Below, one piece after another: positions 1 through 62,089 of a stretch of 62,089 nt of DNA. Source of the DNA: Nemertoderma westbladi (Eukaryota > Animalia > Xenacoelomorpha). The notes beneath the pieces were generated by a model. It was not told where the DNA came from and made no database searches. It worked only from the letters and a program-made list of their open reading frames with translations. The translations under genes and the position numbers were made by a program. How positions within the stretch are numbered: the stretch's first letter is position 1; each line of letters starts with the position of its first letter. The stretch lies in NCBI GenBank assembly GCA_032718475.1, contig JAUCBJ010004684.1:1-62089 (forward strand), in the 5' to 3' direction.

Positions 1-14
1 TAAGAGTTAGAGGG

Positions 15-66
15 AGTACTCTGCGTTGATACCACTGCTTAAGCAGTGGTATCAACGCAGAGTACT
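15..66. other. Library adapter contamination: head-to-head pair of the SMART/ISPCR (PacBio ultra-low-input amplification) adapter AAGCAGTGGTATCAACGCAGAGTACT
   Basis: 41-66 is AAGCAGTGGTATCAACGCAGAGTACT and 15-40 is its exact reverse complement, giving a perfect 52-bp palindrome at the window start. Confidence 0.97.
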
Positions 67-3000
67 AGTTATAAATATTAGCTGGTTTATTAAGTATTAG
101 CTTGTTTAGTCAATTTTAGCCGGTTTTAGTAAATATTAGCTGGTTTAGTAAATATTAGCTGGTTTAGTAAATATTAGCTGGTTTAGTAAATATTAGCTGG
201 TTTAGTAAATATTAGCTGGGTTCTTAAATATTAGCTGGGTTAGTAAATATTAGCTTGTTTAGTAAATATTATCTGGGTGAGTAAATATTAGCTGAGTTAG
301 TAAATATTAGCTGGGTTAGTAAATATTAGCTGGGTTAGTAAATATTGGCTGGATTAGTAAATATTAGCTTGGTTGGTAAATATTTGCTAGGTTAATAAAT
401 ATTAGCTGGGTTAGTAAATATTAGCTGGGTTAGTAAATATTAGCTGGGTTAGTAAATATTACCTGGGTTAGTAAATATTAGCTGCTTTAGTAAATATTAG
501 CTGGGTTAGTAAATATTAGCTGGGTTAGTAAATATTAGCTGGGTTCGTAAATATTAGCTAGGTTAGTAAATATTAGCTGGTTTAGTAAATATTAGCTGAG
601 TTAGTAAATATTAGTTGGTTTAGTAAATATTAGCTGGATTAGTAAATATTAGTTGGTTTAGTAATTATTAGCTGAGTTAGTAAGTATTTGCTGGGTTAGT
701 AAAATTAGCCGCGTTAGTAAATATTAGCTGGTTTAGTAAATCTTAGCTGGGTTCTTAAATATTAGCTGGGTTAGTAAATATTAGCTGGGTGAGTAAATAT
801 TAGCTGGTTTAGTAAATCTTAGCTGGGTTCTTAAATATTAGCTTGTTTAGTAAATATTAGCTGGGTTTGTAAATATTAACTTCGAGTTATTAAATATTAG
901 CTGGGTTAGTAAATATTAGCTGGTTTAGTAAATATTAGCTGGTTTAGTAAATATTAGCTGGTTTAGTAAATCTTAGCTGGGTTAGTAAATATTAGCTGGG
1001 TTAGTAAATATTAGCTGGTTTAGTAAATATTAGCTGGGTTCTTAAATATTAGCTGGGTTAGTAAATATTAGCTTGTTTAGTAAATATTAGCTGGGTTTGT
1101 AAATATTAACTTCGAGTTATTAAATATTAGCTGGGTTAGTAAATATTAGCTGGTTTAGTAAATATTAGCTGGTTTAGTAAATATTAGCTGGTTTAGTAAA
1201 TCTTAGCTGGGTTAGTAAATATTAGCTGGGTTTGTAAATATTAGCTGGGTTAGTAAATATTAGCTGGGTTAGTAAATATTAGCTGGGTTAGTAAATATTA
1301 GCTGGATTAGTAAATATTAGTTGGGTTAGTAAATATTAGCTGATATTACCTGGATTAGTAAATATTAGTTTGGTTGGTAAATATTAGCTGTGTTAGTAAA
1401 TATTAGCTGGGTTAGTAAATTTTAGCTGGGTTAGTAAATATTAGCGGGGTTCGTAAATATTAGCTGAGTTAGTAAATATTAGCTGGTTTAGTAAATATTA
1501 GCTGGTTTAGTAAATATTAGCTGGTTTAGTAAATCTTAGCTGGGTTAGTAAATATTAGCTGGGTTTGTAAATATTAGCTGGGTTAGTAAATATTAGCTGG
1601 GTTAGTAAATATTAGCTGGGTTAGTAAATATTAGCTGGATTAGTAAATATTAGTTGGGTTAGTAAATATTAGCTGATATTACCTGGATTAGTAAATATTA
1701 GTTTGGTTGGTAAATATTAGCTGTGTTAGTAAATATTAGCTGGGTTAGTAAATTTTAGCTGGGTTAGTAAATATTAGCGGGGTTCGTAAATATTAGCTGA
1801 GTTAGTAAATATTAGCTGGTTTAGTAAATATTAGCTGGGTTAGTAAATATTAGCTGATATTACCTGGATTAGTAAATATTAGTTTGGTTGGTAAATATTA
1901 GCTGTGTTAGTAAATATTTGCTGTGTTAGTAAATATTAGCTGGGTTAGTAAATATTAGCTGGTTTAGTAAATCTTAGCTGGGTTAGAAAATATTAGCTGG
2001 GTTCGTAAATATTAGCTGGGTTAGTAAATATTAGCTGGGTTAGTAAATATTAGCTACGTTAGTAAATATTAGCTGGGTTAGTAAATATTAGCTACGTTAG
2101 TAAATATTAGCTGGGTTAGTAAAATTAGCCGGGTTAGTAAATATTAGCTGGTTTAGTAAATCTTAGCTGGGTTAGAAAATATTAGCTGGGTTCGTAAATA
2201 TTAGCTGGGTTAGTAAATATTAGCTGGGTTAGTAAATATTAGCTACGTTAGTAAATATTAGCTGGGTTAGTAAATATTAGCTACGTTAGTAAATATTAGC
2301 TGGGTTAGTAAAATTAGCCGGGTTAGTAAATATTAGCTGGATTAGTAAATATTAGTTTGGTTGGTAAATATTAGCTGTGTTAGTAAATATTAGCTGGGTT
2401 AGTAAATATTAGCGGGGTTCGTAAATATTAGCTACGTTAGTAAATATTACCTGGGTTAGTAAATATTAGCTGCTTTAGTAAATATTAGCTGGGTTAGTAA
2501 ATATTAGCTGGGTTAGTAAATATTAGCTGGGTTCGTAAATATTAGCTGAGTTAGTAAATATTAGCTACGTTAGTAAATATTAGCTGGGTTAGTAAATATT
2601 AGCTACGTTAGTAAATATTAGCTGGGATAGTAAATATTAGCTACGTTAGTAAATATTAGCTGGGTTAGTAAAATTAGCCGGGTTAGTAAATATTAGCTGG
2701 TTTAGTAAATCTTAGCTGGGTTCTTAAATATTAGCTGGGTTAGTAAATATTAGCTGGGATAGTAAATATTAGTTGGTTTAGTAAATATTAGCTGGATTAG
2801 TAAATATTAGTTGGTTTAGTAATTATTAGCTGAGTTAGTAAGTATTAGCTGGGTTAGTAAAATTAGCCGGGTTAGTAAATATTAGCTGGTTTAGTAAATC
2901 TTAGCTGGGTTTGTAAATATTAACTGGGTTAGTAAATATTAGCTGGGTTAGTAAATATTAGTTGGTTTAGTAAATATTAGCTGGATTAGTAAATATTAGT

Positions 3001-6000
3001 TGGTTTAGTAATTATTAGCTGAGTTAGTAAGTATTTGCTGGGTTAGTAAAATTAGCCGCGTTAGTAAATATTAGCTGGTTTAGTAAATCTTAGCTGGGTT
3101 CTTAAATATTAGCTGGGTTAGTAAATATTAGCTTGTTTAGTAAATATTAGCTGGGTTTGTAAATATTAACTTCGAGTTATTAAATATTAGCTGGGTTAGT
3201 AAATATTAGCTGGTTTAGTAAATATTAGCTGTGATAGTAAATATTAGTTGGTTTAGTAAATATTAGCTGGGTTCTTAAATATTAGCTGGGTTAGTAAATA
3301 TTAGCTTGTTTAGTAAATATTAGCTGGGTTTGTAAATATTAGCTTTGAGTTATTAAATATTACCTGGGTTAGTAAATATTAGCTGGTTTAGTAAAATTAG
3401 CCGCGTTAGTAAATATTAGCTGGTTTAGTAAATATTAGCTGGGTTCTTAAATATTAGCTGGGTTAGTAAATATTAGCTTGTTTAGTAAATATTAGCTTGT
3501 TTAGTGTTCGTAAATATTAGCTGGGTTAGTAAATATTAGCTGGTTTAGTAAATATTAGCTGGTTTAGTAAAATTAGCCGCGTTAGTAAATATTAGCTGGT
3601 TTAGTAAATATTAGCTGGGTTCTTAAATATTAGCTGGGTTAGTAAATATTAGCTTGTTTAGTAAATATTAGCTTGGTTTGTAAATATTAGCTTTGAGTTA
3701 TTAAATATTACCTGGGTTAGTAAATATTAGCTGGTTTAGTAAATATTAGCTGGTTTAGTAAATCTTAGCTGGGTTAGTAAATATTAGCTGGGTTAGTAAA
3801 TATTAGCTTGTTTAGTAAATATTAGCTTGTTTAGTGTTCGTAAATATTAGCTGGGTTAGTAAATATTAGCTGGGTTAGTAAATATTAGCTGGGTTAGTAA
3901 ATATTAGCTACGTTAGTAAATATTAGCTGGGTTAGTAAATATTAGCTACGTTAGTAAATATTAGCTGGGTTAGTAAAATTAGCCGGGTTAGTAAATATTA
4001 GCTGGATTAGTAAATATTAGTTTGGTTGGTAAATATTAGCTGTGTTAGTAAATATTAGCTGGGTTAGTAAATATTAGCGGGGTTCGTAAATATTAGCTAC
4101 GTTAGTAAATATTACCTGGGTTAGTAAATATTAGCTGCTTTAGTAAATATTAGCTGGGTTAGTAAATATTAGCTGGGTTAGTAAATATTAGCTGGGTTCT
4201 TAAATATTAGCTGGGTTAGTAAATATTAGCTTGTTTAGTAAATATTAGCTTGGTTTGTAAATATTAGCTTTGAGTTATTAAATATTACCTGGGTTAGTAA
4301 ATATTAGCTGGTTTAGTAAATATTAGCTGGTTTAGTAAATCTTAGCTGGGTTAGTAAATATTAGCTGGGTTAGTAAATATTAGCTTGTTTAGTAAATATT
4401 AGCTTGTTTAGTGTTCGTAAATATTAGCTGGGTTAGTAAATATTACCTGGGTTAGTAAATATTAGCTGGTTTAGTAAAATTAGCCGCGTTAGTAAATATT
4501 AGCTGGTTTAGTAAATATTAGCTGGGTTCTTAAATATTAGCTGGGTTAGTAAATATTAGCTTGTTTAGTAAATATTAGCTTGGTTTGTAAATATTAGCTT
4601 TGAGTTATTAAATATTACCTGGGTTAGTAAATATTAGCTGGTTTAGTAAATATTAGCTGGTTTAGTAAATCTTAGCTGGGTTAGTAAATATTAGCTGGGT
4701 TAGTAAATATTAGCTGGTTTAGTAAATCTTAGCTGGGTTCTTAAATATTAGCTGGGTTAGTAAATATTAGCTTGTTTAGTAAATATTAGCTGGGTTTGTA
4801 AATATTAACTTCGAGTTATTAAATATTAGCTGGGTTAGTAAATATTAGCTGGTTTAGTAAATATTAGCTGGTTTAGTAAATATTAGCTGGTTTAGTAAAT
4901 CTTAGCTGGGTTAGTAAATATTAGCTGGGTTTGTAAATATTAGCTGGGTTAGTAAATATTAGCTGGGTTCGTAAATATTAGCTGGGTTTGTAAATATTAG
5001 CTGGGTTAGTAAATATTAGCGGGGTTCGTAAATATTAGCTGGGTTCGTAAATATTAGTTTGGTTGGTAAATATTAGCTGGGTTAGTAAATATTAGCTGGT
5101 TTAGTAAATCTTAGCTGGGTTCTTAAATATTAGCTGGGTTAGTAAATATTAGCTTGTTTAGTAAATATTAGCTGGGTTTGTAAATATTAACTTCGAGTTA
5201 TTAAATATTAGCTGGGTTAGTAAATATTAGCTGGTTTAGTAAATATTAGCTGGTTTAGTAAATATTAGCTGGTTTAGTAAATCTTAGCTGGGTTAGTAAA
5301 TATTAGCTGGGTTTGTAAATATTAGCTGGGTTAGTAAATATTAGCTGGGTTAGTAAATATTAGCGGGGTTCGTAAATATTAGCTGGGTTCGTAAATATTA
5401 GTTTGGTTGGTAAATATTAGCTGGTTTAGTAAATATTAGCTGGTTTAGTAAATATTAGCTGGTTTAGTAAATCTTAGCTGGGTTAGTAAATATTAGCTGG
5501 GTTTGTAAATATTAGCTGGGTTAGTAAATATTAGCTGGGTTCGTAAATATTAGCTGGGTTTGTAAATATTAGCTGGGTTAGTAAATATTAGCGGGGTTCG
5601 TAAATATTAGCTGGGTTCGTAAATATTAGTTTGGTTGGTAAATATTAGCTGGGTTAGTAAATATTAGCTGGGTTCGTAAATATTAGCTGGGTTTGTAAAT
5701 ATTAGCTGGGTTAGTAAATATTAGCTGGGTTCGTAAATATTAGTTTGGTTAGTAAATATTAGGTGGTTTAGTAAATATTAGCTGAGTTAGTAAGTATTAG
5801 CTGGTTTAGTAAATATTAGCTGTGATAGTAAATATTAGTTGGTTTAGTAAATATTATCTGGGTTCTTAAATATTAGCTGGGTTAGTAAATATTAGCTTGT
5901 TTAGTAAATATTAGCTGGGTTTGTAAATATTAGCTTTGAGTTATTAAATATTACCTGGGTTAGTAAATATTAGCTGGTTTAGTAAAATTAGCCGCGTTAG

Positions 6001-9000
6001 TAAATATTAGCTGGTTTAGTAAATCTTAGCTGGGTTCTTAAATATTAGCTGGGTTAGTAAATATTAGCTTGTTTAGTAAATATTAGCTGGGTTTGTAAAT
6101 ATTAACTTCGAGTTATTAAATATTAGCTGGGTTAGTAAATATTAGCTGGTTTAGTAAATATTAGCTGTGATAGTAAATATTAGTTGGTTTAGTAAATATT
6201 AGCTGGGTTCTTAAATATTAGCTGGGTTAGTAAATATTAGCTTGTTTAGTAAATATTAGCTGGGTTTGTAAATATTAGCTTTGAGTTATTAAATATTACC
6301 TGGGTTAGTAAATATTAGCTGGTTTAGTAAAATTAGCCGCGTTAGTAAATATTAGCTGGTTTAGTAAATCTTAGCTGGGTTCTTAAATATTAGCTGGGTT
6401 AGTAAATATTAGCTTGTTTAGTAAATATTAGCTGGGTTTGTAAATATTAGCTTTGAGTTATTAAATATTACCTGGGTTAGTAAATATTAGCTGGTTTAGT
6501 AAATATTAGCTGGTTTAGTAAATCTTAGCTGGGTTAGTAAATATTAGCTGGGTTAGTAAATATTAGCTGGTTTAGTAAATCTTAGCTGGGTTAGTAAATA
6601 TTAGCTGGGTTAGTAAATATTAGCTGGGTTAGTAAATATTAGCTGGGTTAGTAAATATTAGCTGGTTTAGTAAATCTTAGCTGGGTTCTTAAATATTAGC
6701 TGGGTTAGTAAATATTAGCTTGTTTAGTAAATATTAGCTGGGTTTGTAAATATTAACTTCGAGTTATTAAATATTAGCTGGGTTAGTAAATATTAGCTGG
6801 TTTAGTAAATATTAGCTGGTTTAGTAAATATTAGCTGGTTTAGTAAATATTAGCTGGGTTAGTAAATATTAGCTGGGTTCGTAAATATTAGCTGGGTTAG
6901 TAAATATTAGCTGGGTTAGTAAATATTAGCGGGGTTCGAAAATATTAGCTGGGTTCGTAAATATTAGTTTGGTTGGTAAATATTAGCTGGATTAGTAAAT
7001 ATTAGCTGGTTTAGTAAATCTTAGCTGGGTTAGTAAATATTAGCTGGTTTAGTAAATATTAGCTGGTTTAGTAAATCTTAGCTGGGTTAGTAAATATTAG
7101 CTGGTTTAGTAAATATTAGCTGGTTTAGTAAATCTTAGCTGGGTTAGTAAATATTAGCTGGGTTCGTAAATATTAGTTTGGTTGGTAAATATTAGCTGGA
7201 TTAGTAAATATTAGCTGGTTTAGTAAATCTTAGCTGGGTTAGTAAATATTAGCTGGTTTAGTAAATCTTAGCTGGGTTAGTAAATATTAGCTGGGTTAGT
7301 AAATATTAGCTGGGTTCGTAAATATTAGCTGGGTTCGTAAATATTAGTTGGTTTAGTAAATATTAGCTGGGTTAGTAAATATTAGGTGGTTTAGTAAATA
7401 TTAGCTGGGTTAGTAAATATTAGCTGGATTAGTAAATATTAGTTTGGTTGGTAAATATTAGCTGTGTTAGTAAATATTAGGTGGTTTAGTAAATATTAGC
7501 TGGGTTAGTAAATATTAGGTGGTTTAGTAAATATTAGCTGGGTTAGTAAATATTAGGTGGTTTAGTAAATATTAGCTGGGTTAGTAAATATTAGGTGGTT
7601 TAGTAAATATTAGCTGGGTTAGTAAATATTAGGTGGTTTAGTAAATATTAGCTGGGTTAGTAAATATTAGCTGGATTAGTAAATATTAGTTTGGTTGGTA
7701 AATATTAGCTGGGTTAGTAAATATTAGGTGGTTTAGTAAATATTAGCTGGGTTAGTAAATATTAGCTGGATTAGTAAATATTAGTTTGGTTGGTAAATAT
7801 TAGCTGTGTTAGTAAATATTAGGTGGTTTAGTAAATATTAGCTGTGTTAGTAAATATTAGGTGGTTTAGTAAATATTAGCTGTGTTAGTAAATATTAGCT
7901 GGGTTAGTAAATTTTAGCTGGGTTAGTAAATATTAGCGGGGTTCGTAAATATTAGCTGAGTTAGTAAATATTAGCTGGTTTAGTAAATATTAGCTGGTTT
8001 AGTAAATATTAGCTGGTTTAGTAAATCTTAGCTGGGTTAGTAAATATTAGCTGGTTTAGTAAATCTTAGCTGGGTTAGTAAATATTAGCCGGGTTAGTAA
8101 ATATTAGCTGGATTAGTAAATATTAGTTTGGTTGGTAAATATTAGCTGTGTTAGTAAATATTTGCTGTGTTAGTAAATATTAGCTGGGTTAGTAAATATT
8201 AGCTGGTTTAGTAAATCTTAGCTGGGTTAGTAAATATTAGTTGGTTTAGTAAATATTAGCTGGGTTCTTAAATATTAGCTGGGTTAGTAAATATTAGCTG
8301 ATATTACCTGGATTAGTAAATATTAGTTTGGTTGGTAAATATTAGCTGTGTTAGTAAATATTAGCTGGGTTAGTAAATTTTAGCTGGGTTAGTAAATATT
8401 AGCGGGCTTCGTAAATATTAGCTGATATTACCTGGATTAGTAAATATTAGTTTGGTTGGTAAATATTAGCTGTGTTAGTAAATATTAGCTGGGTTAGTAA
8501 ATTTTAGCTGGGTTAGTAAATATTAGCTGGGTTAGTAAATATTAGCTGATATTACCTGGATTAGTAAATATTAGTTTGGTTGGTAAATATTAGCTGTGTT
8601 AGTAAATATTAGCTGGGTTAGTAAATTTTAGCGGGGTTCGTAAATATTAGGTGGTTTAGTAAATATTAGCTGTGTTAGTAAATATTAGCTGGGTTAGTAA
8701 ATATTAGCTGGGTTAGTAAATATTAGCTGTGTTAGTAAATATTAGCTGGGTTAGTAAATTTTAGCGGGGTTCGTAAATATTAGGTGGTTTAGTAAATATT
8801 AGCTGGGTTAGTAAATATTAGCGGGGTTCGTAAATATTAGCTACGTTAGTAAATATTACCTGGGTTAGTAAATATTACCTGGGTTAGTAAATATTAGCTG
8901 CTTTAGTAAATATTAGCTGGGTTAGTAAAATTAGCCGGGTTAGTAAATATTAGCTGGTTTAGTAAATCTTAGCTGGGTTTGTAAATATTAACTGGGTTAG

Positions 9001-12000
9001 TAAATATTAGCTGGGTTAGTAAGTATTAGCTGTGATAGTAAATATTAGTTGGTTTAGTAAATATTAGCTGGTTTAGTAAATATTAGCTGGTTTAGTAAAT
9101 ATTAGCTCGTTTAGTAAATATTAGCTGGGTTTGTAAATATTAACTTCGAGTTATTAAATATTAGCTGGTTTAGTAAATATTAGCTGGTTTAGTAAATATT
9201 AGTTGGTTTAGTAAATCTTAGCTGGGTTCTTAAATATTAGCTGGGTTAGTAAATATTAGCTGGGTTAGTAAATATTAGCTGGGTTAGTAAATATTAGCTG
9301 GTTTAGTAAATATTAGCTGGGTTAGTAAATATTTGCTGGGTTAGTAAATATTAGCTGGGTTAGTAAATATTAGCTGGGTTCGTAAATATTAGCTGGGTTA
9401 GTAAATATTAGCTGGGTTAGTAAATATTAGCTGGGTTAGTAAAATTAGCTGGGTTAGTAAATATTAGCTGGGTTAGTAAATATTAGCTGGGATAGTAAAT
9501 ATTAGTTGGTTTAGTAAATATTAGCTGGTTTAGTAAATATTAGCTGGTTTAGTAAATATTAGCTGGTTTAGTAAATATTAGCTGGTTTAGTAAATATTAG
9601 CTCGTTTAGTAAATATTAGCTGGGTTTGTAAATATTAACTTCGAGTTATTAAATATTAGCTGGGTTAGTAAATATTAGCTGGTTTAGTAAATCTTAGCTG
9701 GGTTCTTAAATATTAGCTGGGTTAGTAAATATTAGCTGGGTTAGTAAATATTAGCTGGGATAGTAAATATTAGTTGGTTTAGTAAATATTAGCTGGTTTA
9801 ATAAATATTAGCTGGTTTAGTAAATATTAGCTCGTTTAGTAAATATTAGCTGGGTTTGTAAATATTAACTTCGAGTTATTAAATATTAGCTGGGTTAGTA
9901 AATATTAGCTGGTTTAGTAAATCTTAGCTGGGATAGTAAATATTAGGTGGTTTAGTAAATATTAGCTGGTTTAGTAAATATTAGCTGGGTTAGTAATTAT
10001 TAGCTGGGTTAGTAAATATTAGCTGGGTTAGTAAATATTAGCTGGGTTAGTAAATATTAGCTGGGTTCGTAAATCTTAGCTGGGATAGTAAATATTAGGT
10101 GGTTTAGTAAATATTAGCTGGGTTAGTAAATATTAGGTGGTTTAGTAAATATTAGCTGGTTTAGTAAATATTAGGTGGTTTAGTAAATATTAGGTGGTTT
10201 AGTAAATATTAGCTGGGTTAGTAATTATTAGCTGAGTTAGTAAATATTAGTTGGTTTAGTAAATATTAGCTGGATTAGTAAATATTAGCTGGTTTAGTAA
10301 ATCTTAGCTGGGTTAGTAAATATTAGCTGGGTTAGTAATTATTAGCTGAGTTAGTAAATATTAGTTGGTTTAGTAAATATTAGCTGGATTAGTAAATATT
10401 AGCTGGTTTAGTAAATCTTAGCTGGGTTAGTAAATATTAGCTGGTTTAGTAAATCTTAGCTGGGTTAGTAAATATTAGCTGGGTTAGTAAAATTAGCCGG
10501 GTTAGTAAATATTAGCTGGTTTAGTAAATATTAGCTGAGTTAGTAAATATTAGTTGGTTTAGTAAATATTAGCTGGATTAGTAAATATTAGCTGGTTTAG
10601 TAAATCTTAGCTGGGTTAGTAAATATTAGCTGGGTTAGTAATTATTAGCTGAGTTAGTAAATATTAGTTGGTTTAGTAAATATTAGCTGGATTAGTAAAT
10701 ATTAGCTGGTTTAGTAAATCTTAGCTGGGTTAGTAAATATTAGCTGGGTTAGTAAAATTAGCCGGGTTAGTAAATATTAGCTGGTTTAGTAAATATTAGC
10801 TGAGTTAGTAAATATTAGCTGGATTAGTAAATATTAGCTGGGTTAGTAAATATTAGGTGGTTTAGTAAATATTAGCTGGTTTAGTAAATATTAGGTGGTT
10901 TAGTAAATATTAGCTGGTTTAGTAAATATTAGCTGGGTTAGTAATTATTAGCTGAGTTAGTAAATATTAGTTGGTTTAGTAAATATTAGCTGGATTAGTA
11001 AATATTAGCTGGTTTAGTAAATCTTAGCTGGGTTAGTAAATATTAGCTGGTTTAGTAAATATTAGGTGGTTTAGTAAATATTAGCTGGGTTAGTAATTAT
11101 TAGCTGAGTTAGTAAATATTAGTTGGTTTAGTAAATATTAGCTGGATTAGTAAATATTAGCTGGTTTAGTAAATCTTAGCTGGGTTAGTAAATATTAACT
11201 GGGTTAGTAATTATTAGCTGAGTTAGTAAATATTAGTTGGTTTAGTAAATATTAGCTGGATTAGTAAATATTAGCTGGTTTAGTAAATCTTAGCTGGGTT
11301 AGTAAATATTAGCTGGGTTAGTAAAATTAGCCGGGTTAGTAAATATTAGCTGGTTTAGTAAATATTAGCTGAGTTAGTAAATATTAGTTGGTTTAGTAAA
11401 TATTAGCTGGATTAGTAAATATTAGCTGGTTTAGTAAATCTTAGCTGGGTTAGTAAATATTAGCTGGGTTAGTAATTATTAGCTGAGTTAGTAAATATTA
11501 GTTGGTTTAGTAAATATTAGCTGGATTAGTAAATATTAGCTGGTTTAGTAAATCTTAGCTGGGTTAGTAAATATTAGCTGGGTTAGTAAAATTAGCCGGG
11601 TTAGTAAATATTAGCTGGTTTAGTAAATATTAGCTGAGTTAGTAAATATTAGGTGGTTTAGTAAATATTAGCTGGGTTAGTAAATATTAGGTGGTTTAGT
11701 AAATATTAGCTGGTTTAGTAAATATTAGGTGGTTTAGTAAATATTAGCTGGTTTAGTAAATATTAGCTGGGTTAGTAATTATTAGCTGAGTTAGTAAATA
11801 TTAGTTGGTTTAGTAAATATTAGCTGGATTAGTAAATATTAGCTGGGATAGTAAATATTAGGTGGTTTAGTAAATATTAGCTGGGTTAGTAAATATTAGG
11901 TGGTTTAGTAAATATTAGCTGGTTTAGTAAATATTAGCTGGGTTAGTAATTATTAGCTGAGTTAGTAAATATTAGTTGGTTTAGTAAATATTAGCTGGAT

Positions 12001-15000
12001 TAGTAAATATTAGCTGGTTTAGTAAATCTTAGCTGGGTTAGTAAATATTAGCTGGTTTAGTAAATATTAGGTGGTTTAGTAAATATTAGCTGGGTTAGTA
12101 ATTATTAGCTGAGTTAGTAAATATTAGTTGGTTTAGTAAATATTAGCTGGATTAGTAAATATTAGCTGGTTTAGTAAATCTTAGCTGGGTTAGTAAATAT
12201 TAGCTGGGTTAGTAAAATTAGCCGGGTTAGTAAATATTAGCTGGTTTAGTAAATATTAGCTGAGTTAGTAAATATTAGTTGGTTTAGTAAATATTAGCTG
12301 GATTAGTAAATATTAGCTGGTTTAGTAAATCTTAGCTGGGTTAGTAAATATTAGCTGGGTTAGTAATTATTAGCTGAGTTAGTAAATATTAGTTGGTTTA
12401 GTAAATATTAGCTGGATTAGTAAATATTAGCTGGTTTAGTAAATCTTAGCTGGGTTAGTAAATATTAGCTGGGTTAGTAAAATTAGCCGGGTTAGTAAAT
12501 ATTAGCTGGTTTAGTAAATATTAGCTGAGTTAGTAAATATTAGGTGGTTTAGTAAATATTAGCTGGGTTAGTAAATATTAGGTGGTTTAGTAAATATTAG
12601 CTGGTTTAGTAAATATTAGGTGGTTTAGTAAATATTAGCTGGTTTAGTAAATATTAGCTGGGTTAGTAATTATTAGCTGAGTTAGTAAATATTAGTTGGT
12701 TTAGTAAATATTAGCTGGATTAGTAAATATTAGCTGGTTTAGTAAATCTTAGCTGGGTTAGTAAATATTAGCTGGTTTAGTAAATATTAGGTGGTTTAGT
12801 AAATATTAGCTGGGTTAGTAATTATTAGCTGAGTTAGTAAATATTAGTTGGTTTAGTAAATATTAGCTGGATTAGTAAATATTAGCTGGTTTAGTAAATC
12901 TTAGCTGGGTTAGTAAATATTAACTGGGTTAGTAATTATTAGCTGAGTTAGTAAATATTAGTTGGTTTAGTAAATATTAGCTGGATTAGTAAATATTAGC
13001 TGGTTTAGTAAATCTTAGCTGGGTTAGTAAATATTAGCTGGGTTAGTAAAATTAGCCGGGTTAGTAAATATTAGCTGGTTTAGTAAATATTAGCTGAGTT
13101 AGTAAATATTAGTTGGTTTAGTAAATATTAGCTGGATTAGTAAATATTAGCTGGTTTAGTAAATCTTAGCTGGGTTAGTAAATATTAGCTGGGTTAGTAA
13201 TTATTAGCTGAGTTAGTAAATATTAGTTGGTTTAGTAAATATTAGCTGGATTAGTAAATATTAGCTGGTTTAGTAAATCTTAGCTGGGTTAGTAAATATT
13301 AGCTGGGTTAGTAAAATTAGCCGGGTTAGTAAATATTAGCTGGTTTAGTAAATATTAGCTGAGTTAGTAAATATTAGGTGGTTTAGTAAATATTAGCTGG
13401 GTTAGTAAATATTAGGTGGTTTAGTAAATATTAGCTGGTTTAGTAAATATTAGGTGGTTTAGTAAATATTAGCTGGTTTAGTAAATATTAGCTGGGTTAG
13501 TAATTATTAGCTGAGTTAGTAAATATTAGTTGGTTTAGTAAATATTAGCTGGATTAGTAAATATTAGCTGGTTTAGTAAATCTTAGCTGGGTTAGTAAAT
13601 ATTAGCTGGGTTAGTAAAATTAGCCGGGTTAGTAAATATTAGCTGGTTTAGTAAATATTAGCTGAGTTAGTAAATATTAGTTGGTTTAGTAAATATTAGC
13701 TGGATTAGTAAATATTAGTTGGTTTAGTAATTATTAGCTGAGTTAGTAAGTATTAGCTGGGTTAGTAAAATTTGCCGGGTTAGTAAATATTAGCTGGTTT
13801 AGTAAATATTAGCTGAGTTAGTAAATATTAGTTGGTTTAGTAAATATTAGCTGGGTTAGTAATTATTAGCTGGGTTAGTAAATATTAGCTGGGTTAGTAA
13901 AATTAGCCGGGTTAGTAAATATTAGCTGGTTTAGTAAATCTTAGCTGGGTTCTTAAATATTAGCTGGGTTAGTAAATATTAGCTGGGTTAGTAAATATTA
14001 GCTGGGATAGTAAATATTAGTTGGTTTAGTAAATATTAGCTGGTTTAGTAAATATTAGCTGGTTTAGTAAATATTAGCTCGTTTAGTAAATATTAGCTGG
14101 ATTAGTAAATATTAGCTGGGTTTGTAAATATTAACTGGGTTAGTAAATATTAGCTGGTTTAGTAAATATTAGCTGAGTTAGTAAATATTAGTTGGTTTAG
14201 TAAATATTAGCTGGATTAGTAAATATTAGTTGGTTTAGTAATTATTAGCTGAGTTAGTAAGTATTAGCTGGGTTAGTAAAATTAGCCGGGTTAGTAAATA
14301 TTAGCTGGTTTAGTAAATCTTAGCTGGGTTCTTAAATATTAGCTGGGTTAGTAAATATTAGCTGGGTTAGTAAATATTAGCTGGGATAGTAAATATTAGT
14401 TGGTTTAGTAAATATTAGCTGGTTTAGTAAATATTAGCTGGTTTAGTAAATATTAGCTCGTTTAGTAAATATTAGCTGGGTTTGTAAATATTAACTTCGA
14501 GTTATTAAATATTAGCTGGGTTAGTAAATATTAGCTGGTTTAGTAAATCTTAGCTGGGATAGTAAATATTAGGTGGTTTAGTAAATATTAGCTGGTTTAG
14601 TAAATATTAGCTGGGTTAGTAATTATTAGCTGGGTTAGTAAATATTAGCTGGGTTAGTAAATATTAGCTGGGTTAGTAAATATTAGTTGGTTTAGTAATT
14701 ATTAGCTGGGTTAGTAAATATTAGCTGGGTTAGTAAATATTAGCTGGGTTAGTAAATATTAGCTGGGTTCGTAAATCTTAGCTGGGATAGTAAATATTAG
14801 GTGGTTTAGTAAATATTAGCTGGGTTAGTAAATATTAGCTGGTTTAGTAAATCTTAGCTGGGATAGTAAATATTAGGTGGTTTAGTAAATATTAGCTGGG
14901 TTAGTAAAATTAGCCGGGTTAGTAAATATTAGCTGGTTTAGTAAATCTTAGCTGGGTTAGTAAATATTAGCTGGGTTAGTAAATATTAGTTGGTTTAGTA

Positions 15001-15195
15001 ATTATTAGCTGGGTTAGTAAAATTAGCCGGGTTAGTAAATATTAGCTGGTTTAGTAAATCTTAGCTGGGTTAGTAAATATTAGCTGGGTTAGTAAATATT
15101 AGTTGGTTTAGTAATTATTAGCTGGGTTAGTAAAATTAGCTGGGTTAGTAAATATTAGCTGGGTTAGTAAATATTAGCTGGATTAGTAAATATTA
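67..15195 (+). repeat. Satellite 1: 19-bp tandem repeat, consensus AAATATTAGCTGGGTTAGT, about 800 copies; probably intronic in DCAF11
   Basis: Continuous 19-bp periodicity with recurrent variants (CTGGTTTAGT, CTACGTTAGT, AACTTCGAGTTATT, AAAATTAGCCGG). One more degenerate unit lies beyond the LINE at about 17579-17606. Confidence 0.98.
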
Positions 15196-17578
15196 TCTAT
15201 AAATTCCACGGTTATGATCGCAACATTTGAAGGGAATCCCAAAGCAACAGTTATATGTTGCTACAGTCCAACCAATGCCTCAGAGCCAGAACAAGCAGTC
15301 TGAAGAACTGACTGGACTTATAAAGGACATTCCGAAACACAATGTTAAAGTCATTACTGGTGACCTGAATGCGCAAATTGGCCCAGAAGACATCAAGGGT
15401 TACACCTATAACACCAGTTCTAACAGAAATGGGTACTTACTTTTAGACCTAATGGAAGAATGTGAATTGATACCAACAAACAACACATTCGAAAAGAGTA
15501 AGGGGAAGCTATGGACCTTTCAATACCCTAATGGAACCAAAGCCCTTAGCACAACTGGATTACATCCTTATAAACAAAAAGTGGAGAAACAGCATGATCA
15601 ACTGCGAGGCATACAGCTCGTTCAACCTAATTGGTTCGGACCACAAAATTGTGACTGCAGAGATTAGACTCAGTTTGAGAGCCAGCAAACCCAGGACAAG
15701 CAAGCAAATCAAATATGACTGGGAGAAACTCAGAACTGACAATGCTGTAAAGGATGCTTATACAGTAGAAATTCAAAACCGCTTTGAAGCACTTCAGTCA
15801 ATGGATGAAGACCAATCCACCAATTCAATATACCAGAATGTAATAACAGCCCACAAGGAATCAGCTAAGAGGCATATCCCCCAGAAACCCAAACGAAAAC
15901 AGTATGTGCCATGGCAAAACTCTGAGGTTACTTGTAAGAGAGAAGATCTTAAGATAGCATACAAAGTTAAAACCGAACAACCAACAACCGAAAACATTAA
16001 CAAGGTTGAGAAAGCTAAGGACGATCTTAAATTGGCCTACAACATCAGCCAGGAAAAGTACATACATGATAAAACTGAAGCAATTACAACTGCTCACATA
16101 CAGCAACAATCATATATCTGGTCGGAAAAGTTGTGCAAAGCCAAAATCAGTCAAAATCAAAAAATAAGTCAAATCCGATAGTCCTGAAGAACGTGTTGGG
16201 AAGTGGAAAAATCACTTCAGCAACTTGCTAGGGCAGCCACCAAACATCGAGGTCAGCCCTACAAGGAAAATATATGACAAGACACTACCTATAGAAACAG
16301 GGGACTTCACACCTGCCGAACTCCAAAGAAGCATTAAAAGCATGTCCAATAATAAAGCGAGTGGATTAGATGAAATCCCAGCCGGAGGTATGGAAAACCG
16401 GAGTGCTAAACAGACCATGATTGAATTTTTGCAACCGCATGTTAAAAGGGGAAAAGCCACCACCAATTTGGACTAAAGGTCAACTAAAGCCTCTCCCCAA
16501 GAAAGGAGACCTCGGCATACCAACAAACTATCGTGGGATCTGTCTGCTTGTGGTAGCTGCCAAAATATACAATAAAATGATTCTATATAGGATTAGGCTT
16601 AGAGAAACTACTGCGTAAGAGCAAAAACGGATTTCGACCAAGTAGATCAACAATGGTGAAACTGAGTTTTTCTCAATCCTGGCTGGGGTACTGCAAGGTG
16701 ACACATTAGCACCATTACTATTTGTAATTGTGCTGGATTACGCAATGAGGACGGCAACAAAGGGTGAAGACCTGGGATTCACACTTCAAGAACGCAGAAG
16801 TAGTAGATATCCGGCAACTACAGTCACAGACACCGACTTTGCGGATGACATCGCCCTGCTCTTTAATACGCTAGCAGATGCACAGCTTCTACTAAATAAA
16901 GTGGAGAGGGCTGCTAAGGAGGTTGGATTGCATATAAATGCTACAAAGACCGAATTCATGACCTTTAATGTTGAGGGAAACTTGACAACCATTGATAATA
17001 ATCAACTAAGGAAGGTCGATGACTTCCAGTACCTTGGATCATGGATAGAGAGTAGTAAAAAGGACATAGAAGTTAGGAAAGCAAAGGCTTGGGTAGCTCT
17101 ATCAAAAATGGATACCATCTGGAAATCAGATCTCTCCAGGCACCTGAAGAGTAAGTTCTTTCGAGCCACAGTGGAAAGTGTATTTTTATACTGGGGTGAG
17201 ACCTGGACACTAACTAAATTACTTGAACAACGAATTGATGGTTGCTACACAAGACTACTAAGGGCAGCCCTAAACATCAGCTGGAGACAACACATGACAA
17301 ACGCCGAGCTTTATGGTACAATACCATCTGTATCAACCACCCTCCGTGAACGCAGATTAAGATTCAGTGGGCACTGCTGGCGAAGTAAAGACGAGGTCAT
17401 ACCAGATCTACTTTTCTGGCAACCAACTCATGGAAAGCGTAGTCGTGGACGACCGGCCATAACATATATAGATCAACTGGAAAGGGATACTGAACTTGGG
17501 AGAAACGAAATTGCGACAACTATGTAGAATCGGGAAGCCTGGAAGGATCTCATTTCCACTGTCCGAGTAGTAGTAGTA
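15196..17578 (+). mobile_element. 5'-truncated non-LTR retrotransposon (LINE), RTE/RTEX-like, about 2.4 kb, with (AGT)n tail and 16-bp TSD GGATTAGTAAATATTA
   Basis: APE endonuclease motifs (CYSPT, GDLNA, LDYIL, SDH), RT motifs (PKKGD..NYRGI, GVLQGDTLAP, FADDIALL, YLGS) and an RTE-type C-terminus (RLRFSGHCWR, GKRSRGRP). The tail AGTAGTAGTAGTA is at 17566-17578. Identical 16-mers flank the element at 15180-15195 and 17579-17594. Confidence 0.92.
15200..17527 (+). pseudogene. Frameshifted, internally deleted endonuclease/reverse transcriptase ORF of the LINE
   Basis: The protein is split over ORFs 15227-15667, 15531-16181, 16225-16476, 16421-16618 and 16730-17527. NGFRPSRST is joined directly to NGETEFF near 16652, so the usual D-F-x-K-A-F-D RT motif is missing. 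Confidence 0.88.
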
Positions 17579-17604
17579 GGATTAGTAAATATTAGATGGG
17601 TTTG

Positions 17605-17680
17605 TGAAAACAAAACAAATCAAATAAAAATTGAATATAAACGAAATGAAATTTATATTCGTTTCGTTATGCCATCCCTA
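17605..17680 (-). mobile_element. Possible remnant end of a hAT-type MITE
   Basis: It ends in TGCCATCCCTA (reverse complement TAGGGATGGCA, like an Ac-type terminus) and has AAACGAA/TTCGTTTCG subterminal-like motifs. No partner end is visible. Confidence 0.3.
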
Positions 17681-17705
17681 CTTCCTAGGGCTTAACAATA
17701 TATAT

Positions 17706-18232
17706 TTTATTTACTTGCAGGGTTGAAATTTACTTTATTTACTTGTAGGGCTAAAATCTACTTTATTTACTTGCAGGGCTACAATCTACTTTATTTACTT
17801 GCAGGGCTACAATCTACTTTTATTTACTTGCAGGGTTAAAATCTACTTTATTTACTTGCAGGGCTACAATCTGCTTTATTTACTTGCAGGGCTACAATCT
17901 ACTTTATTTACTTGCAGGGCTACAATCTACTTTTATTTACTTGCAGGGTTAAAATCTACTTTATTTACTTGCAGGGTTACAATCTACTTTATTTACTTGC
18001 AGGGCTACAATCTACTTTATTTACTTGCAGGGCTACAATCTACTTTTATTTACTTGCAGGGTTAAAATCTACTTTATTTACTTGCAGGGTTAAAATCTAC
18101 TTTATTTACTTGCAGGGCTACAATCTACTTTGTTTATTTGCAGGGTTAAAATCTACTTTATTTACTTGCAGGGCTAAAATCTACTTTATTTACTTGCGGG
18201 GTTAAAATCTACTTTATTTACTTGCAGGGCTA
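17706..18232 (+). repeat. Minisatellite 2: 28/29-bp unit CTTTATTTACTTGCAGGGCTACAATCTA, about 18-19 copies, each a copy of the 3' splice acceptor
   Basis: Period 28 (for example 17761 and 17789). The last copy TTTATTTACTTGCAG|GGCTAA runs directly into the DCAF11 exon at 18228. Confidence 0.95.
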
Positions 18233-18358
18233 ACGACGGTTGTATTTACGTATACGATCGTTGTCGCAACGAACGCACATTGAAACTGAACGGTCACGAA
18301 GACGATCTAGGTTGCGTTCGATTTGCCGATTCATCAGGACAAATATTCTACTCGGCAG
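18228..18358 (+). CDS. DCAF11: DCAF11/WDR23 internal exon (not in the ORF track): (G)ANDGCIYVYDRCRNERTLKLNGHEDDLGCVRFADSSGQIFYSA(G)
   Basis: My translation from 18229 matches recalled human DCAF11 GANDGCLYVFDREQNRRTLQIESHEDDVNAVAFADISSQILFSGG. Acceptor TGCAG ends at 18227 and donor AG|GTATTT is at 18359. The phase-1 join to the next exon gives GGC (Gly). Confidence 0.92.
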
Positions 18359-18765
18359 GTATTTGTGGTACTGATATTCTAGTCCCGTGATCCGTTTCCA
18401 ATTACCCCATGTACAGAACCGTAATTCACTTCACCAAAGTGGGTAAATTAAACAAGAGCTTAAATCGTAATCGTATTGAATCGAGTAGCTATTGTAACAT
18501 CTTCATTGATAGGGACACTCTGATAAAAAAAATATCTACTTAAAATACATCAGCCTACGTACAATACGTTACCACAATTACTGAAAGAACATTATAGATA
18601 CTGTTAAATATAATAGTACCCCGTAGCCCAGCATTAAATTTACCTTTTTTCATGTCGTATTTCACGCTGATCTCAGGATCCAGGGGTTGACGATTCGTGT
18701 CCTACAATCTAAGTTTAATTTTGGTATCATTAGAATCCCACAGGATTGTTTGTTTGCGTTGCTAG

Positions 18766-19032
18766 GCGACGATGGACTATGCAAGGTATGGGACCGCCGT
18801 ACTATATCGTCGAACAGACCGGAGCCGGTTGGGATTCTGGCGGGCCATTGTGACGGGATTACCTTCCTGGACTCCATGGGGGACGCCCGCCATTTAATAA
18901 CCAACAGTAAAGACCAATCGATAAAACTGTGGGACCTTCGGAAGTTCTCTACTCGGGATGCAGTCCAGTCTACGCGGAGAGTGGTTGCTGGGCAACAGTG
19001 GGACTACCGCTGGGAGGATGTACCCAGACACG
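18766..19032 (+). CDS. DCAF11: DCAF11/WDR23 internal exon: (G)DDGLCKVWDRR...GHCDGITFLDSMGDARHLITNSKDQSIKLWDLRKF...WDYRWEDVPRH
   Basis: Part of ORF 18687-19037, with WD40 repeats and the DCAF11-typical GD.R.LI.NSKDQ.IKLWD.R and WDYRW motifs. Acceptor CTAG ends at 18765 and donor CACG|GTTAGT is at 19033. Confidence 0.95.
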
Positions 19033-22000
19033 GTTAGTAACCTAGGCACATGTAGTAGCTCAGGCACAGATAGTTGTTGAAGCACGGTTAGTAACGCAGA
19101 TCGGTTAGTAACCCAGATCGGTTAGTAACCCGGATCGGTTAGTAACCCAGACCGGTTAGTAACCCAGACCGGTTAGTTATTTGGGTAGTTAATTTGGATA
19201 GTTAATTGGGTAGTAAATAGTATCCCAGATCGGTTAGTAACCCAGATCGGTTAGTAAATAGTAACCCAGATCGGGTAGTAAATAGTATCCCAGATCGGGT
19301 AGTAAATAGTAACCCAGATCGGCAGTAACCCAGATCGGTTAGTAACCCAGATCGGTTAGTAAATAGTAACCCAGATCGGGTAGTAAATAGTAACCCAGGC
19401 CGGTTAGTAACCCAAATAGTTTAGTAACCCAGATCGGGTAGTAAATAGTAACCCAGATCGGGTAGTAAATAGTAACCCAGATCGGTTAGTAACCAGATCG
19501 GTTAGAAAATAGTAACCCAGATCGGGTAGTAAATAGTAACCCAGAGCGGTTAGTAACCCAAATAGTTTAGTAACCCAGATCGGTTCGTAACCCAGATCGG
19601 GTAGTAAATAGTAACCCAGATCGGTTAGTAACCCAAATAGTTTAGTAACCCAGATCGGTTAGTAACCCAGATCGGGTAGTAAATAGTAACCCAGACCGGT
19701 TAGTAATCCAAATAGATTAGTAACACAGATCGGTTAGTAACCCAGATCGGTTAGTAACCCAGATCGGTTAATGACCCAGATCGGTTAGTAACCCAGACTC
19801 GGTTAGTATCCCAGATTGGTTAGTAACCCAGATCGGTTAGTAACCTAAGTCGGTTAGTAACCCAAACAGGTTAGTTAGTAACCATGATCGGTTAGTAACC
19901 CATATCGGTTAGTAAATAGTAACCCTGATCGGGTAGTAAATAGTAACTCGGACCGGTTTAGTAACCAAAATAGGTTAGTAACCCAATCAGTTAGTAACCC
20001 AGACTCGGTTAGTAACCCAGATCGGTTAGTAACCCAGATCGGTTAGTAACCCAGACCGGTTAGTAACCTAGATCTGTTAGTAACACAGATCGGTTAGTAA
20101 CCCAGATCGGGTAGTAACCCAGATCGATTAGTAACCTAGATCTGTTAGTAACACAGATCGGTTAGTAACCCAGATCGGTTAGTAACCCAGATCGGTTAGT
20201 AACCCAGATCGGTTAGTAACCCAGATCGGTTAGTAACCCAGATCGGTTAGTAACCCAGATCGGTTAGTAACCCAGACTCTGTTATGTTAGTAACCTAGAT
20301 CAGTTAGTAACCCAGACTCGGTTAGTAACACAGATCGGTTAGTATCCCAGACTCAGTTAGTAACCCAGATCGGTTAGTAACCTAGATCAGTTAGTAGCAC
20401 AGATCGGTTAGTAGCCCAGACTCGGTTAGTAACCAAGATCGGTTAGTAACCCAAATAGGATAGTAACCTAGATTCAGTTAGTAAGCGAAATAGGTTAGTA
20501 AGCCAAATAGGTTAGTAACCCAAATAGGTTTGTAACCCAAATAGGTTAGTAACCCAAATAGGTTAGTAACCCAAATAGGTTAGTAACCCAAATAGGTTAG
20601 TAACCCAAATAGGTTAGGGGGGACCCAAATAGGTTAGTAAGCCAAATAGGTTAGTAAGCCAAATAGGGTAGTAACCCAAATAGGTTAGTAATCCAAATAG
20701 TTTAGTAACCCAAATAGGTTAGTAAGCCAAATAGGTTAGTAACCCAAATAGGTTAGTAACCCAAATAGGTTAGTAACCCAAATAGGTTAGTAAGCCAAAT
20801 AGGTTAGTAACCCAAATAGGTTATGGGGGACCCAAATACGTTAGTAAGCCAAATAGGTTAGTAAGCCAAATAGGTTAGTAACCGAAATAGGTTAGTAACC
20901 CAAATAGGTTAGTAACCCAAATAGGTTATGGGGGACCCAAATACGTTAGTAAGCCAAATAGGTTAGTAAGCCAAATAGGTTAGTAACCCAAATAGGTTAG
21001 TAAGCCAAATAGGTTAGTAACCCAAATAGGTTAGTAACCCAAATAGGTTAGTAACCCAAATAGGTTAGTAACCCAAATAGGTTATGGGGGACCCAAATAC
21101 GTTAGTAAGCCAAATAGGTTAGTAAGCCAAATAGGTTAGTAACCGAAATAGGTTAGTAACCCAAATAGGTTAGTAACCCAAATAGGTTAGTAACCCAAAT
21201 AGGTTATGGGGGACCCAAATACGTTAGTAACCCAAATAGGTTAGTAAGCCAAATAGGTTAGTAACCCAAATAGGTTAGTAACCCAAATAGGTTAGTAACC
21301 CAAATAGGTTAGGGGGGACCCAAATAGGTTAGTAACCCAAATAGGTTAGTAACCCAAATAGGTTAGTAACCCAAATAGGTTAGTAACCCAAATAGGTTAG
21401 TAACCCAAATAGGTTAGGGGGGACCCAAATAGGTTAGTAACCCAAATAGGTTAGTAACCCAAATAGGTTAGTAACCCAAATAGGTTAGGGGGGACCCAAA
21501 TAGGTTAGTAACCCAAATAGGTTAGTAACCCAAATAGGTTAGTAAGCCAAATAGGTTAGTAACCCAAATAGGTTAGTAACCCAAATAGGTTAGTAACCCA
21601 AATAGGTTAGTAACCCAAATAGGTTATGGGGGACCCAAATACGTTAGTAAGCCAAATAGGTTAGTAACCCAAATAGGTTAGTAACCGAAATAGGTTAGTA
21701 ACCCAAATAGGTTAGTAACCCAAATAGGTTAGTAACCCAAATAGGTTAGTAACCCAAATAGGTTATGGGGGACCCAAATACGTTAGTAACCCAAATAGGT
21801 TAGTAAGCCAAGTAGGTTAGTAACCCAAATAGGTTAGTAACCCAAATAGGTTAGTAACCCAAATAGGTTAGTAACCCAAATAGGTTAGTAACCCAAATAG
21901 GTTAGGGGGGACCCAAATAGGTTAGTAAGCCAAATAGGTTAGTAAGCCAAATAGGTTAGTAACCCAAAAAGGTTAGTAACCCAAATAGGTTAGTAACCCA

Positions 22001-25000
22001 AATAGGTTAGTAACCCAAATAGGTTAGTAACCCAAATAGGTTATGGGGGACCCAAATACGTTAGTAACCCAAATAGGTTAGTAAGCCAAATAGGTTAGTA
22101 ACCCAAATAGGTTAGTAACCCAAATAGGTTAGTAACCCAAATAGGTTAGTAACCCAAATAGGTTAGTAACCCAAATAGGTTAGGGGGGACCCAAATAGGT
22201 TAGTAAGCCAAATAGGTTAGTAAGCCAAATAGGTTAGTAACCCAAAAAGGTTAGTAACCCAAATAGTTTAGTAACCCAAATAGGTTAGTAACCCAAATAG
22301 GTTAGTAACCCAAATTGGGTAGGGGGGACCCAAATAGGTTAGTAACCCAAATAGGTTAGTAACCCAAATAGGTTAGTAAGCCAAATAGGTTAGTAACACA
22401 AATAGGTTAGTAACCCAAATAGGTTAGTAACCCAAATAGGTTAGTAAGCCAAATAGGTTAGTAAAACAAATAGGTTAGTAACCCAAATAGGTTAGTAACC
22501 CAAATAGGTTAGTAACCCAAATAGGTTAGTAAGCCAAATAGGTTAGTAACCCAAATAGGTTCGGTTAGTAAGCCAAATAGGTTAGTAACCCAAATAGGTT
22601 AGGGGGGACCCAAATAGGTTAGTAAGCCAAATAGGTTAGTAACCCAAATAGGTTAGTAACCGAAATAGTTTAGTAACCCAAATAGGTTAGTAAGCCAAAT
22701 AGGTTAGTAACCCAAATAGGTTAGTAACCCAAATAGGTTAGTATCCCAAATAGGTTAGTAACCCAAATAGGTTAGGGGGGACCCAAATAGGTTAGTAACC
22801 CAAATAGGTTAGGGGGGACCCAAATAGGTTAGTAAGCCAAATAGGTTAGTAACCCAAATAGGTTAGTAACCGAAATAGTTTAGTAACCCAAATAGGTTAG
22901 TAAGCCAAATAGGTTAGTAACCCAAATAGGTTAGTAACCCAAATAGGTTAGTATCCCAAATAGTTTAGTAACCCAAATAGGTTAGTAAGCCAAATAGGTT
23001 AGTAACCCAAATAGGTTAGTAACCCAAATAGGTTAGTATCCCAAATAGGTTAGTAACCCAAATAGGTTAGGGGGGACCCAAATAGGTTAGTAAGCCAAAT
23101 AGGTTAGTAACCCAAATAGGTTAGTAACCGAAATAGTTTAGTAACCCAAATAGGTTAGTAAGCCAAATAGGTTAGTAACCCAAATAGGTTAGTAACCCAA
23201 ATAGGTTAGTATCCCAAATAGGTTAGTAACCCAAATAGGTTAGGGGGGACCCAAATAGGTTAGTAAGCCAAATAGGTTAGTAACCCAAATAGGTTAGTAA
23301 CCGAAATAGTTTAGTAACCCAAATAGGTTAGTAAGCCAAATAGGTTAGTAACCCAAATAGGTTAGTAACCCAAATAGGTTAGTATCCCAAATAGTTTAGT
23401 AACCCAAATAGGTTAGTAAGCCAAATAGGTTAGTAACCCAAATAGGTTAGTAACCCAAATAGGTTAGTATCCCAAATAGGTTAGTAACCCAAATAGGTTA
23501 GGGGGGACCCAAATAGGTTAGTAAGCCAAATAGGTTAGTAACCCAAATAGGTTAGTAACCGAAATAGTTTAGTAACCCAAATAGGTTAGTAAGCCAAATA
23601 GGTTAGTAACCCAAATAGGTTAGTAACCCAAATAGGTTAGTATCCCAAATAGGTTAGTAACCCAAATAGGTTAGTAACCCAAATAGTTTAGTAACCCAAA
23701 TAGGTTAGTAAGCCAAATAGGTTAGTAACCCAAATAGGTTAGGGGGGACCCAAATAGGTTAGTAACCCAAATAGGTTAGTAACCCAAATAGGTTAGTAAG
23801 CCAAATAGGTTAGTAACCCAAATAGGTTAGTAACCCAAATAGGTTAGTAACCCAAATAGGTTAGTAACCCAAATAGGTTATGGGGGACCCAAATACGTTA
23901 GTAAGCCAAATAGGTTAGTAAGCCAAATAGGTTAGTAACCGAAATAGGTTAGTAACCCAAATAGGTTAGTAACCCAAATAGGTTAGTAACCCAAATAGGT
24001 TATGGGGGACCCAAATACGTTAGTAACCCAAATAGGTTAGTAAGCCAAATAGGTTAGTAACCCAAATAGGTTAGTAACCCAAATAGGTTAGTAACCCAAA
24101 TAGGTTAGTAACCCAAATAGGTTAGTAACCCAAATAGGTTAGGGGGGACCCAAATAGGTTAGTAAGCCAAATAGGTTAGTAAGCCAAATAGGTTAGTAAC
24201 CCAAAAAGGTTAGTAACCCAAATAGTTTAGTAACCCAAATAGGTTAGTAACCCAAATAGGTTAGTAACCCAAATTGGGTAGGGGGGACCCAAATAGGTTA
24301 GTAACCCAAATAGGTTAGTAACCCAAATAGGTTAGTAAGCCAAATAGGTTAGTAACACAAATAGGTTAGTAAGCCAAATAGGTTAGTAACCCAAATAGGG
24401 GGGACCCAAATAGGTTAGTAACCCAAATAGGTTAGTAACCCAAATAGGTTAGTAAGCCAAATAGGTTAGTAACACAAATAGGTTAGTAACCCAAATATGT
24501 TAGTAACCCAAATAGGTTAGTAAGCCAAATAGGTTAGTAAAACAAATAGGTTAGTAACCCAAATAGGTTAGTAACCCAAATAGGTTAGTAACCCAAATAG
24601 GTTAGTAAGCCAAATAGGTTAGTAACCCAAATAGGTTCGGTTAGTAAGCCAAATAGGTTAGTAACCCAAATAGGTTAGGGGGGACCCAAATAGGTTAGTA
24701 AGCCAAATAGGTTAGTAACCCAAATAGGTTAGTAACCGAAATAGTTTAGTAACCCAAATAGGTTAGTAAGCCAAATAGGTTAGTAACCCAAATAGGTTAG
24801 TAACCCAAATAGGTTAGTATCCCAAATAGGTTAGTAACCCAAATAGTTTAGTAACCCAAATAGGTTAGTAAGCCAAATAGGTTAGTAACCCAAATAGGTT
24901 AGTAACCCAAATAGTTTAGTAACCCAAATAGGTTAGTAACCCAAATAGGTTAGGGGGGACCCAAATAGGTTAGTAACCCAAATAGGTTAGTAACCCAAAT

Positions 25001-28000
25001 AGGTTAGTAAGCCAAATAGGTTAGTAACACAAATAGGTTAGTAACCCAAATAGTTTAGTAACCCAAATAGGTTAGTAAGCCAAATAGGTTAGTAACGCAA
25101 ATAGGTTAGTAACCCAAATAGGTTAGTAACCCAAATAGGTTAGTAACCCAAATAGGTTAGTAAGCCAAATAGGTTAGTAACCCAAATAGGTTCGGTTAGT
25201 AAGCCAAATAGGTTAGTAACCCAAATAGGTTAGTAACCCAAATAGGTTAGTAAGCCAAATAGGTTAGTAACACAAATAGGTTAGTAACCCAAATAGTTTA
25301 GTAACCCAAATAGGTTAGTAAGCCAAATAGGTTAGTAACGCAAATAGGTTAGTAACCCAAATAGGTTAGTAACCCAAATAGGTTAGTAACCCAAATAGGT
25401 TAGTAAGCCAAATAGGTTAGTAACACAAATAGGTTAGTAAGCCAAATAGGTTAGTAACCCAAATAGGTTAGGGGGGACCCAAATAGGTTAGTAACCCAAA
25501 TAGGTTAGTAACCCAAATAGGTTAGTAACCCAAATAGGTTAGTAACCCAAATAGGTTAGTAAGCCAAATAGGTTAGTAACCCAAATAGGTTCGGTTAGTA
25601 AGCCAAATAGGTTAGTAAGCCAAATAGGTTAGTAACCGAAATAGGTTAGTAACCCAAATAGGTTAGTAACCCAAATAGGTTAGTAACCCAAATAGGTTAG
25701 TAACCCAAATAGGTTATGGGGGACCCAAATACGTTAGTAACCCAAATAGGTTAGTAAGCCAAATAGGTTAGTAACCCAAATAGGTTAGTAACCCAAATAG
25801 GTTAGTAACCCAAATAGGTTAGGGGGGACCCAAATAGGTTAGTAACCCAAATAGGTTAGTAACCCAAATAGGTTAGTAACCCAAATAGGTTAGTAACCCA
25901 AATAGGTTAGTAACCCAAATAGGTTAGGGGGGACCCAAATAGGTTAGTAACCCAAATAGGTTAGTAACCCAAATAGGTTAGGGGGGACCCAAATAGGTTA
26001 GTAACCCAAATAGGTTAGTAACCCAAGTAGGTTAGTAAGCCAAATAGGTTAGTAACCCAAATAGGTTAGTAACCCAAATAGGTTAGTAACCCAAATAGGT
26101 TATGGGGGACCCAAATACGTTAGTAAGCCAAATAGGTTAGTAACCCAAATAGGTTAGTAACCGAAATAGGTTAGTAACCCAAATAGGTTAGTAACCCAAA
26201 TAGGTTAGTAACCCAAATAGGTTAGTAACCCAAATAGGTTATGGGGGACCCAAATACGTTAGTAACCCAAATAGGTTAGTAAGCCAAATAGGTTAGTAAC
26301 CCAAATAGGTTAGTAACCCAAATAGGTTAGTAACCCAAATAGGTTAGTAACCCAAATAGGTTAGGGGGGACCCAAATAGGTTAGTAAGCCAAATAGGTTA
26401 GTAAGCCAAATAGGTTAGTAACCCAAAAAGGTTAGTAACCCAAATAGTTTAGTAACCCAAATAGGTTAGTAACCCAAATAGGTTAGTAACCCAAATTGGG
26501 TAGGGGGGACCCAAATAGGTTAGTAACCCAAATAGGTTAGTAACCCAAATAGGTTAGTAAGCCAAATAGGTTAGTAACACAAATAGGTTAGTAAGCCAAA
26601 TAGGTTAGTAACCCAAATAGGGGGGACCCAAATAGGTTAGTAACCCAAATAGGTTAGTAACCCAAATAGGTTAGTAAGCCAAATAGGTTAGTAACACAAA
26701 TAGGTTAGTAACCCAAATAGGTTAGTAACCCAAATAGGTTAGTAAGCCAAATAGGTTAGTAAAACAAATAGGTTAGTAACCCAAATAGGTTAGTAACCCA
26801 AATAGGTTAGTAACCCAAATAGGTTAGTAAGCCAAATAGGTTAGTAACCCAAATAGGTTCGGTTAGTAAGCCAAATAGGTTAGTAACCCAAATATGTTAG
26901 GGGGGACCCAAATAGGTTAGTAAGCCAAATAGGTTAGTAACCCAAATAGGTTAGTAACCGAAATAGTTTAGTAACCCAAATAGGTTAGTAAGCCAAATAG
27001 GTTAGTAACCCAAATAGGTTAGTAACCCAAATAGGTTAGTATCCCAAATAGGTTAGTAACCCAAATAGGTTAGGGGGGACCCAAATAGGTTAGTAACCCA
27101 AATAGGTTAGGGGGGACCCAAATAGGTTAGTAAGCCAAATAGGTTAGTAACCCAAATAGGTTAGTAACCGAAATAGTTTAGTAACCCAAATAGGTTAGTA
27201 AGCCAAATAGGTTAGTAACCCAAATAGGTTAGTAACCCAAATAGGTTAGTATCCCAAATAGTTTAGTAACCCAAATAGGTTAGTAAGCCAAATAGGTTAG
27301 TAACCCAAATAGGTTAGTAACCCAAATAGGTTAGTATCCCAAATAGGTTAGTAACCCAAATAGGTTAGGGGGGACCCAAATAGGTTAGTAAGCCAAATAG
27401 GTTAGTAACCCAAATAGGTTAGTAACCGAAATAGTTTAGTAACCCAAATAGGTTAGTAAGCCAAATAGGTTAGTTAACCAAATAGGTTAGTAACCCAAAT
27501 AGGTTAGTATCCCAAATAGGTTAGTAACCCAAATAGGTTAGGGGGGACCCAAATAGGTTAGTAACCCAAATAGGTTAGGGGGGACCCAGGGACCCAAATA
27601 GGTTAGTAACCCAAATAGGTTAGGGGGGACCCAAATAGGTTAGTAAGCCAAATAGGTTAGTAACCCAAATAGGTTAGTAACCGAAATAGTTTAGTAACCC
27701 AAATAGGTTAGTAAGCCAAATAGGTTAGTAACCCAAATAGGTTAGTAACCCAAATAGGTTAGTATCCCAAATAGTTTAGTAACCCAAATAGGTTAGTAAG
27801 CCAAATAGGTTAGTAACCCAAATAGGTTAGTAACCCAAATAGGTTAGTAACCCAAATAGGTTAGTATCCCAAATAGGTTAGTAACCCAAATAGGTTAGGG
27901 GGGACCCAAATAGGTTAGTAAGCCAAATAGGTTAGTAACCCAAATAGGTTAGTAACCGAAATAGTTTAGTAACCCAAATAGGTTAGTAAGCCAAATAGGT

Positions 28001-31000
28001 TAGTAACCCAAATAGGTTAGTAACCCAAATAGGTTAGTATCCCAAATAGGTTAGTAACCCAAATAGGTTAGTAACCCAAATAGTTTAGTAACCCAAATAG
28101 GTTAGTAAGCCAAATAGGTTAGTAACCCAAATAGGTTAGGGGGGACCCAAATAGGTTAGTAACCCAAATAGGTTAGTAACCCAAATAGGTTAGTAAGCCA
28201 AATAGGTTAGTAACCCAAATAGGTTAGTAACCCAAATAGGTTAGTAACCCAAATAGGTTAGTAACCCAAATAGGTTAGTAACCCAAATAGGTTAGGGGGG
28301 ACCCAAATAGGTTAGTAACCCAAATAGGTTAGTAACCCAAATAGGTTAGTAACCCAAATAGGTTAGTAACCCAAATAGGTTAGTAACCCAAATAGGTTAG
28401 GGGGGACCCAAATAGGTTAGTAACCCAAATAGGTTAGTAACCCAAATAGGTTAGGGGGGACCCAAATAGGTTAGTAACCCAAATAGGTTAGTAACCCAAA
28501 TAGGTTAGTAAGCCAAATAGGTTAGTAACCCAAATAGGTTAGTAACCCAAATAGGTTAGTAACCCAAATAGGTTAGTAACCCAAATAGGTTAGTAACCCA
28601 AATAGGTTATGGGGGACCCAAATACGTTAGTAAGCCAAATAGGTTAGTAACCCAAATAGGTTAGTAACCGAAATAGGTTAGTAACCCAAATAGGTTAGTA
28701 ACCCAAATAGGTTAGTAACCCAAATAGGTTAGTAACCCAAATAGGTTATGGGGGACCCAAATACGTTAGTAACCCAAATAGGTTAGTAAGCCAAATAGGT
28801 TAGTAACCCAAATAGGTTAGTAACCCAAATAGGTTAGTAACCCAAATAGGTTAGTAACCCAAATAGGTTAGGGGGGACCCAAATAGGTTAGTAAGCCAAA
28901 TAGGTTAGTAAGCCAAATAGGTTAGTAACCCAAAAAGGTTAGTAACCCAAATAGTTTAGTAACCCAAATAGGTTAGTAACCCAAATAGGTTAGTAACCCA
29001 AATTGGGTAGGGGGGACCCAAATAGGTTAGTAACCCAAATAGGTTAGTAACCCAAATAGGTTAGTAAGCCAAATAGGTTAGTAACACAAATAGGTTAGTA
29101 AGCCAAATATGTTAGTAACCCAAATAGGGGGGACCCAAATAGGTTAGTAACCCAAATAGGTTAGTAACCCAAATAGGTTAGTAAGCCAAATAGGTTAGTA
29201 ACACAAATAGGTTAGTAACCCAAATAGGTTAGTAACCCAAATAGGTTAGTAAGCCAAATAGGTTAGTAAAACAAATAGGTTAGTAACCCAAATAGGTTAG
29301 TAACCCAAATAGGTTAGTAACCCAAATAGGTTAGTAAGCCAAATAGGTTAGTAACCCAAATAGGTTCGGTTAGTAAGCCAAATAGGTTAGTAACCCAAAT
29401 AGGTTAGGGGGGACCCAAATAGGTTAGTAAGCCAAATAGGTTAGTAACCCAAATAGGTTAGTAACCGAAATAGTTTAGTAACCCAAATAGGTTAGTAAGC
29501 CAAATAGGTTAGTAACCCAAATAGGTTAGTAACCCAAATAGGTTAGTATCCCAAATAGGTTAGTAACCCAAATAGGTTAGGGGGGACCCAAATAGGTTAG
29601 TAACCCAAATAGGTTAGGGGGGACCCAAATAGGTTAGTAAGCCAAATAGGTTAGTAACCCAAATAGGTTAGTAACCGAAATAGTTTAGTAACCCAAATAG
29701 GTTAGTAAGCCAAATAGGTTAGTAACCCAAATAGGTTAGTAACCCAAATAGGTTAGTATCCCAAATAGTTTAGTAACCCAAATAGGTTAGTAAGCCAAAT
29801 AGGTTAGTAACCCAAATAGGTTAGTAACCCAAATAGGTTAGTATCCCAAATAGGTTAGTAACCCAAATAGGTTAGGGGGGACCCAAATAGGTTAGGGGGG
29901 ACCCAAATAGGTTAGTAAGCCAAATAGGTTAGTAACCCAAATAGGTTAGTAACCGAAATAGTTTAGTAACCCAAATAGGTTAGTAAGCCAAATAGGTTAG
30001 TAACCCAAATAGGTTAGTAACCCAAATAGGTTAGTATCCCAAATAGGTTAGTAACCCAAATAGGTTAGGGGGGACCCAAATAGGTTAGTAACCCAAATAG
30101 GTTAGGGGGGACCCAGGGACCCAAATAGGTTAGTAACCCAAATAGGTTAGGGGGGACCCAAATAGGTTAGTAAGCCAAATAGGTTAGTAACCCAAATAGG
30201 TTAGTAACCGAAATAGTTTAGTAACCCAAATAGGTTAGTAAGCCAAATAGGTTAGTAACCCAAATAGGTTAGTAACCCAAATAGGTTAGTATCCCAAATA
30301 GTTTAGTAACCCAAATAGGTTAGTAAGCCAAATAGGTTAGTAACCCAAATAGGTTAGTAACCCAAATAGGTTAGTAACCCAAATAGGTTAGTATCCCAAA
30401 TAGGTTAGTAACCCAAATAGGTTAGGGGGGACCCAAATAGGTTAGTAAGCCAAATAGGTTAGTAACCCAAATAGGTTAGTAACCGAAATAGTTTAGTAAC
30501 CCAAATAGGTTAGTAAGCCAAATAGGTTAGTAACCCAAATAGGTTAGTAACCCAAATAGGTTAGTATCCCAAATAGGTTAGTAACCCAAATAGGTTAGTA
30601 ACCCAAATAGTTTAGTAACCCAAATAGGTTAGTAAGCCAAATAGGTTAGTAACCCAAATAGGTTAGGGGGGACCCAAATAGGTTAGTAACCCAAATAGGT
30701 TAGTAACCCAAATAGGTTAGTAAGCCAAATAGGTTAGTAACCCAAATAGGTTAGTAACCCAAATAGGTTAGTAACCCAAATAGGTTAGTAACCCAAATAG
30801 GTTATGGGGGACCCAAATACGTTAGTAACCCAAATAGGTTAGTAAGCCAAATAGGTTAGTAACCCAAATAGGTTAGTAACCCAAATTGGTTAGTAACCCA
30901 AATAGGTTAGTGACCCAAATAGGTTAGTAACCCAAATAGGTTAGGGGGGACCCAAATAGGTTAGTAAGCCAAATAGGTTAGTAAGCCAAATAGGTTAGTA

Positions 31001-34000
31001 ACCCAAAAAGGTTAGTAACCCAAATAGTTTAGTAACCCAAATAGGTTAGTAACCCAAATAGGTTAGTAACCCAAATTGGGTAGGGGGGACCCAAATAGGT
31101 TAGTAACCCAAATAGGTTAGTAACCCAAATAGGTTAGTAAGCCAAATAGGTTAGTAACACAAATAGGTTAGTAAGCCAAATAGGTTAGTAACCCAAATAG
31201 GGGGGACCCAAATAGGTTAGTAACCCAAATAGGTTAGTAACCCAAATAGGTTAGTAAGCCAAATAGGTTAGTAACACAAATAGGTTAGTAACCCAAATAG
31301 GTTAGTAACCCAAATAGGTTAGTAAGCCAAATAGGTTAGTAAAACAAATAGGTTAGTAACCCAAATAGGTTAGTAACCCAAATAGGTTAGTAACCCAAAT
31401 AGGTTAGTAAGCCAAATAGGTTAGTAACCCAAATAGGTTCGGTTAGTAAGCCAAATAGGTTAGTAACCCAAATAGGTTAGGGGGGACCCAAATAGGTTAG
31501 TAAGCCAAATAGGTTAGTAACCCAAATAGGTTAGTAACCGAAATAGTTTAGTAACCCAAATAGGTTAGTAAGCCAAATAGGTTAGTAACCCAAATAGGTT
31601 AGTAACCCAAATAGGTTAGTATCCCAAATAGGTTAGTAACCCAAATAGTTTAGTAACCCAAATAGGTTAGTAAGCCAAATAGGTTAGTAACCCAAATAGG
31701 TTAGTAACCCAAATAGTTTAGTAACCCAAATAGGTTAGTAACCCAAATAGGTTAGGGGGGACCCAAATAGGTTAGTAACCCAAATAGGTTAGTAACCCAA
31801 ATAGGTTAGTAACACAAATAGGTTAGTAACCCAAATAGTTTAGTAACCCAAATAGGTTAGTAAGCCAAATAGGTTAGTAACGCAAATAGGTTAGTAACCC
31901 AAATAGGTTAGTAACCCAAATAGGTTAGTAACCCAAATAGGTTAGTAAGCCAAATAGGTTAGTAACCCAAATAGGTTCGGTTAGTAAGCCAAATAGGTTA
32001 GTAACCCAAATAGGTTAGTAACCCAAATAGGTTAGTAAGCCAAATAGGTTAGTAACACAAATAGGTTAGTAACCCAAATAGTTTAGTAACCCAAATAGGT
32101 TAGTAAGCCAAATAGGTTAGTAACGCAAATAGGTTAGTAACCCAAATAGGTTAGTAACCCAAATAGGTTATGGGGGACCCAAATACGTTAGTAACCCAAA
32201 TAGGTTAGTAAGCCAAATAGGTTAGTAACCCAAATAGGTTAGTAACCCAAATAGGTTAGTAACCCAAATAGGTTAGTGACCCAAATAGGTTAGTAACCCA
32301 AATAGGTTAGGGGGGACCCAAATAGGTTAGTAAGCCAAATAGGTTAGTAAGCCAAATAGGTTAGTAACCCAAAAAGGTTAGTAACCCAAATAGTTTAGTA
32401 ACCCAAATAGGTTAGTAACCCAAATGGGTTAGTAACCCAAATTGGGTAGGGGGGACCCAAATAGGTTAGTAACCCAAATAGGTTAGTAACCCAAATAGGT
32501 TAGTAAGCCAAATAGGTTAGTAACACAAATAGGTTAGTAAGCCAAATAGGTTAGTAACCCAAATAGGGGGGACCCAAATAGGTTAGTAACCCAAATAGGT
32601 TAGTAACCCAAATAGGTTAGTAAGCCAAATAGGTTAGTAACACAAATAGGTTAGTAACCCAAATAGGTTAGTAACCCAAATAGGTTAGTAAGCCAAATAG
32701 GTTAGTAAAACAAATAGGTTAGTAACCCAAATAGGTTAGTAACCCAAATAGGTTAGTAAGCCAAATAGGTTAGTAACCCAAATAGGTTCGGTTAGTAAGC
32801 CAAATAGGTTAGTAACCCAAATAGGTTAGGGGGGACCCAAATAGGTTAGTAAGCCAAATAGGTTAGTAACCCAAATAGGTTAGTAACCGAAATAGTTTAG
32901 TAACCCAAATAGGTTAGTAAGCCAAATAGGTTAGTAACCCAAATAGGTTAGTAACCCAAATAGGTTAGTATCCCAAATAGGTTAGTAACCCAAATAGTTT
33001 AGTAACCCAAATAGGTTAGTAAGCCAAATAGGTTAGTAACCCAAATAGGTTAGTAACCCAAATAGTTTAGTAACCCAAATAGGTTAGTAACCCAAATAGG
33101 TTAGGGGGGACCCAAATAGGTTAGTAACCCAAATAGGTTAGTAACCCAAATAGGTTAGTAAGCCAAATAGGTTAGTAACACAAATAGGTTAGTAACCCAA
33201 ATAGTTTAGTAACCCAAATAGGTTAGTAAGCCAAATAGGTTAGTAACGCAAATAGGTTAGTAACCCAAATAGGTTAGTAACCCAAATAGGTTAGTAACCC
33301 AAATAGGTTAGTAAGCCAAATAGGTTAGTAACCCAAATAGGTTCGGTTAGTAAGCCAAATAGGTTAGTAACCCAAATAGGTTAGTAACCCAAATAGGTTA
33401 GTAAGCCAAATAGGTTAGTAACACAAATAGGTTAGTAACCCAAATAGTTTAGTAACCCAAATAGGTTAGTAAGCCAAATAGGTTAGTAACGCAAATAGGT
33501 TAGTAACCCAAATAGGTTAGTAACCCAAATAGGTTAGTAACTCAAATAGGTTAGTAAGCCAAATAGGTTAGTAACACAAATAGGTTAGTAAGCCAAATAG
33601 GTTAGTAACCCAAATAGGTTAGGGGGGACCCAAATAGGTTAGTAACCCAAATAGGTTAGTAACCCAAATAGGTTAGTAAGCCAAATAGGTTAGTAACACA
33701 AATAGGTTAGTAACCCAAATAGTTTAGTAACCCAAATAGGTTAGTAAGCCAAATAGGTTAGTAACGCAAATAGGTTAGTAACCCAAATAGGTTAGTAACC
33801 CAAATAGGTTAGTAACCCAAATAGGTTAGTAAGCCAAATAGGTTAGTAACCCAAATAGGTTCGGTTAGTAAGCCAAATAGGTTAGTAACCCAAATAGGTT
33901 AGTAACCCAAATAGGATAGTAACCCAAATAGGTTAGTAACCCAAATAGGTTAGGCGGGACCCAAATAGGTTAGTAAGCCAAATAGGTTAGTAACCCAAAT

Positions 34001-37000
34001 AGGTTAGTAACCGAAATAGTTTAGTAACCCAAATAGGTTAGTAAGCCAAATAGCTTAGTAACCCAAATAGGTTAGTAACCCAAATAGGTTAGTAACCCAA
34101 ATAGGTTAGTAACCCAAATAGTTTAGTAACCCAAATAGGTTAGTAAGCCAAATAGGTTAGTAACCCAAATTGGGTAGTAACCCAAATAGGTTCGTAACCC
34201 AAATAGGTTAGGCGGGACCCAAATAGGTTAGTAAGCCAAATAGGTTAGTAACCCAAATAGGTTAGTAACCGAAATAGTTTAGTAACCCAAATAGGTTAGT
34301 AAGCCAAATAGCTTAGTAACCCAAATAGGTTAGTAACCCAAATAGGTTAGTAACCCAAATAGGTTAGTAACCCAAATAGTTTAGTAACCCAAATAGGTTA
34401 GTAAGCCAAATAGGTTAGTAATCCAAATAGGTTAGTGAGCCAAATAGGTTAGTAACCCAAATAGGTTAGTAACACAAATAGGTTAGTAACCCAAATAGGT
34501 TAGTAAGCCAAATAGGTTAGTAACCCAAATAGGTTAGTAACACAAATAGGTTAGTAAGCCAAATAGGTTAGTAACCCAAATAGGTTAGTATCCCAAATAG
34601 GTTAGTATCCCAAATAGGTTAGTAAGCGAAATAGGTTAGTAACCCAAATAGGTTAGTAAGCCAAATAGGTTAGTAACCCAAATAGGTTAGTAAGCCAAAT
34701 AGGTTAGTAACCCAAATAGGTTAGTAAGCCAAATAGGTTAGTGAGCCAAATAGGTTAGTAACCCAAATAGGTTAGTAACACAAATAGGTTAGTAAGCCAA
34801 ATAGGTTAGTAACCCAAATAGGTTAGTAACACAAATAGGTTAGTAAGCCAAATAGGTTAGTAACCCAAATAGGTTCGGTTAGTAAGCCAAATAGGTTAGT
34901 AACCCAAATAGGTTAGTAACACAAATAGGTTAGTAACCCAAATAGGTTCGGTTAGTAAGCCAAATAGGTTAGTAACCCAAATAGGTTAGTAACCCAAATA
35001 AGTTAGTAACCCAAATAGGTTAGTAACCCAAATATGTTAGGGGGGACCCAAATAGGTTAGTAGGCCAAATAGGTTAGTAACCCAAATAGGTTAGTAGGCC
35101 AAATAGGTTAGTAACCCAAATAGGTTAGTAACCGAAATAGTTTAGTAACCCAAATAGGTTAGTAACCCAAATAGGTTAGTAACCCAAATAGGTTAGTAAG
35201 CCAAATAGGTTAGTAACCCAAATAGGTTCGGTTAGTAAGCCAAATAGGTTAGTAACCCAAATAGGTTAGGGGGGACCCAAATAGGTTAGTAAGCCAAATA
35301 GGTTAGTAACCCAAATAGGTTAGTAACCGAAATAGTTTAGTAACCCAAATAGGTTAGTAAGCCAAATAGGTTAGTAACCCAAATAGGTTAGTAACCCAAA
35401 TAGGTTAGTATCCCAAATAGGTTAGTAACCCAAATAGTTTAGTAACCCAAATAGGTTAGTAAGCCAAATAGGTTAGTAACCCAAATAGGTTAGTAACCCA
35501 AATAGTTTAGTAACCCAAATAGGTTAGTAACCCAAATAGGTTAGGGGGGACCCAAATAGGTTAGTAACCCAAATAGGTTAGTAACCCAAATAGGTTAGTA
35601 AGCCAAATAGGTTAGTAACACAAATAGGTTAGTAACCCAAATAGTTTAGTAACCCAAATAGGTTAGTAAGCCAAATAGGTTAGTAACGCAAATAGGTTAG
35701 TAACCCAAATAGGTTAGTAACCCAAATAGGTTAGTAACCCAAATAGGTTAGTAAGCCAAATAGGTTAGTAACCCAAATAGGTTCGGTTAGTAAGCCAAAT
35801 AGGTTAGTAACCCAAATAGGTTAGTAACCCAAATAGGTTAGTAAGCCAAATAGGTTAGTAACACAAATAGGTTAGTAACCCAAATAGTTTAGTAACCCAA
35901 ATAGGTTAGTAAGCCAAATAGGTTAGTAACGCAAATAGGTTAGTAACCCAAATAGGTTAGTAACCCAAATAGGTTAGTAACCCAAATAGGTTAGTAAGCC
36001 AAATAGGTTAGTAACACAAATAGGTTAGTAAGCCAAATAGGTTAGTAACCCAAATAGGTTAGGGGGGACCCAAATAGGTTAGTAACCCAAATAGGTTAGT
36101 AACCCAAATAGGTTAGTAAGCCAAATAGGTTAGTAACACAAATAGGTTAGTAACCCAAATAGTTTAGTAACCCAAATAGGTTAGTAAGCCAAATAGGTTA
36201 GTAACGCAAATAGGTTAGTAACCCAAATAGGTTAGTAACCCAAATAGGTTAGTAACCCAAATAGGTTAGTAAGCCAAATAGGTTAGTAACCCAAATAGGT
36301 TCGGTTAGTAAGCCAAATAGGTTAGTAAGCCAAATAGGTTAGTAACCGAAATAGGTTAGTAACCCAAATAGGTTAGTAACCCAAATAGGTTAGTAACCCA
36401 AATAGGTTAGTAACCCAAATAGGTTATGGGGGACCCAAATACGTTAGTAACCCAAATAGGTTAGTAAGCCAAATAGGTTAGTAACCCAAATAGGTTAGTA
36501 ACCCAAATAGGTTAGTAACCCAAATAGGTTAGGGGGGACCCAAATAGGTTAGTAACCCAAATAGGTTAGTAACCCAAATAGGTTAGTAACCCAAATAGGT
36601 TAGTAACCCAAATAGGTTAGTAACCCAAATAGGTTAGTAACCCAAATAGGTTAGGGGGGACCCAAATAGGTTAGTAACCCAAATAGGTTAGTAACCCAAA
36701 TAGGTTAGTAACCCAAATAGGTTAGGGGGGACCCAAATAGGTTAGTAACCCAAATAGGTTAGTAACCCAAATAGGTTAGTGAGCCAAATAGGTTAGTAAC
36801 CCAAATAGGTTAGTAACACAAATAGGTTAGTAACCCAAATAGGTTAGTAAGCCAAATAGGTTAGTAACCCAAATAGGTTAGTAACACAAATAGGTTAGTA
36901 AGCCAAATAGGTTAGTAACCCAAATAGGTTAGTATCCCAAATAGGTTAGTATCCCAAATAGGTTAGTAAGCGAAATAGGTTAGTAACCCAAATAGGTTAG

Positions 37001-40000
37001 TAAGCCAAATAGGTTAGTAACCCAAATAGGTTAGTAAGCCAAATAGGTTAGTAACCCAAATAGGTTAGTAAGCCAAATAGGTTAGTGAGCCAAATAGGTT
37101 AGTAACCCAAATAGGTTAGTAACACAAATAGGTTAGTAAGCCAAATAGGTTAGTAACCCAAATAGGTTAGTAACACAAATAGGTTAGTAAGCCAAATAGG
37201 TTAGTAACCCAAATAGGTTCGGTTAGTAAGCCAAATAGGTTAGTAACCCAAATAGGTTAGTAACACAAATAGGTTAGTAACCCAAATAGGTTCGGTTAGT
37301 AAGCCAAATAGGTTAGTAACCCAAATAGGTTAGTAACCCAAATAAGTTAGTAACCCAAATAGGTTAGTAACCCAAATATGTTAGGGGGGACCCAAATAGG
37401 TTAGTAGGCCAAATAGGTTAGTAACCCAAATAGGTTAGTAGGCCAAATAGGTTAGTAACCCAAATAGGTTAGTAACCGAAATAGTTTAGTAACCCAAATA
37501 GGTTAGTAACCCAAATAGGTTAGTAACCCAAATAGGTTAGTAAGCCAAATAGGTTAGTAACCCAAATAGGTTCGGTTAGTAAGCCAAATAGGTTAGTAAC
37601 CCAAATAGGTTAGGGGGGACCCAAATAGGTTAGTAAGCCAAATAGGTTAGTAACCCAAATAGGTTAGTAACCGAAATAGTTTAGTAACCCAAATAGGTTA
37701 GTAAGCCAAATAGGTTAGTAACCCAAATAGGTTAGTAACCCAAATAGGTTAGTATCCCAAATAGGTTAGTAACCCAAATAGTTTAGTAACCCAAATAGGT
37801 TAGTAAGCCAAATAGGTTAGTAACCCAAATAGGTTAGTAACCCAAATAGTTTAGTAACCCAAATAGGTTAGTAACCCAAATAGGTTAGGGGGGACCCAAA
37901 TAGGTTAGTAACCCAAATAGGTTAGTAACCCAAATAGGTTAGTAAGCCAAATAGGTTAGTAACACAAATAGGTTAGTAACCCAAATAGTTTAGTAACCCA
38001 AATAGGTTAGTAAGCCAAATAGGTTAGTAACGCAAATAGGTTAGTAACCCAAATAGGTTAGTAACCCAAATAGGTTAGTAACCCAAATAGGTTAGTAAGC
38101 CAAATAGGTTAGTAACCCAAATAGGTTCGGTTAGTAAGCCAAATAGGTTAGTAACCCAAATAGGTTAGTAACCCAAATAGGTTAGTAAGCCAAATAGGTT
38201 AGTAACACAAATAGGTTAGTAACCCAAATAGTTTAGTAACCCAAATAGGTTAGTAAGCCAAATAGGTTAGTAACGCAAATAGGTTAGTAACCCAAATAGG
38301 TTAGTAACCCAAATAGGTTAGTAACCCAAATAGGTTAGTAAGCCAAATAGGTTAGTAACACAAATAGGTTAGTAAGCCAAATAGGTTAGTAACCCAAATA
38401 GGTTAGGGGGGACCCAAATAGGTTAGTAACCCAAATAGGTTAGTAACCCAAATAGGTTAGTAAGCCAAATAGGTTAGTAACACAAATAGGTTAGTAACCC
38501 AAATAGTTTAGTAACCCAAATAGGTTAGTAAGCCAAATAGGTTAGTAACGCAAATAGGTTAGTAACCCAAATAGGTTAGTAACCCAAATAGGTTAGTAAC
38601 CCAAATAGGTTAGTAAGCCAAATAGGTTAGTAACCCAAATAGGTTCGGTTAGTAAGCCAAATAGGTTAGTAAGCCAAATAGGTTAGTAACCGAAATAGGT
38701 TAGTAACCCAAATAGGTTAGTAACCCAAATAGGTTAGTAACCCAAATAGGTTAGTAACCCAAATAGGTTATGGGGGACCCAAATACGTTAGTAACCCAAA
38801 TAGGTTAGTAAGCCAAATAGGTTAGTAACCCAAATAGGTTAGTAACCCAAATAGGTTAGTAACCCAAATAGGTTAGGGGGGACCCAAATAGGTTAGTAAC
38901 CCAAATAGGTTAGTAACCCAAATAGGTTAGTAACCCAAATAGGTTAGTAACCCAAATAGGTTAGTAACCCAAATAGGTTAGTAACCCAAATAGGTTAGGG
39001 GGGACCCAAATAGGTTAGTAACCCAAATAGGTTAGTAACCCAAATAGGTTAGTAACCCAAATAGGTTAGGGGGGACCCAAATAGGTTAGTAACCCAAATA
39101 GGTTAGTAACCCAAATAGGTTAGTAAGCCAAATAGGTTAGTAACCCAAATAGGTTAGTAACCCAAATAGGTTAGTAACCCAAATAGGTTAGTAACCCAAA
39201 TAGGTTATGGGGGACCCAAATACGTTAGTAAGCCAAATAGGTTAGTAACCCAAATAGGTTAGTAACCGAAATAGGTTAGTAACCCAAATAGGTTAGTAAC
39301 CCAAATAGGTTAGTAACCCAAATAGGTTAGTAACCCAAATAGGTTATGGGGGACCCAAATACGTTAGTAACCCAAATAGGTTAGTAAGCCAAATAGGTTA
39401 GTAACCCAAATAGGTTAGTAACCCAAATAGGTTAGTAACCCAAATAGGTTAGTAACCCAAATAGGTTAGGGGGGACCCAAATAGGTTAGTAAGCCAAATA
39501 GGTTAGTAAGCCAAATAGGTTAGTAACCCAAAAAGGTTAGTAACCCAAATAGTTTAGTAACCCAAATAGGTTAGTAACCCAAATAGGTTAGTAACCCAAA
39601 TTGGGTAGGGGGGACCCAAATAGGTTAGTAACCCAAATAGGTTAGTAACCCAAATAGGTTAGTAAGCCAAATAGGTTAGTAACACAAATAGGTTAGTAAC
39701 CCAAATAGGGGGGACCCAAATAGGTTAGTAACCCAAATAGGTTAGTAACCCAAATAGGTTAGTAAGCCAAATAGGTTAGTAACACAAATAGGTTAGTAAC
39801 CCAAATAGGTTAGTAACCCAAATAGGTTAGTAAGCCAAATAGGTTAGTAAAACAAATAGATTAGTAACCCAAATAGGTTAGTAACCCAAATAGGTTAGTA
39901 ACCCAAATAGGTTAGTAAGCCAAATAGGTTAGTAACCCAAATAGGTTCGGTTAGTAAGCCAAATAGGTTAGTAACCCAAATAGGTTAGGGGGGACCCAAA

Positions 40001-43000
40001 TAGGTTAGTAAGCCAAATAGGTTAGTAACCCAAATAGGTTAGTAACCGAAATAGTTTAGTAACCCAAATAGGTTAGTAAGCCAAATAGGTTAGTAACCCA
40101 AATAGGTTAGTAACCCAAATAGGTTAGTATCCCAAATAGGTTAGTAACCCAAATAGGTTAGGGGGGACCCAAATAGGTTAGTAACCCAAATAGGTTAGGG
40201 GGGACCCAAATAGGTTAGTAAGCCAAATAGGTTAGTAACCCAAATAGGTTAGTAACCGAAATAGTTTAGTAACCCAAATAGGTTAGTAAGCCAAATAGGT
40301 TAGTAACCCAAATAGGTTAGTAACCCAAATAGGTTAGTATCCCAAATAGTTTAGTAACCCAAATAGGTTAGTAAGCCAAATAGGTTAGTAACCCAAATAG
40401 GTTAGTAACCCAAATAGGTTAGTATCCCAAATAGGTTAGTAACCCAAATAGGTTAGGGGGGACCCAAATAGGTTAGTAAGCCAAATAGGTTAGTAACCCA
40501 AATAGGTTAGTAACCGAAATAGTTTAGTAACCCAAATAGGTTAGTAAGCCAAATAGGTTAGTAACCCAAATAGGTTAGTAACCCAAATAGGTTAGTATCT
40601 CAAATAGGTTAGTAACCCAAATAGGTTAGGGGGGACCCAAATAGGTTAGTAACCCAAATAGGTTAGGGGGGACCCAAATAGGTTAGTAAGCCAAATAGGT
40701 TAGTAACCCAAATAGGTTAGTAACCGAAATAGTTTAGTAACCCAAATAGTTTAGTAACCCAAATAGGTTAGTAAGCCAAATAGGTTAGTAACCCAAATAG
40801 GTTAGTAACCCAAATAGGTTAGTATCCCAAATAGTTTAGTAACCCAAATAGGTTAGTAAGCCAAATAGGTTAGTAACCCAAATAGGTTAGTAACCCAAAT
40901 AGGTTAGTATCCCAAATAGGTTAGTAACCCAAATAGGTTAGGGGGGACCCAAATAGGTTAGTAAGCCAAATAGGTTAGTAACCCAAATAGGTTAGTAACC
41001 GAAATAGTTTAGTAACCCAAATAGGTTAGTAAGCCAAATAGGTTAGTAACCCAAATAGGTTAGTAACCCAAATAGGTTAGTATCCCAAATAGGTTAGTAA
41101 CCCAAATAGGTTAGTAACCCAAATAGTTTAGTAACCCAAATAGGTTAGTAAGCCAAATAGGTTAGTAACCCAAATAGGTTAGGGGGGACCCAAATAGGTT
41201 AGTAACCCAAATAGGTTAGTAACCCAAATAGGTTAGTAAGCCAAATAGGTTAGTAACCCAAATCGGTTAGTAACCCAAATAGGTTAGTAACCCAAATAGG
41301 TTAGTAACCCAAATAGGTTATGGGGGACCCAAATACGTTAGTAAGCCAAATAGGTTAGTAAGCCAAATAGGTTAGTAACCGAAATAGGTTAGTAACCCAA
41401 ATAGGTTAGTAACCCAAATAGGTTAGTAACCCAAATAGGTTAGTAACCCAAATAGGTTATGGGGGACCCAAATACGTTAGTAACCCAAATAGGTTAGTAA
41501 GCCAAATAGGTTAGTAACCCAAATAGGTTAGTAACCCAAATTGGTTAGTAACCCAAATAGGTTAGTGACCCAAATAGGTTAGTAACCCAAATAGGTTAGG
41601 GGGGACCCAAATAGGTTAGTAAGCCAAATAGGTTAGTAAGCCAAATAGGTTAGTAACCCAAAAAGGTTAGTAACCCAAATAGTTTAGTAACCCAAATAGG
41701 TTAGTAACCCAAATAGGTTAGTAACCCAAATTGGGTAGGGGGGACCCAAATAGGTTAGTAACCCAAATAGGTTAGTAACCCAAATAGGTTAGTAAGCCAA
41801 ATAGGTTAGTAACACAAATAGGTTAGTAAGCCAAATAGGTTAGTAACCCAAATAGGGGGGACCCAAATAGGTTAGTAACCCAAATAGGTTAGTAACCCAA
41901 ATAGGTTATGGGGGACCCAAATACGTTAGTAAGCCAAATAGGTTAGTAACCCAAATAGGTTAGTAACCGAAATAGGTTAGTAACCCAAATAGGTTAGTAA
42001 CCCAAATAGGTTAGTAACCCAAATAGGTTAGTAACCCAAATAGGTTATGGGGGACCCAAATACGTTAGTAACCCAAATAGGTTAGTAAGCCAAATAGGTT
42101 AGTAACCCAAATAGGTTAGTAACCCAAATAGGTTAGTAACCCAAATAGGTTAGTAACCCAAATAGGTTAGGGGGGACCCAAATAGGTTAGTAAGCCAAAT
42201 AGGTTAGTAAGCCAAATAGGTTAGTAACCCAAAAAGGTTAGTAACCCAAATAGTTTAGTAACCCAAATAGGTTAGTAACCCAAATAGGTTAGTAACCCAA
42301 ATTGGGTAGGGGGGACCCAAATAGGTTAGTAACCCAAATAGGTTAGTAACCCAAATAGGTTAGTAAGCCAAATAGGTTAGTAACACAAATAGGTTAGTAA
42401 GCCAAATAGGTTAGTAACCCAAATAGGGGGGACCCAAATAGGTTAGTAACCCAAATAGGTTAGTAACCCAAATAGGTTAGTAAGCCAAATAGGTTAGTAA
42501 CACAAATAGGTTAGTAACCCAAATAGGTTAGTAACCCAAATAGGTTAGTAAGCCAAATAGGTTAGTAAAACAAATAGGTTAGTAACCCAAATAGGTTAGT
42601 AACCCAAATAGGTTAGTAACCCAAATAGGTTAGTAAGCCAAATAGGTTAGTAACCCAAATAGGTTCGGTTAGTAAGCCAAATAGGTTAGTAACCCAAATA
42701 GGTTAGGGGGGACCCAAATAGGTTAGTAAGCCAAATAGGTTAGTAACCCAAATAGGTTAGTAACCGAAATAGTTTAGTAACCCAAATAGGTTAGTAAGCC
42801 AAATAGGTTAGTAACCCAAATAGGTTAGTAACCCAAATAGGTTTGTATCCCAAATAGGTTAGTAACCCAAATAGGTTAGGGGGGACCCAAATAGGTTAGT
42901 AACCCAAATAGGTTAGGGGGGACCCAAATAGGTTAGTAAGCCAAATAGGTTAGTAACCCAAATAGGTTAGTAACCGAAATAGTTTAGTAACCCAAATAGG

Positions 43001-46000
43001 TTAGTAAGCCAAATAGGTTAGTAACCCAAATAGGTTAGTAACCCAAATAGGTTAGTATCCCAAATAGTTTAGTAACCCAAATAGGTTAGTAAGCCAAATA
43101 GGTTAGTAACCCAAATAGGTTAGTAACCCAAATAGGTTAGTATCCCAAATAGGTTAGTAACCCAAATAGGTTAGGGGGGACCCAAATAGGTTAGTAAGCC
43201 AAATAGGTTAGTAACCCAAATAGGTTAGTAACCGAAATAGTTTAGTAACCCAAATAGGTTAGTAAGCCAAATAGGTTAGTAACCCAAATAGGTTAGTAAC
43301 CCAAATAGGTTAGTATCCCAAATAGGTTAGTAACCCAAATAGGTTAGGGGGGACCCAAATAGGTTAGTAACCCAAATAGGTTAGGGGGGACCCAAATAGG
43401 TTAGTAAGCCAAATAGGTTAGTAACCCAAATAGGTTAGTAACCGAAATAGTTTAGTAACCCAAATAGGTTAGTAAGCCAAATAGGTTAGTAACCCAAATA
43501 GGTTAGTAACCCAAATAGGTTAGTATCCCAAATAGTTTAGTAACCCAAATAGGTTAGTAAGCCAAATAGGTTAGTAACCCAAATAGGTTAGTAACCCAAA
43601 TAGGTTAGTATCCCAAATAGGTTAGTAACCCAAATAGGTTAGGGGGGACCCAAATAGGTTAGTAAGCCAAATAGGTTAGTAACCCAAATAGGTTAGTAAC
43701 CGAAATAGTTTAGTAACCCAAATAGGTTAGTAAGCCAAATAGGTTAGTAACCCAAATAGGTTAGTAACCCAAATAGGTTAGTATCCCAAATAGGTTAGTA
43801 ACCCAAATAGGTTAGTAACCCAAATAGGTTAGTAAGCCAAATAGGTTAGTAAGCCAAATAGGTTAGTAACCCAAATAGGTTAGTAACCCAAATAGTTTAG
43901 TAACCCAAATAGGTTAGTAAGCCAAATAGGTTAGTAACCCAAATAGGTTAGGGGGGACCCAAATAGGTTAGTAAGCCAAATAGGTTAGTAACCCAAATAG
44001 GTTAGTAACCCAAATAGGTTAGTAACCCAAATAGGTTAGTAACCCAAATAGGTTATGGGGGACCCAAATACGTTAGTAAGCCAAATAGGTTAGTAAGCCA
44101 AATAGGTTAGTAACCGAAATAGGTTAGTAACCCAAATAGGTTAGTAACCCAAATAGGTTAGTAACCCAAATAGGTTAGTAACCCAAATAGGTTAGTAACC
44201 CAAATAGGTTAGTAAGCCAAATAGGTTAGTAACCCAAATAGGTTAGTAACCCAAATAGGTTAGTAACCCAAATAGGTTAGTAACCCAAATAGGTTATGGG
44301 GGACCCAAATACGTTAGTAAGCCAAATAGGTTAGTAAGCCAAATAGGTTAGTAACCCAAATAGGTTAGTAACCCAAATAGGTTAGTATCCCAAATAGGTT
44401 AGTAACCCAAATACGTTAGTAACCCAAATAGGTTAGTAACCCAAATAGTTTAGTAACCCAAATAGGTTAGTAAGCCAAATAGGTTAGTAACCCAAATAGG
44501 TTAGGGGGGACCCAAATAGGTTAGTAACCCAAATAGGTTAGTAACCCAAATAGGTTAGTAAGCCAAATAGGTTAGTAACCCAAATAGGTTAGTAACCCAA
44601 ATAGGTTAGTAACCCAAATAGGTTAGTAACCCAAATAGGTTAGTAACCCAAATAGGTTATGGGGGACCCAAATACGTTAGTAAGCCAAATAGGTTAGTAA
44701 GCCAAATAGGTTAGTAACCGAAATAGGTTAGTAACCCAAATAGGTTAGTAACCCAAATAGGTTAGTAACCCAAATAGGTTAGTAACCCAAATAGGTTATG
44801 GGGGACCCAAATACGTTAGTAACCCAAATAGGTTAGTAAGCCAAATAGGTTAGTAACCCAAATAGGTTAGTAACCCAAATTGGTTAGTAACCCAAATAGG
44901 TTAGTGACCCAAATAGGTTAGTACCCCAAATAGGTTAGGGGGGACCCAAATAGGTTAGTAAGCCAAATAGGTTAGTAAGCCAAATAGGTTAGTAACCCAA
45001 AAAGGTTAGTAACCCAAATAGTTTAGTAACCCAAATAGGTTAGTAACCCAAATAGGTTAGTAACCCAAATTGGGTAGGGGGGACCCAAATAGGTTAGTAA
45101 CCCAAATAGGTTAGTAACCCAAATAGGTTAGTAAGCCAAATAGGTTAGTAACACAAATAGGTTAGTAAGCCAAATAGGTTAGTAACCCAAATAGGGGGGA
45201 CCCAAATAGGTTAGTAACCCAAATAGATTAGTAACCCAAATAGGTTAGTAAGCCAAATAGGTTAGTAACACAAATAGGTTAGTAACCCAAATAGGTTAGT
45301 AACCCAAATAGGTTAGTAAGCCAAATAGGTTAGTAAAACAAATAGGTTAGTAACCCAAATAGGTTAGTAACCCAAATAGGTTAGTAACCCAAATAGGTTA
45401 GTAAGCCAAATAGGTTAGTAACCCAAATAGGTTCGGTTAGTAAGCCAAATAGGTTAGTAACCCAAATAGGTTAGGGGGGACCCAAATAGGTTAGTAAGCC
45501 AAATAGGTTAGTAACCCAAATAGGTTAGTAACCGAAATAGTTTAGTAACCCAAATAGGTTAGTAAGCCAAATAGGTTAGTAACCCAAATAGGTTAGTAAC
45601 CCAAATAGGTTAGTATCCCAAATAGGTTAGTAACCCAAATAGTTTAGTAACCCAAATAGGTTAGTAAGCCAAATAGGTTAGTAACCCAAATAGGTTAGTA
45701 ACCCAAATAGTTTAGTAACCCAAATAGGTTAGTAACCCAAATAGGTTAGGGGGGACCCAAATAGGTTAGTAACCCAAATAGGTTAGTAACCCAAATAGGT
45801 TAGTAAGCCAAATAGGTTAGTAACACAAATAGGTTAGTAACCCAAATAGTTTAGTAACCCAAATAGGTTAGTAAGCCAAATAGGTTAGTAACGCAAATAG
45901 GTTAGTAACCCAAATAGGTTAGTAACCCAAATAGGTTAGTAACCCAAATAGGTTAGTAAGCCAAATAGGTTAGTAACCCAAATAGGTTCGGTTAGTAAGC

Positions 46001-49000
46001 CAAATAGGTTAGTAACCCAAATAGGTTAGTAACCCAAATAGGTTAGTAAGCCAAATAGGTTAGTAACACAAATAGGTTAGTAACCCAAATAGTTTAGTAA
46101 CCCAAATAGGTTAGTAAGCCAAATAGGTTAGTAACGCAAATAGGTTAGTAACCCAAATAGGTTAGTAACCCAAATAGGTTATGGGGGACCCAAATACGTT
46201 AGTAACCCAAATAGGTTAGTAAGCCAAATAGGTTAGTAACCCAAATAGGTTAGTAACCCAAATAGGTTAGTAACCCAAATAGGTTAGTGACCCAAATAGG
46301 TTAGTAACCCAAATAGGTTAGTAACCCAAATAGGTTAGTAACCCAAATAGGTTATGGGGGACCCAAATACGTTAGTAACCCAAATAGGTTAGTAAGCCAA
46401 ATAGGTTAGTAACCCAAATAGGTTAGTAACCCAAATTGGTTAGTAACCCAAATAGGTTAGTGACCCAAATAGGTTAGTAACCCAAATAGGTTAGGGGGGA
46501 CCCAAATAGGTTAGTAAGCCAAATAGGTTAGTAAGCCAAATAGGTTAGTAACCCAAAAAGGTTAGTAACCCAAATAGTTTAGTAACCCAAATAGGTTAGT
46601 AACCCAAATAGGTTAGTAACCCAAATTGGGTAGGGGGGACCCAAATAGGTTAGTAACCCAAATAGGTTAGTAACCCAAATAGGTTAGTAAGCCAAATAGG
46701 TTAGTAAGCCAAATAGGTTAGTAACGCAAATAGGTTAGTAACCCAAATAGGTTAGTAACCCAAATAGGTTAGTAACCCAAATAGGTTAGTAAGCCAAATA
46801 GGTTAGTAACCCAAATAGGTTCGGTTAGTAAGCCAAATAGGTTAGTAACCCAAATAGGTTAGTAACCCAAATAGGTTAGTAAGCCAAATAGGTTAGTAAC
46901 ACAAATAGGTTAGTAACCCAAATAGTTTAGTAACCCAAATAGGTTAGTAAGCCAAATAGGTTAGTAACGCAAATAGGTTAGTAACCCAAATAGGTTAGTA
47001 ACCCAAATAGGTTATGGGGGACCCAAATACGTTAGTAACCCAAATAGGTTAGTAAGCCAAATAGGTTAGTAACCCAAATAGGTTAGTAACCCAAATAGGT
47101 TAGTAACCCAAATAGGTTAGTGACCCAAATAGGTTAGTAACCCAAATAGGTTAGTAACCCAAATAGGTTAGTAACCCAAATAGGTTATGGGGGACCCAAA
47201 TACGTTAGTAACCCAAATAGGTTAGTAACCCAAATAGGTTAGTAACCCAAATAGGTTATGGGGGACCCAAATACGTTAGTAACCCAAATAGGTTAGTAAG
47301 CCAAATAGGTTAGTAACCCAAATAGGTTAGTAACCCAAATAGGTTAGTAACCCAAATAGGTTATGGGGGACCCAAATACGTTAGTAACCCAAATAGGTTA
47401 GTAAGCCAAATAGGTTAGTAACCCAAATAGGTTAGTAACCCAAATAGGTTAGTAACCCAAATAGGTTAGTGACCCAAATAGGTTAGTAACCCAAATAGGT
47501 TAGGGGGGACCCAAATAGGTTAGTAAGCCAAATAGGTTAGTAAGCCAAATAGGTTAGTAACCCAAAAAGGTTAGTAACCCAAATAGTTTAGTAACCCAAA
47601 TAGGTTAGTAACCCAAATAGGTTAGTAACCCAAATTGGGTAGGGGGGACCCAAATAGGTTAGTAACCCAAATAGGTTAGTAACCCAAATAGGTTAGTAAG
47701 CCAAATAGGTTAGTAACACAAATAGGTTAGTAAGCCAAATAGGTTAGTAACCCAAATAGGGGGGACCCAAATAGGTTAGTAACCCAAATAGGTTAGTAAC
47801 CCAAATAGGTTAGTAAGCCAAATAGGTTAGTAACACAAATAGGTTAGTAATCCAAATAGGTTAGTAACCCAAATAGGTTAGTAAGCCAAATAGGTTAGTA
47901 AAACAAATAGGTTAGTAACCCAAATAGGTTAGTAACCCAAATAGGTTAGTAACCCAAATAGGTTAGTAAGCCAAATAGGTTAGTAACCCAAATAGGTTCG
48001 GTTAGTAAGCCAAATAGGTTAGTAACCCAAATAGGTTAGGGGGGACCCAAATAGGTTAGTAAGCCAAATAGGTTAGTAACCCAAATAGGTTAGTAACCGA
48101 AATAGTTTAGTAACCCAAATAGGTTAGTAAGCCAAATAGGTTAGTAACCCAAATAGGTTAGTAACCCAAATAGGTTAGTATCCCAAATAGGTTAGTAACC
48201 CAAATAGTTTAGTAACCCAAATAGGTTAGTAAGCCAAATAGGTTAGTAACCCAAATAGGTTAGTAACCCAAATAGTTTAGTAACCCAAATAGGTTAGTAA
48301 CCCAAATAGGTTAGGGGGGACCCAAATAGGTTAGTAACCCAAATAGGTTAGTAACCCAAATAGGTTAGTAAGCCAAATAGGTTAGTAACACAAATAGGTT
48401 AGTAACCCAAATAGTTTAGTAACCCAAATAGGTTAGTAAGCCAAATAGGTTAGTAACGCAAATAGGTTAGTAACCCAAATAGGTTAGTAACCCAAATAGG
48501 TTAGTAACCCAAATAGGTTAGTAAGCCAAATAGGTTAGTAACCCAAATAGGTTCGGTTAGTAAGCCAAATAGGTTAGTAACCCAAATAGGTTAGTAACCC
48601 AAATAGGTTAGTAAGCCAAATAGGTTAGTAAGCCAAATAGGTTAGTAACGCAAATAGGTTAGGGGGGACCCAAATAGGTTAGTAAGCCAAATAGGTTAGT
48701 AAGCCAAATAGGTTAGTAACACAAATAGGTTAGTAACCCAAATAGTTTAGTAACCCAAATAGGTTAGTAAGCCAAATAGGTTAGTAACGCAAATAGGTTA
48801 GTAACCCAAATAGGTTAGTAACCCAAATAGGTTAGTAACCCAAATAGGTTAGTAAGCCAAATAGGTTAGTAACACAAATAGGTTAGTAAGCCAAATAGGT
48901 TAGTAACCCAAATAGGTTAGGGGGGACCCAAATAGGTTAGTAACCCAAATAGGTTAGAAACCCAAATAGGTTAGTAAGCCAAATAGGTTAGTAACACAAA

Positions 49001-51062
49001 TAGGTTAGTAACCCAAATAGTTTAGTAACCCAAATAGGTTAGTAAGCCAAATAGGTTAGTAACGCAAATAGGTTAGTAACCCAAATAGGTTAGTAACCCA
49101 AATAGGTTAGTAACCCAAATAGGTTAGTAAGCCAAATAGGTTAGTAACCCAAATAGGTTCGGTTAGTAAGCCAAATAGGTTAGTAACCCAAATAGGTTAG
49201 TAACCCAAATAGGATAGTAACCCAAATAGGTTAGTAACCCAAATAGGTTAGGTGGGACCCAAATAGGTTAGTAAGCCAAATAGGTTAGTAACCGAAATAG
49301 TTTAGTAACCCAAATAGGTTAGTAAGCCAAATAGCTTAGTAACCCAAATAGGTTAGTAACCCAAATAGGTTAGTAACCCAAATAGGTTAGTAACCCAAAT
49401 AGTTTAGTAACCCAAATAGGTTAGTAAGCCAAATAGGTTAGTAACCCAAATTGGGTAGTAACCCAAATAGGTTCGTAACCCAAATAGGTTAGGCGGGACC
49501 CAAATAGGTTAGTAAGCCAAATAGGTTAGTAACCCAAATAGGTTAGTAACCGAAATAGTTTAGTAACCCAAATAGGTTAGTAAGCCAAATAGCTTAGTAA
49601 CCCAAATAGGTTAGTAACCCAAATAGGTTAGTAACCCAAATAGGTTAGTAACCCAAATAGTTTAGTAACCCAAATAGGTTAGTAAGCCAAATAGGTTAGT
49701 AATCCAAATAGGTTAGTGAGCCAAATAGGTTAGTAACCCAAATAGGTTAGTAACACAAATAGGTTAGTAACCCAAATAGGTTAGTAAGCCAAATAGGTTA
49801 GTAACCCAAATAGGTTAGTAATACAAATAGGTTAGTAAGCCAAATAGGTTAGTAACCCAAATAGGTTAGTATCCCAAATAGGTTAGTATCCCAAATAGGT
49901 TAGTAAGCGAAATAGGTTAGTAACCCAAATAGGTTAGTAAGCCAAATAGGTTAGTAACCCAAATAGGTTAGTAAGCCAAATAGGTTAGTAACCCAAATAG
50001 GTTAGTAAGCCAAATAGGTTAGTGAGCCAAATAGGTTAGTAACCCAAATAGGTTAGTAACACAAATAGGTTAGTAAGCCAAATAGGTTAGTAACCCAAAT
50101 AGGTTAGTAACACAAATAGGTTAGTAAGCCAAATAGGTTAGTAACCCAAATAGGTTCGGTTAGTAAGCCAAATAGGTTAGTAACCCAAATAGGTTAGTAA
50201 CACAAATAGGTTAGTAACCCAAATAGGTTCGGTTAGTAAGCCAAATAGGTTAGTAACCCAAATAGGTTAGTAACCCAAATAAGTTAGTAACCCAAATAGG
50301 TTAGTAACCCAAATATGTTAGGGGGGACCCAAATAGGTTAGTAGGCCAAATAGGTTAGTAACCCAAATAGGTTAGTAACCGAAATAGTTTAGTATCCCAA
50401 ATAGGTTAGTAAGCCAAATAGGTTAGTAACCCAAATAGGTTAGTAACCCAAATAGGTTAGTAACCCAAATAGGTTAGTAACCCAAATAGGTTAGTAACCC
50501 AAATAGGTTAGTAAGCCAAATAGGTTAGTAACCCAAATAGGTTAGTAAGCCAAATAGGTTAGTAACCCAAATAGGTTAGTAAGCCAAATAGGTTAGTGAG
50601 CCAAATAGGTTAGTAACCCAAATAGGTTAGTAACACAAATAGGTTAGTAAGCCAAATAGGTTAATAACCCAAATAGGTTAGTATCCCAAATAGGTTAGTA
50701 AGCGAAATAGGTTAGTAACCCAAATAGGTTAGTAAGCCAAATAGGTTAGTAACCCAAATAGGTTAGTAAGCCAAATAGGTTAGTAACCCAAATAGGTTAG
50801 TAACACAAATAGGTTAGTAACCCAAATAGGTTAGTAACCCAAATAGGTTAGTAACACAAATAGGTTAGTATGCCAAATAGGTTAGTAACCCAAATAGATT
50901 AGTATCCCAAATAGGTTAGTAACCCAAATAGGTTAGTAACCCAAATAGGTTAGAAAGCCAAATAGGTTAGTAACCCAAATAGGTTAGTAACCCAAATAGG
51001 TTAGTAAGCCAAATAGGTTAGTAACCCAAATAGGTTAGTAACCCAGATTCGGTTAGTAACTC
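19022..51062 (+). repeat. Satellite 3: 17-bp tandem repeat, core consensus AACCCAAATAGGTTAGT (edge variants AACCCAGATCGGTTAGT and AACCCAGACTCGGTTAGT), about 1,900 copies
   Basis: Continuous 17-bp periodicity. Recurrent variants include AAGCC, AACAC, TATCC, GGTTAGGGGGGACCC, GGTTATGGGGGACCCAAATACG and GGTTCGGTT. Confidence 0.98.
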
Positions 51063-51124
51063 ATGTAATTCGCGTTAATATCAATATCAAATCAGCCAAT
51101 CAACTACTTTTTGTTTGTTTGCAG
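19033..51124 (+). other. DCAF11: Giant intron of DCAF11 (32,092 bp, GT-AG, phase 1), more than 99% satellite
   Basis: Joining 19032 to 51125 gives G|TT (Val) and a continuous VPRHVWKGNKLKGDSSLMTYRGH, colinear with recalled human VPKKAWRKLKLPGDSSLMTYRGH. A pyrimidine tract CTTTTTGTTTGTTTGCAG lies at about 51107-51124. Confidence 0.9.
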
Positions 51125-51435
51125 TTTGGAAAGGGAATAAATTAAAAGGAGATTCGTCATTAATGACATACAGAGGACATAGAGTCCTACATACTCTTAT
51201 ACGATCTCGCTTCTCGCCCATGCATTCCACTGGCCAGAAGTTTATCATTACTGGGTGCAGCTCAGGAGCCGTGGTTGTTTACGACGTTCTCAGCGGTAAC
51301 GTAGTAACCAAACTAAAACAACACGAGGCCTGTGTGAGGGATGTTTCGTGGCATCCTTACGAACAGATAATTGTTTCCTCTAGTTGGGACGGAACTGTGG
51401 GGAAGTGGACATACAACTCGAAATATCGGAGATAG
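51125..51435 (+). CDS. DCAF11: DCAF11/WDR23 terminal coding exon: (V)WKGNKLKGDSSLMTYRGHRVLHTLIRSRFSPMHSTGQKFI...CVRDVSWHP...SSSWDGTVGKWTYNSKYRR*
   Basis: ORF 51115-51435 carries the DCAF11 signature motifs TYRGH.VL.TLIR.RFSP.HSTGQ and VRDVSWHP. Stop codon TAG is at 51433-51435. Confidence 0.95.
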
Positions 51436-54400
51436 ATTAGTGGGGGAGTGGAGGTAGATAGGTTGAGAGTGGGGGAGTGGAGGTCGATAGGTTGGGAGTG
51501 GATGAGTGGAGGTAGATAGGTTGGGAGTGGGGGAGTGGAGGTCGATAGGTTGGGAGTGGGGGAGTGGAAGTCGATAGGTTGGGAGTGGGGGAGTGGAGGT
51601 AGATAGGTTGGGAGTGGGGGAGTGGAGGTCGATAGGTTGGGAGTGGATGAGTGGAGGTAGATAGGTTGGGAGTGGGGGAGTGGAGGTCGATAGGTTGGGA
51701 GTGGGGGAGTGGAGGTAGATAGGTTGGGAGTGGGGGAGTGGAGGTCGATAGGTTGGTAGTGGGAGTGGAGGTAGATAGGTTGGGAGTGGGGGAGTGGAGG
51801 TCGATAGGTTGGGAGTGGATGAGTGGAGGTAGATAGGTTGGGAGTGGGGGAGTGGAGGTCGATAGGTTGGGAGTGGGGGAGTGGAGGTCGATAGGTTGGG
51901 AGTGGGGGAGTGGAGGTAGATAGGTTGGGAGTGGGGGAGTGGAGGTCGATAGGTTGGTAGTGGGAGTGGAGGTAGATAGGTTGGGAGTGGTGGAGTGGAG
52001 GTCGATAGGTTGGGAGTAGGGGAGTGGAGGTAGATAGGTTGGGAGTGGGGGAGTGGAAGTCGATAGGTTGGGAGTGGGGGAGTGGAAGTCGATAGGTTGG
52101 GAGTGGGGGAGTGGAAGTCGATAGGTTGGGAGTGGGAGAGTGGAAGTCGATAGGTTGGGAGTGGATGAGTGGAGGTAGATAGGTTGGGAGTGGATGAGTG
52201 GAGGTCGATAGGTTGGGAGTGAATGAGTGGATGTAGATAGGTTGGGAGTGCGGGAGTGGAGGTCGATAGGTTGGGAGTGGATGAGTGGAGGTAGATAGGT
52301 TGGGAGTGGATGAGTGGAGGTCGATAGGTTGGGAGTGGATAAGTGGAGGTAGATAGGTTGGGAGTGGGGGAGTGGAGGTCGATAGGTTGGTAGTTGGGGA
52401 GTGGAAGTCGATAGGTTGGGAGTGCGGGAGTGGAGGTCGATAGGTTGGGAGTGCGGGAGTGGAGGTCGATAGGTTGGGAGTGGGGGAGTGGAAGTCGATA
52501 GGTTGGGAGTGGATGAGTGGATGTAGATAGGTTGGGAGTGGATGAGTGGAGGTCGATAGGTTGGGAGTGGATGAGTGGAGGTAGATAGGTTGGGAGTGGG
52601 GGAGTGGAGGTCGATAGGTTGGTAGTGGGGGAGTGGAGGTCGATAGGTTGGGAGTGCGGGAGTGGATGTAGATAGGTTGGGAGTGGATGAGTGGAGGTCG
52701 ATAGGTTGGGAGTGGATGAGTGGATGTAGATAGGTTGGGAGTGGATGAGTGGAGGTCGATAGGTTGGGAGTGGATGAGTGGAGGTAGATAGGTTGGGAGT
52801 GGGGGAGTGGAGGTCGATAGGTTGGTAGTGGGGGAGTGGAGGTCGATAGGTTGGGAGTGCGGGAGTGGAGGTCGATAGGTTGGGAGTGGATGAGTGGAGG
52901 TAGATAGGTTGGGAGTGGGGGAGTGGAAGTCGATAGGTTGGGAGTGGGGGAGTGGAAGTCGATAGGTTGGGAGTGGATGAGTGGAGGTCGATAGGTTGGG
53001 AATGCGGGAGTGGAGGTAGATAGGTTGGGAGTGGATGAGTGGAGGTCGATAGGTTGGGAGTGCGGGAGTGGATGTAGATAGGTTGGGAGTGGATGAGTGG
53101 AGGTAGATAGGTTGGGAGTGGGGGAGTGGAGGTCGATAGGTTGGTAGTGGGGGAGTGGAGGTCGATAGGTTGGGAGTGGATGAGTGGAGGTCGATAGGTT
53201 GGGAGTGCGGGAGTGGAGGTCGATAGGTTGGGAGTGCGGGAGTGGAGGTCGATAGGTTGGGAGTGGGGGAGTGGAAGTCGATAGGTTGGGAGTGGATGAG
53301 TGGATGTAGATAGGTTGGGAGTGGATGAGTGGAGGTCGATAGGTTGGGAGTGGATGAGTGGAGGTAGATAGGTTGGGAGTGGGGGAGTGGAGGTCGATAG
53401 GTTGGTAGTGGGGGAGTGGAGGTCGATAGGTTGGGAGTGCGGGAGTGGAGGTCGATAGGTTGGGAGTGGGGGAGTGGAAGTCGATAGGTTGGGAGTGGAT
53501 GAGTGGATGTAGATATGTTGGGAGTGGATGAGTGGAGGTCGATAGGTTGGGAGTGGATGAGTGGATGTAGATAGGTTGGGAGTGGATGAGTGGAGGTCGA
53601 TAGGTTGGGAGTGGATGAGTGGAGGTAGATAGGTTGGGAGTGGGGGAGTGGAGGTCGATAGGTTGGTAGTGGGGGAGTGGAGGTCGATAGGTTGGGAGTG
53701 CGGGAGTGGAGGTCGATAGGTTGGGAGTGGATGAGTGGAGGTAGATAGGTTGGGAGTGGGGGAGTGGAAGTCGATAGGTTGGGAGTGGGGGAGTGGAAGT
53801 CGATAGGTTGGGAGTGGATGAGTGGAGGTCGATAGGTTGGGAGTGCGGGAGTGGAGGTAGATAGGTTGGGAGTGGATGAGTGGAGGTCGATAGGTTGGGA
53901 GTGCGGGAGTGGATGTAGATAGGTTGGGAGTGGATGAGTGGAGGTAGATAGGTTGGGAGTGGGGGAGTGGAGGTCGATAGGTTGGGAGTGCGGGAGTAGA
54001 GGTCGATAGGTTGGGAGTGGGGGAGTGGAAGTCGATAGGTTGGGAGTGGATGAGTGGATGTAGATAGGTTGGGAGTGGATGAGTGGAGGTCGATAGGTTG
54101 GGAGTGGATGAGTGGAGGTAGATAGGTTGGGAGTGGGGGAGTGGAGGTCGATAGGTTGGTAGTGGGGGAGTGGAGGTCGATAGGTTGGGAGTGGATGAGT
54201 GGATGTAGATAGGTTGGGAGTGCGGGAGTGGATGTAGATAGGTTGGGAGTGGATGAGTGGAGGTCGATAGGTTGGGAGTGGGGGAGTGGAGGTAGATAGG
54301 TTGGGAGTGGGGGAGTGGAGGTCGATAGGTTGGTAGTGGGGGAGTGGAGGTCGATAGGTTGGGAGTGCGGGAGTGGATGTAGATAGGTTGGGAGTGGATG

Positions 54401-57095
54401 AGTGGAGGTCGATAGGTTGGGAGTGGATGAGTGGATGTAGATAGGTTGGGAGTGGATGAGTGGAGGTCGATAGGTTGGGAGTGGATGAGTGGAGGTAGAT
54501 AGGTTGGGAGTGGGGGAGTGGAGGTCGATAGGTTGGTAGTGGGGGAGTGGAGGTCGATAGGTTGGGAGTGCGGGAGTGGAGGTCGATAGGTTGGGAGTGG
54601 ATGAGTGGAGGTAGATAGGTTGGGAGTGGGGGAGTGGAAGTCGATAGGTTGGGAGTGGGGGAGTGGAAGTCGATAGGTTGGGAGTGGATGAGTGGAGGTC
54701 GATAGGTTGGGAGTGCGGGAGTGGAGGTAGATAGGTTGGGAGTGGATGAGTGGAGGTCGATAGGTTGGGAGTGCGGGAGTGGATGTCGATAGGTTGGGAG
54801 TGCGGGAGTGGAGGTCGATAGGTTGGGAGTGGATGAGTGGAGGTAGATAGGTTGGGAGTGGGGGAGTGGAAGTCGATAGGTTGGGAGTGGGGGAGTGGAA
54901 GTCGATAGGTTGGGAGTGGATGAGTGGAGGTCGATAGGTTGGGAGTGCGGGAGTGGAGGTAGATAGGTTGGGAGTGGGGGAGTGGAGGTCGATAGGTTGG
55001 TAGTGGGGGAGTGGAGGTCGATAGGTTGGGAGTGCGGGAGTGGATGTAGATAGGTTGGGAGTGGATGAGTGGAGGTCGATAGGTTGGGAGTGGATGAGTG
55101 GATGTAGATAGGTTGGGAGTGGATGAGTGGAGGTCGATAGGTTGGGAGTGGATGAGTGGAGGTCGATAGGTTGGGGGTGCGGGAGTGGAGGTCGATAGGT
55201 TGGGAGTGGAGGAGTGGAGGTCGATAGGTTGGGAGTGGATGAGTGGAGGTCGATAGGTTGGGAGTGGATGAGTGGAGGTAGATAGGTTGGGAGTGGGGGA
55301 GTGGAGGTAGATAGGTTGGGAGTGCGGAAGGGGAGGTCGATAGGTTGGGGGTGCGGGAGTGGAGGTCGATAGGTTGGGAGTGGGGGAGTGGAAGTCGATA
55401 GGTTGGGAGTGGATGAGTGGAGGTCGATAGGTTGGGAGTGCGGGAGTGGAGGTCGATAGGTTGGGAGTGGATGAGTGGAGGTAGATAGGTTGGGAGTGGG
55501 GGAGTGGAAGTCGATAGGTTGGGAGTGGGGGAGTGGAAGTCGATAGGTTGGGAGTGGATGAGTGGAGGTCGATAGGTTGGGAGTGCGGGAGTGGAGGTAG
55601 ATAGGTTGGGAGTGGATGAGTGGAGGTCGATAGGTTGGGAGTGCGGGAGTGGATGTAGATAGGTTGGGAGTGGATGAGTGGAGGTAGATAGGTTGGGAGT
55701 GGGGGAGTGGAGGTCGATAGGTTGGGAGTGCGGGAGTAGAGGTCGATAGGTTGGGAGTGGGGGAGTGGAAGTCGATAGGTTGGGAGTGGATGAGTGGATG
55801 TAGATAGGTTGGGAGTGGATGAGTGGAGGTCGATAGGTTGGGGGTGGATGAGTGGAGGTAGATAGGTTGGGAGTGGGGGAGTGGAGGTCGATAGGTTGGT
55901 AGTGGGGGAGTGGAGGGCGATAGGTTGGGAGTGGATGAGTGGATGTAGATAGGTTGGGAGTGGATGAGTGGAGGTCGATAGGTTGGGAGTGGATGAGTGG
56001 AGGTCGATAGGTTGGGGGTGCGGGAGTGGAGGTCGATAGGTTGGGAGTGGAGGAGTGGAGGTCGATAGGTTGGGAGTGGATGAGTGGAGGTCGATAGGTT
56101 GGGAGTGGATGAGTGGAGGTAGATAGGTTGGGAGTGGGGGAGTGGAGGTAGATAGGTTGGGAGTGCGGAAGGGGAGGTCGATAGGTTGGGGGTGCGGGAG
56201 TGGAGGTCGATAGGTTGGGAGTGGGGGAGTGGAAGTCGATAGGTTGGGAGTGGATGAGTGGAGGTCGATAGGTTGGGAGTGCGGGAGTGGAGGTCGATAG
56301 GTTGGGAGTGCGGGAGTGGAGGTCGATAGGTTGGGAGTGGGGGAGTGGAAGTCGATAGGTTGGGAGTGGATGAGTGGATGTAGATAGGTTGGGAGTGGAT
56401 GAGTGGAGGTCGATAGGTTGGGAGTGGATGAGTGGAGGTAGATAGGTTGGGAGTGGGGGAGTGGAGGTCGATAGGTTGGTAGTGGGGGAGTGGAGGTCGA
56501 TAGGTTGGGAGTGGATAAGTGGAGGTATATGGGTTGGGAGTGGGGGAGTGGAGGTAGTTGGGTTGGGAGTGGGGGAGTGGAGGTTGTTGGGTTGGGAGTG
56601 GGGGAGTGGAGGTAGTTGGGTTGGGTGTGGGGGAGTGGAGGTATATGGGTTGGGAGTGGGGGAGTGGGGGTCGATAGGTTGGGAGTGGGGAGTGGAGGTA
56701 GATGGGTTGGGATTGGGGGAGTGGAGGTTGTTGGGTTGGGAGTGGGGGAGGGGAGGTAGATAGGTTGGGTTTGGGGGAGTGGAGGTTGTTGGGTTGGGAG
56801 TGGGGAGTGGAGGTAGATGGGTTGGGATTGGGGGAGTGGAGGTTGTTGGGTTGGGAGTGTGGAGTGTAGGTAGATGTGTTTGGAGTGGGGAGTGGAGGTA
56901 GATAGGTTGGGAGTGGGGGAGTGGAGGTTGTTGGGTTGGGAGTGGTGAGTGGAGGTAGATGGGTTGGGATTGGGGGAGTGGAGGTTGTTGGGTTGGGAGT
57001 GTGGAGTGTAGGTAAATGTGTTTGGAGTGGGGAGTGGAGGTAGATAAGTTGGGAGTGCGGGAGTGGAGGAGGGTTGGGAGTGGGGGAGTGGAGGG
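51430..57095 (+). repeat. Satellite 4: 29-bp G-rich tandem repeat GTGGGGGAGTGGAGGT(A/C)GATAGGTTGGGA, about 195 copies, starting at the DCAF11 stop codon
   Basis: Period 29 (51541 and 51570). The + strand has almost no C. The array degenerates after about 56520. Confidence 0.97.
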
Positions 57096-57153
57096 TGCTG
57101 AAACTGTGAAAGGTTCTCTATGGTAATTTAAAGTTGTGGCATTGTCATGGAAT

Positions 57154-57871
57154 CAGGATGTTTTACGTTACGTTACGTTTGAAAAATTGAACTTTTTACG
57201 TTACGATATTACATTACGGAATAATTTCTAAATTACGTTTCGTTACTGTATTCAGAAAAAAATTAATTGCGTATTACCGAAAATACCGTAACGTAATTAC
57301 CGGTTCAGATTCCATAGGACCACAAAGAGATTTTTAAAGTTTCATCCTAATTTTGTATGAAAATCTGAAAATTATAGTTTCAATGTTTTGAAATTGCAAA
57401 TTAACTTAACATAAAAATAACTTTAAATTGGTAGAACGGCTTGGCTTGTGTTGTAATAGGTTGTCATAATAAGACATACAGGTAGCGGTGGCCCTGTAGG
57501 TAAGCCTACCATGTATCCTGTCCTGTAAATCTATGATCTATACCATACAGCATACTGCGTTATTATAGGCTACAGCTAGGATAGAGCAGAGCCTCAGTAT
57601 AAATAGTAACCTACCATGTAACCTGCTAACGGATCTAGGACACTCCCCCCACCCGGACAGTTCCCCCCCCGCCCAAGTAGGACCCTTCCCCCCCGGACAC
57701 TTCCCCCCGGACATTTCCCCGCGGACACTCCCCCCCCCCCCCCCCCCCCAGTTAAAGTGTTAAAATTAATCTGGGTACATCAAAGCTATAAACAAAAGTT
57801 AAAGATGGTTAAAAATATTGAGCTACGGTATTCCTAAAAAGATACCGTAACGTAAAGTAATAACATCCTTG
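57154..57871. mobile_element. Non-autonomous hAT-like MITE (718 bp)
   Basis: Imperfect TIRs CAGGATGTTTTACGTTACGTTACG ... CGTAACGTAAAGTAATAACATCCTTG, with internal CGTTAC/GTAACG motifs. The 8-bp flanks CATGGAAT (57146-57153) and CATGGATT (57872-57879) match at 7 of 8 positions. Confidence 0.72.
57630..57750 (+). repeat. Short array of GGACA(C/T)T(T)CCCCCC motifs nested in the MITE; possible terminus of a second element
   Basis: About 6 degenerate copies starting at GGATCTAGGACAC and ending in a poly-C run. Confidence 0.55.
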
Positions 57872-58133
57872 CATGGATTTTTGATAAAGATATATTTAAT
57901 GTCGATTTGTATGTTTAATTTGTACATATTTATAATTAGTATTACTTTTATTAATTTATTCCCAAGATTAAATTAGTAAAACATAAACGTCAGTATATCA
58001 TCATGTCTAATACACTTTCACCCTTAATCACACCGTCCCGGAGTATAGTATCTATATATTAGGTACTTAACTTCCAACCCCCTCCCCTCCCCCCCCCCCC
58101 CCCCAAGTTTTCTACAATCTTATTGAGATTGCA

Positions 58134-58308
58134 TTAAATTTGAAACAGCAAGATAGTTTTACCTCCCTCCTCTTTGCCTGGTGAGCCAGAATTTTTATTT
58201 TTGCTTTCATTTTTTAGCTTTTAAATTTGAAACATCAAGATAGTTTTACCTCCCTCCTCTTTGCCTGGTGAGCCAGAATTTTTTTTTGCCTTCATTCTTT
58301 AGCTTTGA
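58134..58308 (+). repeat. Tandem duplication of about 87 bp (2 copies)
   Basis: TAAATTTGAAACA(G/T)CAAGATAGTTTTACCTCCCTCCTCTTTGCCTGGTGAGCCAGAATTTTT...TTTAGCTTT occurs at about 58135 and about 58222. Confidence 0.9.
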
Positions 58309-58595
58309 AAAGGTGTCTCCGTCGATATTGCACCAGTTACACCGCAGTTATTCTTCAACCTTCATAGTGATTCGTTGGTACCGGTGAAAAAGCTGGCCGT
58401 GCAAGGATTCCAAATATGTAACATAATCTAAATTTCGTTGAAAAATAGTTGAGATATAGGCGTTCAAATGTTGAATGGTGACCATTCAACTAAAATAGCC
58501 TCTGCGCGAGACTATTACATTAAATTGATTAAATCGTTATTATTCTGTAATATTATGTTTATCTCATAAGTAGCTGGGCAGAATCAATAACTCTT

Positions 58596-59256
58596 TAGTA
58601 AGTATAGTACGGCCCAGTAAGTATAGTACGGCCCAGTAAGTATAGTACGGCCCAGTAAGTATAGTACGGCCCAGTAAGTATAGTACGGCCCAGTAAGTAT
58701 AGTACGGCCCAGTAAGTATAGTACGGCCCAGTAAGTATAGTACGGCCCAGTAAGTATAGTACGGCCCAGTAAGTATAGTACGGCCCAGTAAGTATAGTAC
58801 GGCCCAGTAAGTGTAGTACGGCCCATAAGTATAGTACGGTCCAGTAAGTATAGTACGGCCCAGTAAGTATAGTACGGCCCAGTAAGTATAGTACGGCCCA
58901 GTAAGTATAGTACGGCCCAGTAAGTATAGTACGGTCAAGTAAGTATAGTACGGCCCAGTAAGTATAGTACGGCCCAGTAAGTATAGTACGGCCCAGTAAG
59001 TATAGTACGGCCCAGTAAGTATAGTACGGCCCAGTAAGTATAGTACGGTCCAGTAAGTATAGTACGGCCCAGTAAATATAGTACGGCCCAGTAAGTATAG
59101 TACGGCCCAGTAAGTTAAGTACGGCCCAGAAAGTATACGTACGGCCCAGTAAGTATAGTACGGCCCAGTAAGTATAGTACGGCCCAGTAAGTATAGTACG
59201 GCCCAGCAAGTGTAGTACGGCCCAGTAAGTATAGTACGGCCCAGTAAGTATAGTAC
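58596..59256 (+). repeat. Minisatellite 5: 19-bp unit AGTAAGTATAGTACGGCCC, about 35 highly homogeneous copies
   Basis: Clear 19-bp periodicity. It explains the three overlapping minus-strand GPYYTYWAVLYLLGRTILT ORFs. Confidence 0.97.
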
Positions 59257-59591
59257 ATTAGTACATAGGAGCATTTTACAAGCAAAGTAATCCAATGCTT
59301 AACCGTGCCAGCCTGTTTCGTTAGGCAGCTAGTGCTATACGGCCCTTATATTCCAAAACCGTGTATCTCGATTTTTGACGAAAATGACATTATATTTGGG
59401 ATCAGAATTTCAAGGCGCATTTTCTTTACTGGTCCCGAGGCTTGAAAACTAAAAGCAAAGAAAATAGGGGGGCGACCAAAACCGTCTATCTCGATATTAT
59501 TTTAATCTATCTTGAATCATAATCGCAATTGCCAATGATATACAATGATACAATGATATTTATCAATGAAATACATTACATCTTTTTATCT

Positions 59592-59692
59592 GGATCCGGA
59601 CAATTGCGAGACGGACAATTGCGACCCGGTCAATTGCGACCCGGACAATTGCGACCCATAAATTTTTCCCAATATCATGGGTCGCAATTGTC
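59592..59692. repeat. Four 15-bp repeats CGGACAATTGCGACC plus one inverted copy (TGGGTCGCAATTGTC, 59678-59692); probable transposon terminus
   Basis: Direct copies at 59597-59657, preceded by GGATC. They produce the GQLRP repeat in ORF 59529-59786. Confidence 0.7.
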
Positions 59693-59861
59693 AAGGTTGC
59701 AAATTTTCCTAACATCGTTCATTGATATGTTTCAAAACACCGTTAATACGTCATTAATTTACGAAATTTACCTAGTAGTTAATTAATAATTAACAAATTA
59801 AGCTGCTAAAAGTGTTACTGTAACGCTGTATTTTAATGTTTCAGTTTAGGTAAACAAACAT

Positions 59862-60068
59862 GGGTAGGTGTAAAACGCGGAACCGGATTCAGGATCCGGA
59901 TACGGATCAGGACCCGGATTTGCGAGTGTAAAAGGCGGATCCGGATTTACATACAATCGGTAACTGAGTGTAATATGCGGATTCTGATGCGCAATCCGTA
60001 TTGCAGTGTAAAACGCGGATTCATATATTTTGTGAATCCGGAATGGAGTGTAAAATTACGGATTTACG
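59862..60068 (+). repeat. Five spaced copies of GTGTAAAACGCGGAT with GGATCC/CCGGAT motifs; probable transposon subterminal array
   Basis: Motif at about 59868, 59926, 59968, 60006 and 60048. Confidence 0.55.
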
Positions 60069-60084
60069 TTAATTACCAAGTTTT

Positions 60085-62085
60085 GGGCAATTCCATCGTT
60101 ACGGACTCACATTCATACGCAATTATTTTCGAATTTAATTGGCATATTTAATTAATAACTTTACAATATAAATAACATTCACCTATGGTGGCTGATGGAT
60201 TAATGGTACATATTTTCTTTGACTTATAAAAAAGAGTTGTATCTCATTTGATTCATAGGATATTGTAAATATAGTGCCCGTTACGGACTCACATGCAAAT
60301 GGACAAAGAAAAATTGCTCAATTTTATTTTGACAAATTCTCTTGAAATGTTTAACGCCATACGTTATAACTTTTACAATGAGAGGTAGATACATCAAATT
60401 TTGTAAATTTGTAAGTTAATAGCAGAAACATATGGTGGTAAACCTCATTTATAGATAAATTATTCGTTACGGACTCACAGAAAAAATTGTTACGGACTCA
60501 CACTTGAAATCGATATGCACTCGTTATTTTGTTTAGAAAAAAAAGAGCAACGACCAATGACTGTTTATGGTATTTATTCAATAAATATATTTATTACTTA
60601 TATACCTTTCGCTTTCACAATGTACCTTAAGTATCACTATTAGACATATCTTTAGTAGTGTTCATATTTTGAGTAGGCATATTTGGTGTGTGTATAGTAG
60701 TGTATATTTAATATCCTATAAGTTCATATGACCATAATTTGTTAAAATGACCAATTTCTAATTCTTTAACAACATAAATACCGCGTTCACGGAAAATTTT
60801 TTATACTGGAAAATAAATTTTTAACAGTATTTCGTTGTATTTATGTTTTACGATCACTACTATCACAGTACTTAAGTTATTCCACCTTGGCGTAGTTGGT
60901 TAAATCAGTGGCATTGAAATCACATCTCTCCTTGGGTCGTGGGTTCGATCCCATCATGAGGGCTAGGGTAGTTTTCGTTTCGGCACGAATACTTTAAAGA
61001 CCATAAAGGGACTTATTAGCCAGGGCGCATCTCTTCCTTCGTAAATTGTAGCTAAATGAGTAATGGAGTTTCCTCTGGGGAATATAGGAGGGGACCGCAC
61101 TGGAAATATACACTTTATTAATGAGACTTTGTGCGTAATCCCAGGCCTAACTGACGATATGTTTGGTATCTCAATCCATCATTCGCTCACTCGTTTCATG
61201 AAATATTGGCGAACTTCGAGTGTATCATACTATACCATCTTGGTCAGTAACTTCTGTCATCCGTGATATCTGTCATCCGTGATATATGCCGTTTAGCCCT
61301 TTCGGCCCAGAAATGTGAGTATTAGACGTAAGAGATAGGATTAAACGGGCGCAATGAAGAATGTCGTACATTAGGATGATGTACAGTATGAATGAATACG
61401 TTCGAATCTACTGTCGATGGACAATTGTCAGACTAATAGGAGCTGAATACTTTCAGTTTACATAGTGAATAATGTATACAAAGCAGAATGATTCTTACCT
61501 AACCTACCGCGTGGTGAGTCCGTAACGGAAAATTTGTGAGTCCGTAACGCTATTCTTAAACAGTTCAGCTGCAATACAGACCATAGAGACCTAATGGATG
61601 GTTTTGATTGGTTGTAAACCCAAAGGAAAATGATTGTCAGTGCAATACAGATGCGGGGTGTACTCCAAATTAAAACGTTAAGTACTTTTCGTTACGGACT
61701 CACATAATTCTGTAGGCCAAATCTAAAATTTTTGAAACATTGAATACACAATGCTATTCTGTCAATATTCAAATTTTTATCATAAATAAGCTTCTAATAA
61801 ATGTTGAATTTTCGGTTGGTGTAATTACCTGTCTTAATCAGACAATTTCAATGGTAGTAAGATTATGTCAAAAATGACATGTAATAATTTCTGCAAATTT
61901 GAAAATACGTAAAAAAAATTTCTCATATTCAATAATGAATAACCAGTTGTTACCCTCAAAAAAAATAAGAATCCGTCACTTTTATTAAAAATTTAATTCT
62001 TTCTCGTCATTTTGATACCAAAATTATGCTGATTAGATGACTTTTTATTTTCGACATAAGTGTTACATCAATGGTGGAATTGCCC
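60085..62085. mobile_element. Non-autonomous DNA transposon, 2,001 bp, Sola2-like (11-bp TIR GGGCAATTCCA, TTTT flanks)
   Basis: GGGCAATTCCA at 60085-60095 and TGGAATTGCCC at 62075-62085, with TTTT on both sides. The internal motif (C)GTTACGGACTCAC occurs five times direct (about 60097, 60279, 60465, 60489, 61691) and twice inverted (about 61515, 61536). No transposase is visible. The family call rests only on GRG..CYC ends and a 4-bp TSD. Confidence 0.7.
60881..60963 (+). pseudogene. Degenerate tRNA-like sequence resembling tRNA-Ser(TGA); tRNA pseudogene or SINE head
   Basis: A box TGGCGTAGTTGG at 60888-60899, B box GGTTCGATCCC at 60942-60952, TTGAAATC in the anticodon region and a long variable region. 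The stems pair poorly. Confidence 0.55.
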
Positions 62086-62089
62086 TTTT

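Follow-up and report, generated by a model that had tools for sequence, protein, structure and literature searches.

How does a gene come to carry, at the edges of its own exons, tandem arrays that take up 53,289 of the 57,028 bp it spans here, and how is its transcript spliced across them? These questions are raised by a window of 62,089 bp (the whole stretch of DNA that was analysed), in which Tandem Repeats Finder (TRF) recovered the same four arrays that an earlier note had reported, with units of 19, 28, 17 and 29 bp. Our inferences on origin concern one gene in one assembly. The features on which they draw are the following:

15..66, no strand: library amplification adapter of 26 nt, two head-to-head copies; non-genomic, with the same letters as the PacBio ultra-low-input adapter (PMC13694257)
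67..15195, +: 19-bp array, ~798 units (TRF 68-15195); left end cut by the adapter
15196..17578, +: broken non-LTR retrotransposon of ~2.4 kb with reverse transcriptase (RVT_1, E 4e-14) and GTA tail, in the tail of the 19-bp array, first intron
17579..17609, +: final 19-bp unit, decayed, carrying the donor copy GG/GTTTGT; the TGAAA behind it is also found just before the unit in the upstream exon
17706..18233, +: 28-bp acceptor array, 19 units (TRF)
18228..18358, +: exon A of DCAF11 (131 nt), directly after the acceptor AG, whose last base is 18227
18359..18765, +: GT-AG intron of 407 nt with an array at neither end; joint seen in the X4 contig
18766..19032, +: exon B of DCAF11 (267 nt), followed by the donor GT from 19033
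19024..19095, +: donor in use (GT at 19033), then three 18-nt copies of which two are decayed; also seen in the DNA contigs from X1, X2 and X3
19085..51060, +: 17-bp donor array, ~1,843 units (TRF), with 1,537 GTTAGT decoys
34423..39124, +: block of 2,344 bp within the 17-bp array, perfectly duplicated in tandem; either recent or an artefact of assembly or PCR
51125..51435, +: exon C of DCAF11, the last coding one, with stop TAG at 51433-51435 and an unusually short C-terminal tail
51428..57094, +: 29-bp G-rich array, ~196 units (TRF 51439-57094); its first copy is shortened and overlaps both the stop and the last codons before it
58597..59256, +: fifth array, 19 bp x 35, absent from the earlier list; starts at and repeats GTAAGT

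The host gene, its transcript and its arrays

The gene, a housekeeping gene of an invertebrate, was assigned to DCAF11: the three exons join into a single open frame, tblastn with two homologues as queries matched all of them, with exon-wise alignment to DCAF11/WDR23, and among the 120 matches listed (59-74% identity) all named ones are DCAF11, the others being unnamed or hypothetical. The 19-bp array starts where it does, and the upstream exon is missing, for a technical reason, namely the adapter at 15-66; bases 1-14 come from a different molecule. Among six sequencing runs (X1 to X6), the independent run X4 yielded a contig (depth 197) in which the upstream exon and exons A, B and C are joined at 18227, 18358/18766 and 19032/51125. 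The run is recorded as 'DNA?', but the contig skips the introns, unlike those of DNA runs of the same sample, and is therefore probably messenger RNA. Exon-proximal sites are used at every joint, across about 1,500 decoy donors: normal splicing persists for the dominant transcript form, rare splice forms being dropped from contigs. DNA contigs from X1, X2 and X3 (two studies; X1 may be the source) all contain the first copies and break off at the edges of the arrays, and next to none of the words were present in X5 and X6.

Three of the arrays consist of head-to-tail copies of junction-spanning pieces (units of 17-28 bp by TRF, 19 to about 1,800 copies per array), which expand the introns to as much as 32 kb in the assembly; collapsing the arrays leaves introns of about 121, 407 and 73 nt. 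Three of the six splice sites seen are free of arrays. The 19-bp unit joins the final 13 nt of the missing upstream exon to a GTTAGT donor. This had been predicted from the window, and in the X4 contig the upstream exon indeed ends with 13 letters that match the unit exactly and in the correct phase (homologues read ..EILAG-ANDG there); a 13-letter match has a chance of ~1.4e-6 over 19 registers and 2 strands, a figure obtained with a 13-mer shifted by one base and similar in composition. The donor GT is retained in only about a third of the units (268 GGGTTAGT in 200-15100). The presumably RTE-like retrotransposon near the end of this array is flanked by a target-site duplication of 16 bp (15180-15195 = 17579-17594).

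The claim that acceptor 18227 and donor 19033 are copied in their arrays agrees with the unit letters. In the 28-bp unit, 22 nt of intron end are followed by 6 nt of exon start; the working acceptor is the final copy, the penultimate one has AG changed to GG, the AG is kept in 17/18 upstream copies, and none of these 17 decoys leaves the frame open. An acceptor-unit 31-mer reached a depth of 41 in X2, against 21 for unique flank (one 31-mer, present twice in the window), a weak hint of a locus-specific unit. At donor 19033, the 18-nt copies lead into the 17-bp array, with the first intact decoy at 19087. Junction-like units are confined to its first 1.4 kb and its very last unit, and the derived TAG/GTTAGT variant occupies the intervening 30 kb; the 46 CCCAGA-type units, for example, comprise 45 before 20500, none in 20500-51035 and one at 51042. 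Coding constraint on the exon has conserved the founding unit, so one can tell in which direction the satellite evolved, with old units at the edges and one young variant in the middle; such readability is rare for satellites. The longest word common to the 19- and 17-bp consensus units is the 7-nt donor motif itself, and the letters support a derivation of the three arrays from the gene's own splice junctions, independently of one another, as the earlier note had held. A single satellite family as the source of all arrays was rejected, words common between arrays being at most 8 nt long. The 29-bp array overlaps a stop codon, which is no splicing signal.

Kinship with known systems and probable origin

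Arrangements of this kind are already known: this one matches the mirage minisatellites of amphioxus and the human F7, CBS and 6-16 repeats. In amphioxus, mirage arrays occur in Adh3, the globins BflGb6/BflGb9, troponin C and PGBD5 (PMC3087553, PMC3902484), with unit lengths of 10-72 and 150-160 bp, 3-6 copies in BflGb6 and clusters whose edge units are excluded from homogenisation (PMC3087553). Compared with what is described there, DCAF11 is alike in that units span the exon-intron boundary, at donors and at acceptors, many GT/AG copies are kept while regular splicing is undisturbed, several arrays occur in one gene, and the boundary units of the 17-bp array escape homogenisation while its interior evolves in concert; a boundary-spanning unit, the mirage hallmark, is found in the 19-, 28- and 17/18-bp arrays, unlike the 29-bp array. 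The host, in contrast, is no chordate: identity to Branchiostoma is 65%, and in a tree of 51 rows (50 of the 120 matches, picked for taxon spread, and the window sequence) it falls outside a supported Branchiostoma plus vertebrate clade and is otherwise unplaced. The donor-spanning human VNTRs include F7 intron 7 (37 bp x 5-9), CBS intron 13 (15-20), 6-16 (26 sites), lamin B2 (10-15) and PDGF (16-18), and in F7 the donor furthest upstream prevails, even over pseudo-sites that are stronger (PMC1557585). The DCAF11 donor arrays resemble these as described, in that the first unit spans the donor and the most upstream site is used though later copies match U1 equally well or better, and differ in having ~70 times more copies than the largest listed and in that three junction arrays lie in one gene. 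The Drosophila Y fertility genes kl-3 and kl-5 likewise splice gigantic satellite-filled introns (PMC11207136, PMC6508621), but these belong to testis genes, reach megabases and consist of simple satellites (AATAT, AAGAC) that the available portions of these sources do not describe as junction copies, whereas DCAF11, a broadly conserved ubiquitin-ligase adaptor gene, has introns of 15-32 kb with locus-derived units.

What is new is the scale, 800-1,840 copies (798 and 1,843 in the donor arrays, against 3-6 in BflGb6) compared with 3-26 in the published cases considered; the claim of an unprecedented scale holds to that extent, for arrays whose lengths come from a PCR-amplified library. Ancestral-like units at both array ends are a further new feature. 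Other junction-derived giant arrays were not found in the literature searched, which included few subscription journals; the original Adh3 array sizes may bear on the scale. The DCAF11 arrays are thus likely to be an oversized, probably harmless form of the known mirage type, not a new mechanism. If the lengths hold, the locus bridges few-copy junction minisatellites and satellite-filled giant introns, known separately until now. On the practical side, arrays of this type interrupt short-read assemblies at the edges of exons and leave gene models in fragments.

Our preferred reading, to which we give a probability of about 0.6, is that the three arrays are mirage minisatellites that arose from local duplications in short introns and grew by slippage and unequal exchange. 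Ordinary duplication in formerly tiny introns (about 70-120 nt) would have begun by slippage or end-joining between direct repeats of 4-5 nt flanking the junction, the candidates, read from decayed edge units, being TGAAA for the 19-mer, where it is likely to be the seed microhomology, and GTA(A)C for the 17/18-mer. Haber and Louis (1998) reportedly proposed that minisatellites are born between short direct repeats on either side, and the repeats that apparently flank both units fit this model. Slippage and unequal exchange then probably carried the arrays to satellite size; in keeping with this, the 17-bp array contains near-identical blocks of 0.76-2.36 kb (99.8-100% identity). The retrotransposon entered the 19-bp array later. 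Such duplications would be tolerated because the exon and its nearest site stay intact and the exon-proximal site wins: the first donor is presumably chosen ahead of later ones, as in human F7, and decoy use would give an early stop and removal by nonsense-mediated decay. Use of the first intact decoy donor in fact reads GGT TAG, an immediate stop. The locus also offers a natural extreme test of 5' splice-site choice, since a weak first donor (6/9 match to the U1 consensus) beats ~1,400 better-matching copies (1,394 decoys at 7/9), among them a decoy at a distance of only 73 nt from the next acceptor. This outcome speaks for a choice of donors that is first-come or exon-defined rather than nearest-pair, in an animal whose introns were likely tiny here. 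Masking of the decoys by RNA structure was rejected: predicted accessibility was 0.26-0.41 for the true donor and 0.35 for distal decoys (120/1,460 sampled).

Given collapsed introns of these lengths, a random tolerated duplication would cross a junction 16-44% of the time. All three intronic arrays do so, with p between 0.006 (three introns) and 0.04 (two array-bearing introns), both post hoc, or 1e-4 when the target includes the later retrotransposon. This excess, somewhat more than chance, is not predicted by a neutral model, and selection by itself should give junction-spanning arrays no advantage over purely intronic ones, so there may be a bias. The neutral model also gives no account of why both giant arrays come from GTTAGT donors and share GGTTAGTAA, the array-free visible donor being GTATTT. 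A further point against it is that the fifth array begins at a perfect GTAAGT.

Other explanations for the junction arrays

One such bias, which we consider unlikely, would be coupled to transcription or splicing, with pausing, R-loops or spliceosome assembly at exon edges raising breaks or slippage. The junction-crossing excess and the GTAAGT start of the fifth array would suit it, as would the sense-strand G skew of the 19- and 29-bp arrays (0.59 and 0.91), such skew favouring R-loops; the 28- and 17-bp arrays, however, are little skewed (-0.06, 0.14), and the excess comes from n=3 in a window chosen as striking, with half of the junctions seen lacking an array. Furthermore, exon and intron letters follow one another in the units as they do in the genome, so spliced RNA was not the template, and the stop codon beside the 29-bp array, not being read in the nucleus, is no nuclear signal. 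Donor-like words (7/9) also occur antisense in two arrays (18 and 19 sites), and motif likeness alone is therefore weak. That all arrays lie in sense orientation, as the earlier note had stressed, is true but no evidence, because direct tandem duplication yields it automatically. Its statement that every large repeat is seeded by a processing signal leaves out the retrotransposon of the first intron and the downstream repeats at no known exon.

Similarly improbable, although compatible with the preferred reading as an addition to it, is growth driven by the DNA properties of the unit (telomere-like GGTTAG core, hairpin, G-quadruplex), the junction origin being incidental. The word GGTTAGTAA is common to both giant arrays (273 and 1,412 copies), GGGTTAG occurs 273 times in the 19-mer array, and TAGGTTAG (x1,491) and TAACCC (x1,061) occur in the 17-mer array; we take these words to resemble telomere repeats. 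Folding of the 17-mer gives long DNA hairpins (z -9.2 and -6.2 relative to 100 shuffles), but a repeated self-complementary unit yields a low z by construction, and the 19-mer array folds no better than shuffles (z -1.3) and still reaches at least 15 kb. The 29-mer array is G-quadruplex-prone, with 43% of its 25-nt windows at G4Hunter 1.2. Two arrays against one array-free donor provide no statistic.

There is also a small chance that the arrays are real but shorter than assembled, template switching during PCR or the assembler having added to their lengths. The ultra-low-input adapter pair was left inside the contig, such libraries average about 9-10 kb (PMC13694257), below the 32-kb array, and within the 17-bp array a 2,344-bp block is perfectly duplicated and only 21% of the 120-mers are unique. 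Its longest exact repeat, on the other hand, is 2,358 bp, shorter than such reads, and the ordered variant gradient, the old-type last unit and the retrotransposon with its target-site duplication are hard to obtain artefactually; the first copies, moreover, are in the contigs of all three DNA runs.

Slightly less probable still is a broader proposal, in which exon edges would be birth hotspots of satellites in this lineage, driven to tens of kb in housekeeping genes by a process linked to transcription or splicing, with ~1,400 AG/GT words that could allow stepwise intron removal. Very improbable is a functional role of the winning 17-bp variant in recursive splicing, in which its ratchet-like TAG/GTTAGT would rebuild the donor: AG/GTTAGT is present in 1,408/1,537 decoys (the true donor and old-type units have CG/GT), splicing exon B to any decoy AG would recreate exactly the original donor and each unit has a TAGTAAC that we take to be branch-like, but no pyrimidine tract precedes the decoys (0.35 upstream, against 0.63-0.74 at the three true acceptors), the intron of the 19-bp array is spliced without AG/GT, and drift of a single variant gives the same pattern. 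A tRNA-Thr called by ARAGORN in relaxed mode at 32399-32486 was rejected, as it sits within the 17-bp array.

The 29-bp array and the region downstream

The earlier note had also derived the 29-bp unit, more loosely, from stop 51433. The landmark is correctly placed and the array overlaps it, but the likeness is loose, with 9/10 letters followed by a gap: the stop-edge copy GGAGATAGAT and the unit GGAGGTAGAT are one letter apart. This array is likely an ordinary G-rich minisatellite, and it may adjoin the end of the coding sequence because coding constraint ends there. It contains no antisense stops, which explains the three antisense frames of 1,900 residues across it. In the X4 contig, 46 letters exceed what exon C needs (836 - 479 - 311), and these would extend into the array if colinear.

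For this array only, it is possible, though doubtful, that the present stop came from the repeat or its seed, with loss of the usual acidic tail of DCAF11, and not the repeat from an older stop. The tail here has 13 residues past the WDG motif, against a median of 40 in the 110/120 homologues with the motif, only 1/110 of which has 16 or fewer, and the near-identity of the edge copy to the unit would fit; a remnant tail exon, however, was not found downstream of the stop (tblastn in the window, best E 0.31), and the DCAF11 tail is poorly conserved.

No second gene was found 3' of DCAF11 within the window, nor an exon beside the fifth array (homologue search in the window), and the Rfam matches were limited to two miRNAs, both below threshold and located on an inverted repeat. 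GTAAGT is contained in 32/6,938 unique 19-mers on this strand. TRF also recovered additional tandem repeats in the downstream 5 kb, none of them at a known exon, and the region therefore duplicates readily.

Arrays and host gene

Tandem Repeats Finder recovered all four arrays described in the earlier note (units of 19, 28, 17 and 29 bp), together with a fifth array and smaller tandem repeats in the window. The span under study is 57,028 bases long, and 53,289 of these are array sequence.

Tandem arrays (Tandem Repeats Finder) and DCAF11 exons
68-15195, forward strand: array of a 19-bp unit, 798 copies
17706-18233, forward strand: array of a 28-bp unit, 19 copies
18228-18358, forward strand: DCAF11 exon A
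18766-19032, forward strand: DCAF11 exon B
19085-51060, forward strand: array of a 17-bp unit, 1,843 copies
51125-51435, forward strand: DCAF11 exon C, last coding exon, with stop codon TAG
51439-57094, forward strand: array of a 29-bp unit, 196 copies
58597-59256, forward strand: fifth array, 19-bp unit, 35 copies

The three exons jointly form one open frame and were all matched by tblastn with two homologues; the protein encoded by exon C is 59-74% identical to DCAF11 among the 120 listed of 187 matches. The host animal has no close relative in the database, and a 51-row tree left its sequence unplaced, yet outside the supported clade of Branchiostoma and vertebrates.

Junction origin, birth and growth of the arrays

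The 28-bp unit consists of the 22 final intron bases and the 6 initial exon bases, and the last of its 19 copies is the working acceptor; the AG is lost in the neighbouring copy and kept in 17. The 17-bp array is connected to the donor at 19033 via three 18-nt copies, two of which are decayed. The proposal that these two units copy acceptor 18227 and donor 19033 is thus borne out. It had also been predicted that the 19-bp unit encodes the end of the absent upstream exon. A contig of the public sequencing run X4 has a loose end before 18227 that reads F-S-S-D-N-A-E-I-L-A-G, a motif also present at that place in homologues, and its final 13 letters, AAATATTAGCTGG, are those of the 19-bp unit (chance of such a match ~1.4e-6), as predicted. 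The three arrays are likely 'mirages', minisatellites with a unit that spans an exon-intron boundary, and the 29-bp array is likely an ordinary minisatellite at the edge of the coding sequence; the idea that every large repeat was seeded by a processing signal stands for the former and is weaker for the latter. The copy next to the working acceptor has GG instead of AG (18198-18199); the contigs of runs X2 and X3 end just to the right of it, and the GG may be allele-specific. This copy and the two decayed donor copies nearest 19033 could reflect selection against the closest competitors or decay at the array edges.

Seeding by the stop codon was the loosest of the original claims: the shortened first copy of the 29-bp array does overlap the final codons, with 9 of 10 letters matching and a gap after them, and a stop codon is not a processing signal in the nucleus. 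The DCAF11 tail beyond the WDG motif counts 13 residues here. Its median length in homologues is 40, taken over 110 of 120 because the other 10 have no WDG motif, and in a single one of the 110 it is 16 residues or shorter. Given this unusually short tail, the repeat may have created the stop codon rather than the reverse; a search downstream for a lost tail exon found none. The array is G-rich and prone to G-quadruplexes (G4Hunter >=1.2 in 43% of windows).

Amphioxus mirages occur in Adh3, globins, troponin C and PGBD5, with normal splicing, boundary units outside homogenisation and a birth mechanism called unclear (PMC3087553, PMC3902484); the DCAF11 arrays are alike in their boundary-spanning unit and normal splicing. 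Donor-spanning repeats in human genes have 5-26 copies (PMC1557585), versus 19-1,843 in the junction arrays here, and Drosophila Y introns are far larger and built of simple satellites (PMC11207136), unlike the junction-derived units of DCAF11. Literature searches, in which subscription journals were thinly covered, turned up no published array of 15-32 kb that derives from a splice junction; the kind is already known, and the scale would be new if confirmed.

Within the units, exon and intron letters follow each other as they do in the genome, which points to DNA and not spliced RNA as the template. Two units appear to be flanked by short direct repeats: TGAAA precedes the 19-bp unit in the upstream exon and follows the last decayed unit (17605-17609), and GTA(A)C occurs in exon B and after the final 17-bp unit. 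These pairs suggest that the two arrays may have been born by slippage or end-joining between the flanking repeats. Growth then likely came from within: of the junction-like CCCAGA units of the 17-bp array, 45 lie before 20500 and a single one at 51042, with none in 20500-51035, and the middle of this array is a patchwork of blocks of 0.76-2.36 kb with 99.8-100% identity. Within the last 19-bp units lies a broken non-LTR retrotransposon (15196-17578; RVT_1 reverse transcriptase, (GTA)n tail), flanked by a 16-bp target-site duplication, which entered the array later; its tail is similar to the TAGTA of its target.

Two of the three visible donors are GTTAGT instead of GTAAGT, and both seeded giant arrays. 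These giant arrays have GGTTAGTAA in common, which resembles telomere repeats. This shared GTTAGT-donor origin, the common GGTTAGTAA and the AG|GT variant of the 17-bp array are loose ends that speak against the above reading of array birth and growth. In DNA folding the 17-mer is self-complementary (z -9.2 and -6.2) and the 19-mer is not (z -1.3).

Splicing across the arrays

Four public runs were aligned to 18205-19110: X1, which may be the source of the window, and X2-X4, which are one sample. X4 is recorded as 'DNA?', and we take it as RNA-derived because joints like those of its contig are absent from the DNA runs of this sample; in the X4 contig the 407-nt GT..AG intron is missing and 19032 is joined directly to the letters from 51125 on. 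From these joints, splicing of the dominant transcript takes the site closest to the exon at each of the three arrays, across 32 kb and 1,537 GTTAGT decoys (splice-site copies inside the array), of which 1,394 match the U1 consensus at 7/9 positions versus 6/9 for the true donor. Use of the first intact decoy donor leads to an immediate stop, and none of 17 decoy acceptors keeps the frame; given these effects, splicing errors would be buffered. RNA folding prediction did not set the true donor apart, which makes a first-come or exon-defined choice likely, as shown for intron 7 of human F7 (PMC1557585). The variant prevailing in the 32-kb array creates AG|GT in 1,408 of the 1,537 decoys. In form this is a word of recursive splicing; no pyrimidine tract is present.

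Chance, artefact and further repeats

The sense orientation of the arrays, pointed out in the earlier note, is uninformative, because direct duplications retain their strand. For a null model the arrays were collapsed and the retrotransposon removed (introns of ~121, 407 and 73 nt), and random duplications of these unit sizes, sparing exons, were considered. Junction crossing is then expected in 16-24% of cases over three introns and in 30-44% over the two array-bearing ones, and the observed 3/3 has p 0.006 or 0.04, respectively (1e-4 with the 2.4-kb retrotransposon kept as target). This excess, post hoc and from one gene, is suggestive. Three of the six junctions have no array, and 87-, 14- and 15-bp repeats downstream adjoin no known exon. 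That exon edges are active satellite factories in this lineage is improbable.

Two head-to-head copies of the PacBio ultra-low-input amplification adapter lie at 15-66 (letters as in PMC13694257); the library was therefore amplified and the 19-bp array cut short. Bases 1-14 come from another molecule, the contig being chimeric there. The 32-kb array exceeds the usual 9-10 kb read and holds a perfect 2,344-bp tandem duplication (34423-39124). Evidence against a gross artefact comes from the orderly gradient of variants, the retrotransposon flanked by its target-site duplication, and contigs over 18205-19110 from three DNA runs (two studies) that include the first copies and end at the array starts. 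There is thus independent support that the 28- and 17-bp arrays exist, but not for their length.

The fifth array begins at a perfect GTAAGT, a word found in 32 of 6,938 unique 19-mers on the same strand, and repeats it in the sense direction; an exon that went unrecognised may have its donor here, and a search for an exon beside the array found none. At 58134-58310 an 87-bp unit is duplicated twice, with a donor-like GTGAG and, 35 nt on, a T-rich stretch ending in AG. Within the 407-nt intron, 47 nt (18621-18667) resemble another locus in three DNA runs with 7 differences and probably belong to a dispersed repeat, as a fragment of it. The segment 60886-60960 has A-box- and B-box-like words and might be a tRNA-derived SINE; ARAGORN and Rfam made no call there. 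At 59593-59702 a 15-bp unit is repeated in tandem and also has an inverted copy, and at 60095-61709 a word of 15-20 nt occurs five times in direct and twice in inverted orientation; both are likely the remains of DNA transposons.

What the first reader, a model, noticed from the sequence alone, without database searches (positions are those of the whole stretch)
17706..18232. About 18 tandem copies of the 3' splice acceptor; the real one is last and its immediate neighbour is disabled
Seen: almost every unit carries TTTATTTACTTGCAG|GG(C/T)TA, matching the functional acceptor and the first exon bases. The penultimate copy is mutated to TTGCGGG (about 18194-18200) and has lost its AG. Inference: exon definition picks the copy nearest the downstream donor, and the closest competitor may have been removed by selection. 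Most upstream choices would add 28/29-nt multiples and shift the frame.
Basis: partly seen in the sequence, partly recalled or inferred. Interest (0 to 1): 0.7.

Follow-up and report, generated by a model that had tools for sequence, protein, structure and literature searches.

The report
Splice-acceptor "mirage" repeat in DCAF11
An intron of an animal DCAF11 gene ends in 19 tandem copies of its own splice acceptor and the one spliced transcript seen uses the last copy; the "disabled neighbour" is intact in other samples, so this is likely a tolerated repeat of a known kind ("mirage"), notable mainly because two much larger repeats in the same gene are copies of its splice donors.

Summary
The array is real: 19 copies of a 28/29-nt unit (intron end plus first 5 exon bases) at 17690-18232, in an animal DCAF11/WDR23 gene. 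A spliced contig joins the upstream exon at the last copy; all 18 upstream positions would give a premature stop. The AG>GG change in copy 18 is in the window but is not fixed. One X2 contig shows an intact penultimate AG directly, and the X1 and X3 contigs fit arrays with intact penultimate AGs and other copy numbers. No listed piece or depth bin of these three DNA runs carries the G. "Removed by selection" is therefore not supported; exon-side choice of the last copy is plausible but inferred. This is a new member of a known kind: amphioxus "mirages" and human F7-type junction minisatellites. This scan has noted such arrays in other genomes. Their assembled lengths are unverified; the window starts with what looks like a library adapter.

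The parts
17690..18232 (+). Acceptor-junction minisatellite: 19 copies of a 28/29-nt unit (last 23-24 intron bases plus first 5 exon bases); a decayed extra copy ends at 17688
18198..18198 (+). A>G change that removes the AG of copy 18; seen only in the window's haplotype (private allele or error)
18226..18227 (+). Functional 3' splice-site AG (copy 19)
   Evidence: X4 record 31 joins the upstream exon here
18228..18358 (+). DCAF11 exon A (131 nt)
   Evidence: homologous residues in P0001, P0003, P0041
18359..18765 (+). 407-nt GT..AG intron, no junction array at either end
   Evidence: joint table
18766..19032 (+). DCAF11 exon B (267 nt)
   Evidence: PDB 9ptu_A, DCAF11, E 2.9e-37
19033..51060 (+). 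Functional donor at 19033, three decayed 18-nt copies of the donor junction (19033-19086), then a 32-kb 17-mer array of about 1,843 copies derived from that junction
   Evidence: X4 joins 19032 to 51125 (loose end equals the exon C start)
51125..51435 (+). DCAF11 last coding exon C, ending at the stop codon
68..15195 (+). 15-kb 19-mer array of about 798 copies; unit is the last 13 bases of the upstream exon plus a GT-starting hexamer, i.e. a donor-junction array. The upstream exon itself is not in the window
   Evidence: X4 loose end before 18227; 170 exact 13+6 copies
15218..17580 (+). High-copy LINE-type element (reverse transcriptase, weak endonuclease hit, broken frames, short-repeat tail) between the donor array and the acceptor array
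   Evidence: RVT_1 E 4.1e-14, Exo_endo_phos_2 E 0.077; depth of 10^5 to 10^6 against 20-40 on the exons
51430..57094 (+). 5.6-kb 29-mer array of about 196 copies that starts with the last codon and the stop codon; not a splice junction as far as seen

Best explanation
The array is a variable-number tandem repeat made of the intron end and first five exon bases of DCAF11, the spliced contig uses its last copy, and it is likely a tolerated by-product of slippage or unequal crossing-over rather than a control device. Shown: unit anatomy, use of the last acceptor in one contig, stops after every upstream acceptor, and different array make-up in other samples. Inferred: the last copy wins because it alone is followed by the real exon and gives the shortest exon (131 nt) to the downstream donor (exon-side choice), and any upstream use would be degraded as nonsense mRNA. 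Inferred: the AG>GG change is a private mutation or an amplification error with no special role. The same gene shows the mirror image at two donors, where the exon-adjacent copy is used despite hundreds of downstream copies.
For: Spliced contig X4 record 31 (836 nt, depth 197) joins the upstream exon at 18227/18228, and X4 has no cover over 17615-18219. All 18 upstream positions give a stop. Penultimate AG intact on X2 record 11. X1 contigs of 142, 87, 52 nt and start 18204 and X3 contigs of 87 nt and start 18203 are reproduced by all-AG models with fewer or different units. The donor arrays match their junctions: 170 exact copies of the 13+6 junction word, and the 17-mer at 19138 equals the donor-C junction 18-mer minus one base. 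Amphioxus mirages likewise vary in copy number and do not disturb splicing (PMC3087553 and PMC3902484, passages). With long flanking introns human splice sites closest across the exon are preferred (PMC9225289, abstract and passages).
Against: Only one spliced contig, from a run labelled 'DNA?' by guess; contigs drop rare variants, so minor upstream use is not excluded, and nonsense decay would hide it. PMC9225289 reports an overall upstream preference for competing 3' sites that is reduced, not said to be reversed, under exon definition. The all-AG models are my reconstructions: X1 record 5 (51 nt, depth 12.8) is not explained, 5 of X1's 13 laid contigs were not listed, and X3 has no contig over the array's left edge (17687-17773) although the model predicts one. 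A missing contig is therefore not proof of absence. Three junction arrays at six visible splice sites in one gene is more than a neutral scatter of repeats would suggest; I could not test this genome-wide.
Confidence: 0.85

Rival explanations
1. One reading: the copy next to the real acceptor competes with it, and selection has removed its AG.
For: In the window the only AG-less copy of 18 is the penultimate; chance for that named copy 2.7%. At donor C the two copies right after the real donor also lack GT, and this is shared by X1, X2 and X3, whose listed differences account for all mismatches in those contigs.
Against: Penultimate AG intact on X2 record 11 and in the X1 and X3 reconstructions. 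Chance that some AG is hit is 39%. The two GT-less donor copies are decayed overall (6 and 8 of 18 positions); at 6 of 18 a GT hit has probability 0.57 and at 7 of 18 0.64, so edge decay suffices. Array ends are excluded from homogenisation in amphioxus BflGb6 too.
Confidence: 0.06
2. The array is a length-tunable dial: upstream copies are used at a low rate, the products are destroyed by nonsense decay, and copy number sets DCAF11 level.
For: 17 upstream copies keep AG and a pyrimidine-rich stretch, all lead to stops, and make-up differs among samples. Human IFI6 and CBS use nearby pseudo-donors in part (PMC1557585 passages).
Against: No contig of X4 lies on the array. No data link copy number to expression.
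Confidence: 0.07
3. The array, or its length, is an artefact of an amplified long-read library.
For: Window 16-65 is a perfect 50-nt palindrome that I recognise from memory as a doubled PCR adapter, and the upstream exon is missing behind it.
Against: Both flanks and several units occur in X1 and X2, two studies, and units plus the right flank in X3. This can apply only to the exact copy number, to the single base 18198, and to the lengths of the 15-kb and 32-kb arrays.
Confidence: 0.02

Closest known systems
Amphioxus 'mirage' minisatellites (Adh3, globins BflGb6 and BflGb9, troponin C, PGBD5); PMC3087553 and PMC3902484, passages read; the original Adh3 paper PMC117041 was not held
   Same: Tandem copies spanning an exon-intron boundary; BflGb6 copies the intron 3' end plus the exon 5' start, as here; unit size within the 10-72 bp given for Adh3; many but not all copies keep AG or GT; copy number differs between haplotypes; splicing stays normal; both 5' and 3' boundaries can be copied.
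   Different: Different animal: exon C is 67% identical to Branchiostoma DCAF11, within the 59-74% seen across listed hits. Copy numbers in those passages are 2 to 7, against 19 here and about 800 and 1,840 for the two donor arrays of the same gene.
Human donor-junction VNTRs: F7 intron 7, IFI6 (6-16), CBS intron 13, LMNB2, PDGF; PMC1557585, abstract, passages and Discussion read
   Same: First unit spans the exon-intron junction, downstream copies are intact pseudo-sites, and the exon-adjacent site is used. This matches the 19-mer and 17-mer arrays here.
   Different: Those are donors with 5 to about 25 copies; the given finding is an acceptor array, for which that paper's 5'-to-3' scanning model does not explain use of the last copy.
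Satellite-filled giant introns of Drosophila Y genes; PMC9031259, search listing only, the rest recalled
   Same: A gene whose span is mostly intronic tandem repeat (53,349 of 57,027 bases here) and is still spliced.
   Different: From recall those are simple satellites, not copies of the gene's own splice junctions.

Membership tests
Mirage minisatellite | Tandem unit spans an exon-intron boundary of the host gene | tested here: met
   Unit = intron end plus 5 exon bases; junction fixed by spliced contig
Mirage minisatellite | Many but not all copies keep the splice dinucleotide | tested here: met
   17 of 18 upstream copies keep AG
Mirage minisatellite | Normal splicing at the authentic site | tested here: met
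   One spliced contig uses copy 19; no X4 cover on the array; minor forms not detectable
Mirage minisatellite | Length and make-up vary between haplotypes | tested here: met
   X2 record 11 has a different last two units; X1 and X3 fit other unit orders; exact copy numbers are rough
Mirage minisatellite | Somatic instability (reported for Adh3) | not testable with these tools
   Needs single-molecule data from one individual
Selected loss of a competing splice site | The disabling change is fixed or common in the species | tested here: not met
   Intact penultimate AG seen directly in X2 and inferred in X1 and X3; G at 18198 on no listed piece or depth bin of the three DNA runs
Regulated alternative acceptors (NMD-coupled) | Upstream acceptors are used in transcripts | tested here: inconclusive
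   None seen, but only contigs were available
DCAF11/WDR23 gene | Exons match DCAF11 far better than other WD40 proteins and splice in frame | tested here: met
   9ptu_A E 2.9e-37 against 1.3e-15 for the next hit; 187 hits at E<=1e-20, named ones mostly DCAF11; open frame of 235 aa across exons A-C

The most novel reading that the evidence does not exclude
In this animal splice junctions seed repeats that grow to satellite size as a rule, not by accident. One DCAF11 gene carries three junction arrays at six visible splice sites, two of them 15 and 32 kb, with 1,408 copies reading AG|GTTAGT, closer to the usual donor consensus than the real CG|GTTAGT donor, yet it splices at the exon-adjacent sites. 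If the lengths hold and other genes do the same, this is a genome-wide route to giant introns and a natural test of exon-side splice-site choice against over a thousand decoys.
Probability: 0.2. Interest if true: 0.6.

Novelty: new member of a known kind. Interest (0 to 1): 0.27.

Why it matters
The acceptor array itself is one more mirage, and the striking detail (the disabled neighbour) does not hold across samples. The remaining value is the host gene: it shows acceptor and donor junction arrays side by side, the donor ones far larger than those in the papers read, with the exon-adjacent copy used each time. That supports exon-side splice-site choice in an invertebrate-like animal gene and warns annotators that such arrays create many false splice sites.

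Tried and rejected
No whole genome is held, so genome-wide frequency and the upstream exon's locus could not be read. No RNA holder was listed by the run search; X4 is treated as RNA-like only because its contig skips three introns. The look-up of earlier notes on this genome was empty. ARAGORN found no tRNA gene. Three paper look-ups failed: Zhuo 2007 by DOI and by PMC id, and Canestro 2002. A search for human acceptor VNTR examples that I recalled returned 0 papers. PMC10078293 and PMC13196383 (passages) gave no acceptor-junction array. A search on giant introns with splice-donor repeats listed 1 review; this found no report of donor-junction arrays of 15-32 kb, which is a limited search and not proof. 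Considered and rejected: recursive-splicing sites in the acceptor array (AG is followed by GG, not GT); in-frame insertion isoforms (all 6 in-frame upstream acceptors meet a stop); targeted loss of the two GT-less donor copies (general decay suffices); the 29-mer and the 58597-59256 19-mer as splice-junction arrays (no matching exon end seen). Depth-based copy numbers (about 8-10 for X1, about 15 for X3) are rough and not relied on. Supplementary files of the papers were not read.

Full report
Observation. The sequence and TRF (17706-18233, period 28, 18.8 copies, 92% matches) confirm the array. Cutting at the acceptor motif gives 19 copies whose last bases are 17720 to 18227; three units are 29 nt and the rest 28 nt. 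Sixteen upstream copies end CAG, one TAG, and copy 18 ends CGG through an A>G at 18198. A decayed further copy ends at 17688. The core 15-mer occurs nowhere else in the window.

Host gene. The exons 18228-18358, 18766-19032 and 51125-51435 give an open frame of 235 residues. Exon B's best solved-structure match is DCAF11 (9ptu_A, E 2.9e-37; next hit 1.3e-15). Exon C finds 187 proteins at E<=1e-20 among 254 candidates; the 120 listed are 59-74% identical and the named ones are mostly animal DCAF11. Branchiostoma DCAF11 is 67% identical, so the host is not amphioxus. A LINE-type element lies upstream in the same intron. No whole genome is held.

Which acceptor is used. The run search listed 6 runs, 4 holding the stretch, none on record as RNA. 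X4 record 31 (836 nt, depth 197) is nevertheless spliced: 80 bases of an exon absent from the window join at 18227/18228, the 407-nt intron is skipped with GT..AG ends, and the loose end after 19032 is the start of exon C. The upstream piece continues the DCAF11 frame as in homologues. X4 has no cover over 17615-18219. So the last copy is used in the one transcript form visible; contigs cannot show minor forms. Every one of the 18 upstream positions would meet a stop 8 to 104 codons after the acceptor; 6 are in frame but contain a stop.

Is AG>GG fixed? No. The window haplotype predicts a unique 81-nt contig at 18148-18228 holding the G. In the narrower lay (X1 13 contigs, X2 21, X3 5, X5 0; 19 pieces not listed) the depth bin 18180-18208 is fully accounted for by pieces that stop at 18197 or start at 18203-18204. 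X2 record 11 (86 nt, depth 26) runs through two whole units into the exon start, with a 29-nt last unit and no listed change at the penultimate AG; this is direct evidence. X1 has a 52-nt contig that fits 18148-18197 and is clipped at 18198. Models assembled from window units with all AGs intact reproduce X1's listed 142, 87 and 52-nt contigs and its start at 18204, and X3's 87-nt contig and start at 18203. Against the models: one X1 contig (51 nt) is unexplained and X3 lacks the predicted left-edge contig, so holes occur. Seven private changes in 504 sites give 39% for a hit on some upstream AG and 2.7% for a named copy. The change is best read as a private allele or an amplification error. 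From recalled splicing rules (not tested), a branch point 22-23 bases before the last AG would lie downstream of the penultimate AG, so that AG need not compete.

The larger picture. TRF shows arrays at 68-15195 (19-mer, 797.7 copies), 19085-51060 (17-mer, 1842.6 copies) and 51439-57094 (29-mer, 195.6 copies). The upstream exon end read from X4 equals 13 bases of the 19-mer unit, and the other six begin GT; 170 exact copies of this word are present. The true donor is outside the window, so its intron side is inferred from the unit. After the real donor at 19033 come three decayed 18-nt copies of the junction (3, 6 and 8 mismatches), then 17-mers that equal the junction unit minus one base; 1 of 7,936 non-repeat 18-mers reaches 12 of 18. 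Reading past either donor meets a stop or shifts the frame. X4 uses the exon-adjacent donor in both cases. Three of six visible splice sites carry a junction array, and arrays fill 53,349 of 57,027 bases. The lengths rest on one assembly whose first bases include a 50-nt palindrome that I recall as a library adapter; they are unverified.

Mechanism. Shown: unit anatomy, use of exon-adjacent sites in one contig, stops on the alternatives, variation between samples. Inferred: origin by a short duplication across the junction and growth by slippage or unequal crossing-over; choice of the copy that gives the shortest exon and is flanked by real exon sequence; removal of errors by nonsense decay. 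PMC9225289 (abstract, passages) supports exon-side proximity with long introns in human, but for 3' sites it reports a reduced upstream preference rather than a reversal.

Comparison. PMC3087553 (passages) defines amphioxus mirages: tandem copies of exon-intron boundaries, of both ends, with units of 10-160 bp, variable between haplotypes and without effect on splicing; BflGb6 copies an intron 3' end plus exon start. PMC3902484 (passages) adds troponin C and PGBD5. PMC1557585 (abstract, passages, Discussion) covers human donor-junction VNTRs. The array meets the four mirage features I could test. I reached this reading before the look-ups of earlier notes, which list 9 similar findings in at least 4 genomes and arrays of about 105 to 286 copies; those are unchecked notes.

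Verdict. Real, correctly placed, new member of a known kind; the selection story is not supported. Interest 0.27, raised a little by the two very large donor-junction arrays in the same gene.

Noticed in passing
window 68-15195: 15-kb 19-mer array whose unit is the upstream exon's last 13 bases plus a GT hexamer; 342 of 580 anchored units keep GT, and the first six anchored units in the window lack it.
   Followed up: partly
window 19033-51060: 32-kb array derived from the donor-C junction; the unit drifts from CG|GT near the exon to AG|GT (1,408 copies) further in; the two copies next to the real donor are decayed and lack GT in the window and in X1, X2, X3.
   Followed up: partly
window 51430-57094: G-rich 29-mer array of about 196 copies beginning with the last codon and stop codon; X4's contig has 46 bases beyond the stop, roughly what read-through into the array would give (predicted break 15 bases later).
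   Followed up: partly
window 16-65: Perfect 50-nt palindrome that looks like a doubled PCR library adapter (recalled); suggests a chimeric or contaminated contig start in an amplified long-read assembly.
   Followed up: partly
window 15218-17580: Very high-copy LINE-type element with broken frames, same strand as the gene, also covered in X4.
   Followed up: partly
window 58597-59256: 35 copies of a 19-mer containing a consensus donor hexamer, downstream of the gene; no matching exon end was found at its left edge.
   Followed up: no
window 60885-60965: tRNA-like stretch by eye (possible SINE head); ARAGORN called no tRNA.
   Followed up: partly
window 18228-19080: Runs X1 and X3 share a sample code but differ from the window at 4 and 15 places and from each other, so the sample likely holds several individuals or haplotypes.
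   Followed up: no
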